DNA of 64,000 bases from Lepidodermella squamata. Its lineage: Eukaryota > Animalia > Gastrotricha. The stretch lies in assembly GCA_047495785.1 (NCBI GenBank), contig JBLDXI010000034.1, positions 1,240,001 through 1,304,000 on the forward strand, given 5' to 3'. The notes under the pieces were generated by a model, which worked only from the letters and a program-made list of their open reading frames with translations, did not search any database and had not been told where the DNA came from. Of the stretch, positions 1 through 64,000 are shown one piece after another; within the stretch, counting starts at the first letter, position 1; every line of letters starts with the position of its first letter. The position numbers were made by a program, and so were the translations under genes.

Positions 1-3000
1 GCCGCGTCGATGTAGGCGAATCGCTTATCGACCGATAACGTCGACGCCCGTTTCGGTTTAAGGCCAATGAACATTTTGATCTTATCCATGATGAAGGCCA
101 ACATTTCATGGTCATTACCTCGTTTCGACGCGTCGCTGCGAACATCCTCGTACGCGACCATGAGAATAGCAACGAAAGCGTTGACGAGGAAAATGTTGAC
201 GAACAACGAGTAAAGGGTGAAGAAAACCGGCCCGACAAGCCAGTTGGAAGATTTGAGGCTCGGGAAATCGTAGACACCGAGCAGCATGCTGAAAAGCGAC
301 TCGAGCGACGTGATGAACGTACTGTACGCCTCAACTTTCGTGCCAAAGGCTAGGTAACCCATTTGGCCGAACGCAAGATAAACGACAAAGAATACCACGA
401 AGAAGGAGATCATCATGCCGCGCACCTGTTGCAGGGTGGTTAACATGATGACAAGTCGTCGGTTGAACCTTAGAAGTCGAATTATTTTCAAGTAGCCGAT
501 GAAAACGATGAAAGCCATGAAGCAGGAGACCATGTCGTCGTATGTTACAAAGATGTTCATGTTGACGTAGCCGGTTTTTCGGGTCTTGGCAAAGTTATCG
601 CCGACAACGAAACGGGACATCAAGTAACGCATGACGAACAACGCGGCGGCTACAATGCACATCAACAGATGCGTGAACTCGAGAACAGCCCACCAATCTT
701 GCCAGTACTGGCGTTTGTACTTGATAGCCAGCTTAATCTCTCGGGCGAATAGGAACAGCGCAACTGCGAGGGTTAAGAATTGGAACCCGAGTAGTACCAG
801 GGCGAAAACTCCGAAGTAAGGATCGATCTTTGTGATGTAGAACCTCGGGAAAAGCTGGACAGACCCGCCTGGGAAGAACTCGATAACAGTCTGGGAGATT
901 GCGAAGATATTCCTGTTCGGGCAATAGAGGTTGAACTCGAGGAAAATCGCCCGGGTCAACGCATCTATCCACTTGCTAGCCTTCAAAAACTCGAGCTTTT
1001 CCAGGGCCCCGTCAACCTTCCTACCCAGATCTACGATGTAACCCCCGCCGTTGTAGGTCGCAAGAACTGCGTCGAAGGGTAAGCCACGATCTGCGACGTT
1101 TGACTTGTAGGCGAAACCTCGCGAATCTCCCATAGTGATGAAACGGCCCTTCGAATCTGTGGTGGTGTTGCTCAGAGGGGCTAATTCCCAGCCAGCTGTG
1201 AAATTGCGAGTTTCCTCGTTGAACATCGAATAACCGTCGTAGCAGCTCTGCGTGATTGTTTTCCGCATCTTCGCCGCTGTTCTGCAAACATCAGGCTTCA
1301 CACGCAACTGCCGAATTCGGACAGACCCGACCAGGAATAGCGTTTGATCTTTCGTGAAGAGATCAGTTGCCGAGTTCATCTTGCCGTTGTACCAAGTCTT
1401 GTCGAGTAGCGAAGGCACTAGAGTGCGCTCAAGGTACGAGAAGATGTTCTCAAACGACAAAATGTTGAAGAATTTCTCGTCATGCGGGTCGGTGATTACG
1501 TTGTAAGCCTTAACAGAGGCTGGGTCTGAGAGGTTGTAGGCAGGAGTTGCGAGAATCGAAGAGTGGTAAACATTCCTCGCCTGCTTCTGCAGCATCATTG
1601 AATAGTCATCATGTAGCGAGTAAGCAACCATCATCAAGAGGTACAAGAAGCAGATGCATTGCGCGATTTCCTTAATGATCATCCACATCTTCTTCTCCTT
1701 CATACGGACCTCCTTAGCCAGTTTAAGCTCTTCAGGATCTGGAGGTAAGAAGACGTAGTCACGCTGGTTGATCTCTCCCATGTTATTCTTCCGGGCTAGA
1801 CGTTCCTCCTCAGACATTGGTTGATGCATGAAGACCTCGTCATCCTTCAATGAAGCCATTTCCTCAACATCTTCGTCCTTAGTCGGGCTCTTGATGATAA
1901 GGGCGTAGAACAAAGCCAGGACGAGAATCTTAGCCGGTTGCATGAGCAAGATGTCGGTGAAAAGTGAGATGACCATCGCGACAAGCCACTCCTGAGCTTT
2001 TTCCGGGCCCAACGCCCCGCCGAATTCAACAATCGCCCAGAATGCAACGCCGCAGGTACTGAAAGATAGGCAGTAAGCGACGATGATACACCACCAGGGT
2101 AGCTTGAATGGCTTCTTCTTCTTCTTAGCCTTCTCAGCCTTTCGCATAGCTTTCTTCGAAACTTTCACCTCGCCCTGTTCGATTGAGGCGATGACGGCTG
2201 AGTCTGGACGATCTGGCTGCCCGGCGGCTAAACGTTTCTTCCGATCTTCCTCGGCTACTTTGATTGCCTTCTGCCGGAACGCTTCCATCTTCTTCTCTTG
2301 CTTAGTCGGCCTGTGTCTACTCATGCGGAAAAGTTGGACAATCACCAAGTTGACAGGTACGACGATAAGGGCAGAGATAACACTCATCATAATCTTGGTA
2401 AGGGACATGCTGATCGGGCCGAGTTCGATCTTAGCAGAACCTGGCGGGTCTCGTGACTGGCCGAAGAACATGATGTTAGCGACCATGGTGCAGTACAGCA
2501 CTGCGATACAGCAGGTCAAACGTTGGCAGCGGGTGAATTTCGACAGAGGAGGTCGCGAGAACACTGATATCCAAATGTGGCCGTCCGTCAGTTTTCGCTG
2601 AGATTTCGTGAAGAAGAGATGCTCGAAACCAGCGAGTTCCTTCTTCCCAGCAACAGGCAAAATCCTCTCAACCATTCCGTCGTCTTCATCGATGCCAAGC
2701 CAGCGGTCGCAAAGGAAGTAGTACTGCTTATTGCGCTGGAGATCATGCACCAACATTCGGCTGAAGTACCAGTTCGGGTGTTTCCCAGAATTATCGTGCC
2801 AGATGCGGAGTTGGACCAACTTGCCGAGAGATCTTGGCGTAAGGAGTAGGAACGAGTCGATGTTACCTCGTTGCAAGACATCACGTTCGTCATCTTCCAA
2901 TAAATGGACTGGCGTTTCATGCTCGTCTCCGAGAATGATGAACGAAACACGGGCCGATGTCCCAGCGCCAGACCTAGTTCCGGTCCAAACTGTGAGTTCA

Positions 3001-6000
3001 TACGCGTATTTATCCCTCGGGTCGTTATCAGCCAATGGCGTAGTACCCCACTTCTTCTCATCCTCCAAGTCCTTCCTCCTAGCCCAGATCAACAGGGCGA
3101 AGAAGCAGCAGAAAATGCAAATGCCAAATGTGAAGCAAATCGGGTTCTGGTCGAGTTTCGAGAAGGCCGAGTCTTTCGGGTCGAATGTGTTCATCGGCAC
3201 GTCGAAGTTGGACGAGAAACTTGTCAAGTGATTGCAGAGGCACTGCGTCATACTCGGGTTACCGCCTGGGTTACTCAACGGCCCGACCCTACAGCCAGCA
3301 CTGCTCCAAGATTTGCTTGGTTTGTCGTAAAACTTGCACGAGGTTGCGAATGACGAGAATTTATACCCGGTTCGCACTGATTTCGCGTCCAAGTTCGTGT
3401 AAGATTCGTTCAAAGCATTGTGAGGCGTAATTTCCATCTTCTTCTCAGCGGCCCACTTTTGCAGGAATTTCCGAACCTCCGACTTCGGAATTGCCCTCAC
3501 ACCGATCTTGAACAACTTGGGATCTTTGGTTACGTTGACAATTCGATGGTCGAAGAAGCAGGTGTTGCGATCGGGTGTTGTTGGTCTCGAACAATTTTTC
3601 GGGACTTTCGGGGTAACAACGATATCAGGCGCTGGGGTTGTGGGTAGGACGAAGTCGCCGCGGCAAACGCCTTTCTTAGTAACAGTCCCATTACAGCACG
3701 TCACGTTGTAGATGATTGACGGGGTGCACTCCGGGGCATTCAGTATCGAAGCCGCTGTTGTAGTCGGAGCCGCTGTGGTGGTCGGCCGCGTTGTTGTAGG
3801 CTTCACAGTCGTCGTCGTCGGCGCAACAGCCGCTGCAGTGTTCGAGTAATTGAACGCCTGGACAGTTCCATTGACGGTTACCATGGATGAATTCGTTGCT
3901 GTAGCGTCGTACCAAACATAGCCCGTCGCCATCTCGTATTCGTCTTCAAACGCCCGTCGAGGCAACGTGCAGCTCAAATCGTAGTTCCAAGCTGTGGGGG
4001 TGTCGTTGTATTTGACGTAGACGAAAAACACGACCTCTTCATCGGTGAGATTCAGCGATTTCATCGTAACGTTCTGGAAGTCCCACATCAACATGGTTTG
4101 GTTGTTACTGGCACACGTCATGTTGAAAGGTAGCTCCGAGTTTGGAATATTCCTATCCGCACACAAGTTAGGCAGATCCCAAGGCACGACTTGTAGGAAG
4201 ATTGCGGAGAAAGCTGTTACGTTGAGAATCATCGACTTGACGCTACGTGGGTAGGGGGCTGACAACGTTTTCAGCATAGTTTCATCCGGGGTTTGCGGGT
4301 TCTTGGATTCGACCATGATTTCAATCTCAAATGGCAGGTCCTTTATAACAACTTCGCCGCCAGTGTTGTTTAGGAAGACCAATCCCTGAAGTTGGCTGTT
4401 CAAATCCGACGACGAGTCATCGAATTGGTAGGGGTTGCCGTTTTGCGTGCTAGCCTTCAACCGTAGGTCGACGTACTTCAACCGCTCAGATGGCGGCAGC
4501 GCATCAGGGTTGTTCTCATTCATCCCGGCGAAAGGATCTGTGGCTGAAAACATGACACTCGCATCGCCGATCATGAAAGTTCCGCAGTCATCGCCGCTTC
4601 CAGTCGGAATCACAGCGTTGTTAAGATCGCCGACGAAACGTTTTTGCAAATTGGCTGACATGCCCGTGCCGGAGATGATTGACGAGCTCTCCTGCAAGAC
4701 CTTCGCGCCAAGGACAATATCTGAAAGGAAAAATTTAACGATTCAATTTTGATTAGGTTGTGGATAAGTTACCGTGAATTGTGTCAAGGATATCCGTGAT
4801 TTCGTCAGTTCTCGCCATTGCAGCATCCGAGTTACCCCAGACGCTTACTTCAGTTTCACTTTCGCGCTTCCTTCGTTTCTTCGCGTCCGCTTCGCTGCTC
4901 TTCTCGCCGCTTGAGTCATCGCCACCCCTACCGGAATTCTTGTTCTTTCCACTTTTTTCGTCTTTTATTTGCTTCGCGTTGTACTCGAGAAGGTCGGCAG
5001 TTTTCCCAGCAGCTCCCATGCAAGTGGACCTTAATTTGAGATTAATTACAAAATCGTTGAATATGCAAAAATATCCATCAATAACATATTAAATAACTTA
5101 ATTTAAATTTTAAATTTTTTTGGATCAATTTGTATAATTGATTTTTTATTTTACCATAGGAAATGAACATTTAAAAAATATTTTTTTAGAGAAATTTACG
5201 TTGCGTCATCGAGACGATCTGCGTCTCTGGTTGGCGATGTCGAAATATTCTTGACAGCCTCAGTCAATTTCTTCATCAAAGCAATCGAATTGACGCAGGT
5301 CCGCTCCTCGGCAGCTTGTTCTGGAACCTCAACTGTAAAACCTACAGCACCGCAGCATGTTCTGACTGCGTTAGGGTCCCTGCTAAGCCCGTTCCTGTTG
5401 ATTGCGGTCAAAATCCACGTCGTGATGTTGAAGCGAACCTCGCGGATTTGTTTCAGCTCCAGATCGTAGCGAGCCTGATCCGCCGCGATTTTATCATCAA
5501 CCTCCTTCTTCTCCTTACTGGTCATCTTTTTGTAGGTGGCTGAGTCAACCGAATAAACTGGCTCGATTACTACGTCATTGCACATCGATGAGAAGGTGTA
5601 CATTGCCTGGCACACATCCTCGACTTTCATCAATGGGATCGAGTCGCGGTAAACTTTGGCCAGTCGAATGACCTCAGCCAAAGACGCCATCGGCTCAACT
5701 CGAACTGTGAATTTGACTCGGGTCATCTGCATGGAGAAAGAGTGAAAAATTGTGAAAATCTAGCGTAAATACACTAAGTTACCGAATCAAACGGATCTGT
5801 AGCATCGACGTAGATAGTGACCAGGTAGTTCTCCTCGGGCACACCCGCCGGTAGTTTGATGCCAGTCTTGATGGAGGGGCTTGCTAGAGTCGGCGTTAGA
5901 ACAACCAGCGGACAGTAGCTGCAAGATTGCATTGAGAAGGAGAATTTGGATAGGATGGAATCGCTCTTGAATCCGGTGCAATCGAAGTTGAACGGCGTGT

Positions 6001-9000
6001 ACATTGCGAGGCCATTCGCCTTGTTGGACACACAAGAGACATTCGCTCCTCCTGGGGGTTTGCTCACATACTGAAAACGACGAATTTAAGGGAAGTAAAG
6101 ACACATCCGGAAACTTACGAAAGCAAGCGAGGAGACACCCATACGGGGATTACCAGCTCGGATAACGCCCACGTAAGCGATGAAGTAACGGTAGTATTCG
6201 CTTGGTCCGAACAGGTTAGCATTCAATGACAAATCATCGACCTTGCGACCCGTGGAAGTTTTGTTCTGAAAAGGGCGAAAAGATTCGTAAAAATGGATGA
6301 AAGCTGATTGATGAAACTCACCAGCCAACTATCGAAAGGCCAGGCGAAATCCACGACTGAAGTTTCTAGATCTTCCATCAGATCGGTGACAGTCTTCGAA
6401 CTTGGGACGCGGATGATTTGCCAGTTGAAGAAGTACATACGACCTGGGATGCGGTCTGTAATCAATCCGTGGAACGAGCCTCGAGACGTCGGGTTGTATC
6501 GCACGATATCTTTGAAAGGATAGACGCAGTTGGTGACGACGCGAATCAAAGCCTGAGGAGCCGAGCCTCGCTCGAGACGGTACGATTGTCTCGCAATTGT
6601 GAATCGGTCGTCTTTCGTGACAATCGCCATCAAGTTATAGGTCTGATTTTCGAATTGGTAACTCGAATCGATAGTAAGCGTGTTGTCTTTGTTGATGTAG
6701 GACAACTGGATTGTGCAATCCTCAGTCGCTTCGGTGCCGTTGTTACCGCACAGAGCTTTCGGGACCTTACGAGTGAAGTTTTTCGGGTTGAGACCAGGGA
6801 AGCCCCAAGTGGTATCAGGATCATCTGGGCGAATCGTGTGGTAGCCGGTTGTGAAGCAGCCGTTCATTTGATAACCATCCGCCTTAAGGTACTCGTCATC
6901 AGTCGTGCACTTACTCCACTTGAAGTCGGGGTAAGCTTTCGGGTAGCCACTTGGGTTTTTGATGAAAGCTTGGACCTGAGCCATTGAGGTGAAAACCGGC
7001 CAACTGCCGTCGCAATCTCGCTTGCAGAAGTAATAGACATTCATCCCGACCTTGCTCTGTTGCAGTCCGCCGATATCTGGATCGTAGGACAGGGAGTAGG
7101 CGTTCATTTTGACATCTTGCCGGAAAACCAAGTCTCGGCGAGCACCCGCTGGCGTAAGACCTACTACCAGGTCGGATTTGACCACTTCAAATTCTTTGTA
7201 GATCGTATTCTCGATTTCATCTTCCTCAAGCATAGACGCCCAGAGGGAAAGGCGGTAGAAGCCGTATTCTAGTTTTGTCGCTGGGAACATGAGCGATTTA
7301 TCTAGAGGTGATGTCATATTGTAGACACCGTAGAACTTCTGCTTTAAAACTGATGCTTCCAAATACAGGTTGCCAACGTCTTTCCAAGCTGCTGAAGCTG
7401 TTGCTCGGTACAACATGGTCCAATTCATACCAATATAGCGTGACGAGCTGCAGTTCATCAGGATTCCAGCACTAACAACGAGGTCATCCTTCTTGTAGCT
7501 AACAGTTGGCGCGTCAATGTAGGTCTTCGGGTACGAGCAAGGACCTCGCGTGACTTTGGCGAGCTTCCTCAACTGAGTCGGATGTGTTGTAACATTGATT
7601 ACCTGGACAAAGTTCCGAACCCGCACTGTCACGTTATAGTTACCCTTCCTGTAGTACTGTAGAAAAATATGTTCAATCAATTCACGTTCTTCAATTGAAG
7701 AATTTCATACCATTGCTGCGACGGAGGTGATTCCATCAGCAATGTCTTCCGGAGAGACTCGCCTGAGCGATTTCATAGTTTCCTGATCGTAAGAATCAGC
7801 GCACATGTATTCCGAGCCGTACAGCTGAATCCTTGTTTGGCCTGTAACCAGCATGTTAGAGCCGTAGTCGATTTCAACACAGCCATCAGTTGGGAATCGA
7901 TCGTAGGTTAGCCAAAGTGGGAAAGAAGTGTTCTCTGCAGCTGGCCCATACTGTAGCAACTGAACATTTTGCGCCGGTTTTTGGAGGTAAATCGTTATCG
8001 AAGTTGTAGCTGTATCGACCGGATTTGATGCTGAAAAACAGTTCAAACTAAGCTTTAGATCTAGGAATTTGGGCATAACCTACCAACTACAATCAAATTC
8101 AAGCCGCAGTTCTCGAGTCTTGAATAGCAAGGTGTATCGTAGTTGAATTTCCGGATGACCCAATTTGGCGTGTTAGTCCAAGGTCCCGAGCAATCGGTGA
8201 TGTTACCCTCAACATTCGTGTAGAAACAGTACCGCAAGCCCTCGCCCAGTTTAGCAGTAGCCGTGATTCGAAGAGGCTTCCCTGATGGGAAAAACGCCTG
8301 CGAGTACGGCTTTGTGCCAAGTTTCGGGTCAATCCTCGGGAAGCCAAACACAAAATCCGGGTTAGTTTCATTCTCAGCGTAACGAACGCCCAATCGCAGG
8401 TTAGTAACCGAGACATAAACCGTGTAGGATGTTTTAAATGTTTCCATACTAGCCAAGTTAGCGATGAGAATACTCGGCTCATAGTAAGTTGCGTTGTTGT
8501 AGGTGTACGGGAACTGCAAACACGCTTGCCAGACGCCTAAATAACCCGCATTAATGATTTTTCCGAAAACCAAAACGAAACAAACCGTCAAACGTGTCGG
8601 CCAAAGTTGGATTGCATTTCAACGTAGCGTTGGGTGACATGCTATTATCACCATACTAAAAAGAAATGTTAAATTCCAACTTAATGTTTCAAGGTTAACA
8701 TTACGTAGAAGACGTAGTAAGGCTCGCTTGGGGCTTGGACAGCCGTGTTGATCCACAGGGTGTAGACCACATTTGAATAACCCATATCGTCATCAGCCGA
8801 TTTGAACGTCAACTTACCCGCCTTAGGATTCGGCGTTAGCTTAAAGCCCAACGGATCGACCTTGTACTGCACGATGACTGGGCAGCAAGGCGCCATTGGG
8901 TATGGGGCATAGGTGCTGACTAAATTCGTCCCGTTAATCTTCGGCAGATACACGCCAACTTGATCGAAAGTGTGGGTGTAAGTTGTGACATTCCATTCGT

Positions 9001-12000
9001 AGACCGGGGATAGAGTTGTTGTGTTATCAGGGTTAGGCACGACAACCTGCCAGACAAATCGAGTTCCCCAAAGCCAGGTAACGTTGAATGTAACAGTACG
9101 GCCAGGCGAGATGTAACGCGTGGTGATAGGGCTGATCTGAAGGCCATAGATCTCCTCGTCAACCTCGAACGTAACGTTGCCATTAACCGATCCGACTCTG
9201 TTGAAAACTTCCATGTAAACAGTTTTTGTGCCATAGGTAGAATAGCCATGGGTCACAGTTGCCATGCACATGTCCTTCACTGCTTTATTACTCGAAGCTG
9301 GGGGCAGTTTCGTTGCATCGAATCGATTCGTGTAGTTCGAGCCATCCGCGAAGTCGAGGTACATTGACGCGTTAGAAGGCCAGGCGAAGGAGTACCCGGT
9401 GTAGTTGTACTTGAAATCAACCTTGGCAATGCCGTTGTAAGGGATCTTATTAGGACTCGTTGCTGAGTAGTTGAATGTAGTCGGAACTGGCTCGAGTTGC
9501 ACGTAGATATCGTAAACGAATGTTTTCACGTAGGGCAAATAGTTGTTTGCATAGGCTGTGATGTAGAAGCCACCTAAGCTTGGATAGTTGACCAAAGGTA
9601 TATCAATCAGAGGGGAATTCTCGAGAACGAAGTCATACTGCAAGAAATTGAATGAAAATCAGAATGAAAAGTTCGAGAAACTCACGTAATTCCAATAAGT
9701 CGTCGGTTTAGCATCAGCTGCTCCATAGGTTATGGTTAGATTGCAACGGGTACAGTTGTCCATAGTTACATACAGCTGAATGGTCTGGTTTTGAAGGGCG
9801 CCATGAGTCCGAGTGGCATTTGTCCGAATCTTCAGGTTCTGAACAGGATAGTCGACCCAGAGAATCGTTTGAGTGTCCAGTGGATCAGACAGCAGGTTAT
9901 CAATTGTCAAGTTAGACCAATACCAGCCTACAGCCGATCCATACTGAGTCGGCGAGATGATCATATAGCCCTTCTTAATGCTCGGAGTTATCGTGACATT
10001 GGGCGATGCCATGCTGTTGAAGGTCGCATTGGCAACTGGGAATGAATAAGATGCTGATTCGGTGTAGGTGAACGGGATACTTGCCCATTCGAAGATTGGC
10101 AAGGCTGGAATCTGCGGAATCTTAACACTCTGAATCCTCGACTGAACTGCAACTTTGATTGGACCAGCCGTTACATTATTTCGGATCGAGTAAGCCTTAG
10201 CCGACATGTAGTAGTCAGCCGTGCCCGAGTATTGCTTCTCAGCGTAGTCGACAAACATGGACGCAGAGCAGCCGACCAACTTCATTCGATAACTCGGCTT
10301 GGCACCTTGCCAGGTCAATGGAATAATCGTAATTGCCTTCAGCAAGATCGGAACTGGGAGGCTGATGTACTTAACCGGCTCATCGGCTGAATTGCCCTGG
10401 AACGTGATGTCAAGACCCGGCGGGAATTGGTAGTAGTAATCCGCGCTTCTGTCGAAAGTATACAAGATTTTGAAGCTCGTGATCCATTCATTAGCATCAG
10501 CTCGTTTAGCCAGAATAATTCCGTTGAGCCATATTGTGTATTGGAATTGAACGGTCAGAGTTTCGTTCACGTTAACCGGGACGAAGCCTTTGTCGGTCAT
10601 CTTAACTTTCGCGCCACTTGTCAGGTCAGTATCGTCACTAGATCGCTCGAAACGTTTTGTAGCCTCCAACATATCGCCCTGGCACAAATCGTCCCGCATG
10701 GCGTAGATGTCTGTCTGGGTGTAGCTCTCGCGAAGACCGAACCAATCATCAGATGGCTTGAGATTTGTCATCTGGCAAGAAACACCATCGTATTGGACAG
10801 TTCGGCAGTCAAGTTCCTGTGTGGCCAAGCACTGACGAATGCACCAGTCGGGGGAAATTTTGGCTGTAAGAAGAAAAATTCATAAAATATCATTACAAAT
10901 TCCGAAAATTAGGAAATTTCATACTTGGAGTCTGGCAAACACTAACAGGTGTCCAGATATCTTGGGTGAAATCGACGGCTGTTCCGTTCCACATCGAACT
11001 CCAGCCACCTTGAGTAGGTTCGCTGGCCATTCCAGCGAAATAGCTCTGTCTGCCCCACATATCGATGAAACCCATCGAAGAGGTGAGACGCCTGTAGCCC
11101 ATACCGAATGCTTTGTTCGAAGCCAATCTCGTAGCCATCTTCAACTCATCGGTATTAATCGGTGAAATCGGGAGGGAATCTTCAATTTGACAAGCAACGC
11201 GAGCCGTGTCGTAGTCAGTGCCGGGTTGGATGTGCATCTCGACGGGGTACGCCCGGTAGCAAGCTCCGGCCCATGGCACCCAGTTAGGTGGGCAGAGGGC
11301 TGCGGGTTGTTCGCAGATGAATGGCGCCGGGGTGGCACAGGCGAACGGAATCATTCGGAACTTATCAGCTCGAGATAGGACAGTACAAGCCGGGGTAGCA
11401 GCGGCTGTGGGCATGCTTGGCGCCCACATTGCTTTGTGAACCGGTACAGGAGACCTAGCGCGAACATCGTCCTCCCAAACCCAGGTTTTAGTCGCGGCGC
11501 GGTAGACCATGCCAACAAAAGCTTGGCCATCACTGACTGGAATCAAAGATTGGACGAACCAATGCTCCTCGGGTGATCGAATCGTCGCAAGACCACCGCC
11601 GTCAGTTTTGCAATCAGCAAGGGCCATAGTCACTGATTTCGAGGTTGAGTAGTACTTGAAGCATCGGCCGTTGAATTCGGCGTAGGTCGCCGGGCAAGTG
11701 CCAGCCCAAGTCCTCGCCCCGGGTATAGCCGGTTTCGCGCAGACGTAGGCATTCAATTCACTGCCAGTGCCTTCATACCATCGATCCGTGTTTGCTAAGT
11801 AGTAGGCGTAACCTAATTGGGCAGAGCTTGGGTTTGCAGATGCCCAAGGCTTATTGCCTCCGGCTGTATCGGTACCGTCACGCCAAACCCAATTCCCTGA
11901 GGTTCCGACCTCTGCCAGACCAATCCAGATGTTAACACCCGCATTAGTGACGTCAAAAGCATCTACAAAGAAGGTCTGATTAGCTGCGGTGTTGAGCGAG

Positions 12001-15000
12001 GCTAGATGGGCGCCGTAGTTGTCAAAACAGTCCTTCTCAGCATTCGCCCAGGTTCGCTTCGTCCCGGTGAGTAACTTGTAACACATCGTTGTATCGCTGT
12101 TATTCGTCCAGCCTAACGGGCAAGACGAGGCGGGAGTTTTCGGGAAAACGTAACGGCGAGATGCAGTCCTAATCGCGTAGCGTGTTGGTTTCGTGCCGTA
12201 GACAGACTTCTCGCAGATGTAGCCGTCCATGTCGCTGCAGGTAACAATTTTGTAGTAGCCGTTCGGACCCATGACGACGCAGTTTTCGCCCTGGCCAGGT
12301 GTTGCTGGTGATCCGCCCTCGAAATTCGTGAAACCTGGGACGAAATCTTGCCAACCGTCGTACAGGTACCAGGTGTTGTTCGAAACGGGTCGCCACAAAG
12401 CAAAATAGTAGTAGATCCTACGAAAAAATCCCTCATTTCAATAAAATTAGTTAGCATCGATGCCTTACTGGTTGTTAGTGTCCATGGCCATTTTGTACAG
12501 TAAATTGTAGGTATTTTGCGATTCAATTACAGCCAGCTGGCCCCCGAGCTGTCTACACGACGTGACAGCTGTTATGTAAGTCGAAAGGGGCGTGAAAACT
12601 CGGAAGCAGCGGTTTGTATCAGGATCGTAATACCAGCCAGGGGTGGGCCCGCAATACGATTGAACTGTTAAGAAAAATCAATATGTTTAGCTATTCGATC
12701 GTCGAAAATCGACTTACTTGCAGCTTCTCGCTTGCAAATGAAAGGCCTATTAGATGTGCAGTTATCGTTTTGCAGGCGACGTGAGGCGTAGTCGTAGTAC
12801 CCGCACTGCCCAGCTCCCTTTTGCGGGAAAGTCCCGGAAATTTCCTGCCAAAACGGTGGCGGGAGAGACTTTTTGTCCTCTTGCGACACCCAGAAGTCAA
12901 ATTGGTCCTTCAACTGCGCGTAGCCAGTCCAAGCGCCCACATCAGTTGGACCTCCCGCGCTGGTCATGACCTGTTTCACGAAGTCCCACTCGGCGTTTGA
13001 GCTGCCGTAGACGAGACTGCCTCCTAGAGATGCGCAGTAGTACTCGGCTCTTTCGTAAGGCAATTTTGTCGAAAAGAAAAACTTGTAGCAGGCATCCACG
13101 CTTATCGCAGAAATGCCAGAGACCCAGCCAGTTGGGCAAGGGGCGAAGGTCCTTGTCGCTACATCAGGTTTTGTCCCATTCACGTCCAGATCGATCAGAG
13201 TCAAGGTATTACTAGCCTGGGCGAATGATAGGACGGCTGTTGAAGATGAGCCGATCTCTGTTACAGGAGGATTCGCCATGTACATTGACAGTTTCTCGAT
13301 CGGGAACACAATCATGATTTGAGTCATGATTGAACCGCTGGCCACCAAGTTCCAAGCACTCATAGTGATGTTGTAAGAGCCATAGAGACGGTAGACGTGG
13401 TAATAGGTCTTGTTTCGAGTAGTGTAGTCGAATAGCAGCGGCTTTGTGCCATCTCCCCAGTCCACCTTATAGCTGCACTTGGTACCGTTGTGCGATGGGA
13501 AGGTGAAAGCCGTCAAATCAGCGGCGTTGGCTAAAGATTGAATTGACATACAATCGAGCAATTGGGAATTCAAACTTACAAATCGGATCGTAGACCGGCG
13601 CGAACCCTTCGCAGCGGTACTGGACTTCAAGCATGTAGCTGTAAGTTAGGATGTTGTCAGGGAACATCGCGTCCTGGGCGGTCATCGTGATAGTATGCTG
13701 TCCAGCAGGCACCGAGCCCCATTTACGGCCGAAACTGATACCAACCGAGGTCAAAGTAATCAGCTTGATCATATGGACGTAGGCACTGCCTACTAGGGTC
13801 ACTCCAGACCTTGATAGAACGAATCCCGCGGAATTTCGAGCGCCGAATCCAGCTACCGTGTCTTGAAAGGTCATTCTGTCGATGAAAATGTTATCCACCT
13901 TAAAATTGCAAATTCAGTTCAACTTACTCAAGAAGACCGGGTTGGGGGGTAGAAGGGGCGGAATATACCACCAGCTTGCCCTCATTTGTACCAGCAGCTC
14001 CAACGCCTGTTGCGGAGGTACGGTAGTAGGCCATGATCATACCCAGGGTGACCTCAAACACCTCAGAATCGTCGAGATAGATCACCTGATTGCCAGTCAT
14101 CGCGAAGTACTTCTTAATCTCAAACGCAAGTTTGTAGTCGACGTTGAGCGACTTGAAGACACCCACCCGGTCACCTAGGGTGTCGGTGTTTGATCGCGAG
14201 CATTGCGGGTACGGGTTTTTGAAGTAGTTCGACCCATAAGCCGAGCACTTGTAACCATCGAACGCCTTCTGCTTCTTGCAAACCGTAGCCATTGTCACGC
14301 AGCTGTGCGAAATCGGGCAGAAGTACGTGCCAGCCGTCAAACAAACTGGCTGGTAGATTTGAATGGTAATCCAACCAGCCTGGGCGATGACTGCCTCAAT
14401 AGCAAAGACCGACGCATTTTGCTTAACCATTTGATTAGGCATGAAGTAGATGTAACCACCGCCCGAATCTGCTGTAACTACTGAGGTCGGAGTTGGAGGG
14501 GTAGTCATGCCAACCTCAACGCGTTGGGCTCGGTGGGAGACAGGTCCGTACTTGTCGAACCCATAATTCGTAGTCAGGATGAATTCACTCGCGCCGACAA
14601 CTCTTGCCTCACATGCTGCGTAGTTTCCGTACAGAATAGCGATAGGGCACATATTGAGGCGGATTGTCCGCATCCTAGTTCCGGCTTTGTAATCCCACCA
14701 TAGGGTATGGGTCGCTCCCTCAGCGTCAATGCCAGTGAACACAACTCGCTGCCAGCCAAATGTCCTAGGACGATAGACATAATCCAGCCCATTGACACGT
14801 TCGACCGGGGCAATTTGAGTCGGAGCCCTTCGGTTCAGATTTCCGAAAATCGTAGCGTTGTAACGAACAAAGGTACCAGCAGTTCGAGTTAGGCTGAAAC
14901 GAATCGGCTTGAAGGCGATATCGAAGAACCCGAATTTGTTTGTCGTATCGGCCAACTGACCGTAAAGCTCGAGCTGTAGGCAAGGCTGGGTGTTGTAGGC

Positions 15001-18000
15001 GGTTGGCGTAATGCGGATTTCGTTTGCAGTGATTGGGGAAGAGAAGCGGAACTTCGCGACAGTTGTCGCATCGCCACTAACTGGAATCAATGTTGTAGCT
15101 GTTCCCAATGGTCCAATCGATACCCAACCACTTCCATTGTTATACTGGGCCGATGTGTAGTTGTACAAAGAATACGTTGTGCCACCGTCGGTCGAGAATT
15201 CCAGCGTAGCCTGCTTGACCCATCTGACTGAGCCATCTGGAGCTCCGGCGAACCAGATTTCGTTGATGTTGTGCGGTGCTCGAAGGTCGATGACAATATT
15301 AGCCCCGGGCACATCGCCGGTATCGACGCACCAGGCCGAATCAGTCCCGAGACGGGCGTTTGAAGCTGGGGTGCTCGTGTTGGAGACCCCGTACGACTGG
15401 AGTTGGACATTCAATAGCTGACCAGAGGATAGGCCGAGAGTTCGAACTTCAAAGAAGGAATAAAATAAGATTCCGGGTAATTACGAGAATTTCGACTTAC
15501 GTGAATTTGTGGGTAGGGTGTACTGGCAAATGTAGGCCATTCTTCGGGTCTGATCGCATTCAGCCGTACGCCAGCGGTATTGCGTCCTCGAATCAGCGTA
15601 GACACACTGCCTGCTAGTAAGTTCCGCCCTGTCATCCCCAGCCCAGTACGTGAAGTCAGTGGTCTTATCAAGGTTCGTTCCGTCAGACCAAACGAATTTT
15701 TTAGTCAGCGCTGAGTAGGAAAGGCCGAGCCAAACAGGTCGCTGCAGGTCGGTTATGTTGATCGCAAAGTCGTATTGCGCAGGATTGGCTGGTTTCCAAA
15801 GTTTAGCTGCTGGTACGTAGTTCTGGCAGGCAGCTTTAGCCGTGTTGTAGGGAACAGTCCAGTTCAGATACAGAAAGCATTGGCCTTGGAACAATCTCCA
15901 GCCCATTGCGCATTTGGTTGCTGTAAAATATTATTAAGTTAAAGTATTCCTCCTTAAAAAATGTTGCATACTCGAGACAACATCGAGGTTGAGGCCAGCT
16001 GGTTTCTTGCAAGCCTATAGGAAATTCGGAATTTTATCAAATTTCCATTAAGAATGACGTTGAATTACGTAGTTTTGCTGTGAGAGGGGGTTAACGGCTT
16101 GCCACATGAAAGGCTTTGTCATAGAGACGCATCCCCATTGATTGCTTTGACCCGGTTGACCGCCGTTCCAGTTGGCGTAGAACGCGGGCTGGCCGTCAGG
16201 GTTCAAACCGCGACCTTGAGTTCCAACAGTAGCGTTCAAGCCAATGCAGAAGACTTCGCTCGATGGTCTGATAAATTAAAGTGAAAATTCACATTTCCGG
16301 AAGTAATTAGGAAGTTGAACTTACAAAACGCTGGCACCAGCTTCAACGATGAAGCTGTTCTCATCAGCACTTTCAATTTGAAGCAACTGGCCGCCATACG
16401 ACGCACAATTCGCCTGAGCTGTGTTGTAGTCAGCACGTGTCGTGAAGATTCTGTAACAATTCGGGCCACGAAGAGTCCAGCCAGGCAGGCAATCTTATCA
16501 AAAAGTACTAGTCTATGGTCGGTTAAATTAGAAAAAATCTCTTACTTGCGTAACCAACAGAAGCAATGGCTGGGTTCGAAGTCTTGCGATTGGCGACAGT
16601 TCGGTAGACGCTGAAGTGGTTAGCCCCGCCGCACCAATCTCTGGCGTTTCCATCGCATGGGACGTTGCACTTCTCTGGGGTCTCCGGGCCATCAGTCGCT
16701 AGAGTGTTTGCGCAGAGACAAGTATCTCCACTCCTCAGACCAGCGAACTCGTAATTGGCATCACCGCAAACCTGGCGACACATTGCTACGGTCAAGTTAT
16801 CAGACTGCCAGTAGCCGGGGTTGAAGGTGAAATCGTTCGACCCGGCAATGTGGCCCGGGTAACAGCCGATGAAGTCAGGGTGCGAGCAGTACCTCTGGGT
16901 TTTCCTGACAGACGTCTCAGACTGAATACCGTGATTGTACAACTGAGCGCACTGCATCGACCCGGTGAAGGACATGTCGTTGGTGGTTGAAGTCAGAGGG
17001 AAGGCAGCAGTTCGGCCGAGGTTCAACGAGCCAGATGTTTGGCAAACAGTTTTTCTTGCAAGGGTCAGCGTCGACTGAGTGATACTGTTGACAATCAACC
17101 CGGTCTGGGCGGCTCCATTAATGAAAAAGTTGAAGTTATCAGACTGGAAGTCGTACGAAACCGCGATATGGACCCAAGTTCCGCTAGGAATCACCCCGGG
17201 TTCGTTAACAGTTAGAGAAACACCGTCATTCGCCGCGAAGTTGATGTCAGTATCAATTGTGATGTTATTGCCCTTGCCCATGCTTTGCAAGTCGTCGTAC
17301 ATAGCGTTGGTTCTCGAGTGGAAACTCACTGCGGTACCACCCCGGTTGACAAAGGCGTAGAATGCCACGGTGAACGACTTGGTTTGTGAGCAGACGTCAA
17401 GAGTCTTCTGGAAATCCTGCATCGCCCAGAAGTATTGACCAGGGCTGCCTGGGAAGGCGAAAGCAGCTTGAGATACGCCGAAAACACTTGGAGTAGGTTC
17501 CAACATTGAAAATCTCGCATGGTTCGGGCCTCGCATGTTCATCCCTCCAGATTGGGCAGACATAGGCCACAGCGCGACTGGTTTGATTGGCTCGAGAACG
17601 AAATCGGAGTGAAGCCCGTTATGAAGATCGTAGCACTTCTGCCGGATTACAGCCAAGTCCAGGGCGTTCAACGAGTCTAGGTAGATAGCAGCGCAAGCCA
17701 AAGCGACATTTCCGCCTATATTTGTACCCTGCCGGCCGAATTTGAACGAACCAGTCAGTGCGTACAGGCCGTCGTCGAATTCGTATAGGGTAGCGTTGAA
17801 GTAGCTCCAAATCGCGCATTGAGTCGTATCCCGGTAAACGCGGTAGACCCAGTTCGCTCGGTCAAAGACTACGGCAATCTGATACCAGACTCCGCTTGAG
17901 AGTCCAGTGCAGGTCAGTGTTTGGGTTGAGGATGGTTTGGTGTAGGACACGAGTTTAACGGTGAATGAGCTGCTTGTTGTGAAGCTGATCAAGAGACCGC

Positions 18001-21000
18001 CGGCTTGAGAGGCCTGATCGCCGGCATAGTACTCCCACGACCAGATAACGCTGTTCAATCCATTGTATCTCGCGTTGATTACGTAAGAGTAACCAGCTGG
18101 GAAATATTGCGACTTGTAGCCAAGGTCCAATAACTCAGCGACGTTGTTGTTATCGGCTTGAAGGACCTGGGCGTGGCCTGTTGTTGTGTTCCTGTAGAAT
18201 GTCGAGGTATTCACAGCTCCTCCTGGTCCTGCTGCCCAAACGATATCGCCTAGACCAGTGTGGGAGTTGTGGCCGCTGATATCCATACCAGCGAATAGGC
18301 TACCCATTGGCCAGAAAGCGTGGACATTCTGTGGGTCGTGAAGAGGCCAGCTGGGTGCTTGGTCGCAAACTGGGATGTCACAGTAGTCCCACGATGTGGC
18401 TGATGGTCCGGTGAAACACCATGGCTTATTTCGGATAACTGCGTTTGGCTCGGGATTTCGGCAATATGCATCCGCTTTCAGAACATTCTGCAATAAAGTG
18501 AGAATCCCAGGTAACTGGTGAAGCTATTGAAATGATTTTGCGTCCAAGGGCCACAGTATGAATAGGGTGATCAGGGTGATTAGGGTGATTCGGGGTGACC
18601 TTGGTGATCTGGGTGATCAGGGTGATTCGGGGATCCCAAGTTCTTATTTTCTCTTTGCCCTTTTCCCCCTTTTCCGTCTTCCCTTATTTTCTCACAATCC
18701 CCTTGTGTTGTGGGTGAGCTATACCAATAAGAAAGAAACATCAAACTTACGCCCTCTGGGTACATGGCGGCGTTGTAGTAGTTTTCGCCCGGTTGGTCGA
18801 CCCATTTCCTGCATTTCGCGAAGTTCTTCGTCCAGCTCACTTTACCGGAGTACTCCCAGCCACCCTGTGACGTATGGTAGCACTGAGTCGTATCGACAGG
18901 CCGGCCATAGGCTGAGATAATCGCAGCATGGCACATGTCCATGGCTTTTGGAACCTCCTCATCCCTGATATCAGTGTCATACATCATGAAGCACGCCATT
19001 TTGCCGGAGAATCGCTGCGTATCAGCGAATCGATAGCCGATAGTCATAGGGCTGAACGTGTTGATAATATGCCAGCCAATTGCCTGATCCACAACGGTCA
19101 CATTGCCGAGACGAATCGTCAAGCGACGTGTTTGCCGGCTGTATCTAACAAACAGCCAGTTCCAGCCAACAATCGAGCTGTTATGCGCCGTAGTCGATGA
19201 GAAAAGAGTGGCCGAATTGCATTTGTAAGCCGATGTGTAGAAGATGTCGGTAGTTTTCGAAAACGCAACTCGGAACCCACAACCGCCATTTGTATCGATG
19301 TGCTCAAACAGCGTCTGCACATCACCCGCCAGTTTCCCATCGCGGTTAACCCAGGCTGAAACGTAGGCCATATAGGTGACTGAGTCATTGGTACCAATCG
19401 TGAAGGGGTTCTCTCTATCGACGGTTTGAATGTCGATTCCACTTTTCGGTTCGTTGTAGAACTTCGTAGCGGAGTAAGGGTGGCCTAATGGGCCCGTGCT
19501 GGTACCAAGACGGCCCCGGGTGTTACCATGCATATTGCGGCCTGAGATGTCTTGAAGACCGTAGGCACGTCCAAGGGGCAGGAAGAACCTCAGGTGTTGT
19601 GGTTTGAAAATTGTCCCTGAAACTGTGGTGCCGACACCCAGAACTTGCTGGCATGAAGCCATGGCCGCCGTGATATCGGCAGCAACCAAAGCTGTGGAGA
19701 AAACGGTAAAGCAGCTTATTTTGCCCTTGAACCACGTGGTCGTAGCTGTTGTGTAGCTTCGCCCGACGTAAATATTTGAGTGAGCTTCAATATCGCCTTG
19801 GCCAATGTTCCGGGTAGCTCCGCACAGGCTGGTACCCTGCCAGATTTCGAGGTTGCCACCGGTGTAGTCGTAGCTAACAGTGAGGTACTGCCATTTGGCG
19901 ACTTGCAGGCAACCAGTTGCATTCTCCATCTTCCAAACTGAGAAACCACCAACAGCTGCAAATGTGACTCGGATATCGGTTCCGCTGACAATCCGAACCG
20001 TTGTGGTCTGTAAAAAGATGTTTAAAATGGTTAGAAAAAAATAAAAAATTCAACAATTTTAATTATTAACATAAAATTTCATTAAATAGGCCGTAATTTA
20101 GTTTAGATTTAAATACTGAATAATCTATTTAGAAAAATTGTAAAACTCACAAATGGTGTTCTGAACTGATAACGACCAAAAGAAAATACATGGCCGCCCT
20201 CGCTTGCTGAGCCAACAAAAACCCAGGCAGAGATGGCGAAGCTTCTACGATAGAAATTAATCGCAGCTCCCAGGGTTCTTTGATTCGAAGCCAGCAGCAG
20301 GTTGACGTACGTCGTCAAGCCATCGAAAATAAGACTGCCGTTGATCTGCATCTGGGGACCGAAGCCGTACGTATGGTTCGTGATGTCACCCTGGAAGATG
20401 CGACCTGAAGCTTCCCGGGCGCGATGGAACTCATTGAGAGGCCAAAGACCGATGAGGTTGTCTTGTATAGGGAAAGAAACCCCGAGCCGCCCTGAAATAG
20501 TCCGATCCATTGTCGTTTCAAGCTGGGCCTGTTGGCACCATTGAGATGCTTCGCCGATCAGAAATGGTGGAACAGCACCAGCCTCGCCGCTGATCAAGCA
20601 AGCGATCGAGCCGCTCCAGAAAACATCAGTTGGGACACCGTTGTCATCGAGCGGGCCCTGACGACGACCGATCTCGAAACCGCCGCTCATCTCAACTGCG
20701 ATCTGGCCAATGGCTGAGTTGAGGCAGGGGGTGGAGCCTGAGGTACCCTTCCAGAAGAACACGTTGCCATTAGTGAAGTCGTAGTTGACAGTAACCCAAG
20801 TCCATTGATTCAGCGAAACACAGCTCGAAGGCACGATTAGTTGGTAGGCCGGGAGAGGGACTGGCCCAATGTCTGTCTTAGTGACGAAATCAAGCAGTAG
20901 CGTGCCGTTGCCCAGCGACCAAATGTTGAAGCCGTAGTGGGTTGTGTTGAACTTGTACTGCAGAATCGGCCCGACTGAGTTGGTTAGGTACAGGTTGAAC

Positions 21001-21933
21001 ATGAAGTAGAAGCTTGTGTTCAGATAGTTGACCGCGTCAATGCTTGAGTTGAAAGCGACGTAGCTTGGTATGCCGGATGGCAGGGTAACTGCAGAGTCTG
21101 GCTTGCCATTCGGACCTGTTGTCAGCGTTGCATTGATAAAATGGCCGTCTTGGAAGCTCATATTGTTGTTTCGATAACCCAGCCAATCCATAGCTCCGGT
21201 GAGTCGATTGAAGGTCACGAAGAGCTCAGGATTCAAAGACGGGATGTAAATGTCTGGAATTGACACAAAATCTTCATCTAGAACAGACGATTGAAGTTCT
21301 AACTTACAATACATGCAAACGCTTGGGAAAGCCTGGGTGCAAGCTGCCGCTGCCCATTTGTTGTTGGCGGCTCCGGTTTGGATCGAAGCACACTGACCAG
21401 CTGCTGAAGTGGATGGCTCGCTGGTCCCCCAAGGCAGGGCGTTGACGAAATTTGACCCAGCCATAGACACATAGGCTGAACCTTGGTACTGAGCCCCTAC
21501 CCATGTTTGCAGGTTCCTAAAAGAAAATGTTTAGCGAATTTCAGTAAAATTAAGGTGGTTTAACTTACGGTGAAGTCCTTAGTGTTGCGAGGAACACTGC
21601 TTCATCAGAATCTCTTGGCACAGATAAATGAGCGCCTGGTATGATAGCACTGCAAGCTGTATCTGCAGAACTGAAGTCGAGAGGAGCTGGGTTGTAGTAG
21701 TGCTACAATCGAAATCTTAGGAAAAAAGCCATCAGCAATACAGGAATAGCTTACGCAAGCAAAATTGTATTCAACCCAATCTGGCGGGCAGTAGTTCAAC
21801 GTGGTAACAGGTTGTAACAAACTGACCCCGGCCAGGAGAACAGAAATTATTGTGGCACGGTTGATCTAGTAGTTTATTTTCGAAATTGATGCGACTTTCA
21901 GTTTAATTTCAAACTTACGCCACTCGGCAACAT
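1..21933 (-). CDS. Giant polycystin-1-family (PKD1-like/REJ-like) receptor-channel subunit; 3' end lies beyond the left edge
   Basis: ATG at 21933 gives MLPSG|INRATIISVLLAGVSLLQPVTT (signal peptide). ~26 GT-AG introns, mostly 48-61 bp, join the minus-strand ORFs. Last visible exon 4720-1 has the same frame at both ends and the ORF track shows no stop in it. It encodes GPS (CLCNHL/TSF), TM1, PLAT and TRPP-like S4-S6 (RLLRFNRR...SLFSMLLGVYDF...LVNAFVAIL). Confidence 0.95.
3190..3345 (-). other. GAIN/GPS autoproteolysis motif of the polycystin
   Basis: SCKFYDKPSKSWSSAGCRVG...TQCLCNHL^TSFSSNF immediately before TM1; predicted cut between L (3225-3227) and T (3222-3224). Confidence 0.92.
5730..7560 (-). 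other. REJ module of the polycystin
   Basis: LEYGFYRLSL, LVVGL, SLSYDPD, YTPFNFDCTGF, LPAGVPEENYLVTIYVDATDPFDS are REJ-type motifs between the PKD repeats and GAIN. Confidence 0.85.
10930..13145 (-). other. Five tandem C-type lectin-like domains
   Basis: Repeated CPxGW...CY, AxxxC...LAS, WIGL, WxWxDG, FICE/K patterns in ORFs 10893-12398 and 12668-13630 and the exon between them. Confidence 0.88.
16600..16880 (-). other. WSC domain
   Basis: FIGCY...LTVAMCRQVC...FAGLRSGDTCLCAN...CNVPCDGNARDWCGGANHFSVY. Confidence 0.9.
18365..18885 (-). other. Kringle domain split by intron 18488-18750
   Basis: CYHTSQGGWEYSGKVSWTKNFAKCRKW...|...AYCRNPEP...KPWCFTG...WDYCDIPVC. Confidence 0.92.
18564..18634 (+). 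repeat. Intronic 9-bp minisatellite (GGGTGATYR)n, ~8 units
   Basis: gggtgatca gggtgatta gggtgattc ggggtgacc ... inside the enlarged polycystin intron 18488-18750. Confidence 0.85.
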
Positions 21934-22669
21934 TTTGTTGTCCTTTTTAGTCGAAAAACTCACATAAAAAACCACCTATAAACGCATGTAGATGTAGCAA
22001 ATTTCTCGAAGCGAATTTCAGATAGACTAGGGCCTATTCTCTTCTCTGATTCACAGACCGATTCTTTTCTTCTTGAAGAGGATAGGATCGCGCTTAGGTA
22101 GCCGCTTAAACTTTAATGAACCCTCCTCTTGTTCTTATGGAGCAACGAGATTTCTTTAGCCTGTGCATAATTTAGCAACCTGTTCTGTAAAACAATTGCA
22201 CCTTGGTAACGCAAGGCGAGATTTTTTCAGCCTCCTTTGTTTGGTGCGAAGAGATTGCATCACCTTAGAGGTCGCATACTTGATGATTAGATCGGTTTGC
22301 GCTTAATTATGAATGAGCGCGACGGGAAAAAATTCGAACCATCGGCATCTCAGATCGTGTGTTCGATCACCCCTTTGAAAGGCCACAATGGAGAATGGAA
22401 AGTAAATGTTTAATTGATAAAGTTTCCAAACTTCGAGTCACCCTGATTTTGTAGAAAATACCTCTCTTCACATTGAATTACAAAATCAATTTTATTCACG
22501 ACCAATGATCATGCAACAGTGATACATAAGTAATCAAACACTGAATTCATCATTCATAAAAATTCTTCAACGCCAATTAGAAACTTCGAAGTTCGAAGTT
22601 GTACTACAAGGTCTTAGATCCACAACAGAACAACATATTTAGTCCTTTTAATCTCAAGATTGGATCCCT

Positions 22670-25600
22670 TCATTCAGTAATGGCTTGGTTGAAAACCGAA
22701 GATCCAGAGGCTGAAGTAGCCGAGGACTGGCGAGTAACGACTTTCGGTTCAGGCGTCACTGCTGAATCTGTACTGTTAACTGAGAGTTTCTTCACCAGCG
22801 AAATCGAATGACGCCATACATCACGGCCTCGATTTCCTCCACTCTTTTTGTTGTTGCTATTAACCCCGGCGGTCAGCATTGCCCATTGTGAGGTCGTTGA
22901 GTGGAATTCACGAGAAGACCGGCGGCCGAAACCTACCTTGCTCGGGGAGATTGAGATGTTATCCCCATCGCCATCATGCTCATCCAGCTCCTCCTCTAAA
23001 TCACTGATGCCTTCATCTTCACGTCGACCGAAATTGTTCTCGTTAAGGCGTTTCAGCATAGTTTTAACCAGGTCATGCTGAGCGTTAAGCTTGCTGTAGT
23101 AAGCTCCGACAGTGCGAGATCTTCGCGTCATTTCTTCCATTAGGAAGGAGAGATCAACTCGGTTCTTACCAGCACCGACGCCTAACAACTGATCATCATC
23201 TCGCTCCCTCTGTAAATCGTCCATCAATTTGTCGTAGATTTCGTCATGCCACAGGGATGCAACCATTTTGCTGAATGGGTTCATGTTGTGCCTAGAATGC
23301 CCACACTTATTTGGGTTGCACTTGTAATTCTTCGGAATCCGGCCGCAAAGGAATCCTTTCGGCAGCTTGTCTTCCAACCACGTGAACAGTTCAACTTGCA
23401 TGGAAAGTCGCTCCAGTCTCGCGTTTTTCCTGATTGTTTCAATGTCCCCAACTGCCAGACCGACTAACAGATTCTTCAGCAACATTGGGATCAAAATCAG
23501 GAAACCAATGTAAGCAAAATAGGCAAGCGATCCATAGACAAATTTAGCTTGGCCACCAATCGCTGGCGATATGATATCAGCGTAATTCAGTTCACCAGTC
23601 AACATAACCAGTGACGTCATCATTGAGATCATGGGCGTCCTGAACTGCTCAGTCGGGCCATCGTAAGTTCTGAATGTCATGGTGAATAGAAGGGAGAATC
23701 CGATGAAGAGGCTGCTGAACGCCAGATCGGTGAGAATGAACGACTTGAAGGTGTGGCCGAACATGACTATAGTCATTCCTAAGCTTCGATACCGCATTAG
23801 GATGAAGAGAACCATCCAGCCGAGGAACATGGCCAAAGCTGAAGTGACTAGCTGAGTTTTCACGCTGAACATGCCTTCAAAGTACAGAGGGGCGAGAGAC
23901 GCGACGGTACAACCATACATTACCCATTCTAGCCAATTCTAGTGGGGAAAGATTTATTAAGGAGGATTTTTTAATATTACACCCCCACTTACCGACATAA
24001 GTATGAAATATCCCAATTTCTGATGGCAAATAGCGCAAATCTGGTATATCATGTTAGCTATGAGAATTAGAATGCAAACGCTTATGCGGATAAGCATGTG
24101 AAAGTCGATTTCGTGCATTCGTAGAAAAGCCGTGCCGTCAGCAAGCGAGTAACCCTGCGGCCCCTCCGCTTCAACATCGCTCCCATCATCGTAGTCGTAG
24201 CCGATAATTTGTTCGGTGTAGTTTGTCCCGTTGGAATCGTTCAATGGTATAACAACATCAGTCAGGCGGTTTAGGTCATTCGCTACTATGCTGGTGAACG
24301 TCAGTAGCAGGATGAAAATAAGCATGCGGAAATTGAAAACATGGGCTCCAAACGTCTCCCACTTTCGTTTCAGAAAAACCAAGCTCAAAGGGTGGGTGAG
24401 TAGGTTCAAACGATTGTAACGGACCATGAGCTACAAAGCAAGGTTCACTGGTATCTCGTGTAATAAGGTGGATTTACTTACGTTCATAGGTTGCGTCGGG
24501 GTGCGGCCTTTGTACTTTTTGTTAAGGTAACACGGCGTTTGCATGAATTGGAAATCGTAGTCCACTGTAAATTCTGGCGAGTTGCGATCGCCCGAGCTGT
24601 ATTTGATGCATCTATCCATCACGAGAAGCGCAGCATTAGGGCAATTTTGAATCATCCCTATGAAATGAGTCATGTAGAGACTCCGCATTTTCATAATTTC
24701 TTCGAAACGAGGACTCTTCATAATTGTCGAGCAGACTTCTGTATGAGACTTTGTAATAGCCATGTCGAGAAAGGTAGCTTTCTCCGCATTGTGCTCAAAT
24801 TTAGCCCCTTCGTTGATTAGATAATCGACAACTACAGGGTGTCCATACTCTGCAGCCAGATGCAACGGGGTGTTCAGAGCTCTGTTCTGATTATTCAGCA
24901 GGTGCGGGGCAAGAGAATAAATTAGAAAAACGCAATCGAAATGACCATTTTGAGCCGCTAAACATGGGGGGAAATTATAACTTCCTTGAAATGGATCAAT
25001 GACTTACCCAAATGAAGAGGCGAATTGTGGTTATGGTCTTTCGTCATCAGAGCGCCGTATCTCACGAGCAACGAGATAATTTTGACTTGGCCAGACAACG
25101 CTGCGATGTGGAGAGGAGTCCTACCCTCAGAGTCAGTTTCATTGATCAGCAAAACCCCGCTTTCGTTCGCTAGGAGTTGCAGGCACGTGTGCAGTCGACC
25201 ATGCCTCGCAGCGATATGCAAAGGGTTCATTTTACTGTTGTCTTTCAGTGTAATACTAGCCCCGAGTTGCATCAACCCATTCAGTGAAGCAAGTTGGCCT
25301 AGTTTCGACGCGTACAGCAAAGGAGTGCAGCCGTAGTCGTCCTTATCGTTCAAAAGCTGCTGCAAGTTCTTAAGCTGGCTCAATTCAATTTCGCGGATTC
25401 TCGAGCCGTTCAGAATTGCGAGATGCAGGAAATTTCGGTTGTTAGTATCTCGAATAGTCGTGTTAGCTTTCTTTCTCAAGAGAAGATTGACAACATCGAT
25501 AGCGTCTTTTGAGGCGGCTAGTAACAACGGGGTCCTTCTCTCGCCATCTTGGGCATTCACACTTGCCCCCTCGTCAATGAGCTGCTCAACAACAAACACG

Positions 25601-27080
25601 TGGTTGAACATCGCAGCTTTATGGAGAGGGGTCTGCTCCAAGATATCCCGGCTGTGAATGCAGGTTTCCTTTTTATCAGGCTGGGCATCGAACATCAGAG
25701 CGATCAGGTCTCTCGCACCCTGAGCTGCAGCGTTGTGGACTGCAGTTTGCCGGTCGTTGACTTGCTGCTCGTCGATATCAGCCCCAGCTTTCAAGCACAC
25801 GCGAACAGCCTTTTCATCGCCACTGATCACAGCAGCTTGTAAGGGGGATATGTTGTCCTTGTCTGTCATCGTGATCAGCTGTTTGCCAGTGATACCAATT
25901 TTTTCGGCTTAAAACGAGAAAATGCATGAGTAATATGACGTATGACGTTACGCCTCAGTGAAAAGAAAAAGAGGCTTTACACCCTAACCCTAACCCTAAC
26001 ACCAGCCCCAACCCCAACTCTGAATTTAACCCTAATGCTAACCCTAACCCTGACCCTAATCCTAACCCTGATCCTAACCCCAATCCCAATTCTAATCTCA
26101 ATGTCAACCCTAACCCAACCTAAACCTCAACCCTAACCCTAACCCTACCTCAACCCTAACCCTAACCCTAGCTTTATCCAAGTATCCAAGTTCGGGGTAA
26201 TCAACCAACCATATTCGATCAAGACATCGATAACTTTTGATGACCCAGACTTCGCAGCAGATTGGATGACTGGACATCCAGGATCACTTCGTTTCAGAAG
26301 ATCAGCGCCTTTTTCGAGCTGGAATGTTTAAATTTAGGGTTTTCTCAAAAGCAGAAGTTTGAATCTCACCAGATAACGAGCTATTTTAACGCTATCCTTT
26401 TGGCAAGCAATATGGAGCGGCGATCCGCCCAAATCACCCGGAAGTTGAACAGCCCACGGGTACTTCTCAATTATCATCTGAACATAGTCCAATCGATCGA
26501 GCTCAATCGCAACGTGGAGTGGTGCCATGTTCCTAACATTTTTGACCGACATACTCGCCCCGTTTCTCAACAACCATTTGAACGCCTCGGTTTGCCCCTT
26601 TTCAACAGCATGATGCAGTGGCGTGTTCTTCAACTTGTCCTGTCCATTGAGTAAGGCATCCTTTTGTATGCCGTCTGTGATTTTCGACAAGGCATAATCC
26701 ATCACTTCAATTCTGGACCAGAAAGCGGCTTGGTGGAAAATGTTCATGCCTCTTAGATCGACGATAGTCAAACGAGACGGATCTTCTTCCAAGAGCCGTT
26801 TGACCTCATTGAGATTGCCTTGGAGGGCCATTTTCAGTATGAAGTAAGGAGATTCATCGAACAAACAGACAAGCTTCTCCTTTTTCTCTTCCTTCTTCGG
26901 TGATTCAGGTGGCTTGAAAACATCGTTGTCTTTCGATTTGATTGAATCGGATGAACTTGGTCTTGCGTTGAAATCGTTCTTTATCAGGTCATCTTTGCAG
27001 TTCTCACGCTCGAGTGTGAACCCAACAGGAGCGGATGATATGTTTGAAATTTTCTGGATAACTTTAAAGGCCGAACGCAT
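22670..27080 (-). CDS. TRPA1: TRPA1-like ankyrin-repeat cation channel, 1300 aa, 6 exons
   Basis: Exons 27080-26370, 26318-26210, 25907-25008, 24957-24482, 24430-23993, 23938-22670 total 3903 nt in frame. Many TPLH ankyrin repeats, LLTHPL...KW pre-S1, NWLEW in S3, pore MLTGELNY, NLLVGLAVGDIETIRKNARLERLSMQV. Start codon less certain than the rest. Confidence 0.93.
25978..26170 (+). repeat. Degenerate (CCCTAA)n telomere-like tract inside TRPA1 intron 25908-26209
   Basis: ~30 hexamers such as accctaaccctaaccctaa, with variants cccaa/cctga/tcctaa. Confidence 0.9.
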
Positions 27081-27390
27081 GTTCCCGGTTAAAAATCCGA
27101 AATGATAAGAGGGCAATTTTTTCCGCAACCAAATCAAGAAATTAAAAAAACCACGCAGCTTTGCTCCCTCGAGCATTTTTAATTGAAAAATCATGCTGTT
27201 TTTTATATTTCTCTCAATTATTGATGTGCGAATGGGTGAATGCTAAGTGCTATATTAAAAATTCATTTGATATTAATATTGATTATTTTAAAACAACGCT
27301 GTTCACACAATGGCCAAACAACAGGAGATATCCGATCTGGAATTATCGATTAAACAAAAAACCAAGCAGTCTATGCTTCATTAGGTATGG

Positions 27391-29297
27391 TTAGGCTGTG
27401 GAAACAACGTTGCTGCGATAAGCTTTCAAAATGCTGCGTTGCCAGCGCGAATACAAGCTTTCGATAGCGTCAAATCTTTTTTCAAGATATGAGGGCGGGA
27501 GTGACTGCAAAATTACGGATACAAGCGAACCGGAAATGACGACGCAAATCGAGAATTTGCGCACCCAAGCCACCTCCACAACATATCCGCCGAGTCTCCA
27601 AGTTGCAATTGCGAATCTAGAACAAAAAAAATTCAAAAAAACCAAGACTGAAAAATCGACATACGTGGACCAGAATGCGGGTAAGAAAGTTATTACGAAA
27701 ATGACAAACATCAGCACTGATACTTTCATGAGGTAAATTTCTCGTCGCTGCGACCGTGAGACAGTTTGTAGATGACCAGATTTTGTTGTCTGCAATGTTA
27801 AGTCCAGCGTGCTTTTTTGACTTCCAGTTGATTTCAACCTCGCGATCGACTTGAAAGCCTTCCAATAGTTGTATGCCAGGAAGGGAATCGCGAAGCTGTA
27901 GTTTGAAGCGTAATACAGAACCATCAAAAACGAAGTGTCGAAATCGTTGATGAAGTTGAAGTCCCATTGTGAGCACAAGGCGATTGGTTTGTCGCCATTC
28001 ACTCCAGTAACTATCAGGGTTTTTACAGCCGCTGTATTGAAAGGCCAAACCAGAAAAGCTAGACTCATCAATGTGCATGAAACCAACTGAACGAGAGCAA
28101 TGGCCAGAATTTTGAAGGTTTGCGATCGATAATCAGTGTATTATACCAACCGGTTTTTATTCTGAAAAAACTGACCACCGGTTTAAACCAGTTTATACCG
28201 GTAAAAAACACCGGTTTTTATTAATTTTACTAAACATAGGATTTGGCCAAGTAAAGTGTCCAAGAGCTCAAATTCCATAGCTCACATCAACATTTCGGCT
28301 GCACCACGTTAATCTACGCGAAAAACTGCATAGTTTGATGTATTACTCGCCTATTATTATGAAAAAAATAGCCAACATTTCTTGGATGCAATAAAGCAAT
28401 AAAAATTAAAAAAATAGGTAATTATCTCCGGATCTAGGATAGCTATGAAAATTCTGAAAAAGGGATTGAATTCCCCGTGCAAACTTTACCCCTCCGGCGT
28501 TTCTAAGGGGGATCTTGAGATCAAAAGACGCGGTTTTGCCGATTCTTTTGAAAAAAAAGTTTTTTACCATCTCCCGCTTGTCAATTAAATAACCGGAAGT
28601 GAATTTTGATTTTGCGATATTTTCTTTATTTTAACGAATTTCGCAGAGAAATTTGGTTTATATGGGTAATCTGAGGCGCTGAACACGCTGAGCACATCAG
28701 TTTCTTCACTGGGATTATCGATTGTCGATTTATGGTGAATGATTGATTTTAAATTTTCTGAAAACTAAATGTTTTTTGAATACCTGAAAATCCTGCATGA
28801 CAAATGACCATTCACAACAAGAACAAGACTTGTTCAGGCACAGTCAGGCACAGTCGCCGTTCGTAAGATATCAAAGAATCAATGTTCGTTCCGTAGATAC
28901 CGGTGACCCAGCCAATTACGAAAATAGCTTTGCAGGTCCAATCGGGCCATTCCCAGCTTCCTGTTTCAACTGGCCCGATGTAAATGAGAAGTAAAAACAC
29001 AGCGAATGAAATGCTGCGTATGTTGGAGATTGTTGCTAGCATTAAGAAGTCCCGCTTAACCCCGCGGCGAATGAAGAATCTCACATTGACAATGCTAGCT
29101 GCTATCAGTGCCACCAGCAAAATTGACACTATTATCGGGAATATGAGACGATCAGGCAGGCCACGATTAGACAAGTCGTGTACATAGCCGACAAAGTATT
29201 GCTTTGGGTGGCCGTAGCCTTGCTGTGGTAGGTTGACTATTACCCATCCACTGTTAACCATCTCAGCTCGCGGAATACTCTCTTGAGACATGTTCAT
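27391..29297 (-). pseudogene. Rhodopsin-class 7TM receptor, copy 1, disrupted after TM3
   Basis: Homologous to copies 3/4. ~14 bp of coding sequence replaced by ~707 bp of foreign DNA (28134-28840) with no restoring splice acceptor. Shared intron at 27617-27664. Confidence 0.85.
28134..28840. mobile_element. Composite non-coding insertion (DNA-transposon/MITE-like pieces)
   Basis: Begins CAGTGTATTATACCAACCGGTTTT with ACCGGT repeats; absent from paralogous copies; right junction has tandem tcaggcacag. Confidence 0.6.
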
Positions 29298-29574
29298 CGC
29301 GATCAAATGTATAGATCTAAGTGACTGGAAAATTTTACAGTTTTATAAGCGATATTGAAAACGGAGTGACACTAAGTATTGTGCGTGGATAGGCATTTTA
29401 ATTTTTATGCAAGAAGTCCTAAAGGCTGACGAAATGCAAGCTGGCTGACGTTTGAGAGGAAACGGGCGTTCCAATCGAAACGCGTGGTAACTAAATTGAA
29501 TGTAGCATTAAAATATAGGAAATATAGGTTAATTCCTGATTGCTAAACGTTGAAAAACAAATGGCAAAATAAAA

Positions 29575-29790
29575 CAGTATCAGTATCAGCAATGTAGGAG
29601 CAAATTGTCGGGAATATGAACCAATGAGGCAGGCCACGATTAAATAAGACGTGTGCATAGCAAGCAAAGTATTGCCTTTGGTGTCAGTAGCCTTGTTGAG
29701 GAAGGTTGGCTATTACCCATCCACTGTTAACCATCTCAGCTCGCGGAATACTCTCTTGGGTCTTGAGACATGTTAATCACGTTTGAATTG
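29575..29790 (-). pseudogene. Decayed duplicate of the receptor 5' end
   Basis: tattacccatccactgttaaccatctcagctcgcggaatactctcttg matches copy 1 (~29239-29285); start codon mutated, indels present. Confidence 0.8.
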
Positions 29791-30775
29791 ACATATGTTG
29801 AAATATTTCGAATTAAAGGAGACAGCGCAATCAAAGCACCCTCACCGGAACCTTTTTGCTCGGATGCTCGGATGAAATGTTATTGCTTGTCGCAGTCGGT
29901 CAAATGCAATCCGGCTCTCGCAGATATAGGGACTCAGTTTTGATCAGGATTCGTCTGGCGACGTCTAAGGCCACTCTATTGAAGGATTTCCGTTCGGCAC
30001 ATGGAAGTAACGAAAAATTAAAAAGTGAGAGTAATGAGCGTCGGATTTCCTGCTATACCTGGCACTGTTATAGGTTAAAAAAGTCTGAAAAGGCCATTCG
30101 ATTGAGCGGGTCAAATTTCATCTTCTGCATTTACATTCATTGTTGGATCATGCGCTCAGATGCACAGCGAGACTTCAATAATGATTTGATAGGACGCGAA
30201 ACTAATGGTGAAATTTGAATTTTCAGATATTATGGTGATAATTTACTCGCAAATTTAATAGAAGGAAAATTGCATGCTTTCTGAAATCGTTTAGAGCTCT
30301 CAAAACAATCTGTCGACCCAGGAATCGATCGCTAAACTGCTGTTATGATGACCAATGGCCTCGTCAGTCAGCCATCTGAATTATGGCGATCTCACCCACG
30401 GACATTCCTCAAAATCGACTCGCGAGTAGCTGCAATATTCACAGGATCGAGCTATCAAAATCATATACGGCGTTCAAGTCGTTCAGTGACCTCTGGAATC
30501 CCACCACCACCGAGTCCTCCGTTATTAGCCAACGTATGGCAGTTGACAGCCGATCCAAAAATAAGAATATTTGGAGATTCGATTGCTCCTATTGCGTTGC
30601 TCTCAAATCTTTGCTCTTGAATCGTTTCCTCTCAAGTCATAGACGTGTCCATATTCATGTTCATGATTGCTCAATATGGGGAGTAAATGGAGAAAATGCT
30701 TACTAAATAAACTATTTCCCGAGCTCAGCATTTGGGTGTTACATTGTAACATGTGTAACATGCTTAAAAACACTG

Positions 30776-30835
30776 TTTAACACTAAACCAACCAGTGTTA
30801 ATGAACTCTGCTCGCGGAATATTTCCCATATCGCG
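30776..30835 (-). pseudogene. Short fragment of the receptor N-terminus
   Basis: MGNIPRAEFINTGW matches IPRAEFINSGW of copy 3. Confidence 0.65.
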
Positions 30836-31104
30836 TTTTAATTTTTTGAAGTTAATCTTTCGGTTAGTAAAAGCCATCGATAGCGAAGGCAATGTCACCG
30901 GAGGCTGTTCGATCTGATGAATTTTTTTTAGTTTTTCGGTCTTTTGGAAGTTTTTCAAAGTGACGAATTGAAGAAATGACGAAATGACGAAACCACCACC
31001 CACTTGACAACAAGCAACAACTTAAACATTTAGTGTTTTGATCACACGTTTTGATCACGTGTGCCCGTGTGACCTTTTACCTGCAAAACAGGAGTATAAT
31101 GACT

Positions 31105-32117
31105 CTCCAAGTTGCGATAGCGAATCAGTAACGATACAAAACTTCATTTTGAAAATTCCTGAAAACATACTCGACATACGTTGACCAGAATGCAGGTAAG
31201 AAAGTGATGACAAAAATTACAAACATGAGCACTGATACTTTCATGAGGTAAATTTCTCGTCGCTGCCACCGCGGAATAGCTCGTAGGTAGCCAGATTTTG
31301 TTGTCTGAAAGGTTACGTCTTGTGTGCTTTTTTGACTTCCACTAGTTTGCAGTCTCGCAATTGACTTGAACGCCTTCCAATAGTTGTACCCGAGAAAAGG
31401 AATTGCGAAGCTGTAATTTGAAGCGTAATACAGAACCATTAAAAACGAAGTGTCAAAATCGTTGATGAAGTTGAGGTCCCATAATCAGCAGAGTGCAATT
31501 GGCCTGTCACCATTAACCCCCGTAACAATCAACGTTTTGACTGTCGCTGTATTGAACGGACAAGCAAGAAAGGCCAAGCTCATCAAGGTACATAAAATCA
31601 ACTGAACGAAAGCTATAGCCAGAATTTTGAAGGTTTGCGATCGATAATTGATCGATTTGGAGGTCAAGCACAATCGCCGTTCGTAAGATATCAAAGAATC
31701 GATGTTCGTTCCGTAAATGCCTGTAATCCAGCCAAATACGAAAAGAGCTTTGCAGGTCCCATCAGGCCAATCCCAGCCGCCTGTTTCGATAGGTCCGATG
31801 TAAAAAATAAGCATGACGACGGTGAAAGAAATGTTGCGCATGTGGGAGATGGTTGCTAGCATTAAAAAGTCGCGTTTGACCCCGCGTCGCACGAAATATT
31901 TGATATTAACAATGCATGCTGCTATAAGTGCTAGTAGCAAAAGTGCTACTATCATCGGGAATATCAGACGATCGGGCATGCCGCGAGCTGAGAAGTCGTG
32001 TGCATATCCGATGAAATACTCTTTTGGGTGGCCGTAGCCTTTCTGTGGGAGGTTGACTCTTACCCATCCACTGTTTACCATCGCAGCTCGCGGAATACTT
32101 TCATTAGACCTGTTCAT
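31105..32117 (-). pseudogene. 7TM receptor copy 2 (pseudogene)
   Basis: In-frame TGA at 31485-31487 where paralogs have Ser/Thr; intron acceptor mutated AG>TG at ~31126; exon 2 truncated after ~7 codons. Confidence 0.88.
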
Positions 32118-33221
32118 CGCGTTTGAATCAAAACGGCTGAATCCTACGAAAGAGTTAGCGATATCCCAGACAATGTCAAATGACGTTTACGTGGGAAGTC
32201 TATTGTCATTCCGGTCGATGTCGGCTATATGAAAGGAAATGATGCCGTTGCTCGAGCGGGGAAAGTAGCTGAGTGTTGAGCGTTGATCTGAATTCTTTCC
32301 ACGACGCCATGGACTACTTAACCGCAGAATTTCCGACGTCTCAAACTAACATCAGGAAATCAAAACTGCACGCCTGCTGTAAGGAAGTCGACCGATCAAC
32401 AAAAATGTGATCTCGCGAAAGGCATGATTGTTGTACTTCGCCAAGTAAAGGTCCTCGAAAACGTCCCAATCATTACTACTATTTGTTAGCCTTCGCTGGT
32501 TCAATTTCTGGATTTTTCCGTTTGGCCCGAGCCCGCATCTGCCACTTCATTCGCGCAACTTTCCAAGTGTAGAAGATGTACCTTTCGTGTGTTTTTTTGC
32601 GAAATTTTGTGAAGCGAGAATAAAGCCGAGGCGAGATGGTAAACTTTGCGAAATCAAAGACCCACAGACACTGTTGCCGCCAAAGACAACTGTTGCCTAG
32701 GTAGTAATCAAATCAATTTTGTTCTGAGCCCTTGACTCTGCCGCCGGAAAGGTAGCTCCTGCACTTGAAACTTCTACTCAATAGCTGCGCACCTCATTCT
32801 TGGATCCTCAGCCCTCGAGCATACCGAGAATCAACTGCCCTGGCCTTTCAGCGTCAGCCCCTGCCTGTCCGTGCCCGCAGAACCCTGAGGAAGCCGCAGC
32901 CTGAAATTGAAGTAACCTTTGCTTATTATGGCTAATTACTGTGCTTTATACACGACAGATATTTTGGTGAGCCTTGAACCTTGAAGCCTTTGAGCCCTTG
33001 AGTGTTCATCATTGAGCCTTGGTCTTTCTATGGAGCCCTGGTTGCCTCCACACCATGTAAGCCTTTTAGGAAAATCATCTGTCATTAATCCTTCATCCTT
33101 TGTCCCCTTCGAGCCTCAAACGACGAGCTGAGCCTGGGCACTTGGCACCTTCAATTTTCAACTACTGTCATTCAGTCGAATGTCTCCCGAGAAGCGCATC
33201 GCAACTCGAGAAATCCCTTAG

Positions 33222-35316
33222 CTTAGTGGCTGAACAATCCAAATAATGTTAAAAAATAGTTAAATGGTAAGCGCTGCGTAAACCTGAGTGAGTGTAGCAG
33301 AATTAGGAGAAGCGCAACGGGCGCTCAAAATCTGTGCGAGTGTAGCACCACCCGGTGTTATGTAGCAAATCTGAAGTACCGTAGCAAAAATCTGAGTGAA
33401 CGTAGCAAGTCGAAAAAGTTATAATTACAGATTATTTCAAACATTTATTTGAATTATTTAAACAAAATTGAATTAGGCAATTCCATGTCAATTGGACCGA
33501 CTACCCCACCCATGTTTTCAGAACATCGTGAAACATTTTTTTCGGAAAGAGCTCGAAAAACTAAGGTATTTTTAGGTATGTTTATATACTCTTGCGACTT
33601 CTGTTAACACATGATTGTTAACACAATTAATGATTATGTATTTTTCGGAAAAAGTAGGATCTTCAACTGAGGGGTGGGTGATTTCCATCTTTCGCCAGCC
33701 TTCGCCCTCTTCAAAACCGGTTATCAGTATAGACATTGACTAAATGAAAATATTATTATTATTTATATACTGTTGCGACTTTTCATCCGACGCAGTCGCT
33801 CACCTGTAAAATTCAAAACGTGAATCATCGCCAATTCATAGCTACCTGCCTAGATATCCACTCCTGGCCACGCTTTACGGTGTGATTTTTATTGTTGTTG
33901 GACCTGGATGTTACAAGACCGTAGGACTCTAGTCTTGCGGAGAAAAATCGCTATGATGAGATTTTGATACCCTTAACGACGATAAAACGAGAAATGTCGA
34001 CCATTCTGCCTTAAAAAACTGCCGAACTTGGCAGGAGACAGTAGGCGGCGCAGGCGCCGGCAGGGCGTTACAGCATACATTGTGGAACCGCTGGTAAGTT
34101 GAACTTCAGCGCGCACGCTGATTGGTCAATTTATCGTTGCTAATGACTCCGGAATGAAATAGTTTAGTCGTGCGATCCACTAATAAATTATTTTATATTA
34201 ATGTAAGAAATGACCTTGCCACACCCTCTGCACGGTTTCCATTGACCACGAGCATAAACTCCATATTAATGGTGGTAAATTGCTGCAGCAAAAAACACTT
34301 GTTGCAAAAAGTCTTATGGATCAACATGTTTCATCCGGGAGTCATAGCAACGATCGATTGACCAATCAGCGTGCGCATTGGATTGGACTTTTAAGTGGTC
34401 ACACAATCATTATAGCAGATAAGAGCAGCCTAAATTCTGCTATATAAAACCGTAAAGCGCGTCTTTACGTTAAAACAGCGTGACGCCCGCCCCATGCGTA
34501 ACCATAACTGCAGGCGGCCCGCCTCCTCGCAGTGCCAGTCCCGCTCTTCCTCGCTTAAGATCTCCAGATCGCTTGAGTCTCCAGCGCGCACGTCGCGCAC
34601 AATCGAATGACTATAACGATGTAGTAAAAGTTTCTATTCCTCCATGGTATAGACCATAAAATCAACGGATAGAGTCAATTCTCAATACTCAACATGAAAA
34701 AACTAATTTTCAAAAAAATTTCAAAAAATTTCCGGATAAGCCAACCGCGGCAGAAGAATGGCAAAGTTGCCGTAAACCTGCAAAGACAGCCGTTTTTAAA
34801 AATGCTAGCAAATTAATTATGAGAGCCTGCTAGATTTAGCTGGGCTCATTCAATAGACCGCGAAATCTAGTATTTATCCGCCAAAACACAACAAATTTGA
34901 CAATATTTTGTCTGTCGATTTTTTCAAACGAACGGGCATTAGGTGGCATAAAGTGGACGCGTGTCGCATCTTTGCGAATTCAGCTCTAATAAAGTCACTA
35001 TAGAAAGATCGTTTGCTTCCTATCTGTTACAGCGTGTTGTCTACGTCAGATAAGAAATTTCTGTCGGCTTCGTCCATAATATAACAACTTTTTACCAAAT
35101 TCAGTTTTGATCAAATTGCTACGTTCACCCTTATTTTTGCGACCGTCGCACCGCCTGCCGCGTCACTGCACTCGTTTACGCTGCGGATTAGATGAATGCG
35201 CGACGGATTACGTTAAAGTGCTACTAAACACGCGTTGTTGCTACACTGTTTTGATTTCTGCTACGTTCACTCTGCAGCGCAACTCACTTTTCTGTTACGC
35301 TCGCTCAGCCACCCGT
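33222..35316. mobile_element. Non-autonomous DNA element with imperfect inverted ends and GTAGCA subterminal repeats
   Basis: gcaaaaatctgagtgaacgtagcaa (~33384) is inverted at ~35116-35140; gtggctga at the left versus tcagccac at the right; no TSD resolved. Confidence 0.55.
34078..34409. mobile_element. Nested inverted-repeat element (~50-bp near-perfect core, ~80-bp arms)
   Basis: gcgcacgctgattggtcaatttatcgttgctaatgactccggaatgaaa (34111-34159) versus tttcatccgggagtcatagcaacgatcgattgaccaatcagcgtgcgc (34329-34376). Confidence 0.75.
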
Positions 35317-36772
35317 TAAAAAAACAGAAAAAATCCAGAAAACAACAATATATATGTATATATGACTATATTGTGTCTTATTTCTAAATGATGATGTCAT
35401 TATGATATATATCCCCTTCAATCGACTCCACACGAGGACCGAGAGCACCATAATGGTGCGTGGTCAAAAAAACAACAAATCTGAAATTTTGCCAAGCATT
35501 CAAACGGGCCCATGATAAAATTTGACGAAGATTTAATGCTGACTGTAGAGCGGAAAATGTCATTTCATCTTGTTCGTGCCTACCCAGGCCTTTCCCTCGG
35601 AAGATTTAATTGAAATTCAGCCGTTGAATTGCGTGGTAACCTCGAAAAATGCTTAATCCTGCTGTGGACATCGGAAATGATAATGCGTAGTCGGAAGAGA
35701 CTTCTTCTTCTGCTAATATCACACTGCAGGCGAAAAAACGGACATGAAAGCAGAAATGCGACACGAACCGCAAATGAAGTCGCACTCAGAAAAGAGACCA
35801 GACACTCTAAAATACAAGAAGCGGATTCACTTCTCATTTTCAGAAAAATCTTGGAAAATTGAAATGAAAAATTGAAGAATTTTGCGGGGTCGGCAAAGCC
35901 GTATCAGAGACGATTTGATTTTCGCAAGTGTTCTCGCGGCATTCTGGGCAACAGCTTTCTTCAAGGTCCTTGTCCTACTCTTTAAGTATTTAATTATCAC
36001 TAACGATGGTTGCAATCGGTACGAAAATTCGCGTCTACAGAAGAGTTTCAGGATCAAGTCGCCTTGCCTAAAACCTGAACGTGCCCTATCGTCTGGGGTT
36101 CAGGAAAAATTGGACCCAGGTCTTTCAAAATTCTCTTCGGCTCCAGATAATTCACCGAGGAACAGGTGTTGAACTGTTTGGCTTTCAAACTATGCAAAAC
36201 TTCGGTGAAAAAAGCTACCGGCCAAGTAGTTTTTGAGTAATGATTATTCTGCTGCTCTCCTAAAAATGTGTCCGAATAGCCCGAATGGCCCAAATTACCC
36301 CAGATGACAGTACCAGGCAGGACATCCGCAACTCGTTTTATTGTTACTTATTGTATCTCATTGCGCGGCACGCGGGCCGCTATTTGTGGGTATGCGGACC
36401 ATATCGTTAGAATCGCTGAGTAACTCAGATTTAGGCTTGTTTACATCCGTCTCAACGTCAAGGGTGATAAGTTAGAAGCAGCGATTTTTATTTTTACGAA
36501 GTGTATGTATAATTTGCGTGGTACCTAAAAGAAATGCCAGAAGACATCTGTCCGAGAGTTATTATCTGTTGTTCCGGGGCGGTCTTTGCACTGTCTGTTG
36601 TATTCAGAATTAACATAATGTTCTTCTGCCTTCGATACCCGAAATGACCGAATGTCACCATTGCGCCGCTTCTTGTTGCAGTTGGTAGCGACAGGTCTAA
36701 CGCTTTCGGCCGGGACTGGGCACTTTGATGAAAGATGAATAATGCGGAATAACTATATACGGTCTAGAATAA

Positions 36773-38011
36773 CTAAGCATTCGATGTTCCATTACGTAGT
36801 GTTAAAGCTGTTGAAACAACGTTGGGCCGATACGCTCTTGAAATGCTACGTTGCCAGTGGGAGTACAAGCTTCCGATGGCGTCAAATCGCTTTTCAAGAT
36901 ATGAGGGCGGGAGAGACTGTAAAATTGCTGATACAAGCGAGCCGGAAATGACGACGCAAATTGAGAATTTGCGCACACAAGCCACCTCCACAACGTAAGC
37001 ACCGAGTCTCCAAGTTGCAATTGCGAATCTAGAGCAGGCAAAAAAATAGAATTGGAAAATCTGGATAAAAATGACTTACGTTGACCAGAATGCGGGTAAA
37101 AAGGTGATGACGAAAATGACAAACATCAGCACAGACACTTTCATCAGGTAAATTTCACGACGCTGCCACCGTGGAATAGCTCGAAGGTGCCCAGATTTTG
37201 TTGACTGCAATGTAATGTCCTGTGTGCTTTTTTGGCTTTCAATTGCTTGCAACCTCGCGATCGACTTGAACGCCTTCCAATAGTTGTAGGCTAGAAAGGG
37301 GATTGCAAAGCTGTAATTTGAGGCGTAGTAAACAACCATCAAGAACGAAGTATCGAAATCGTTGATGAAGTTGAAGTCCCATTGCGAGCAGAGTGCAATT
37401 GGTTTGTCACCGTTAACGCCTGTAACAATCAACGTTTTGACCGTTGCTGTATTGAATGGCCAAACCAGAAAGGCCAGACTCATCAAAGTACATAAAATCA
37501 ACTGGACGAGGGCTATACCTAGGATTTTGAAAGTGTTTGATCGATAGGTAATCGATTTCGAGGCCAAGCACAGTCGCCTTTCGTAAGATATCAAAGAATC
37601 GATGTTCGTTCCGTAGATACCGGTGACCCAGCCAATTACAAAAATAGCTTTGCAGGTCCAATCGGGCCATTCCCAGCCGCCTGTTTCAATAGGCCCAATG
37701 TAATAGATAAGCAAAAACACAGTGAAAGAAATGCTTCGAATGTGAGAGATGGTTGCCAGCAAGTCGCGCTTCACTCCGCGTCGCACAAAAAACTTGATAT
37801 TAACAATGCAAGCTGTTATCAGCGCCACCAACAAAAGCGCAACTATGATCGGAAATATAAGACGATCCGCCAGGCCGTGGGCTGATAAATCGTGCGCATA
37901 GCCGACGTAGTACTCTTTAGGGCGGCCGTAGCCTTGTTGTGGTAGGTTGACTCTAACCCATCCGCTGTTGATAAACTCAGCGCGCGGGATAACATCCTTG
38001 GACCTGTTCAT
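36773..38011 (-). CDS. Divergent rhodopsin-class 7TM receptor, copy 3, intact ORF (395 aa)
   Basis: Exons 38011-37080 and 37028-36773 total 1188 nt. Seven hydrophobic segments, N1.50, ECL1 WEWPDWTC, SYERR at the DRY position, ECL2 Cys, TM6 FVITFLP. Confidence 0.9.
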
Positions 38012-38555
38012 AGCGCACTGGAAAAAATAAACCCCTTACAAGGAGCCTCATAAGGAGGCTATTATATATATGAATGCATCCTCCTTGTCAGGCGACCTGT
38101 GTCGCCTTTCAAGCTTGGTATGTCTTAGAAGGAGGCATCATGCATCCACCTTAACGGTGAGATAAACAGTTGGTGTCTTTCAAGGTCTTCTATCAAGGCG
38201 CCAGCGGCCCATTCGTTGCGCAAAACCCCGCCCGGGCGCGCCGACCCGCCCACCTGTCCTCGGCTGCTTTTCACGCTCATCCAATCGTGATAAACAAAAC
38301 GACAGACACGTTTTCGGCCCAAATTTTATTAAAATTTGCTTCGCTAATCAAATTCATTCCCATGATACAATGGAGACGGAATAAAATTGAGATGCTTGAA
38401 TAATAATTATTGATTAGCAGCGATACATCAATATTTATCAACAATTACTCGACAATAGCTGAGGCTTCCAACATCAGGGCATCAAGAGCATAAATAACTG
38501 CTAAAATCATACAGTCTGTTTCATTATTATGAGTACGTCATTGCGAGCGTTCAAT

Positions 38556-41500
38556 CTAGAATTTGTAAGGCAGCGAGTCGATATTCAAATAATTCAAACC
38601 GTTATGTTTGATGATGGCGAAGCAGCGCTTGATAGGCAAAGCAGAATGAGGAATGAGTTGAAATTTTCGAGGTTCAGTAAATTTGACGAGGAATGACGAA
38701 TACTTCTTACAAAATCGGTCAATCTCTAGTTCCGATAACACAAAGTAAAGCTCATTCTCGTGTGAATAAATAAGTTTGATGAAGTGAAATGTCATTTCTT
38801 TGCCGGGTTCGAACCAGCCAACCTCGGGCTTCGATGTCGAAATTGACGCTCCGGTGGTGAAAAAGGCGCCATTGAACCGAATTGAAGCATGAACCCTCGC
38901 CTCGACTGGCAGCTGAAGCTCGCCCAGATCGCAGCCAACCAACTTGTCCTTCAGCTTGCTCACCTTGCCGCCTTCAACCGAGCCCGAAATTTCAGCACTG
39001 CTCAAAAATCTCCCTGATTGATGCTTCGCAATGTTAAAAATCTGAAGCATTGGGTTGTTGTAGGTTTTTGGCTCCATCTTTGATAGGCCACGCTCGAAGC
39101 CAAGTGAAGAGTAAAATCGAGCGGGACCAAAGTCGAGAATCTGCTGCGGGTAGTGGATGGAGTTATGAAACTTCGTAACGATCGCTGATTCGCCGTAGGT
39201 TTTTGCAGTTAGTTGCAGAAATTTGAATATTAAATTTTCGAGCAGTTGAACGTCTTCCTTGAAAATATGGCTCGAGAATACGAAGGCCAAAACTTGATTC
39301 AACAGGGTGACGCATCGATATTCAGGAGTTCCAAAGAACGTGGGGCTTGTCACCAGTTTGGTTTTATCGAGCACGAAACCCAATCGCGGAAGAAGTGTCC
39401 GCATTTGACTTGCATTTTGATGCGTCTTCATTTCCCCGGAAACGATTTTGAAATTAGCTGAAGGTGCGGCCTCGTAAGTTGCGATTTTGTCGAATCGATG
39501 TTGCTCGATAGCTCGGTTCAGGTCTTCATCGTTCAGGCCGTAGCTGGTTTTTGCCTTGGTTAGGGCGCCGGTGAGGGTGTAATCGGCCACACCTTCAAGG
39601 TAGTCATGGGCCGGTTCACTAACGATGCACGCCGGGAAAATCGGCTTCAAATGCCGAACCTCGATGAACGCTGAGAGATGGCCCGTGAAACCATATTTGG
39701 ACATGCTGTGAAAAATAAGGTTATTTAGCTAGATAGTTTGAGAATAGGATTTGTTTAATTTTCAAAACAATTTCGAAAAAATTGATTTAAAATATTGTAT
39801 AGCAATTTCGAAAATTTGAATTTGAAATTTTGTATACGTATAGCAATTTTGAAAATTTGAATTTAAAATTTCGTATACGTATAGCAATTTTGAAAATTTG
39901 AATTTAATTTGAACATTTTCTGATCCATTTTTATTAAATTAAATTAAAACATTTTCGGAGCCACTTTTATTAAATTTAATTTAAAAATTTTCAGAGCGAT
40001 TACTGAATAAAAATTTATTTCATATTAGGGGTGATTGATGAGCAACGATACCCGAAGAGATGAGCAGCGATTTTACCCGAAGAAATATACAGGAAACACT
40101 CAGAAAATCCCATTGTTAACTGTTTTGGTCATTTTGCCGGGTTGGACCAAACTTCTTCGGAATCTTTTATTCCTATTAAAATGCTTGCCTAATATTCTCG
40201 ACCTTTTGTAAATTTTCTGTAATTTTTCCGGCCATGATATGTGACAAAATTGAAGATTAAGAAACTCTAATGGGACTTATAGGACACGATGGCGAAAAAT
40301 TAGAAACAAATCAAGCTAGCAGTTGAGTGACAGTAATATTCTTACATGGCCTTGCGATCAGCTAGCCTTGTCGAGGCTATCTCTGCGGACTGAGCGATGA
40401 GGCGTTCGGAGGTTCGTAGCTGAACATCGGTCGCTACGAATACTTTGCCAAAGTCGCCGCGAGGCAATTCACATTTGCTACAGGTAAGCTTCGCCGAAAA
40501 CGACTCGAACAGGCCGATCAGCTGATGTTGAGCCAGGTTATCAGCTAGACCACTGATCAACAGGATTTGTACTGATTTGTTTTGAACGATAATTGGCGCA
40601 GTAGTTTCCGTTTCGACCTTTTTCACAACAGCATTCAAAGCTACAAAACAGGATGTTTAATTTAGTGACCCCCTGCGGTCAAATTAATCGAACCTGTTAT
40701 TTTCCTCGTGTCTTTTGGAAGTTCACAACTTTTGGATGCAGCCAGCAGGAAATGATATTCAGGACTGAAAAATAGTAATTAAAAATCTCGGTGCGATAAA
40801 TAGCCACGAAAATGTCATATTTATCGCAATATTAATTCTTCGCAAATGGATCTCAATTGCTAGAAATTTTTACCTATAGTCGTATCGATTTTAAATTATT
40901 CAACTATTATAGCGAAAAACCACGAATTCGCAAAATAAGACCCGACCTCAAAGCTTGCCCTCCTAATGGTTGTATAACTTCCTAATTTAGTCATAACTAA
41001 TCCCAATTATTCGAAAGCGACTTTTTGAGTTCTAGGCGTTCTACTATGGACTTATCTGATCAGTCCGAAAATTTAACGTTTTGGGAAAATCACTTACATT
41101 TTCTCGAATAACCTTGCCACCATTTTCCACTGAAACACCGCCATTTTCTGACGATTTACGTAAGTGCCCAATGCCGAAACTGAGACGAACTCGTCGAAAA
41201 ATAGAAAAAAAGGAACGACATATTCACAAGGGCTTTGCTCGATCAGCTGGCGAATAACCGCTCCGTCCAATGGTGACGTGAGAACGCCGGTATCATCAGA
41301 CTTCAAGAGGCTCTCCTTTTTGAATATATTCAACAATGATGGCTTGCTGTTGAGGAGATGGCCAACTTGGGTTGCGATCGATAAATAGCGAAACGACTCG
41401 CAGGCTTCAGCTTCGCATGGCGACAGAGCAGCTAGCAATTTTTGACGATTGAACGTCGTCAGCATATTTTCGAAAATTTTGTCGAAAATCAAGCCGCATG

Positions 41501-41903
41501 AATTCGGCTTGAAGTGTTGCAACAAGCAGCGAACGAGACGCTTAGCGATAAATTGAATTACGAAACTCGTGATAGATTCCGTAGCCGCGAATTCGAACTT
41601 CAGTTTGAAGACAAGGTCCAACAAAGCCACATTCAGAGTTTTACAGAGCACGTCCTCCGCATCGAGTTCGAGTTGAAAAACCTCGGCAGGTGTCGGTTGG
41701 TCGGATTGATCATCACCAGTTAGTAGCCCTGCGAAGACGTCATTCGAGGTCGAAGGTACTGTTGCGGGCTTCGGAGGTTGCGGTACAGTGCAGGTTTTTT
41801 GGTGCTTATTCCGAGATGAACGATTACCATGAAAATCGGTTTTGCAGACGTCACACACGACCGGTTGCTTTCCAGCATAAGGTTGATAATTTAAATCATC
41901 CAT
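38556..41903 (-). CDS. CMC/EnSpm-type DDE transposase, 773 aa, 4 exons
   Basis: Exons 41903-41098, 40764-40694, 40640-40346, 39705-38556 total 2322 nt in frame. N-terminal CxxC...HxxxC finger; FFDEF, ADNLAQHQLIGLFESFS...CSKC, AHDYLEG, KFHNSIHYP...FGP...GFER motifs. Confidence 0.9.
39798..39906 (+). repeat. ~41-bp tandem repeat (~2.7 units) in a transposase intron
   Basis: tatagcaattt(c/t)gaaaatttgaattt repeated three times. Confidence 0.8.
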
Positions 41904-42359
41904 ATCCTACGGATAAATTATTTTTAAATTTCCAATACTTCATTAGACGTAGCAAAAATTACACACTCACGAATTTATTTATAATCCCCGTAAGTTAAAA
42001 ATTCAACAAAATTCAATGCTATTCTCGCTTTAATTAAAACAACAAACAAGGATTAAATCATCGCTCATCATTCGGAAACAAATCGAAAATCAGAAAATTT
42101 TAATTCATGTAACAGTAAAAAAATGACTGTAGCAATAGCAACCAATAGCAACAACAAATATTGTACACCGCAAGATCATCGGCAAATTTCATCACAAATT
42201 ACAATACATTTTTAAAGAGATTGATTTCGATACATGAACACGGACAGTTTAGCATGAAAATCCATCGAAACTTTTCGCAGTACGCTTGAACAAAGAATGG
42301 CAGGTTTTTGGTGAACAATTATTAAAAATTTTCGAATATAACAAAAAGCGTTTTCTACG

Positions 42360-44429
42360 TTAATTCACACGTGACCGGGTCGAGTTTCGAGTCGATTTTG
42401 TCGCGGGTTTCGGAGTTACTGTCGGAGTTGCTGAAGAACTCGCGCCAATGACACGCGAAGGAAGGCGCTTGGGCGAACGAGTCGATGACGGTGACGCCGA
42501 TCGTTTTGTTGCAACGATTGGGGTGGTCGCTGCTGCTGGATGTTGAGTTGGGGCCGGTTGAGCTGCGGCCGGTTGAGTTGAGGCCGGTTGGGTGCGGGGC
42601 CGAGTTTCGACTGCCGGAGTTCGTACCGCGGCGTCTGCGTCGATGACAACTGGTTGATGCTGGCCTTCCAGGTCGTCAAATATGTAGTCTCGGTCCTGGA
42701 TTCGATCGTCGTCATCGTTTTCGACCGGGTTTTCGACCGGGTTTTCGTTGGCGTGTTCTTCGGCTTCATCTTCATCGGCGACGTTGCGTGCCGCGAGAGC
42801 CCGCTGTTTTTGCCGCTTTACGTACTTCCGGTTGGAACACGCCTTGGCGACTGATGAGCGAAACATTTTCTAGAAGAAAAAACATTCCAATTTCAAAAAA
42901 TTTCAATTCAATTTTAAAATGTCAATTTTAATTTTAATTTCAAAATTTTAATTTTAATTTCAAAATTTTAATTTTAATTTTAATTTCAAAATTTTATTTT
43001 CAATTTCAAAATTTTTTATCCTCAATTTCAAAATTTTATTTTCAATTTCAAAATTTTTTATCCTCAATTTCAAAATTTTTTTTTAATAAATTTCGCTTTT
43101 CTTGAGTATTAAAAATGCGAAATTGATGATAATCCAATAATCTTGACAAACCTGATGGTCAGCCGAGTCGAGCAGCATTCCGGCGCGGTCCTGGTGCGTT
43201 CGACGCCACAACGTCTTAACCACATTAAGCGCAAACGCATAATCGCCCCGGTCGAAGCGGCGTCCCGGGTTTTGCCGAAGTAGTTCCTCGCATGTGAATC
43301 GCACTAGAGTCTTGTAGGTGGTGAATAGGGTTCCAGCCACCCACTCGCGATAGAGAGACGGGTGCGAATTTTTCATCGACTCCAACGTAATGGAAAAATT
43401 AACGGGCTCATCCTGAATGCAAAATCTAGTTTCAATTTTTCGGAAAAAAATCGAAAATGAGCTACAGACCTGTGGCTTCATGTTTTCACCCGCCATGGGT
43501 TCCTGCGGTCGCTTTGCTGCATCGACAACTAGCTGGCACGCGATACGGTGCGCGATCAGTGGGAAAATCTGCGAGATGTACTCCGGCGTCAACGCCGATA
43601 TGGTTGTTCGGTCAAGCAATTGTTCTGAAATTATTGAAGATAAATTAGAGCACTGAAATTATCACAGATATTATTCAGTTATTATTACTACTGAGTAATA
43701 AAATTGGGCCATAACATGCCCAATAATCAAAAAACAATCCTTAAAAAGCCAAAAATCAGGGTTGAATAAGAGCCACATTTTACCTGGCGTTAGCCATGCC
43801 TTGTACCTGTTCTAGAAAATTTGGCCCGCCAGGATTCCCCATTCAAATGTTTTCACGGCTCAAAGTTAGCACTTTTCTTTCGATTGTGGCCAAAAATATG
43901 TTGGAAAAATTCGAAAAATGACGAAAACAACGAAAAACGAAAAAACAACGAAAAATAACGAACACAAAAAATAACCAGTGTCAACGGGGTTTTTCGGGTT
44001 TTTCCGGTAAATTTTTTACTTCTTCGGTTAAATCGAGGATAAAAGACGATATACTCTCGGTGGGTTAAAAATAAAATAATTGGTTAAATTTCCGACAAAA
44101 AGTTGATGAATTTAAAATATTTGCTCAACTTCAGGGACACGCTGTAAAGTAAGGTAAACAAATTCCCGTAATTTTTTTCGGTTGTGAAACTCAAGGGGAA
44201 ACTAAAAAATTTGAAAATTTAGGGCGGCTCACCATGTGAAATTAATTACAATCAATAAGCTTTAAAAAAATTTATTAGGGCGCAACTTTTATATGAAACC
44301 CGCGTTACTAGAACATTAAAAAAAACCGAAATTACCGCTAAAGACGTTGATGAGTGCGGCCCGGTAATCCGGGTTATCAACACCAGCTTCGTCCACAAGC
44401 CCAGTGGCAATGGCGACGTAATCAACCAT
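42360..44429 (-). CDS. Transposon accessory protein with N-terminal SAM-like domain, 339 aa, 4 exons
   Basis: Exons 44429-44336, 43624-43470, 43412-43152, 42869-42360 total 1020 nt in frame. Splicing creates LINVFSEQLLDRTTISALTPEYISQIFPLIAHRI (SAM pattern); basic, acidic and Pro/Thr-rich tail. Confidence 0.75.
42895..43085 (+). repeat. AT-rich (AATTTCAAAATTTT)n minisatellite in an intron
   Basis: Directly visible tandem units. Confidence 0.8.
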
Positions 44430-45285
44430 GTCGCTAATACTGGTTATGCAAAAACAATTTCCTCTATAAATAACGGAAACAATAAAAATTAAATTCATGG
44501 TTGGAAATAATGATAAACGCGCAAAAATGTTAACTAACAGGCAACAAAACAATCTTTACAGGGGGTGATTTCCAAGTTATAATTCATGGTTGGTAACAAA
44601 TTTAAGGTGGATGCGAGCGGGGATAGCGTTTGCACCTGAGACTCGTTCTACTGGGTGGGTGAAAGCACTGAAAACTAGAAATGCCGCTAATGGTCACTAG
44701 TTACAAGGTCAGTCGCGTCATCAAATAGCAGCGTTAAACTAAGCTCCGCCCAACTCCCACGACCGCGACGAGATAATCGCCCACCTGTGGCTTTGCGTGC
44801 GCATTGTGGACCCGGCGCGGCCTGATATTTGAGCGATAGGATGAAAGGCGTTACAGCGCATCGTGCGAGAGGCGAGAGGGCGAGGAGCGAGGCGGCGAAC
44901 CGCGGCCATGATAAATCATACGACGCCGATTTTATCTAAGTATTCAACAACAGCGCGGTATGAATACTAAAACATGGTTCTAGGACCTATGACCGAATAT
45001 TATTGAAAGCAAAAGTGACACCAGCGGATAACTGAAAGGTATCAAAAACGGCAGGTCATAGGTGATAAAAACTACAGCCACCATGTAACGCGTCACCTCG
45101 ATTAGTAAAGTTTTATAAAACAAATAAAGGTTTACCAAGCTTGCTGTGTGCATTCGAATAAACAAGTTAACCAACCGCAGCACGGAGACACTCAACGCGC
45201 GTAAAAAATTGTGAAAAAATTTGGGACTGACGTTCAGCAAAGTGATAAATAACAGCAGGCGAATACGACGTTTAGGAAGAATGAA

Positions 45286-45684
45286 TTAACCAGTTTTCAC
45301 ATTTTTCATTAACATTTCAGTCCCTAATATCCGCCGCTTGTTGGTAGTAGCCCATATTTGAGAGGCCAAGCCAATTAAAAAAATAAGCGGATTTAAAAAA
45401 AAACATTTAATCAAGAATTTTAATATTTTGAACATGGGTATACTTAAAATGTTGGCCGCTATGGAAAAAATCCGGTAATTCAGCGCCTTAATTAATTTCC
45501 GCTCATATTTCATGACGTCGGCCGACCAGTCCCCTTTCGGCCGCATTATCTCATATGACCTATGAACCCGCCGCCCGCTATAATAAAATCTTGCAAAATT
45601 GTGAAAATCATGACCACTTTTGGCCGCGAATTTTGCCGCGGAAATAATAACCGTGCGCACGCAATGCAAAAGCGTGGATGGCAG
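45286..45684 (-). other. Possible cyclin-box-like ORF/exon inside the CACTA element
   Basis: LLHCVRTVIISAAKF...DVMKYERKLIKALNYRI resembles cyclin helices 3 and 5; upstream exon not resolved. Confidence 0.4.
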
Positions 45685-46593
45685 CTAAACCACGATCTTC
45701 GCAACGCTAATTGATCTAAAACGCTGCGGTAAAATTCAACTAATATTTGTTAATAAAGTAATATAGTCAACAACCGCATCTACATGAATCAATTAGCATG
45801 ATCCACATGAATGACGAGTTTTAATAATGCCTAGACGTCACAAAATTCTAAAACAACAAAAAAAGGAAAATCAGAGGCGCCTCGCTTAAATATTCGTCCA
45901 CGAAATTAGAAATTGAAATTGAGGGGATAAGATAATAAATGCAATAGAACCGAAGTGCGCAGACTAGTGCGCGACCATTGCGCGCGCGCACGTCGCGCGA
46001 AGGCGACAGCTATATTGTTGCGCGCTATTGAGTGGGTCATTCACTCTTTTACGTGCAAATCTTACCTAATGAGTGCGTGACTAAAAAGACATCGTAATAC
46101 GCGCGCACTGATGAGCGCCGTCGCCTTATTGAAAGAAGGTGACCACGCGAATAAGAGAGGTGACTAAGGAGGCTATTTTTATCAGTGCGTTTGAATTAAA
46201 ACGACTGAATCCTTCCTAAAGTAAGAGCCAGCGATTTCCCAGACAATGTCACGGGAAGCGTTACGCTCAGATGATGTTTGCGGGGGGAGTCTATCATTGC
46301 AGCCTATTGTGGCTATATTAAAAGGAAATAATGTCGCTACTCGAGCGGGAAACGTAGCTCATAGGGTTCAGTGTTGATCATAATTCATTTCGCGACGTAT
46401 GGGACCACTTAGCAGCAGGATTTCTGACGTATCAAACTAACATTAGGAAGCAAAATGGCGAGTTAGTCTAAAAGGAAGTTAAACATTCAAACAAATTGAT
46501 CTCACGCAAGGCACATCGTGCAAATGCAGTTTTTATTAGCGATCCGAGAACAAATAATTGATATTCAACATTTTTGTTAGCTGTCTCAACGTT

Positions 46594-46750
46594 CAGGGCG
46601 CGAAGTATGGGGGGAATGAGGGGTATCGTACGGGTTCGGCATGCCAAAGTGGAAAACACCGAAAAAACCCACAGGGGGGACCCTGTGTTCATAAAATTTG
46701 TGCCCGAAATACCCCTTAGTTCGAGGATCCCACTTCGCGCATTGTCTCTG
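46594..46750. mobile_element. hAT-like MITE related to 52437-52615
   Basis: cagggcgcgaagt ... acttcgcgcattg inverted ends; imperfect 8-bp flanks tcaacgtt/tcaacttt; shares an internal caca(g)nGaccct block with the 52437 element. Confidence 0.6.
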
Positions 46751-47256
46751 TCAACTTTAATCAATAATACGTTTCAGGGCAACTCTGGGTTTTCCATATG
46801 TCAAGGAGGACGGGAGCATCCTATGGGTCTCAATCTATTAATCGTCGTCGAGTCGCATCGCATCGCATGGCGACATGCCGAGTAAGCAATAATCATGCAC
46901 AGGGACGTCAACTGAACCCGGATACCAGACGGATTCGAGAGCAAAATAGCAGCCAGGCCATCCACAACTCCTTAATTTACTGTAATTGTAATATATAAGT
47001 ATGTGGGTATGCGGACCATTTGCCCTCGACTTGCATGTCCCTTGTCATCCACATCAAGGCACAACAGTAAACAAGAACAACGCAGAAAAACCTCGAAGAA
47101 AATGTATGACCCAAAGCTGGAGAAACAACGTTAAACCGATGCAACATATTTTTAGAGCAGTGCTGTTCACTCTAACAGTTTTTAACAACAGGATAAATTC
47201 GAATTTAAATTAAGTATTGTTACAGAAAAACTGCGAAAAAAGCAATTGTTGCTTCA

Positions 47257-48486
47257 TTAGGTCGAGCTTGTAGCTGCTGAAACAGTGTTGCTGCGAAACC
47301 TTTTTGTTGGCATCTTGCCTTTCCAGCGAGTGTACAAATTTCCGACGGCGTCAAATCGTTTCTCAAGAAATGATGGTGAGAGAGATTGCAAAATAGCGGA
47401 TACAAGCGAGCCGAAAATGACGACGCAAATTGCGAATTTGCGGACCCAAGCCTCCTCCACAACGTAAGCACCGATACTCCAAGTTGAGACTGTGAATCTG
47501 GAAAAAAAACAACAACTCAACAATTAACACTTTGAAAAATCGACCTACGTTGACCAGAATGCGGGTAAAAAGGTGATGACAAAGATGACAAACATCAGCA
47601 CAGAAACTTTCATCAGGTAAATTTCTCGACGCTGCCATCGTTGGACCGCTTTGAGGTGGACAGATTTTCTCGACTGAAATGTGTTGCCTTGTGTGCTGTT
47701 TTGGCTTTCACTTGCTTTCGACACTGTGATTGATTTGAACGCCTTCCAGTAGTTGTAAGCCAGAAAGGGAATCGCAAAGCTGTAATTTGATGCGTAATAA
47801 ACAATCATCAGAAACGAAGTGTCGAAATCGTTGATGAAGCTGAAGTCCCACTGTGTGCAGATGGCGATTGGGCGGTCACCATTCACACCCGTAACAATCA
47901 TTGTCTTCACTGTTACTGTGTCGAATGGCCAAACTAGGAAAGCCAAGCTCATCAAAGTGCATGAAACGAGCATAACGAGAGCCATAGCCAGTATCTTCAA
48001 GGTGTTTGCTCGATAATTGATCGATTTCGAGGACAAGCACAATCGCCGTTCGTAGGATATCAAAGAGTCGATGTTGGTTCCGTAAATGCCGGTAATCCAA
48101 GCGCTAACGAAAAAACCTTTGCAGGCCCAATCAGTCCATTGCCACCATCCAGTTTCCACAGTTCCAATGTATAAAATGAGCATAGTCACCGTGAAGGAAA
48201 TGCTGCGTATGTGGGAGATGATTGCCAGCATTAGAAAGTCGCGTTTGACCCCACGTCGAACGTAGGTTTTTATGTTAAAAATACAAGCTGCTATCAGCGC
48301 TACCAACAAAATGGAAACTATCATCGGGAATATCAGACGATCAGGCATGCCACGAGCTGATAAGTCGTGTGCATAGCCGATAAAATACTCTTTCGGGTTG
48401 CTGTAGCCTTGCTGGGGAAGGTTGACCCTTATCCAACCACTGTTCACCATCTCAGCTCGAGGAATACTTTTTTGAGACATGTTCAT
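47257..48486 (-). CDS. Divergent rhodopsin-class 7TM receptor, copy 4, intact (392 aa)
   Basis: Exons 48486-47549 and 47497-47257 total 1179 nt; same intron position and motifs as copy 3. Confidence 0.9.
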
Positions 48487-49102
48487 GGCGTGGAAAATGA
48501 TTCGACTGAAGGGTTTGAAAGTCTTTCGCCTTCGATGTCGAATATGACCTTGGCGTAAACTATATGCTCGGACTTGCTTTTGTTCCAGTTCACGCTGAAA
48601 GTTGATGCTGAATCTATGATTGCGCGGAAATGCTGTTTTTTTTGCTCAAAATTATTTACTCCTCCGCTGGATTTTCTGAATATCAAACTGGACTTCAGAG
48701 CTGTTAAATGCGTGGTAACTGAAAGAAATGCCGAACTTAACAGAAGACATCTGTCTGAGAGTTATCTATTGTGTCGGTGCAGTCTTTGCACTGTCTGTTC
48801 TATTCAGAATGCACGTCATGTTTTCTGGCTTCGATCCCGAAATGGCCAAGCGTCAATATTTTCAGAACAATTCTTGACAAGTGGATATACCCCTTAACAA
48901 GTTAAAAATGGGATGGGAAAAAAGTGTGTTGGCGTGGAGAGGAACGACTCCTTGGGACGACGTAGCTGAGGTGAGCTGGTTATTTATCATGGTGAGCTTG
49001 TTCATGGTTCAGCTGAGGTTTGGTTCAGGACCTAACAATTTATAAGAGAGTCATCAATGCTCCCTCGAGCATTTTTAATTGAAAAATCATGATGTTTTTT
49101 AT

Positions 49103-49317
49103 GACTCAAAAATGAAAAACCAGTCGCCTAATCCGACATGTTTCAGCTTTTATTCAGCCATCTTCAGGGTCTGACAACAAGTAAGGAAATCAACAATCAA
49201 GTTTCGAGACTAATATTAAAACAAGTTTACCAATTTTGTCACCAATCGTTTTTTTCGTGTAATTATCAAAAATTAATCAAAAGAATCAAAGACTGAAATA
49301 AATTGTATGAGTAATGA
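49103..49317 (-). mobile_element. 215-bp retroelement insert (Penelope pLTR/retrozyme-like)
   Basis: 12-bp TSD GATGTTTTTTAT (49091-49102, 49318-49329); empty site visible in the paralogous flank near 27195; contains a hammerhead motif. Confidence 0.8.
49123..49178 (-). ncRNA. Type I minimal hammerhead ribozyme
   Basis: GUUGUC aga CC CUGAAGA u GGCU gaauaaa AGCU GAAAC au GUC^ GG auua GGCGAC: complete core, 4-bp stem II, palindromic ACAUGU stem III, stem I with internal loop. Confidence 0.82.
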
Positions 49318-49368
49318 GATGTTTTTTATATTTCTCTCAATTATTTATGCGCAAATGGGTGAATGATA

Positions 49369-50154
49369 CAGTAGAAATAAAGTCTTGTCTTCGTAGCTGA
49401 ACGCTGGCACGTGTCAAGTTTTCAAATGCATTCTTTTCGCACGAGTTTTTCAAAAACATCCCTCATTACAATAAAAACTAGCGCACAAGCCGCACTATTT
49501 TTTTAATTTCGTGCATAGTGCGATCAGGTAGCATTTGTATCAAATGCAGCTTTGTCGTATAAAGTGTCGATTTTTCGACCGTTTCTTCATTGCTACTATG
49601 AATGCATGTCTACGTCTTACCCAATAATCTCTTGATATTTTTGAAGTCACTACCACTCAGAAGCTTTAAAGCTGAGTACTTTCATTCCGACTAACCACTA
49701 ACCAAATTGACTGCCATCTTTGGCAGAAGTTCGTTTTCGGCATTGTCGATTCGAAGCCATCCCGTCTAACCTCTCACAGAAAGGTCTTTCTGGGGCTAGA
49801 GGGCTGTTCTCATTTCGTCATTAGGGTTCAATTTGTCGCGACCCAGCAGAAAAACTAGCTCTTCAAAGCTATGCGATTCCGCAGATTCGGCGGATTAGGC
49901 GGATTAGATGGATTAGGCGGATTAGAGGGTTTGGGTGGATTAGTACATTTTTAAGTTAGATCATATCACCAATTTTGCAATCCTATCATCGGTATTCTGT
50001 TTTTAGGACCTCGTCTCTTTACTTTATTGAATTTTGTGAATGAATTGGACAATTTACCGTAAATAACACGCTGCCACGTGCAAAAAATAATTTCCTGGAA
50101 ATGTTGACAGCGCGTGCCTCTGTTCTTCAGTTGACAAGACTTTTTATTTCCACT
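49369..50154. mobile_element. Tc1/mariner-type non-autonomous element
   Basis: TA|CAGTAGAAATAAAGTCTTGTC ... GACAAGACTTTTTATTTCCAC|TA with ~80-bp imperfect TIRs; empty site gaatgctaagtgct near 27238. Contains (GGCGGATTA)n at ~49889-49942. Confidence 0.75.
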
Positions 50155-50313
50155 AAGTGCTACGTTAATAATGTATTCCATATAAATATTCATGGTAGTA
50201 AAATAGCGCTGTTCACACAATTGCGAAACAACAGGTAAAATCCGGTCTAGAATTGTCGATCAACGCATTGATAAAACATGATTAACGCGAGAAAAATCGA
50301 CAAAAGCAAACGA

Positions 50314-52117
50314 CTAAGCATTCGGTGTTTCATTAGGTAGGGTTAAAGCTGTTGAAACTACGTTAGTCCGATACGCTCTTGAAATGCTGCGTTGCCAGCG
50401 TGAATACAAGCTTCCGATAGCGTCAAATCTTTTTTCGAGAAATGACGGCGAGAGAGATTGCAAAATAGCGGATACTAGAGATCCGGAAATGACTACGCAA
50501 ATGGAGAATTTGCGAACCCAAGCCACCTCCACAACATAAGCGCCGAGTCTCCACGTTGCAATAGCGAAGCTAGAATAGAGAGAAAATTATTAATAATAAA
50601 ACTCCTGGGAAATCGACATACGTTGACCAAAACGCGGGTAAGAAGGTGATGACGAAAATGACAAACATCAGCACAGAAACTTTCATTAGGTATATTTCTC
50701 GACGCTGCCACCGCGGAATCTCTCTCACGTGACCCGATTTTGTCGACTGCAGTGTAACGTCTTGCATGCTTTTTTGGCTTTCGTTTGCTTGCAACCTGGC
50801 GATGGATTTGAAAGCTTTCCAATAGTTGTAGGCGAGGAAAGGAATCGCAAAGCTGTAATTGGAAGCGTAATACACAACCATCAAAAACGAAGTGTCGAAA
50901 TCGTTTATGAAGTTGTAGTCCCACTGTGAGCAAAGGGCAATTGGTTTATCGCCATTCACCCCGATAACAATCAGCGTTTTTACCGTTGCCGTATTGAATG
51001 GCCAAACCAAGAAGGCCAAACTCATTAAGGTGCATAAAATCAACTGAACAACAGCTATTGCCAGAATTTTAAGAGTATTTGATTGATAGTTGATCGATTT
51101 AGAGGATAAACATAATCGCCGCTCGTAAGATATCAAAGAATCGATGTTCGTTCCGTAAATGCCGGTGACCCAGCCAATTACGAAAATACCTTTGCAGGTC
51201 CAATCAGGCCACTCCCAGCCGCCAGTTTCAACAGGCGCGACGTAATAAATGAGTAAGAACAGTGTGAAGGAGATAGAGGTTTATTACACTTTGATAGATA
51301 GAAAATTACACTTTGATGGCTGTGTAAATTACACTTTGATAAGTGGATGAATCATATTATTATCGATTTTTTTTGCTGCGCAGCTCTTCGAGAAAATACG
51401 CTAAGTCAGAGATTTCAGCTGATAGCTGATCACTCAAACAACAAGACAATACTTTGCCCCCATTACCATGCGAGCGGAGCGAGCATGTGAGCCGGCCTCG
51501 GTAGTTTTTTGTGTTGAGTCATAAGTACGGGGAGAGTTTTCGAAATAACCAAAGTTTCAAGTGATACTTTTTGATTAAGGTCCCATGCTACGATGGGTTA
51601 CGTTACTTCTTGGTCAACGATTTGCATATGCACACGTGCTTGTGTGTGCAAAAAATGCTGTGCGCGCGTGCGAATCGAAACAAAAAAACTAGCAACACGA
51701 GCTGGGAGCGATCTCTTAGCGCCAATTCAGCAGCACTGCTGATGGTTTTTCGCAATAAAAACTGTCGCGCATATGCAAATCAAAGTTATTTCTTTGCCGC
51801 ATCTCACTAAAAAAGGTGGTGAGTGCTTATTTCAAGGATAATGCATCATTGCTAGTTAGTTATTCTGCCCGTTTTTCTCTCCTGTAGTTTACTGCGATGA
51901 AGCTAGTTTTTTGGAGGGGCACCTCAGCCCCCTTGGGAAAGCTGGCTGGTAGCTTTTTGGGAGGCCTTTCACAAGGTCTTCAAAAAGCTGCCAGTTTAGT
52001 TTTCCCCAGGGGGCTGAGGTGCCCCTTTTTAAAGCTAGTTTTATCAAAGTGTAATTTTCATTTATCAAAGTCTAGGGTATGCTGCGAATATGTGAGATGG
52101 TTGCTAGCATCAAAAAC
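50314..52117 (-). pseudogene. 7TM receptor copy 5: TM2 interrupted, 5' end missing
   Basis: Coding homology at 50314-50569 and 50622-51274, resuming at 52079-52117 after an ~804-bp insert, then stopping. Confidence 0.85.
51275..52078. mobile_element. Inverted-repeat element with a probable nested rolling-circle-type (HINE-like) element at ~51462-52042
   Basis: ctttgatagatagaaaattacactttgat (left) versus atcaaagtgtaattttcatttatcaaag (right); internal GCGAGCGGAGCGAGC motif and a 140-nt hairpin ending CTAGTTTT. Confidence 0.65.
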
Positions 52118-52436
52118 ATAGTGCCGCCGGCATTGCGTTGGGACTGATTTTTAAGAAACGACCTTATTTTATTAATTAACAGGGGTTCATATCTTCGAAT
52201 TATTTATAAAACATAATTTCAAACTACGGAAAAATATAAAAAGACTTCCGTATTGGTTTTCACATCAATTTATTAATGAGAACTGGCGCGCAATCAGGTT
52301 TTTGGCTGGTGTTAGGCAGTAGTTCGTGTTGCCCGTGGGTTGGGCTCGTCAAGTTAACTTTCGGCTGTCTGGCAGTGTATTAGTGCTTATTTTAAGTTGC
52401 GGCATTGTATGTTTGATCAATTTTTGCTATTGTAGG

Positions 52437-52615
52437 CAGGGGCGTAACTAAGGGGGGGCCAGGGGGGGCACCGGCCCCACCAGCTGGAAAAATACCCTCA
52501 GGGTACCACAGGGGGGACCCTTTGGTCTGAAAAATTCGGGGCCGCAATTACGTAGAAAAGATGTGCTGGCCCCAAGGCTGGCCCCACCAGTTTGGTAGAC
52601 CTAGTTACGCCGCTG
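52437..52615. mobile_element. hAT-family MITE, 179 bp
   Basis: TIR CAGGGGCGTAACTA / TAGTTACGCCGCTG; perfect 8-bp TSD ATTGTAGG (52429-36, 52616-23). Confidence 0.92.
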
Positions 52616-55600
52616 ATTGTAGGCGGCAGTGGAGTGGTTAAGCCGCATATTTTTCAGATTTATCAGTCAGATCGGCTTGTTGCTGGCTGTTCTTCTGCAA
52701 CTCATGACTTTGAAGATGAGCAAGCGACCATGTGTCATTTTTATGTCAGAATTTGGAGTGCGTTGCTGTGATTTGTAACTAATTTGTTCTAGGACACCAC
52801 TGTTTTCATTAGATTTCGGAGATTTTGTGCGAAGTTACTCTGTTTTACATCTGAGATGCTATTGGAGTTCTCAGATTAGAGATCGAGTTGAATGGATACT
52901 CCATGTTTATGTTATTTTGTTGTGAAAAGACTAAAATTTGCTTTCTTAATTCTTTTCTATCTAAGAATTCAATCTAATTTTGCCCTAGGGTCTCTTGCTG
53001 TCTTTCTGAAACCGAAGTTACGGCGTCGATGCACTCGGACGTTGGGTGTTATGTGCATTTGATGCTGGTAGGAGTCTCGAGTGTGACATCATTGTCATCT
53101 TGAACTTCTTGATAAATGGTAATGGCGGTCCGCTAGGGTTGTAATATCTCTAGGCTTCTCACTCTAGGATCTAATGAATGATAGAAAAATGTTAGGCAAC
53201 ATGTAAAGTTTGAAATGCTTCAGGCTGTTGCTGTTTGGGCTTTTGTGAGCTAGCGTGTTTGAATGCAAGGCGAGTGTGGATCAGGGTGGCGCTGCGTAAA
53301 CACTCTGATTTAAGTTTGCACATTTAAGGTGACTAATAACTAGTAAGAATCCGACTTTAGGCCTTTCATTTTAAGTCAACTGAACTTTCATTAGTTTCGG
53401 TCATTAGCCAGATTATTTCCGAGTTGCTTATCTGGCAGCGCTAACGATATCCATCAAAACTCACACTAGCTAATCACGAGTTGCGGATGGGCAGCTAAAT
53501 AACTAACGCTTGAAGCCAACAAAGGAATGAAGAATTGGATGCTATAACCAAGACTTGTTAAGAAATTTCACGATGAATTTGTTTCATTTTGACTTCCGCC
53601 TTGCTTTGAAATGTATGATGATTATTTACGAAATTCAGTCGTGAGGTTAAATTGCGTTAATGTCTCATGTATGTGTAGAGTGGTAATTTCCATTTTTTTC
53701 TTAGAATTTATCGATCAAACTTAAAATGGCTAGTCAAAAGGAGAATACGATGCGCCCGATACGATCTATACCTTAAGCAGTCGGCCCTTCAGGCGCTTGA
53801 CTCGCGGCAGACTAAATCAAAGCAAGAGAAACCAAACCGAAGATACTGGATGTGTTATTCAGCCACGACCACAAATGGTACTTTTAATGTTGAATTTCTT
53901 GAAAAATTGGAATTATTTTCAAGGGATCGGAGAACTCTTCTAGAAGATAGTTACGAAAATAACTCTATCGTGGATCTATATGAGCCAAAGTAAAATGGTT
54001 GAATCCAGGAGCGTGGTATGTTAACATTTCAACTGTTGTTCAGCCGCAATATTATTATTCTGATTATTTTCTCAGGTAGTCTGAGATTACTGAGACAGTT
54101 TTGGTATCGATTTCGGCTCTGTCGAAAATAAATTGGCGCAAGAGAAATATCGTCAATAATCGAGCTAAAATTCAACGTTGTCTTTGTTTGAAAATCGCAG
54201 TTCAATTGTTACTTATTGAATTTCTAAATAATTTTTCGAGGTAAAAATGCCAATAAAATGTCGAAACCAAAAGTGTAATTTTTCTGTGAAAATCTGTTGA
54301 AATCCATCTTAATTATCGATCGAATGGCTGTTGCTGATGACGAAGGATGGCCCACTGCTCTATATCTGACAGGTTTTCATTCATGCAGAGATTGAAGCAG
54401 AAGCTACAAATGGCGAAAATATTTCATAACCACCAATAAAAAAGCCGGCCTTGGGACCGGTTCCGGGAAAAAACCGCGGAAGGCCTTTACAATGCTAGCA
54501 TTGCCCTCAGGATTATATACACGAATTAGCACGCAAATAAGAAATATTGCGAACATTTTCAAGCCCGCTATCTAAGGCGAAACTGTTAGAGCGAGAAGAA
54601 AGCCAGCAAATAAATTATATAGTTTTTCGCATATTTCTTCGCAGCCGAAATTTTAACCTGAGCAGCACAACTACAGCGTGTCCCATAAGTAAGGCACGCA
54701 AAGAAAATACACGGAAAAGGGCTCAGAAATTTAAAATGCGAGGCGAAGTCACGCCTCGTGGCCAGAAAATTTTTAGAAAATTTCAAAATATCACACGTAA
54801 TCAATTTTGCGTCACTCTAAGTGAGATTAAAAATTCCGGAGAAATTTGGCCCAACCCGGTAAAATACCGAAAATTACCGAACCAGTTACCATCGGGATTT
54901 TCCGGGATTTCTCCGGTAAATCTTTAATTTCTTCTGTTAAATCGCCGATAAAAGATGGAAATTCTCTCTGTAGGTTTAATTTAATAAAAGTAATGAATTT
55001 CCTACTAAAAGTTACCAAATTAAAGAATAGTTGCACAAATTCTGGGACACTCTGTATTTATCCACCTTAATATCGATTTCGTCGCCATAAAACATCATGA
55101 AATTGATATTTTCAAGCTTTCCTTGGCTAATACAGGTTTTGATTTCAAATCGGCCGCCTCAGGGCGGAAAAGTGAGCCGCATGATGAGACATGCGCTGAG
55201 CTAAAAATTAGGTAAAAAACAGCGACTGGTCGAGGGTCGAGGGTCGAGATCATGATTCACCGTTTCACACCGTTCCCATAATATGGAGGTACAGCCATTG
55301 GCCGTGGCCCGTAATTTTGGGTTGGCGGAGTCTGGCGAAATTAATTTCAAAATTGATCAGAAAATGTTCTTCTTCTTCTGGCTGTAGGTCATAGTCAAAA
55401 AAGCCGAAATAGCAACAATAAATCTGAAAAATTTGTTACCACGAAGCTGCAATTGAACGCTGATGCCTTCACTTGAGCGGCGTAAATATACATATTTAAA
55501 CATATTTCCAGAGGTATTGTGTCTACTTAATTTTGGTACCGTTAACACTGAAAATTGAGTTTCGGCAGCTAAAAATATAGAGCTATAGAAAAAGGTTGTA

Positions 55601-58600
55601 TCTATTCAGACCCCCATCGGAATTCACTAAATTTCAAACGCTTTGAATTTTTTGTTGAATTTAGGGTTATGAAGATTTCGAAAATTTAGGGAAAAATCGC
55701 ATGGAACCGTGAAAAATGCAGCGTGGCATTGCGGGACTTCCCATAGATATATCAAAAAAGGAAAAAATCTATTGAAACTACCCACACGTCGGCGGATGAA
55801 GGATTGCCTAATAAATGGTAAGAGCTGACTTTTCACCTGAGTGGAAAGAAATTGAGGTTTTAAAATACGTGTAGTCCCAGTCTTTAAATTTCGCGTCAGA
55901 ATCTCACTCAGAAAAATCAGCACTGTTTGTGTGACAAGCTGGCATTTACTGTCTTTGAGTTTAATTCAAAGCGATTAAGAGTCACGTGCCTAGTGTGGCT
56001 GTATTAATGACGCAACAATGAAGGCAGGAGCCCTTCTAAACGGGGGGTCGTGATTTTTTTTGGACTTTTGCTTAAATAGAGGTGATTTTCTCGGTCAGTT
56101 TGTAAAATTTTCGAATTTTGAACATATCCTAAGATTCCTCTGCTCTTACATTATAATATCACTTAGAAATAGCTTTAGAATGAATTTTACCATTAAAATG
56201 CTGGCGGAAATACCTGTTATATATGCCCATTTTGAGGATTGTTCTGGTTGCTTGTTGACCATTGTTAAGCGATTTTAGGCGATTTTAACCGGATTTTCGA
56301 GCCATATATGGCTGCTAGCAGTCGTAGCAACCAGATTGTCGAGAAAAAACGGTTGCCGAAGCATTAAAACTGGCAGAAATCTACCTTTTAGGTAAGTGAA
56401 AAAGCAATAAAAACTGCCTTTTTCACGCACAAATTTTCAATCTGTGCGCTGCCCATGTGTTTTTTTAATAATCGATGAGTGAGAATTTTGCACAATGCTA
56501 TTTTGCGAGAAGTATTGTGCGAAGCAAATTTTGTCAATTTTTCTGATTTTAGATTTTGGAACATAGAATTTTGTATCAAATGCCTATGGCTTCGAAAAAT
56601 TATACCCCATATTTTCACTAGGGTAACTTTACAAAATTCATACAGCAGGCAATCTACATTCCGATAAATATTCCTGGGTATTCCAATCTATGGTCGCTTA
56701 ATTGAAAATTTCAATTCGAATTTTGAATTAATTAATTTATGATTTATTTTTATGAAATTTTTGTCCACCCTTTCGGTTTATTTTTCGCAATTAATTTAGA
56801 CTTTTGAAGCTGTTCAGAATTGATTGCTAGCGACGCCCGAAATTTTAGGGGGTCACATAAACTATTATTATTATTTTTATTAGCACTGAATTTATCAGTT
56901 TCGTCTTTATTGCGGTATTCGTCTGACCGCAGTGGCTATGGCATCTGGCTATATGGCATCTGGCTATGGCATATGAAGTTTAGATGTAGATATCGTGACA
57001 GTTTTATACACTTGCCAATACCGGGACTTGAAGCTGAAAATTCCTGCTAATATCCGGAATGAATCGGTACAATTTTAACCCCTTTAGTTAGGCCTATAAA
57101 TTATTTTTCTATTTTATGGCGATTTTTTCAAAAAAATTTAAACGGACATGGTATATTGCTTCAGCCTCCGATAGTTGCATTGCTTCGAGGTTTCACGTAA
57201 AATTAATTGCCGTTCACGCTTGCAGCTTGAATTTTTCCATGCTATTTTAGCAGCAATATTTTTAAAAATTTTCTAAATTTGCCTTCCATTTTTTCTACGT
57301 GGCTTTGCTGACGTTTTTGATCTTTCAAACTTCATGTCATAGCTCATTCTATTTAATCCATGGATAATTTCTGCTGCCAGCCGCCGCAGCTGACCAGGTC
57401 ATTCGATGAGGCCCGTGACCTAATTATGCCGCCATCGAAGGTGTAATAATCCGCGCGCTCGTTTTATTACTGCTGTTTTATTACTAATCAGGTCATGATG
57501 AGTGTGTGCGTGTTTATAGAAAGAACCGATTTTCCTCTGTCGACCTCATGCTTTACAATTTTAGCATCCGGAGATTTCCATTCAAATATTGAATATTTAT
57601 AATATTTTTGGAGTTTGTTATTCCGGACCACCAGACTAGAATTTAATTATTATTGCCAAGCTTTTTTTTTATTCACCCTCACCGGTGGCTTCTCCAATTT
57701 TCGGCGTTATTTGTCTTTCATCGGTCTGCTTGCCTGGCTCCTCCCCCTCACTACATGGTACGTTTTACCTTCTATTTCTACAGGCTTGAGATGGCGGGAT
57801 GAATCAAATCAAATCATTACCCATTTTGTTGAGTGACAAAATTTCCGAGCTATTTTTTTCCCAAAAATTGAGGCCAATATTGAGGCATTTTCGCACGGAC
57901 AACGATTAGTCAAATTCGTTAATTCTTCTTCTGCAATTACCGGTGCACCCGATGGAGCCCGTTTACTCACTTCTTTCGCGATAGCTAAATAAGGTGAACA
58001 GATTTACTTTGCATTACTGAACAAGGTTTCACCGCTTCTTCGTTTTTTTACCAATTTACCAATTTCCCATCTAATTTGTATTTATGTTCGTAATTCTATC
58101 ACTTTGAGGAGTATTCAGCCTATTGAATAGCCATTATGGAACTGATATCCGGAAATTAGCCTGAGCGTTGTGTCATTCATGCGCCGATGATCACCTGCTT
58201 TTTATTTTTTTATTTTTATTTTCTTGTATTTTTCTCTCGCAATTTTTTGTTCTCGGACCGCTCGCGTATTTTTAGCGCGATGAAAATAAAAATAACTTTG
58301 ATGTCTCGGAGATGGCGCAAGATCAGATTGTTCTCGATTTAGTGTCATAAAACCCCTGTTATTCAACAGAGGACAGCGTTCCATATATAAGCGATTTTAT
58401 TCCTTCATTTCTCCATTCTCCATTATTTTCTATTTATTTCTCGAAATCATTAGGCAGCTTTTAATGCATCAAAGCCTCTACGCTCACCTCTTCGCTGCGA
58501 TTGGTACCTAATGCGGGTAACTTTTACCCATTCAGATAACCCACCTCAAGGAATTATTTTTAACTGCCGTTAATGCTTCTGCTCTAACCAGTGGCTCATC

Positions 58601-60539
58601 AACTTCGCCTCGCCGCGACGTCGAATTGCTCGGATTGCATTCTTGGATAATTCCAGCTAAATGCTAAATCATGTTCAATTTTGGAATATTTTTGATTTGA
58701 TATCAGTTCAGACATCTGGCTTGTGTTAGAAATGAAATATTTGTGTGGCATAGTCAATAAAATATTGCCCCATCAGTGGGCTTTCAAAGGCTTATGACTT
58801 TTATTCCTGCAAACAATATGGATGATACTTAAATTCTCGGAGCAGGTACATTTAATTTGCACGATTCGGAGCAGGTAAATTTAATCGAATCCGAAGTAAG
58901 CCACTAATTTTGAACGCCAACATTCCGCATAACACGATCTAGCATTTCAAGATTCACCCATGAAATTTCCTCGAATTTGTAGAGCAAATAATTTACGAGG
59001 GCGAAATCTGAGAGCACTTTTCAGTTGACCTACCGTTTGAACAATTCAAGAGAAATTTTGCCTCGTCTTGCAGTTTCGCATTGCGAATCAGTGAAGCTGT
59101 TTCTTATTCAAAAAGTAGGAAAATTTCATTCGTTCTCGTCATGCTCAATCTAAGAAAAATTATAATTAAATCCAGGTTATGCCTAGGAATATTCGCGAAT
59201 ATATTGCTCCTGAGCTTTCCCGATCGGTTATCACCATTTTAATCATAAATTCACAAATATCTCGTAACAAATAATATAGGCTTGTTCAATGGACATTGAT
59301 TTCGGTTTGAAAGGCGTAAAAGATGTTGAAGAAGTGAAATACGGCGTATTAAAAAAATGAGAAATTTAGCGATTTTGGCTCAATGGCTTGAATGAAACAG
59401 GATAGATGGGCTGTCCGTAACTAATCTGAATATAATCTGAGTTAGTGGAAAAATAGGGAATATTTCAGATTTCGTATAAATTTGGCTCAGTATTTTCATT
59501 TTTCCGTTTTCCAGGCCGTTAACGAGTCAGAAAAAAATTAGTTCAAAGCAGGAGTTTTTGTAACTCCATGGTAATTCAGCTATAATATTTAGTTCAATCA
59601 TCCTGGGATATTCGATTACATTCGATTCATATTTTCTAACGTATTGATATTTTTTATTTTTATTAGATTCTTGAATTTGACGACCCTTCATTCCGTCATT
59701 CGGCTGTTTTTGAGGAGCTGCGGTTTTCATGCACCCATCGCCTTGATGGAGTGATCATCACTCCGAAAATCTGCATGACTCATGAAATATTATGCATTCA
59801 AATTCCTGCTGAAAAATTTCAAATCGAACGGCTGGTAACACGGAGGCTACAACGCCGTGCAGCTGTTAAACTCAACTCGTTGTAATCGCGTGCTTTCGAC
59901 TGTTGTGATCTCATTCTCGAAAAAACGCCAGCCTGCCGATCGAACGCTATTTTCCCGTTGTTTTCTCAGATCGGTCGCTCTCTCGCATCTCATGATCGCT
60001 GGAAACAGAGGAATTCTTCTGGGTTTCTCGAACTGATTCAGCTCAGAATGCAGCGATCAAATGCCGAATCACTCCTGGAACCATTCAAAAAGGTTAGAAA
60101 ATTACTTTCCACTATAGGTAAATTTTTTTAAAGAAATTCGAGGGTTCGAGGTTTAAGTGAAGGTGTTTTATCGAAAATCGAGAACATGAACCGCATATTT
60201 CACCTAGCCTTGCAGTTCAAAGTATTGAAGTTAAGCGACTCTTGATTGGAAATCAGAAAAAGGGTGGCGTATCAATGCTTTTTTGGAGCCATTTTTCATC
60301 GTGAAATGCCCCCTCAAAAATTATGTTCACACCTGGGGCGGATTTTACCCACTAACCGGCCCTCGTTCTTGAAGCATCATCTCGCACGAGCGTATAATTG
60401 AAAAAGTAGTAAAATCACCATGCAAATTGAAATTCCAAATTTAAAGGTCGAGAATTGTTCTCTGAGGTCGAGAATTTTTCAAATTATTATAGAAAAAGGT
60501 TGGCTCAAAAAAACTCAGTGTCGAAATCAGAGTTGTCCC

Positions 60540-60698
60540 CGGGTCGGATCTAAGCCGGGTAAGGGTCTTCAGAGGCACACATCCTAGCGGGTGGCCGCCA
60601 AGCTGTGGAACAGTTTGCATTGCTTACTGCTAAGATCTCATCCATGTGTGTGACCAAGGCATGGCCGACAGCCACTTGGGCAGGAAATAATAATAATA
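60540..60698 (+). mobile_element. 3' fragment of a non-LTR retrotransposon (CR1/L2-like)
   Basis: RVAAKLWNSL resembles the ORF2 C-terminal RxxxxWNxL motif, followed by a short UTR and (AAT)n tail. Confidence 0.5.
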
Positions 60699-62169
60699 GC
60701 AGTTGTAGGCAGAGAGCGTTACTAATAAAATTAGTAGACGTAGGCAGGGAGTGTATGAATGTCCTTATTGTCGTGGCCGTGCTGAAGGCGGCACTAGATA
60801 CAGCCCATTCAGGATTTCCCTGCCAGTGAGGGCTGCGATCATCAGCCGGTCAAGCGGTACCACCACGTCAAGGTTCCAGTGCAAAGGTCCGCATTTTTTC
60901 CTGATTTTCGCGTATTCAAAAACTTTCAAAACTGGAAATATGGGTTTAACCTTTTTCATCTAACCGGGTTATCAAATCTTAGTTTTCATCGAAATGAGTT
61001 TTGATATCTTTATTCATCAACCCAGACTGGAAAACACAGAGTGATTGAACTGCTGTCATCGAAACTCTCTCGATAAGCCATTTGAGATAGGCAAGTTGGG
61101 GGTGGAACTTGACAGTAACATCCCAGGACATTGAGATGACAATATTTTCGATGAATAATTCCAACTTTAAAGCGAAAGGAAGAGGATTTTCAGCTGAGTT
61201 ATTGAAGGCTCGAATTCCTGGTTAGATGGAAAATATATTTTCCGAATTACACGAATATTTCCTTAATTATAAATTTTCAGGACAAAATTATGGTTAGATG
61301 AAAAAAGACAGCCGAAAGATACGTGTAAAAAATTTCAGGTGCCGTAATTGTGAAAAACATTTTTTCCACGTCTACGAGCGACCCCAGCAAAAGAGTTAAA
61401 ATATAATGATGCGTGAAAAATGCCAGGTGCCGTAATTTAAGAGGAAAGTTTCCACGTTCACTAGGGACTCCAGCGTCGCCGATTTTAGCTTGAAAAATAT
61501 AATAAAATTTTGAAAAAATGGGCGCTGCTCTGTCCGGAAATTCATCCGTATTTTATACCGGATTCCATCGACACTTTGACGCTTTTTGAAATCGCTGTAT
61601 AAAACAGTGATTTTCTAAATTTCGGACCGGTAACCTCGTGATTAATAAGACCCGGAGCTGCATCTAGCATGGATCTAGCATGGATCTCGGTGACCAGGGA
61701 TATCAAGTAAATCCGATGAAGATATTGATTCGGCAAAGGGTCATATGGTTTTAAAATATTTTTGAGCTCGAAAAACCGTTCGAAGTCAGGCATTCGAACA
61801 TTGGTTCCTATTTTACGTCAAATGACATCATTTTGAAGTCCAGAATCTGCCAACTAGTGGGTTCCCTGAAAATGCTTGAGCCTGGAATGGATTAGAACCA
61901 CACATCGATTTAAACGAACTGAGTGTTCAGGTTCCTGGGCTTAGCGATTGAGCAGAGATGAGTTTGAACTTGGGCCAATTCGATATCTATTATTCCAAGC
62001 CACATATCAGGTTTCCCGATAAAATGAGACTAGTGTCTGCAAATCTTTTGTTTGCATTTTCCGCTTCGAAGAAATATTATGTAATATTTGAAATTATTGA
62101 AAAATTCCTAAAAAAAATTCGAGATTGAATTATTTTCAAATTTTGAATTATCATTCCATTTTATTTTAG

Positions 62170-62295
62170 CGCCGTTGACGGATTGCGGCCCTGTGCCCGA
62201 AATCGACTGGGCGCGAACCCGGTGCGCGTCAGCTACGAGTGCGAGTCCGACTTCACGCTCGAAGGCTCGTCGACGATCATCTGCCAGGAGGGCAA
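62170..62295 (+). pseudogene. Isolated sushi/CCP-domain exon
   Basis: ttattttag| ... |gtgagt; DCGPVPEIDWA in one frame and VRVSYECESDFTLEGSSTIICQEGK in another; GC-rich island in AT-rich DNA. Confidence 0.7.
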
Positions 62296-62321
62296 GTGAG
62301 TAGTAAGGATGGGAACTTTGG

Positions 62322-62486
62322 ATCAGTAATAGCAGTACGGCGATTTTTACTATAGCCGTTTGGTATAAATATACGCAATTTGCGATCAGTAATGGCAGTA
62401 CGGCGATTTTTACTATACCCGTTTGGTATAAATATACGCAATTTGGGGATGAGTAATAGCAGTACGGCGATTTGTACTATAGCCGC
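62322..62486 (+). repeat. ~63-bp tandem repeat, ~2.6 units
   Basis: gatcagtaatagcagtacggcgatttttactatagccgtttggtataaatatacgcaattt repeated head to tail. Confidence 0.9.
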
Positions 62487-62751
62487 TTCTTGTCAATATA
62501 CCTTCGTTTTAACCCACTGCTATGATTTCACCTAACTAAAATAAACAAATCTTCGTTTTTTCACCTGTTATGAGCTAAACTAATCATTTTTACACTGCTT
62601 CTTTAGTGCAGCTGCAATAGAGCCCTTTTTCATTCACACAAACACTTTTTATTAGTCTTAACGTTTCAAGCAATGAATTTATAGCTGGGATAAGTCTTAT
62701 CAGTTTTTCTATTCATTTGTTCAGAGATTTGTAGCGGCTTGATTGGAGGGG

Positions 62752-63255
62752 TTAACGTCCAGATGAACCGAATCCGTTATCGCCACGGGTCGAATTTGCT
62801 GCTAGAGCGTTTTTCAATGGCCCCGTTACCGTTACTGCAGATTCTAAGCGACCATATTTTAAACACACCAACTGGGTAATACGGTCGCCTATTTTAATCT
62901 TGTAAGGTGTTTTGCTGTTGTTTGCAAGGCAGACTACGATTTTTCCGGTGTAGTCGGCGTCTTTAATTCATGAAAAATACAGATATTCATTAGTAATTTT
63001 CATTATTATTTGCTTCTTACCTATTACTCCAGCGACCGTATCGATTCCATGGTTGATGCTCATTCCTGATCGACTGAATAGTTGTCCATAATATCCTCGT
63101 GGTAAACAGATTTTAATATCAGTTTGAATCAGTCCCCTGGTTCCAGGTTGCAGTGTCGTCTCTTCTGCTGAATAGATGTCCCAACCCACAGAGCCTTTAG
63201 TATGCTTTGTCGGTTCTTTAGCTTTGTTACTTGTTAGCTCTACCTTCAGCTTCAT
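62752..63255 (-). CDS. dut: Trimeric dUTPase, 147 aa, 2 exons
   Basis: Exons 63255-63021 and 62960-62752 total 444 nt. All five motifs present: VGWDI, SRSG, AGVI|DADYTG, GDRITQL, RGDNGFGSSG. Confidence 0.92.
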
Positions 63256-64000
63256 ATTTTATAATTTATATTGTTACTGAGGTTCGATTTTTATGTGAGC
63301 GGCTACCTCCTTTCAGGCATATTGTTTTTGTAATTCAATCTTCCTTAAAAATGCATTAGGGCCTTTAGCTCTGTTGACCCCTCAGTGCTGGCTTTAATGC
63401 TTTTCATCAAAGATTCTTGGTATTGTATACATCCTCCTTAATTGCTGTCGGTAATTCAATAAGAAAACATCATGTCAATAAATCTTATACATCCTCCCTA
63501 ATTAAACAATGCGATTTTTTACTTATCAAAATAAAAAGCAATTAGGATTTTTTACCCTTTACGGTGTAATTACCTTAAACAATTCAAACAAAACATCTCC
63601 CTGTTTTTTCCTTTTATGGAAATATCACTCAGACTATTTAAGAGAGATGCTTCAAGAATACACTTAGCATATTTCTTGAAGCAAGCTGGATGCATCCTAA
63701 AGTCTACCATTTCGGCATAGTCGGCAACATTGGGGCGTAAGTCTCATATACTCCACCGAATAGAATTCTATTTAAAGTCTCTTGTTTTAGCGGGAAATCA
63801 ACCTTAATCGAGGGTCTCACTAATCTACCTTCACTCAACCGTAAACTTCAGGGATATACCGCGTGGCCAATTTGCGAGCCTGTTCATCGTTGGGAGTCCT
63901 TTACTGATGACGATAAAACTAACATTTTGAAAGATTACTATCAGATGAAAAATGCGTTCAACTTTCAAATTGTAGCCACGAGTGATATGTGCGGCCTTTA

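Follow-up and report, generated by a model that had tools for sequence, protein, structure and literature searches.

Background

The 64,000-nucleotide stretch of Lepidodermella squamata DNA analysed here (the window) opens with a long minus-strand coding region in which CTLD, LamG, kringle and discoidin modules precede a polycystin-type channel. The questions raised by this locus are whether it holds one polycystin-1-type gene of exceptional size or several genes, how the product relates to known members of the family, and what so long an array of binding modules may do.

Gene structure and reading frame

The coding region was resolved as a single minus-strand gene of 25 exons, with its ATG at 21933 and approximately 6,722 codons without a stop up to the window edge (Table 1). 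Joining of the 25 exons by a splice-site dynamic programme had given 6,734 stop-free codons, a number reduced to the present one by correction of the acceptor within the kringle to 18487. The longest stop-free pieces reached up to 1,580 codons, and the 24 introns have GT..AG ends and are mostly 48-61 nt in length. The 15-nt exon 1 was placed by splice signals and consensus only, and the donor at 16059 (GTCATT), the 70-nt exon 17 and the acceptor at 5029 were likewise called from consensus only. The frame has no stop down to window position 1-3, approximately 34 residues past S6, and the C-terminal tail, in which the PKD2-binding coiled coil is found in vertebrates, therefore lies beyond the window edge. 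The protein comprises at least 6,720 residues. The end of a TRPA-like neighbouring gene was found 740 nt upstream of the polycystin gene.

Five domains (CTLD1, LamG2, kringle, CTLD2 and CTLD5) are interrupted by introns, and in each case the halves join properly. All of the introns at module boundaries (5/5) are in phase 1, the customary sign of exon shuffling, and three exon groups (exons 7-8, exon 9 and exons 13-14) are frame-neutral (phase 1-1). Other exons carry several modules: exon 6 contains the C-terminal half of the kringle, LamG4-5 and WSC (the first core module in common with orthologues), exon 10 a discoidin and the mid region, exon 12 the mid region and CTLD4, and exon 15 PAN, a discoidin and the beginning of the PKD-repeat region. 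As judged from frame and module content, this is one intact gene for a very large polycystin-1-type receptor-channel subunit.

Table 1. Features of the polycystin gene in the window, in order from N to C terminus (loo, leave-one-out profile)
Feature	Position	Strand	Evidence
Entire in-window coding region	1..21933	-	Stop-free pieces, splice model, kringle acceptor 18487
Start codon, 15-nt exon 1, 53-nt intron, signal-like hydrophobic segment (aa 10-28)	21800..21933	-	Splice model, hydropathy
CTLD1 (over exons 2-4)	21309..21799	-	Pfam Lectin_C weak, 0.0016; loo 3.2e-12
LamG unit 1	20487..21179	-	No Pfam match; loo 7.9e-7; Atlas 0.98
LamG unit 2 (interrupted by intron 20150..20008)	19564..20339	-	Pfam Laminin_G_3 4.9e-12
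LamG unit 3	18889..19536	-	Pfam Laminin_G_3 8e-6
Kringle	18365..18882	-	Pfam N-half 14.8 bits, C-half 30.2 bits; six Cys read
LamG unit 4 (degenerate)	17582..18289	-	No Pfam match; loo fails; Atlas 0.98
LamG unit 5	16862..17539	-	Pfam Laminin_G_3 5.1e-9
WSC	16625..16873	-	Pfam 1.3e-15; aligns with WSC of Ptychodera and Glandiceps PC1-like proteins
CTLD2 (exons 7-8, phase-1 introns either side)	16059..16552	-	Pfam partial, 9e-4; loo 2.6e-11
CTLD3 (exon 9, phase 1-1)	15520..15920	-	Pfam 7.8e-12
Discoidin (F5/8C) 1 (one exon with conserved mid region)	14941..15423	-	Pfam 1.3e-13
Conserved mid region (core segment of orthologues)	13166..14658	-	BLAST collinearity 4e-25 with P0010, P0005
PKD domain within mid region	13337-13489	-	Pfam PKD 6e-5
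CTLD4-8 tandem array	10926..13147	-	Pfam 7e-13, 3.7e-33, 1.5e-14, 1.8e-11; internal profile
CTLD4	12728-13147	-	
CTLD5	12207-12662	-	
CTLD6	11733-12131	-	
CTLD7	11307-11705	-	
CTLD8 (degenerate)	10926-11303	-	
PAN/apple-like module	10610..10855	-	Pfam PAN_1 weak, 0.036
Discoidin (F5/8C) 2	10250..10567	-	Pfam 3.4e-7
Divergent PKD-repeat region	7711..10042	-	Pfam PKD 9.3e-5 at 9161-9376; collinear with orthologue PKD repeats
REJ module	4777..7656	-	Pfam REJ 3.1e-13 (6226-7704), 1.2e-6 (5777-6085)
GAIN-like region with GPS at its end	3189..4773	-	GPS 3213-3341, Pfam 6.2e-8
TM1	3084-3140	-	Hydropathy
Cytosolic PLAT, between TM1 and TM2	2658-3002	-	Pfam PLAT 2.6e-15
TM2-5, TOP domain, six-TM channel domain	3..2519	-	Pfam; PDB alignments to PKD2L1, PKD2
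TOP/polycystin domain	855-1466	-	Pfam Polycystin_dom 1.6e-35
Six-TM TRPP-type channel domain	141-773	-	Pfam PKD_channel 1.3e-29

Modules of the ectodomain

Modules were called from Pfam searches on the stop-free pieces, internal profile iteration, PDB searches and ESM Atlas neighbours. From the N to the C terminus, the order was signal peptide, CTLD, three LamG, kringle, two LamG, WSC, two CTLDs, discoidin, PKD-like, five CTLDs, PAN, discoidin, PKD repeats, REJ, GPS, PLAT, 11 TM, TOP and channel. A single giant polycystin-1-family gene with this module order had been proposed in a preliminary description of the locus, and the splice model, Pfam, internal profiles and PDB searches agreed with it. 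The predicted ectodomain comprises approximately 5,650 residues after the signal peptide and ends in GAIN/GPS.

Internal profile iteration located eight CTLDs and five LamG units in the positions already proposed, and the earlier figure of approximately 18 additional binding modules is correct, two of them (LamG4 and CTLD8) being degenerate. On the stop-free pieces, Pfam produced several Lectin_C matches (best 3.7e-33) and Laminin_G_3 matches of 5e-12, 5.7e-11 and 8e-6. LamG units 2, 3 and 5 passed the Pfam cut-off or came near it, the match of unit 2 beginning at profile position 55, at an exon start. Leave-one-out profiles backed CTLD1, CTLD2, CTLD5 and LamG1, the last being called from this profile and the Atlas only, and failed for LamG4 and CTLD8 (8.6 bits for CTLD8, inside the shuffled range). 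LamG4 and CTLD8 were both below the family thresholds. LamG4 was called from the Atlas, in which LamG1 and LamG4 both have Laminin_G_3-type neighbours at 0.98, and from the FWPM..GMDISG and F.G...C motifs that it has in common with the aligned LamG units; the structures predicted by AlphaFold for LamG1 and LamG4 had low pLDDT (39 and 37, respectively).

The two halves of the kringle (Pfam E of 0.036 and 5.6e-7, at profile positions 4-33 and 48-79, respectively) flank an intron of approximately 263 nt (18750..18488) which carries a short tandem repeat, and the six cysteines of the kringle profile were found across both halves. PDB matches were to the factor V C domain and neuropilin b domains for discoidin 1, and to retinoschisin, CASPR2 and factor VIII for discoidin 2. 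In the relative P0005, from another organism, PAN was significant (8.5e-6) in the corresponding aligned part. Two PKD domains before REJ were matched by Pfam near threshold (approximately 1e-4), the other PKD repeats being below the family threshold, and the remainder of 7711-10042 aligned with orthologue PKD-repeat regions at just 22-24% identity. The GPS retains the HL|T motif at 3222-3230 (CNHLTSF, aa 5659), 30 residues ahead of TM1, and so keeps the predicted autoproteolysis site.

Membrane region and channel

Hydropathy resolved 11 TM segments downstream of the GPS, in addition to the N-terminal signal-like segment. Four features of the polycystin-1 family were present: REJ, a GPS with HL|T before TM1, PLAT in the first cytosolic loop, and 11 TM with TOP and channel. 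The top PDB match was human polycystin-1 (6a70_B, 6.8e-62), whereas the channel half, with PDB matches to PKD2L1 and PKD2 of 1e-44 to 1e-48, was far nearer to these two proteins than to the solved PC1 chain. The S6 helix is PKD2-like and, with part of the selectivity filter, similar to PKD2 and PKD2L1; within the pore sequence (LLGVYDF), Val stands in place of the first Asp in the PKD2 filter (LGV versus LGD), which makes the pore contribution of the giant polycystin-1 uncertain.

Orthologues and known relatives

In trees, the gene was placed within a starred clade (support 100 in the quick tree of 12 rows and 100/99 in the careful tree of 14 rows) together with proteins of Lingula, Tubulanus, Macrostomum (the PLAT/REJ proteins of M. 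lignano), Ptychodera, Glandiceps and crinoids, the closest neighbours being P0005 and the Macrostomum proteins. As vertebrate PKD1 was absent from the trees, the placement is within a WSC-bearing PC1-like orthogroup and does not amount to human PKD1 orthology. Within this orthogroup, as opposed to the PKD1L and PKDREJ clades, the giant polycystin is placed in a spiralian subclade.

The core order (WSC, mid/PKD, PKD repeats, REJ, GPS, PLAT, TOP and channel) is collinear with that of the 3,000-4,100-aa orthologues of the same clade from Ptychodera flava (XP_070579640, 4,103 aa), Glandiceps talaboti (XP_077979562, 4,056 aa), Lingula anatina (XP_013386005, 3,692 aa) and Tubulanus polymorphus (XP_074648069, 2,999 aa), and identity with invertebrate orthologues from GPS to channel was 33-46%. 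An own-profile search of the listed orthologues detected no CTLD, LamG or kringle. The greater length relative to these proteins results from the addition of three extracellular blocks amounting to approximately 2,900 aa: an N-terminal block (CTLD, five LamG and kringle), one after WSC (two CTLDs and discoidin) and one that follows the first PKD region and consists of five CTLDs, PAN and discoidin. PAN and discoidin are likewise present at the corresponding position of P0005. Several database relatives of the giant gene look fragmentary.

Human PC1 (PKD1; 6a70_B, 8z6f_A) likewise has WSC, CTLD, PKD repeats, REJ, GPS with HL|T, PLAT, 11 TM and TOP, but comprises 4,303 aa with one CTLD, compared with eight CTLDs, five LamG, a kringle, two discoidins and PAN in the giant gene. 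The LRR and LDL-A of human PC1 were not detected by Pfam on the stop-free pieces, and only two PKD repeats were seen at Pfam level. Sea-urchin SpREJ1-10, of the PKD1 family, have REJ, GPS and PLAT, with CTLDs in SpREJ1-3 and WSC in SpREJ6, 7 and 10; they comprise 1,450-3,716 aa, with at most two CTLDs and without LamG, kringle or discoidin (PMC1934368). Nematostella PC1 is 3,457 aa (PMC8846589). The claim that the protein exceeds human PC1 in length was thus upheld and extends to the SpREJ proteins, Nematostella PC1 and the 150 closest family representatives (maximum 4,443 aa), among which the length, the kringle, the eight CTLDs and the five LamG units were all unmatched.

The preliminary description had not recognised the architecture, and would have been contradicted had the same architecture been common in annotated invertebrate PKD1-like proteins. 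In part this proved to be so: two amphioxus proteins, XP_035672789 (Branchiostoma floridae, 4,443 aa) and KAI8504762 (B. belcheri, 3,288 aa), have an ectodomain of similar type, with Laminin_G_3/pentraxin, up to three Lectin_C and up to four F5/8C domains before REJ-GPS-PLAT-channel. However, they fall in a different clade of the family, contain CUB, EGF, SEA and Mucin2_WxxW, lack WSC and kringle, and reach at most two thirds of the length of the giant gene; its kringle, module numbers and length remained without a match in the relatives examined. The mosaic lectin/pentraxin/discoidin PKD1-like architecture is therefore already annotated in amphioxus, though unstudied there, and the giant gene, though unusually large, belongs to a known family and does not found a new class.

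Alternative gene models

The locus could hold at least two genes, one for a secreted protein with many lectin modules and another for a polycystin-like channel, joined only by the splice model. The genome is closely packed, as seen from the TRPA-like neighbour, and RNA contigs are limited to 6.3-10.5 kb: short contigs of run X1 (the RNA status of which is marked uncertain) cover exons 15-20 at an identity of at least 99%, and one joint, 8028/8084, agrees with the predicted intron 8083..8031, its short side being just 23 letters. Such a division is nevertheless hardly credible, given a frame open through all 24 junctions, several domains interrupted by introns and block borders that lack any internal ATG followed by a signal peptide. 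Moreover, every extra block has an exon in common with part of the core, the order of which is that of the orthologues, so that any cut into two genes breaks the orthologous core.

It is also very improbable that the added blocks represent silent or decaying insertions or arise from misassembly, with an ordinary protein of approximately 3,900 aa, produced by skipping them, as the working product. The frame would be preserved on skipping of exons 7-8, of exon 9 or of exons 13-14, since each group is phase 1-1, and the degeneracy of LamG4 and CTLD8 would fit decay, but some 2,900 additional codons without any stop are not compatible with neutrality, blocks sharing an exon with core segments cannot drop out, and P0005 has PAN and discoidin at the equivalent place in another organism. 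A run X2 contig (32,972 nt), probably the source of the window itself and not independent of it, covers 6301-12300 without difference.

Ligand recognition and channel function

The added modules had been interpreted as a multivalent glycan sensor, in which CTLD, WSC and discoidin modules bind carbohydrates of egg, microbe or settlement substrate and gate the TRPP channel. Carbohydrate-binding members are known in the WSC, F5/8C and CTLD families, and in a variant copy from run X3 amino-acid differences are clustered within the CTLD7 long loop; in sea urchin, REJ CRDs have been implicated in egg-jelly recognition and are under positive selection (PMC1934368). In the alignment, however, the sugar/Ca motifs (EPN/QPD plus WND) were kept in none of the eight CTLDs and WND in none; the triplet positions read, in order, EPS, QPG, non-aligning in CTLD3 and CTLD4, SPA, NPS and MPT, while CTLD8 has no clear counterpart, and conserved cysteines were missing in CTLD2, CTLD6 and CTLD8. 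The nearest relatives of the tandem CTLDs were DEC-205, PLA2R and FcRY (best PDB matches of CTLD6-7, 1e-33 to 3e-27). These belong to the mannose-receptor family (DEC-205/LY75, PLA2R, FcRY, Endo180), single-pass endocytic receptors with N-terminal ricin-type and FNII domains that resemble the giant gene in the tandem CTLD array alone, and in which most CTLDs are not known to bind sugar. The LamG, kringle and PAN families also have numerous protein-binding members. Because no CTLD keeps EPN/QPD plus WND, the glycan-sensor interpretation is supported only in part, and as proposed it is unlikely.

The best explanation overall, and a probable one, is that of one intact giant gene of the polycystin-1 orthogroup, defined by its WSC-PKD-REJ-GPS-PLAT-11TM core, the product of which would work with a PKD2-type partner as a receptor-channel of ciliated sensory cells. 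Thin RNA support for this gene comes from the run X1 contigs and the matching splice joint. By analogy with the solved PC1-PC2 and PKD1L3-PKD2L1 complexes, the giant polycystin-1 and a PKD2-type subunit are predicted to assemble 1:3. The long, mostly non-sugar-type array would engage a number of partners outside the cell (matrix, mucus or surface proteins). Glycan or lipid contacts might come in addition from the discoidin, WSC and LamG modules, and binding or mechanical pull would pass to the GAIN/stalk and then to the pore. A role in ciliated sensory cells may be compared with Nematostella PC1, which is hair-cell-specific (PMC8846589), and with planarians, in which pkd1L-2, pkd2L-1 and pkd2-4 are required for mechanosensation, and pkd1L-1 and pkd2-4 for chemosensation (PMC11448475).

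Implications

A more speculative and rather doubtful proposal is that the gene is the largest of a lineage-specific polycystin-1-type set, in which varied recognition ectodomains (of lectin-like/LamG type in this gene) were shuffled onto one GAIN-11TM-channel chassis to form a channel-coupled chemosensory/pattern-recognition repertoire, and not a single mechanosensor; the frame-neutral phase 1-1 exons could then increase isoform diversity. For annotation, gene finders are likely to split the 20-kb coding sequence into several models, and the Nematostella PC1 gene was previously split between two (PMC8846589). The locus bears on the question of the ligands of polycystin-1 ectodomains and their coupling to the channel, for which the giant ectodomain supplies discrete, expressible pieces for ligand screens. 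With approximately 2,900 residues of binding modules gained and the GPS, PLAT, TOP and PKD2-like pore kept, the gene shows that the polycystin-1 chassis takes new ectodomain modules freely.

Gene model and genomic context

A stop-to-stop scan of the window gave, on the minus strand, a chain of long open pieces running from approximately 21,865 to position 3, with short gaps occupied by clear GTAAGT...YAG introns and a final open piece of 1,580 codons that leaves the window at its left edge. By a dynamic programme over GT..AG pairs, the chain was resolved into 25 exons and 6,734 codons with zero stops from the ATG at 21933, the introns being mostly 48-61 nt long. A better acceptor in the kringle region, at 18487 (TTATTGCAG/AAT), was found by reading the sequence; its use drops 12 spurious residues and yields a canonical six-Cys kringle, so that the model amounts to approximately 6,722 codons up to the window edge. 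The intron within the kringle (approximately 263 nt) is the longest of the gene; in it, GATCACCC-like units form a short tandem repeat that lacks stops in one of the frames and had led the initial splice model astray. Confidence in the model is lowest for the 15-nt first exon, the donor at 16059, the 70-nt exon 17 and the acceptor at 5029. Since orthologue alignments stopped 50-60 residues short of the orthologues' own C-termini, the tail beyond the window edge probably comprises fewer than about 100 residues.

The G+C content was 46-52% across 1-22000, compared to 37-45% in the remaining window (26000-64000), in keeping with densely packed coding DNA whose introns are very short. Upstream on the same strand, a neighbouring gene that extends further in that direction encodes numerous ankyrin repeats (Ank_2, 1e-40) and then Ion_trans (3e-10), a predicted order that is the architecture of a TRPA-like channel; its stop codon is located 740 nt ahead of the polycystin ATG.

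Module composition of the predicted protein

The feature named in the preliminary description is real, and the module order given there was reproduced exactly by Pfam and internal profiles (see table). Pfam matches on stop-free pieces were obtained for Lectin_C, Laminin_G_3, WSC, REJ, GPS, PLAT, Polycystin_dom and PKD_channel, as well as for Kringle (two halves on either side of the intron, 14.8 and 30.2 bits), F5/8C (two copies) and PKD (two copies, both near threshold). Iterated internal profiles gave eight CTLDs and five laminin G (LamG)-like units with a spacing of approximately 250 residues, three upstream and two downstream of the kringle. Leave-one-out profiles, built from the Pfam-supported copies alone and calibrated against shuffles, supported CTLD1, CTLD2, CTLD5 and LamG1, and gave no support for CTLD8 and LamG4. 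ESM Atlas returned Laminin_G_3 neighbours at 0.98 for both LamG4 and the stretch containing LamG1, and the motifs FWPM..GMDISG, W..IAV.YD and F.G...C were common to the four LamG units compared. AlphaFold2 models of LamG1 and LamG4, each made from a four-row paralogue alignment, were unusable (pLDDT 39 and 37, respectively), and LamG5 had zero matches in the PDB.

In the PDB, the tandem CTLDs came closest to domains of DEC-205, PLA2R, FcRY and Endo180, and the discoidins to factor V/VIII C domains, neuropilin b domains, retinoschisin and CASPR2. PAN was weak in the gene product (0.036) and significant in the aligned part of a relative protein, P0005. The GPS has kept CNHL/TSF, and hydropathy gave 11 transmembrane (TM) segments beyond it. 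Whole-protein self-BLAST returned the identity match only, the internal repeats surfacing with tiled BLAST; single-seed profile iteration found no additional PKD or discoidin copies.

Features of the polycystin-1-type gene and its surroundings (residues of the spliced model; positions in the window)
Feature	Residues	Positions	Content or basis
Signal-like segment	10-28		hydropathy
CTLD1	28-156		iterated internal profile
CTLD2	1619-1747		iterated internal profile
CTLD3	1747-1880		iterated internal profile
CTLD4	2620-2759		iterated internal profile
CTLD5	2764-2898		iterated internal profile
CTLD6	2924-3056		iterated internal profile
CTLD7	3066-3198		iterated internal profile
CTLD8	3200-3328		iterated internal profile
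Exon 6			LamG4-5 and WSC
Exon 10			discoidin-1 and mid region
Exon 12			mid region and CTLD4
Exon 15			PAN, discoidin-2 and beginning of PKD-repeat region
Kringle-internal intron		18488-18750	tandem repeat
Exons 7-8, 9 and 13-14		15501-16493, 10925-12664	flanked by phase-1 introns
CTLD7 variant		11241-11599	run X3 contigs
Upstream neighbour (minus)		22673-25908	ankyrin repeats, Ion_trans

One gene or several

A lectin gene lying next to a separate channel gene would be the alternative to a single gene of this size. Five introns fall within domains (CTLD1, LamG2, kringle, CTLD2 and CTLD5), the halves of which match their profiles. The predicted protein is also collinear with PC1-like proteins of 3,000-4,100 aa from Ptychodera, Glandiceps, Lingula and Tubulanus in the order WSC, mid/PKD region, PKD repeats, REJ and GPS-to-channel. 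To this core are added three extra blocks (one CTLD, five LamG units and the kringle; two CTLDs and a discoidin; five CTLDs, PAN and a discoidin) of approximately 1,511, 555 and 876 residues, and without them the protein has about 3,800 residues, the size of the orthologues. All three blocks share an exon with some core segment, so the orthologous core would be cut if the lectin and channel parts belonged to separate genes; this co-exonic arrangement and the collinearity argue for one gene more decisively than the domain-splitting introns.

Sequencing runs were compared with the window over 6,000 letters (6301-12300). Run X1, the RNA label of which carries a question mark, gave 47 short contigs across exons 15-20, 30 of them at an identity of at least 99%, and a single joint (8028/8084) that agrees with the predicted intron 8083..8031, its short side having just 23 letters. 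The contigs and the joint agree with transcription and splicing and fall short of proving one 20-kb message. Over 6301-10500, many X1 contigs had 'opposite strands' joints approximately 100 nt apart, which most likely arose by fold-back in short contigs of low depth and are artefacts rather than biology. In run X2, probably the assembly's own source, the compared stretch was present without any difference on a 32,972-nt contig. Contigs of run X3 held a CTLD7 variant with eight amino-acid-changing and six silent codon differences, five of the eight changing codons being clustered at aa 3148-3154, within the long loop ahead of the sugar-binding triplet position; the variant may stem from allelic or strain differences or from a paralogue.

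Introns at module boundaries were in phase 1 in five of five cases (WSC/CTLD2, CTLD2/CTLD3, CTLD3/discoidin, CTLD4/CTLD5 and CTLD8/PAN), a pattern that fits module gain by exon shuffling. Because phase-1 introns flank exons 7-8, exon 9 and exons 13-14 on both sides, skipping of any of these would preserve the frame, making them possible frame-neutral cassettes for CTLD2, CTLD3 and CTLD5-8, respectively.

Family placement and channel region

A HMMER search with aa 5,155-6,354 against 1.84 billion representatives retrieved 968 proteins (E <= 1e-30), among which identity peaked at 42% for genuine PKD1-like matches. The highest-ranked matches were multi-PLAT (LOXHD1-like) proteins, which were set aside as similar in PLAT only. 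In a quick tree of 104 rows, the gene and sequences of Tubulanus, Lingula and Macrostomum, together with a Logan protein, made up a six-row clade (95*), to which an ambulacrarian clade at 100* was sister. In a careful tree of 33 rows, its clade (98/91*) comprised five rows, the others being P0005 and three proteins of Macrostomum, and within it the gene paired with the Macrostomum proteins (94/78). P0005 has the same order PKD - PAN - discoidin - GPS - PLAT, and thus at least the PAN-discoidin insert predates the lineage of the gene. The tree position makes a spiralian the probable source of the DNA. At E <= 0.001, the exon 6 query (C-terminal half of the kringle, LamG4-5 and WSC; 647 aa) had no homologue within the size range of 356-1,132 aa.

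Human PC1 was the best PDB match to the gene product, whereas PKD2L1 and PKD2 aligned better over its last six TM segments (approximately 35% identity). The filter reads LLGVYDF, compared to ILGDFDY and ILGDINF in PKD2L1/PKD2, and S6 is PKD2-like.

Function and novelty

There is good support for the gene encoding a receptor-channel subunit of the PC1 family. By analogy with solved structures of the PC1-PC2 and PKD1L3-PKD2L1 complexes and with other family members, this subunit would be cleaved at the GPS and assemble 1:3 with a PKD2-type subunit, and its ectodomain may serve as a tether or receptor for multiple ligands. Related genes function in sensory cells: in planarians, mechanosensation requires pkd1L-2, pkd2L-1 and pkd2-4, and chemosensation requires pkd1L-1 with pkd2-4 (PMC11448475), while Nematostella PC1 is a hair-cell marker (PMC8846589). 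The preliminary description had proposed a multivalent glycan or substrate sensor; its PC1-family identity and module order hold, but the glycan-sensor idea is weakened, since none of the eight CTLDs has kept EPN/QPD plus WND, three lack conserved cysteines, and the CTLD array resembles the mannose-receptor family.

The published family members compared are far shorter and simpler: SpREJ proteins have at most 3,716 aa and at most two CTLDs (PMC1934368), a coral/anemone REJ protein is WSC-PKD-REJ-GPS-PLAT (PMC4890752), and Nematostella PC1 has 3,457 aa (PMC8846589). No description of a polycystin with kringle or LamG modules was found in the literature. The preliminary description did not recognise the architecture; its kind is already present in annotated genomes, in a different family clade. 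Branchiostoma floridae XP_035672789 (two LamG units and one CTLD by our own profiles) and B. belcheri KAI8504762 have, by Pfam, Laminin_G_3/pentraxin, Lectin_C (three at most) and F5/8C (four at most), and add CUB, EGF and SEA, with REJ-GPS-PLAT-channel behind. Unmatched in the sample are the kringle, the eight CTLDs, the five LamG units and a length 1.5x that of the longest relative seen (4,443 aa), a comparison that rests on the best 150 of the 968 matches and does not imply 'longest known' for proteins above 4,500 aa. The gene is a very large new variant within the known polycystin-1 family.

Follow-up and report, generated by a model that had tools for sequence, protein, structure and literature searches.

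In maize, dSpm is reportedly spliced by way of an acceptor that lies in its TIR. For Mirage, Repbase gives a target-site duplication of 2 bp. The Mirage/CMC (CACTA-Mirage-Chapaev) transposons are placed under EnSpm in that database (PMC4455052), and the clade of CMC and Transib shares C(2)C and H(3-4)H motifs, CA..TG termini and duplications of 2-5 bp (PMC12730594). Spm/En has a length of 8.3 kb (PMC2613891). On the side of RNA processing, an intron-like segment with an acceptor and without a paired donor, placed in the 5' UTR, suffices for trans-splicing in C. elegans, as the work of Conrad et al. 1991 (PMC359875) is represented in PMC3730108. Here, we describe a transposon that lies immediately before the start codon of a receptor gene in the gastrotrich Lepidodermella squamata. 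The window analysed comprises 64,000 nucleotides, and all coordinates refer to it.

Element borders and empty site

The element is delimited by the following features (^ marks a would-be splice junction).

38016 to 46187, minus strand: CMC/Mirage-like DNA transposon, apparently autonomous; its genes lie on the minus strand, which is the receptor's sense
38016 to 38040, no strand: TIR at the transposase-3' end (CACTGGAAAAAATAAAC...); outward on the minus strand a T-run, then CCAG^TG; identical in the element's second copy
46163 to 46187, no strand: TIR at the transposase-5' end (CACTGATAAAAATAGCC...); outward TATTTTTATCAG^TG, likewise acceptor-like
38014 to 38015, no strand: target-site duplication CG, copy adjoining the ATG; empty site deduced from receptor paralogue copy 2
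46188 to 46189, no strand: target-site duplication CG, distal copy; same empty-site comparison

The transposon measures 8,172 bp (window 38016-46187), with CACTG...CAGTG ends and imperfect TIRs of 25 nt that form inverted repeat I20 at 80% complementarity. An earlier note on this DNA had assigned it the span 38009-46189; a transposon with CACT termini is present there, but its proper borders are 38016 and 46187, and the target-site duplication is the 2-bp CG. On the minus strand, the junction reads T-run, CCAG^TG, CGCT, ATG, which places the element 4 bp before the receptor ATG, as previously stated. Beyond the far end, 46190-46290 aligns with the region upstream of the closest receptor paralogue (its ATG at 32117), in agreement with the view that the native upstream region was displaced beyond 46188. 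Removal of the element together with one CG restores the paralogue's ...TTCAAACGC-ATG layout, yielding an exact empty site; a search of the assembly for an empty-site allele of the copy-3 insertion found none. Reading the duplication as 3 bp fails at both element copies (ACG vs CGC; TAA vs AAC). All four occurrences of the subterminal 7-mer GCCTCCT/AAGGAGG lie no more than 140 nt from the ends, and the 7.7 kb in between has none. Genome-wide, the exact 17-mer of the transposase-3' TIR occurs only 4 times, and the exact 20-mer of the transposase-5' TIR is found in 2 places, accompanied by 2 relatives with one mismatch.

The receptor gene and its leader

36773 to 38011, minus strand: receptor copy 3; exons 38011-37080 and 37028-36773; 395 codons; intact
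46201 to 46219, minus strand: displaced native acceptor region, CTTTAG^GAAGGATTCAG^TCG, recognised by comparison with the receptor copies of the window

Copy 3 is still an intact open reading frame, as had been noted, with two exons, 395 codons and a GT-AG intron of 51 nt. On reading, its translation shows an ERR following the third of seven hydrophobic segments. The ten best named Atlas neighbours are without exception rhodopsin-type 7tm_1 clusters (language-model score 0.94), and Pfam gave no match, even at E 10. The receptor is probably a 7TM protein of a lineage-specific family. A word-index protein search with the 311-aa receptor exon gave no match, and the collections searched contained no protein of this family. 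The genome holds more than 130 family matches, many of them pseudogenes, with two or three broken copies in the window; given this number, copy 3 could probably be lost at no cost.

All four full-length receptor copies of the window share an invariant TCAG 21-28 nt before the ATG. The insertion site is the leader of copy 3, ~25 nt in length, downstream of the family's conserved acceptor and upstream of the ATG. Host introns inferred in the window (n=10) range from 48 to 143 nt, nine of them measuring 48-61 nt. The small ribosomal protein genes S28e and L38e are both split by introns. An Rfam scan of the window returned no match.

Transposase and accessory open reading frames

38556 to 41903, minus strand: transposase gene, 4 exons (41903-41098, 40764-40694, 40640-40346, 39705-38556), 773 codons + stop
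42360 to 42866, minus strand: accessory ORF of 168 aa, acidic and Pro/Thr/Ala-rich, with a TAG acceptor-like site 3 nt before its ATG; no Pfam match
43083 to 43619, minus strand: additional open frame (178 aa) within the element's 5' half; no Pfam match
38325 to 38330, minus strand: AATAAA, likely poly(A) signal of the transposase gene, ~226 nt past the stop and ~312 nt before the TIR acceptor

The transposase consists of an N-terminal C2H2-type finger followed by a D, D, C(2)C, H(3)H, E pattern, and its gene is interrupted by introns of 53, 333 and 640 nt. Protein searches, which were run exon by exon, yielded 2,647 relatives at E<=1e-3, the full-length ones comprising 760-840 aa. A profile of 70 relatives maps onto the transposase open frames with E values of 2e-15, 2e-16 and 6e-67. 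D306, C326, C329, H406, K553, H555 and H559 do not vary across these 70 proteins, D220 and E579 hardly do, and the corresponding stretches of the window ORFs read GLADNLAQ...CSKC, KFHNSIHYP and GFERG. The closest full-length relative, P0001, has an AlphaFold model with a pLDDT of 88, and it is on this relative, not on the spliced protein of the window, that the fold was tested. Its best solved matches in Foldseek were the RAG1 core (E 1e-10), BbRAGL and HzTransib (2e-6).

Pfam matched no ORF of the element, even at E 10; DUF4218 was reached by one relative at a sub-threshold E of 2e-4 and is carried by one Atlas neighbour cluster. A profile search of PDB sequences matched only the N-terminal C2H2 fingers, and cluster look-ups of the best relatives returned no names, the relatives being anonymous proteins. 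The 382-aa transposase exon had no match in a word-index protein search, an outcome attributable to the length window of that search, the full-length relatives being 760-840 aa. On C30, next to a distant transposase relative, a 1057-aa open frame was considered and set aside, as it is a hexapeptide-repeat ORF and not a transposase.

The accessory 168-aa ORF differs between the element copies by two length changes of 12 and 30 nt, both in frame. A TAG acceptor-like site precedes the transposase ATG by 3 nt, and a TAG 1-3 nt before element ATGs recurs in three subfamilies, which is the layout that receptor copy 3 now has. The sense strand of the element contains nine AATAAA.

Related copies and age of the insertion

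The second copy of the element lies 370 kb away (G000:C34:900411-908639), in unrelated flanks, and its match covers query positions 3-8174 alone. Between the two copies there are 7 substitutions in 8,172 bp and 5 repeat-length indels. The second copy is inserted within a coding exon and has the duplication AA/AA. Elements of a related subfamily on C11 and C29 show the duplications AA/AA and TG/TG, one of them again in a coding exon, and the CACTG...CAGTG ends are common to both copies and these two relatives. Duplications are thus of 2 bp in all four insertions (CG, AA, AA, TG), three of which were checked by empty-site or continuous-ORF reconstruction. The two exonic insertions affect a Cys-loop channel-like gene (sense) and a short-chain dehydrogenase gene (antisense).

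The near-identical second copy in an exon, along with the exonic insertion of the subfamily, indicates that this cut-and-paste family is active and very low-copy. The same insertions speak against a preference for 5' UTRs, a check that the earlier note had proposed: two out of four are in coding exons. The insertion before copy 3 is recent. With an insertion so young, and with sister copies in coding exons as well, the intact reading frame of copy 3 is silent on whether the insertion is tolerated.

Putative splice and promoter signals at the element ends

38018 to 38031, minus strand: acceptor-like site in the TIR, pyrimidine run + CAG, AG at 38019-38018, 6 nt before the receptor ATG (38011)
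46060 to 46068, minus strand: donor-like TAG^GTAAGA, G at 46065, 122 nt inside the 5' end
38064 to 38070, minus strand: subterminal TATATAA, ~57 nt before the receptor ATG; promoter role putative

The TIR acceptor obtains a PWM score of 8.1, compared to 4.9-18.6 for 13 inferred local acceptors, from a matrix that is built on 13 sites, is overfitted and scores the conserved native TCAG poorly, and that serves for ranking only. By rank, it is sixth among the 328 AG sites of the element (top 1.5% on that strand). Both ends and both copies have an outward T-run with CAG^TG, as does the 52%-diverged related subfamily, the termini of relatives reading TTGTTTTTTACAG^TG. As it is found at both ends and in relatives, the acceptor look comes with the conserved termini and was not gained at this site. 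The idea that the TIR supplies a splice acceptor is upheld at the level of sequence, as regards the AG at 38019-38018, its position 6 nt before the ATG and its score within the acceptor range, but the site is not special to this insertion.

The consensus donor AG^GTAAGA that had been described 122 bp inside the far end is present, with its G at 46065, and no other GT[AG]AG occurs within the first 400 nt. This donor had led to the suggestion that the element acts as a self-masking intron: transcripts from the native promoter would have an 8.05-kb 5'-UTR intron removed from 46065 to 38018, which would leave 122 nt of the element in the leader. Donor and acceptor both exist and match the local consensus, and the splicing described for maize dSpm would offer a precedent. 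We nevertheless consider such an intron very unlikely. The ten inferred host introns are 48-143 nt long and those of the element 53, 333 and 640 nt, and splicing and polyadenylation at sites internal to the element would compete with such an excision. From the donor to the TIR, 14 AG sites equal or exceed the weakest local acceptor and five outscore the TIR site; nine AATAAA occur on the sense strand. Furthermore, the donor is not kept in the C11 relative of the related subfamily, which has GATAA there, and the native upstream acceptor (46205/46216) would be processed first.

The TATATAA announced at ~55 bp upstream of the ATG was also found, at ~57 nt. Serving as an outward subterminal promoter, it would start transcription just inside the element and drive the receptor without splicing. 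Two shorter relatives (L005 and L006), 87% identical at their ends, retain a similar box, TATATAAA. Against this, both the motif and the subterminal region around it are AT-rich, and a transcript from there would still contain the unpaired acceptor; we rate this promoter as the most improbable of the explanations discussed.

A possible route to copy-3 expression

We interpret the locus as a young Mirage-like insertion in the leader of copy 3 and give an even chance to the proposal that, if copy 3 is expressed, the TIR acceptor is used as an unpaired 3' splice site on read-through RNA. The insertion would have cut the copy-3 ATG off from its native acceptor and promoter. RNA would then read through into the receptor, either from the element's own genes or across the whole element, and the TIR acceptor would serve as its unpaired 3' splice site. 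Provided that this animal uses spliced-leader trans-splicing, the leader would join 6 nt ahead of the receptor ATG; the transposon's gene string would in effect end with the receptor as its last cistron. The TAG 1-3 nt before the transposase ATGs of three subfamilies and the TCAG 21-28 nt before the receptor ATGs are a compatible layout. The earlier suggestion that the receptor came under transposon control is possible on these signals, by trans-splicing more plausibly than by cis-splicing.

A plain knock-out is the other reading with substantial weight, although we hold it to be somewhat short of even. Here, the insertion would have parted copy 3 from its native acceptor and its promoter; the TIR acceptor would be unproductive, and the gene would be newly dead or a heterozygous null whose ORF has not decayed. 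The extreme youth of the insertion, the necessarily disruptive sister insertions in coding exons and a family of more than 130 matches, many broken (two or three of these in the window), all fit this reading. So does the transposase AATAAA, which precedes the TIR acceptor by 312 nt on the same strand and may end most element transcripts short of the TIR. On the other side, the element's genes point in the direction of the receptor, whose ATG is preceded at 6 nt by a strong unpaired acceptor. Such acceptors are normally used wherever RNA crosses them in trans-splicing animals, as far as the account attributed to Conrad et al. 1991 (PMC359875) extends.

Should a leader, or any splice, join at 38017, read-through RNA spliced at the TIR would represent a natural experiment in which a transposon terminus is a working acceptor directly before a host ATG, with bearing on how trans-splicing genomes tolerate insertions in very short leaders. 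A broader proposition, which we regard as unlikely, is that the conserved termini of the family double as portable outward-facing spliced-leader acceptors, making an insertion before an ATG not lethal to the gene. Such buffering would operate only in trans-splicing animals; it would put host genes under transposon control, and a gene that is hit would become the last cistron of the transposon's operon-like gene string. Our literature searches turned up no case in which a transposon end acts as a trans-splice site.

Comparison with known systems

As a whole, the locus presents a well-delimited, apparently active and very low-copy CMC/Mirage-like transposon in a gastrotrich genome. Its insertions are fresh enough for exact empty sites and 2-bp duplications, which makes them useful for family annotation and a marker of ongoing transposition. 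The element is, on motifs and a modelled fold, a member of CMC (CACTA sensu lato) of Mirage-like type, with an intact-looking 773-codon transposase predicted to have a RAG1-fold DDE core. The CMC placement follows from the D, D, C(2)C, H(3)H, E pattern and the RAG1/Transib-like fold of the nearest full-length relative. The Mirage-like label follows from the 2-bp duplication; this subgroup is assigned by duplication length and motifs. The original designation as CACTA holds in the broad CMC/EnSpm sense and for the CACT termini, but not in the canonical 3-bp sense, since 2 bp were found in four of four insertions.

With Mirage/CMC, the element shares CAC...GTG termini with a CACT start, short TIRs, a multi-gene layout and the subterminal 7-mer GCCTCCT/AAGGAGG within ~140 nt of the ends; it differs in having no significant match to any Pfam transposase model. 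As in plant CACTA (En/Spm), CACT + A-run reads outward as a pyrimidine run + AG, a short motif is repeated subterminally, and the length is ~8 kb, as in Spm/En. In contrast to plant CACTA and dSpm, the duplication is 2 bp and not 3, and the host is an animal with 50-60-nt introns; compared to dSpm, moreover, the element is full length (8.2 kb) and not short, and its splice acceptor is putative. RAG1/Transib resemble it in the fold of the closest full-length relative and in the D, C(2)C, H(3)H, E spacing, yet identity is ~11-12%, the duplication is 2 bp and not 5 bp, and heptamer/nonamer-like ends and a RAG2-like partner are absent. This similarity is a property of the whole clade and not a special relationship. 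Finally, the locus resembles the C. elegans outron in that the TIR puts an unpaired consensus acceptor, predicted from the DNA, 6 nt before an ATG, here in a different phylum.

Structure and insertion site of the element

The transposon upstream of receptor copy 3 comprises 8,172 bp (38016-46187, CACTG...CAGTG) and carries its genes on the minus strand, in the same sense as the receptor. Its two 25-nt terminal inverted repeat (TIR) arms, 38014-38038 and 46165-46189 as delimited, are 80% complementary. A whole-genome search identified a second full-length copy, copy 2, at G000:C34:900411-908639. As it spans query positions 3-8174, the CG on each side of the window element represents a target-site duplication. 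An element at this position, as described in the earlier note, is thus present, but its borders shift from 38009-46189 and its duplication is corrected to 2 bp.

Features of the window
6226-21530, minus strand: very large multi-exon gene with REJ, C-type lectin, F5/8 type C, WSC, laminin-G-like and Kringle domains
22673-27242: ankyrin-TRP channel gene, next after the very large gene
27664-29297, 31179-32117, 37080-38011, 47548-48486 and 50621-51304: receptor-family members
41903-41098, 40764-40694, 40640-40346 and 39705-38556, minus strand: transposase exons, from profile and splice sites
42360-42866: accessory ORF of 168 aa

The very large gene is, as predicted from its sequence, a polycystin-1 / sperm-REJ-like receptor. 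The receptor family itself is lineage-specific and consists of two-exon orphan 7TM genes, arranged in tandem in the window. It has over 130 matches across the genome and further arrays on contigs C66, C54, C43 and C32, and stops occur in many of its members. It has no Pfam match, and no relatives were found in the databases. Copy 3, with its ATG at 38011, shares 78-84% identity with neighbouring copies. Upstream of its ATG at 32117, the closest paralogue reads GGATTCAGCCGTTTTGATTCAAACGCG-ATG, while copy 3 is arranged as GGATTCAGTCGTTTTAATTCAAACG[element]CGCT-ATG. This comparison proves the insertion and its 2-bp duplication, and confirms the earlier view that the native upstream region was displaced, now lying beyond 46189.

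Copies and further insertions of the family

Between the window element and copy 2 there are 7 substitutions and 5 indels in repeat length, so at least one of the two insertions is very recent. Only four places in the genome carry the exact ends of the window element, namely the two full copies and two shorter relatives that share its termini:

G000:C31:1984099-1986995: shorter relative of about 2.9 kb
G000:C34:558067-562525: shorter relative of about 4.5 kb

Showing 87% identity across the terminal 195 nt, these are probably internally deleted derivatives. The location of three of the four family members on contig C34 suggests local hopping.

Copy 2, flanked by AA/AA, breaks coding exon 2 of a Cys-loop ligand-gated-channel-like gene in the sense orientation. 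Removal of the element restores GLFITMYTLLTVPLA, where the neighbouring paralogue has GLVLTTYTLFTVPLA. At the acceptor-like end of copy 2 an ATG again follows 4 nt later, here by coincidence an internal Met codon. A related subfamily (about 52% transposase identity) is represented by elements of 6,837 bp on contig C11 (duplication AA) and 6,813 bp on contig C29 (duplication TG), which have the ends CACTGTAAAAAAC... and differ by 82 mismatches. The C29 element (positions 5490-12302 of concatenated segments L059 and L060) lies in antisense within a short-chain dehydrogenase ORF that would otherwise be continuous. The duplication measures 2 bp in all four insertions. Taken together, the family is active and very low-copy, and favours neither 5' UTRs nor a particular orientation; the bias toward 5' UTRs in the copy 3 orientation that the earlier note proposed to look for is not seen, copy 2 and the C29 element sitting in ORFs in opposite senses.

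Contig C11 also harbors an unrelated 3,129-bp element (G000:C11:887418-890546, L053 1419-4547), whose TIRs match at 23 of 24 positions and start with CACTTTAACTGCCC, with TTAA/TTAA on its two sides. Membership of a TTAA-targeting superfamily is possible.

Splice signals at the element terminus

The earlier note proposed that the element may act as a self-masking 5'-UTR intron, naming a donor at 46065 and an acceptor AG (38019-38018) in the TIR, or may put the receptor under transposon control. All the sites it names are present, and the acceptor resemblance holds. Set against 13 inferred local acceptors, the TIR site has a score within their range, and among the AG sites of its strand it ranks in the top 1.5%. 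At its other end the element carries this motif as well, again facing outward (TATTTTTATCAG|TG), and so do the termini of the diverged subfamily (TTGTTTTTTACAG|TG); the resemblance therefore belongs to the termini, not to the insertion near copy 3. The cis intron of 8.05 kb, on the other hand, is unlikely from its sequence context, as it would have to bypass five acceptors with better scores as well as the exons of the element itself and nine AATAAA signals, and its donor is not conserved in a related-subfamily element. Of the ten host introns inferred in the window, nine measure 48-61 nt within an overall range of 48-143 nt; T-rich tracts and YAG are present in every one.

Trans-splicing at the TIR acceptor would be a more plausible route. 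In C. elegans, an unpaired 3' splice site is enough to bring about trans-splicing (Conrad et al. 1991, as listed in PMC3730108). If the host adds a spliced leader, the TIR acceptor would be such a site, just 6 nt upstream of the ATG, and joining would yield a leader|TGCGCTATGAAC junction at 38017. The four full-length receptor copies of the window share a conserved TCAG located 21-28 nt upstream of the ATG; that of copy 3 now lies 8.2 kb from its ATG. The transposase gene runs toward the TIR acceptor; its end lies about 540 nt upstream of that site, and an AATAAA is found at 38330. Given this arrangement, expression of copy 3 could come about with the receptor as a downstream cistron of the element.

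A comparable layout is found inside the transposon. A TAG acceptor lies 1-3 nt before the transposase ATG in three subfamilies that are about 50% identical (first exons at window 41903 and in segments L052 and L053), and the accessory ORF likewise has a TAG 3 nt upstream of its ATG. Two repeat indels, of 12 nt and 30 nt, distinguish this ORF in the two element copies, and each keeps the reading frame. Within the window element, an AATAAA precedes the transposase TAG acceptor by 72 nt, which is an operon-like distance.

Just as well, the insertion may have done no more than silence a single dispensable receptor from a family with over 130 matches and many pseudogenes. At an age corresponding to 7 substitutions, the intact copy 3 ORF is uninformative here.

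Transposase and classification

No Pfam model matches the element ORFs, and a word search with the transposase exon gave no protein match. A profile built from five in-genome paralogues of the last transposase exon retrieved 2,647 proteins at E<=1e-3; the full-length ones comprise 760-840 aa, with the match covering their C-terminal halves. In an alignment of 70 relatives, D306, C326, C329, H406, K553, H555 and H559 are invariant and D220 and E579 nearly so, forming a D, D, C(2)C, H(3)H, E pattern. Three open frames of the element align with the 70-relative profile and, with splice sites read in the sequence, give a gene of four exons and 773 codons; every motif of the pattern is found in the window ORFs. 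Adjoining a distant transposase relative is a 928-aa ORF of hexapeptide-type repeats (G000:C30:360188-362974, L051 7189-9975, minus strand), with an LbH_EIF2B match in 11 stretches (E 1e-66); the opposite strand has an open frame of 831 aa.

An AlphaFold model of the closest full-length relative has a pLDDT of 88 and best matches the RAG1 core (E 1e-10), BbRAGL and HzTransib. The C(2)C and H(3-4)H motifs, CA..TG termini and 2-5 bp duplications are common to EnSpm, Mirage, Chapaev and Transib (PMC12730594), and Mirage and Chapaev are now filed under EnSpm in Repbase (PMC4455052). A subterminal 7-mer is restricted to the last 140 nt at each end of the element. The initial designation as CACTA is therefore retained in the broad sense of CMC; a canonical CACTA identity is rejected, the 2-bp duplication making the element Mirage-like. 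Overall, it adds a new member of low copy number to a known kind of transposon.
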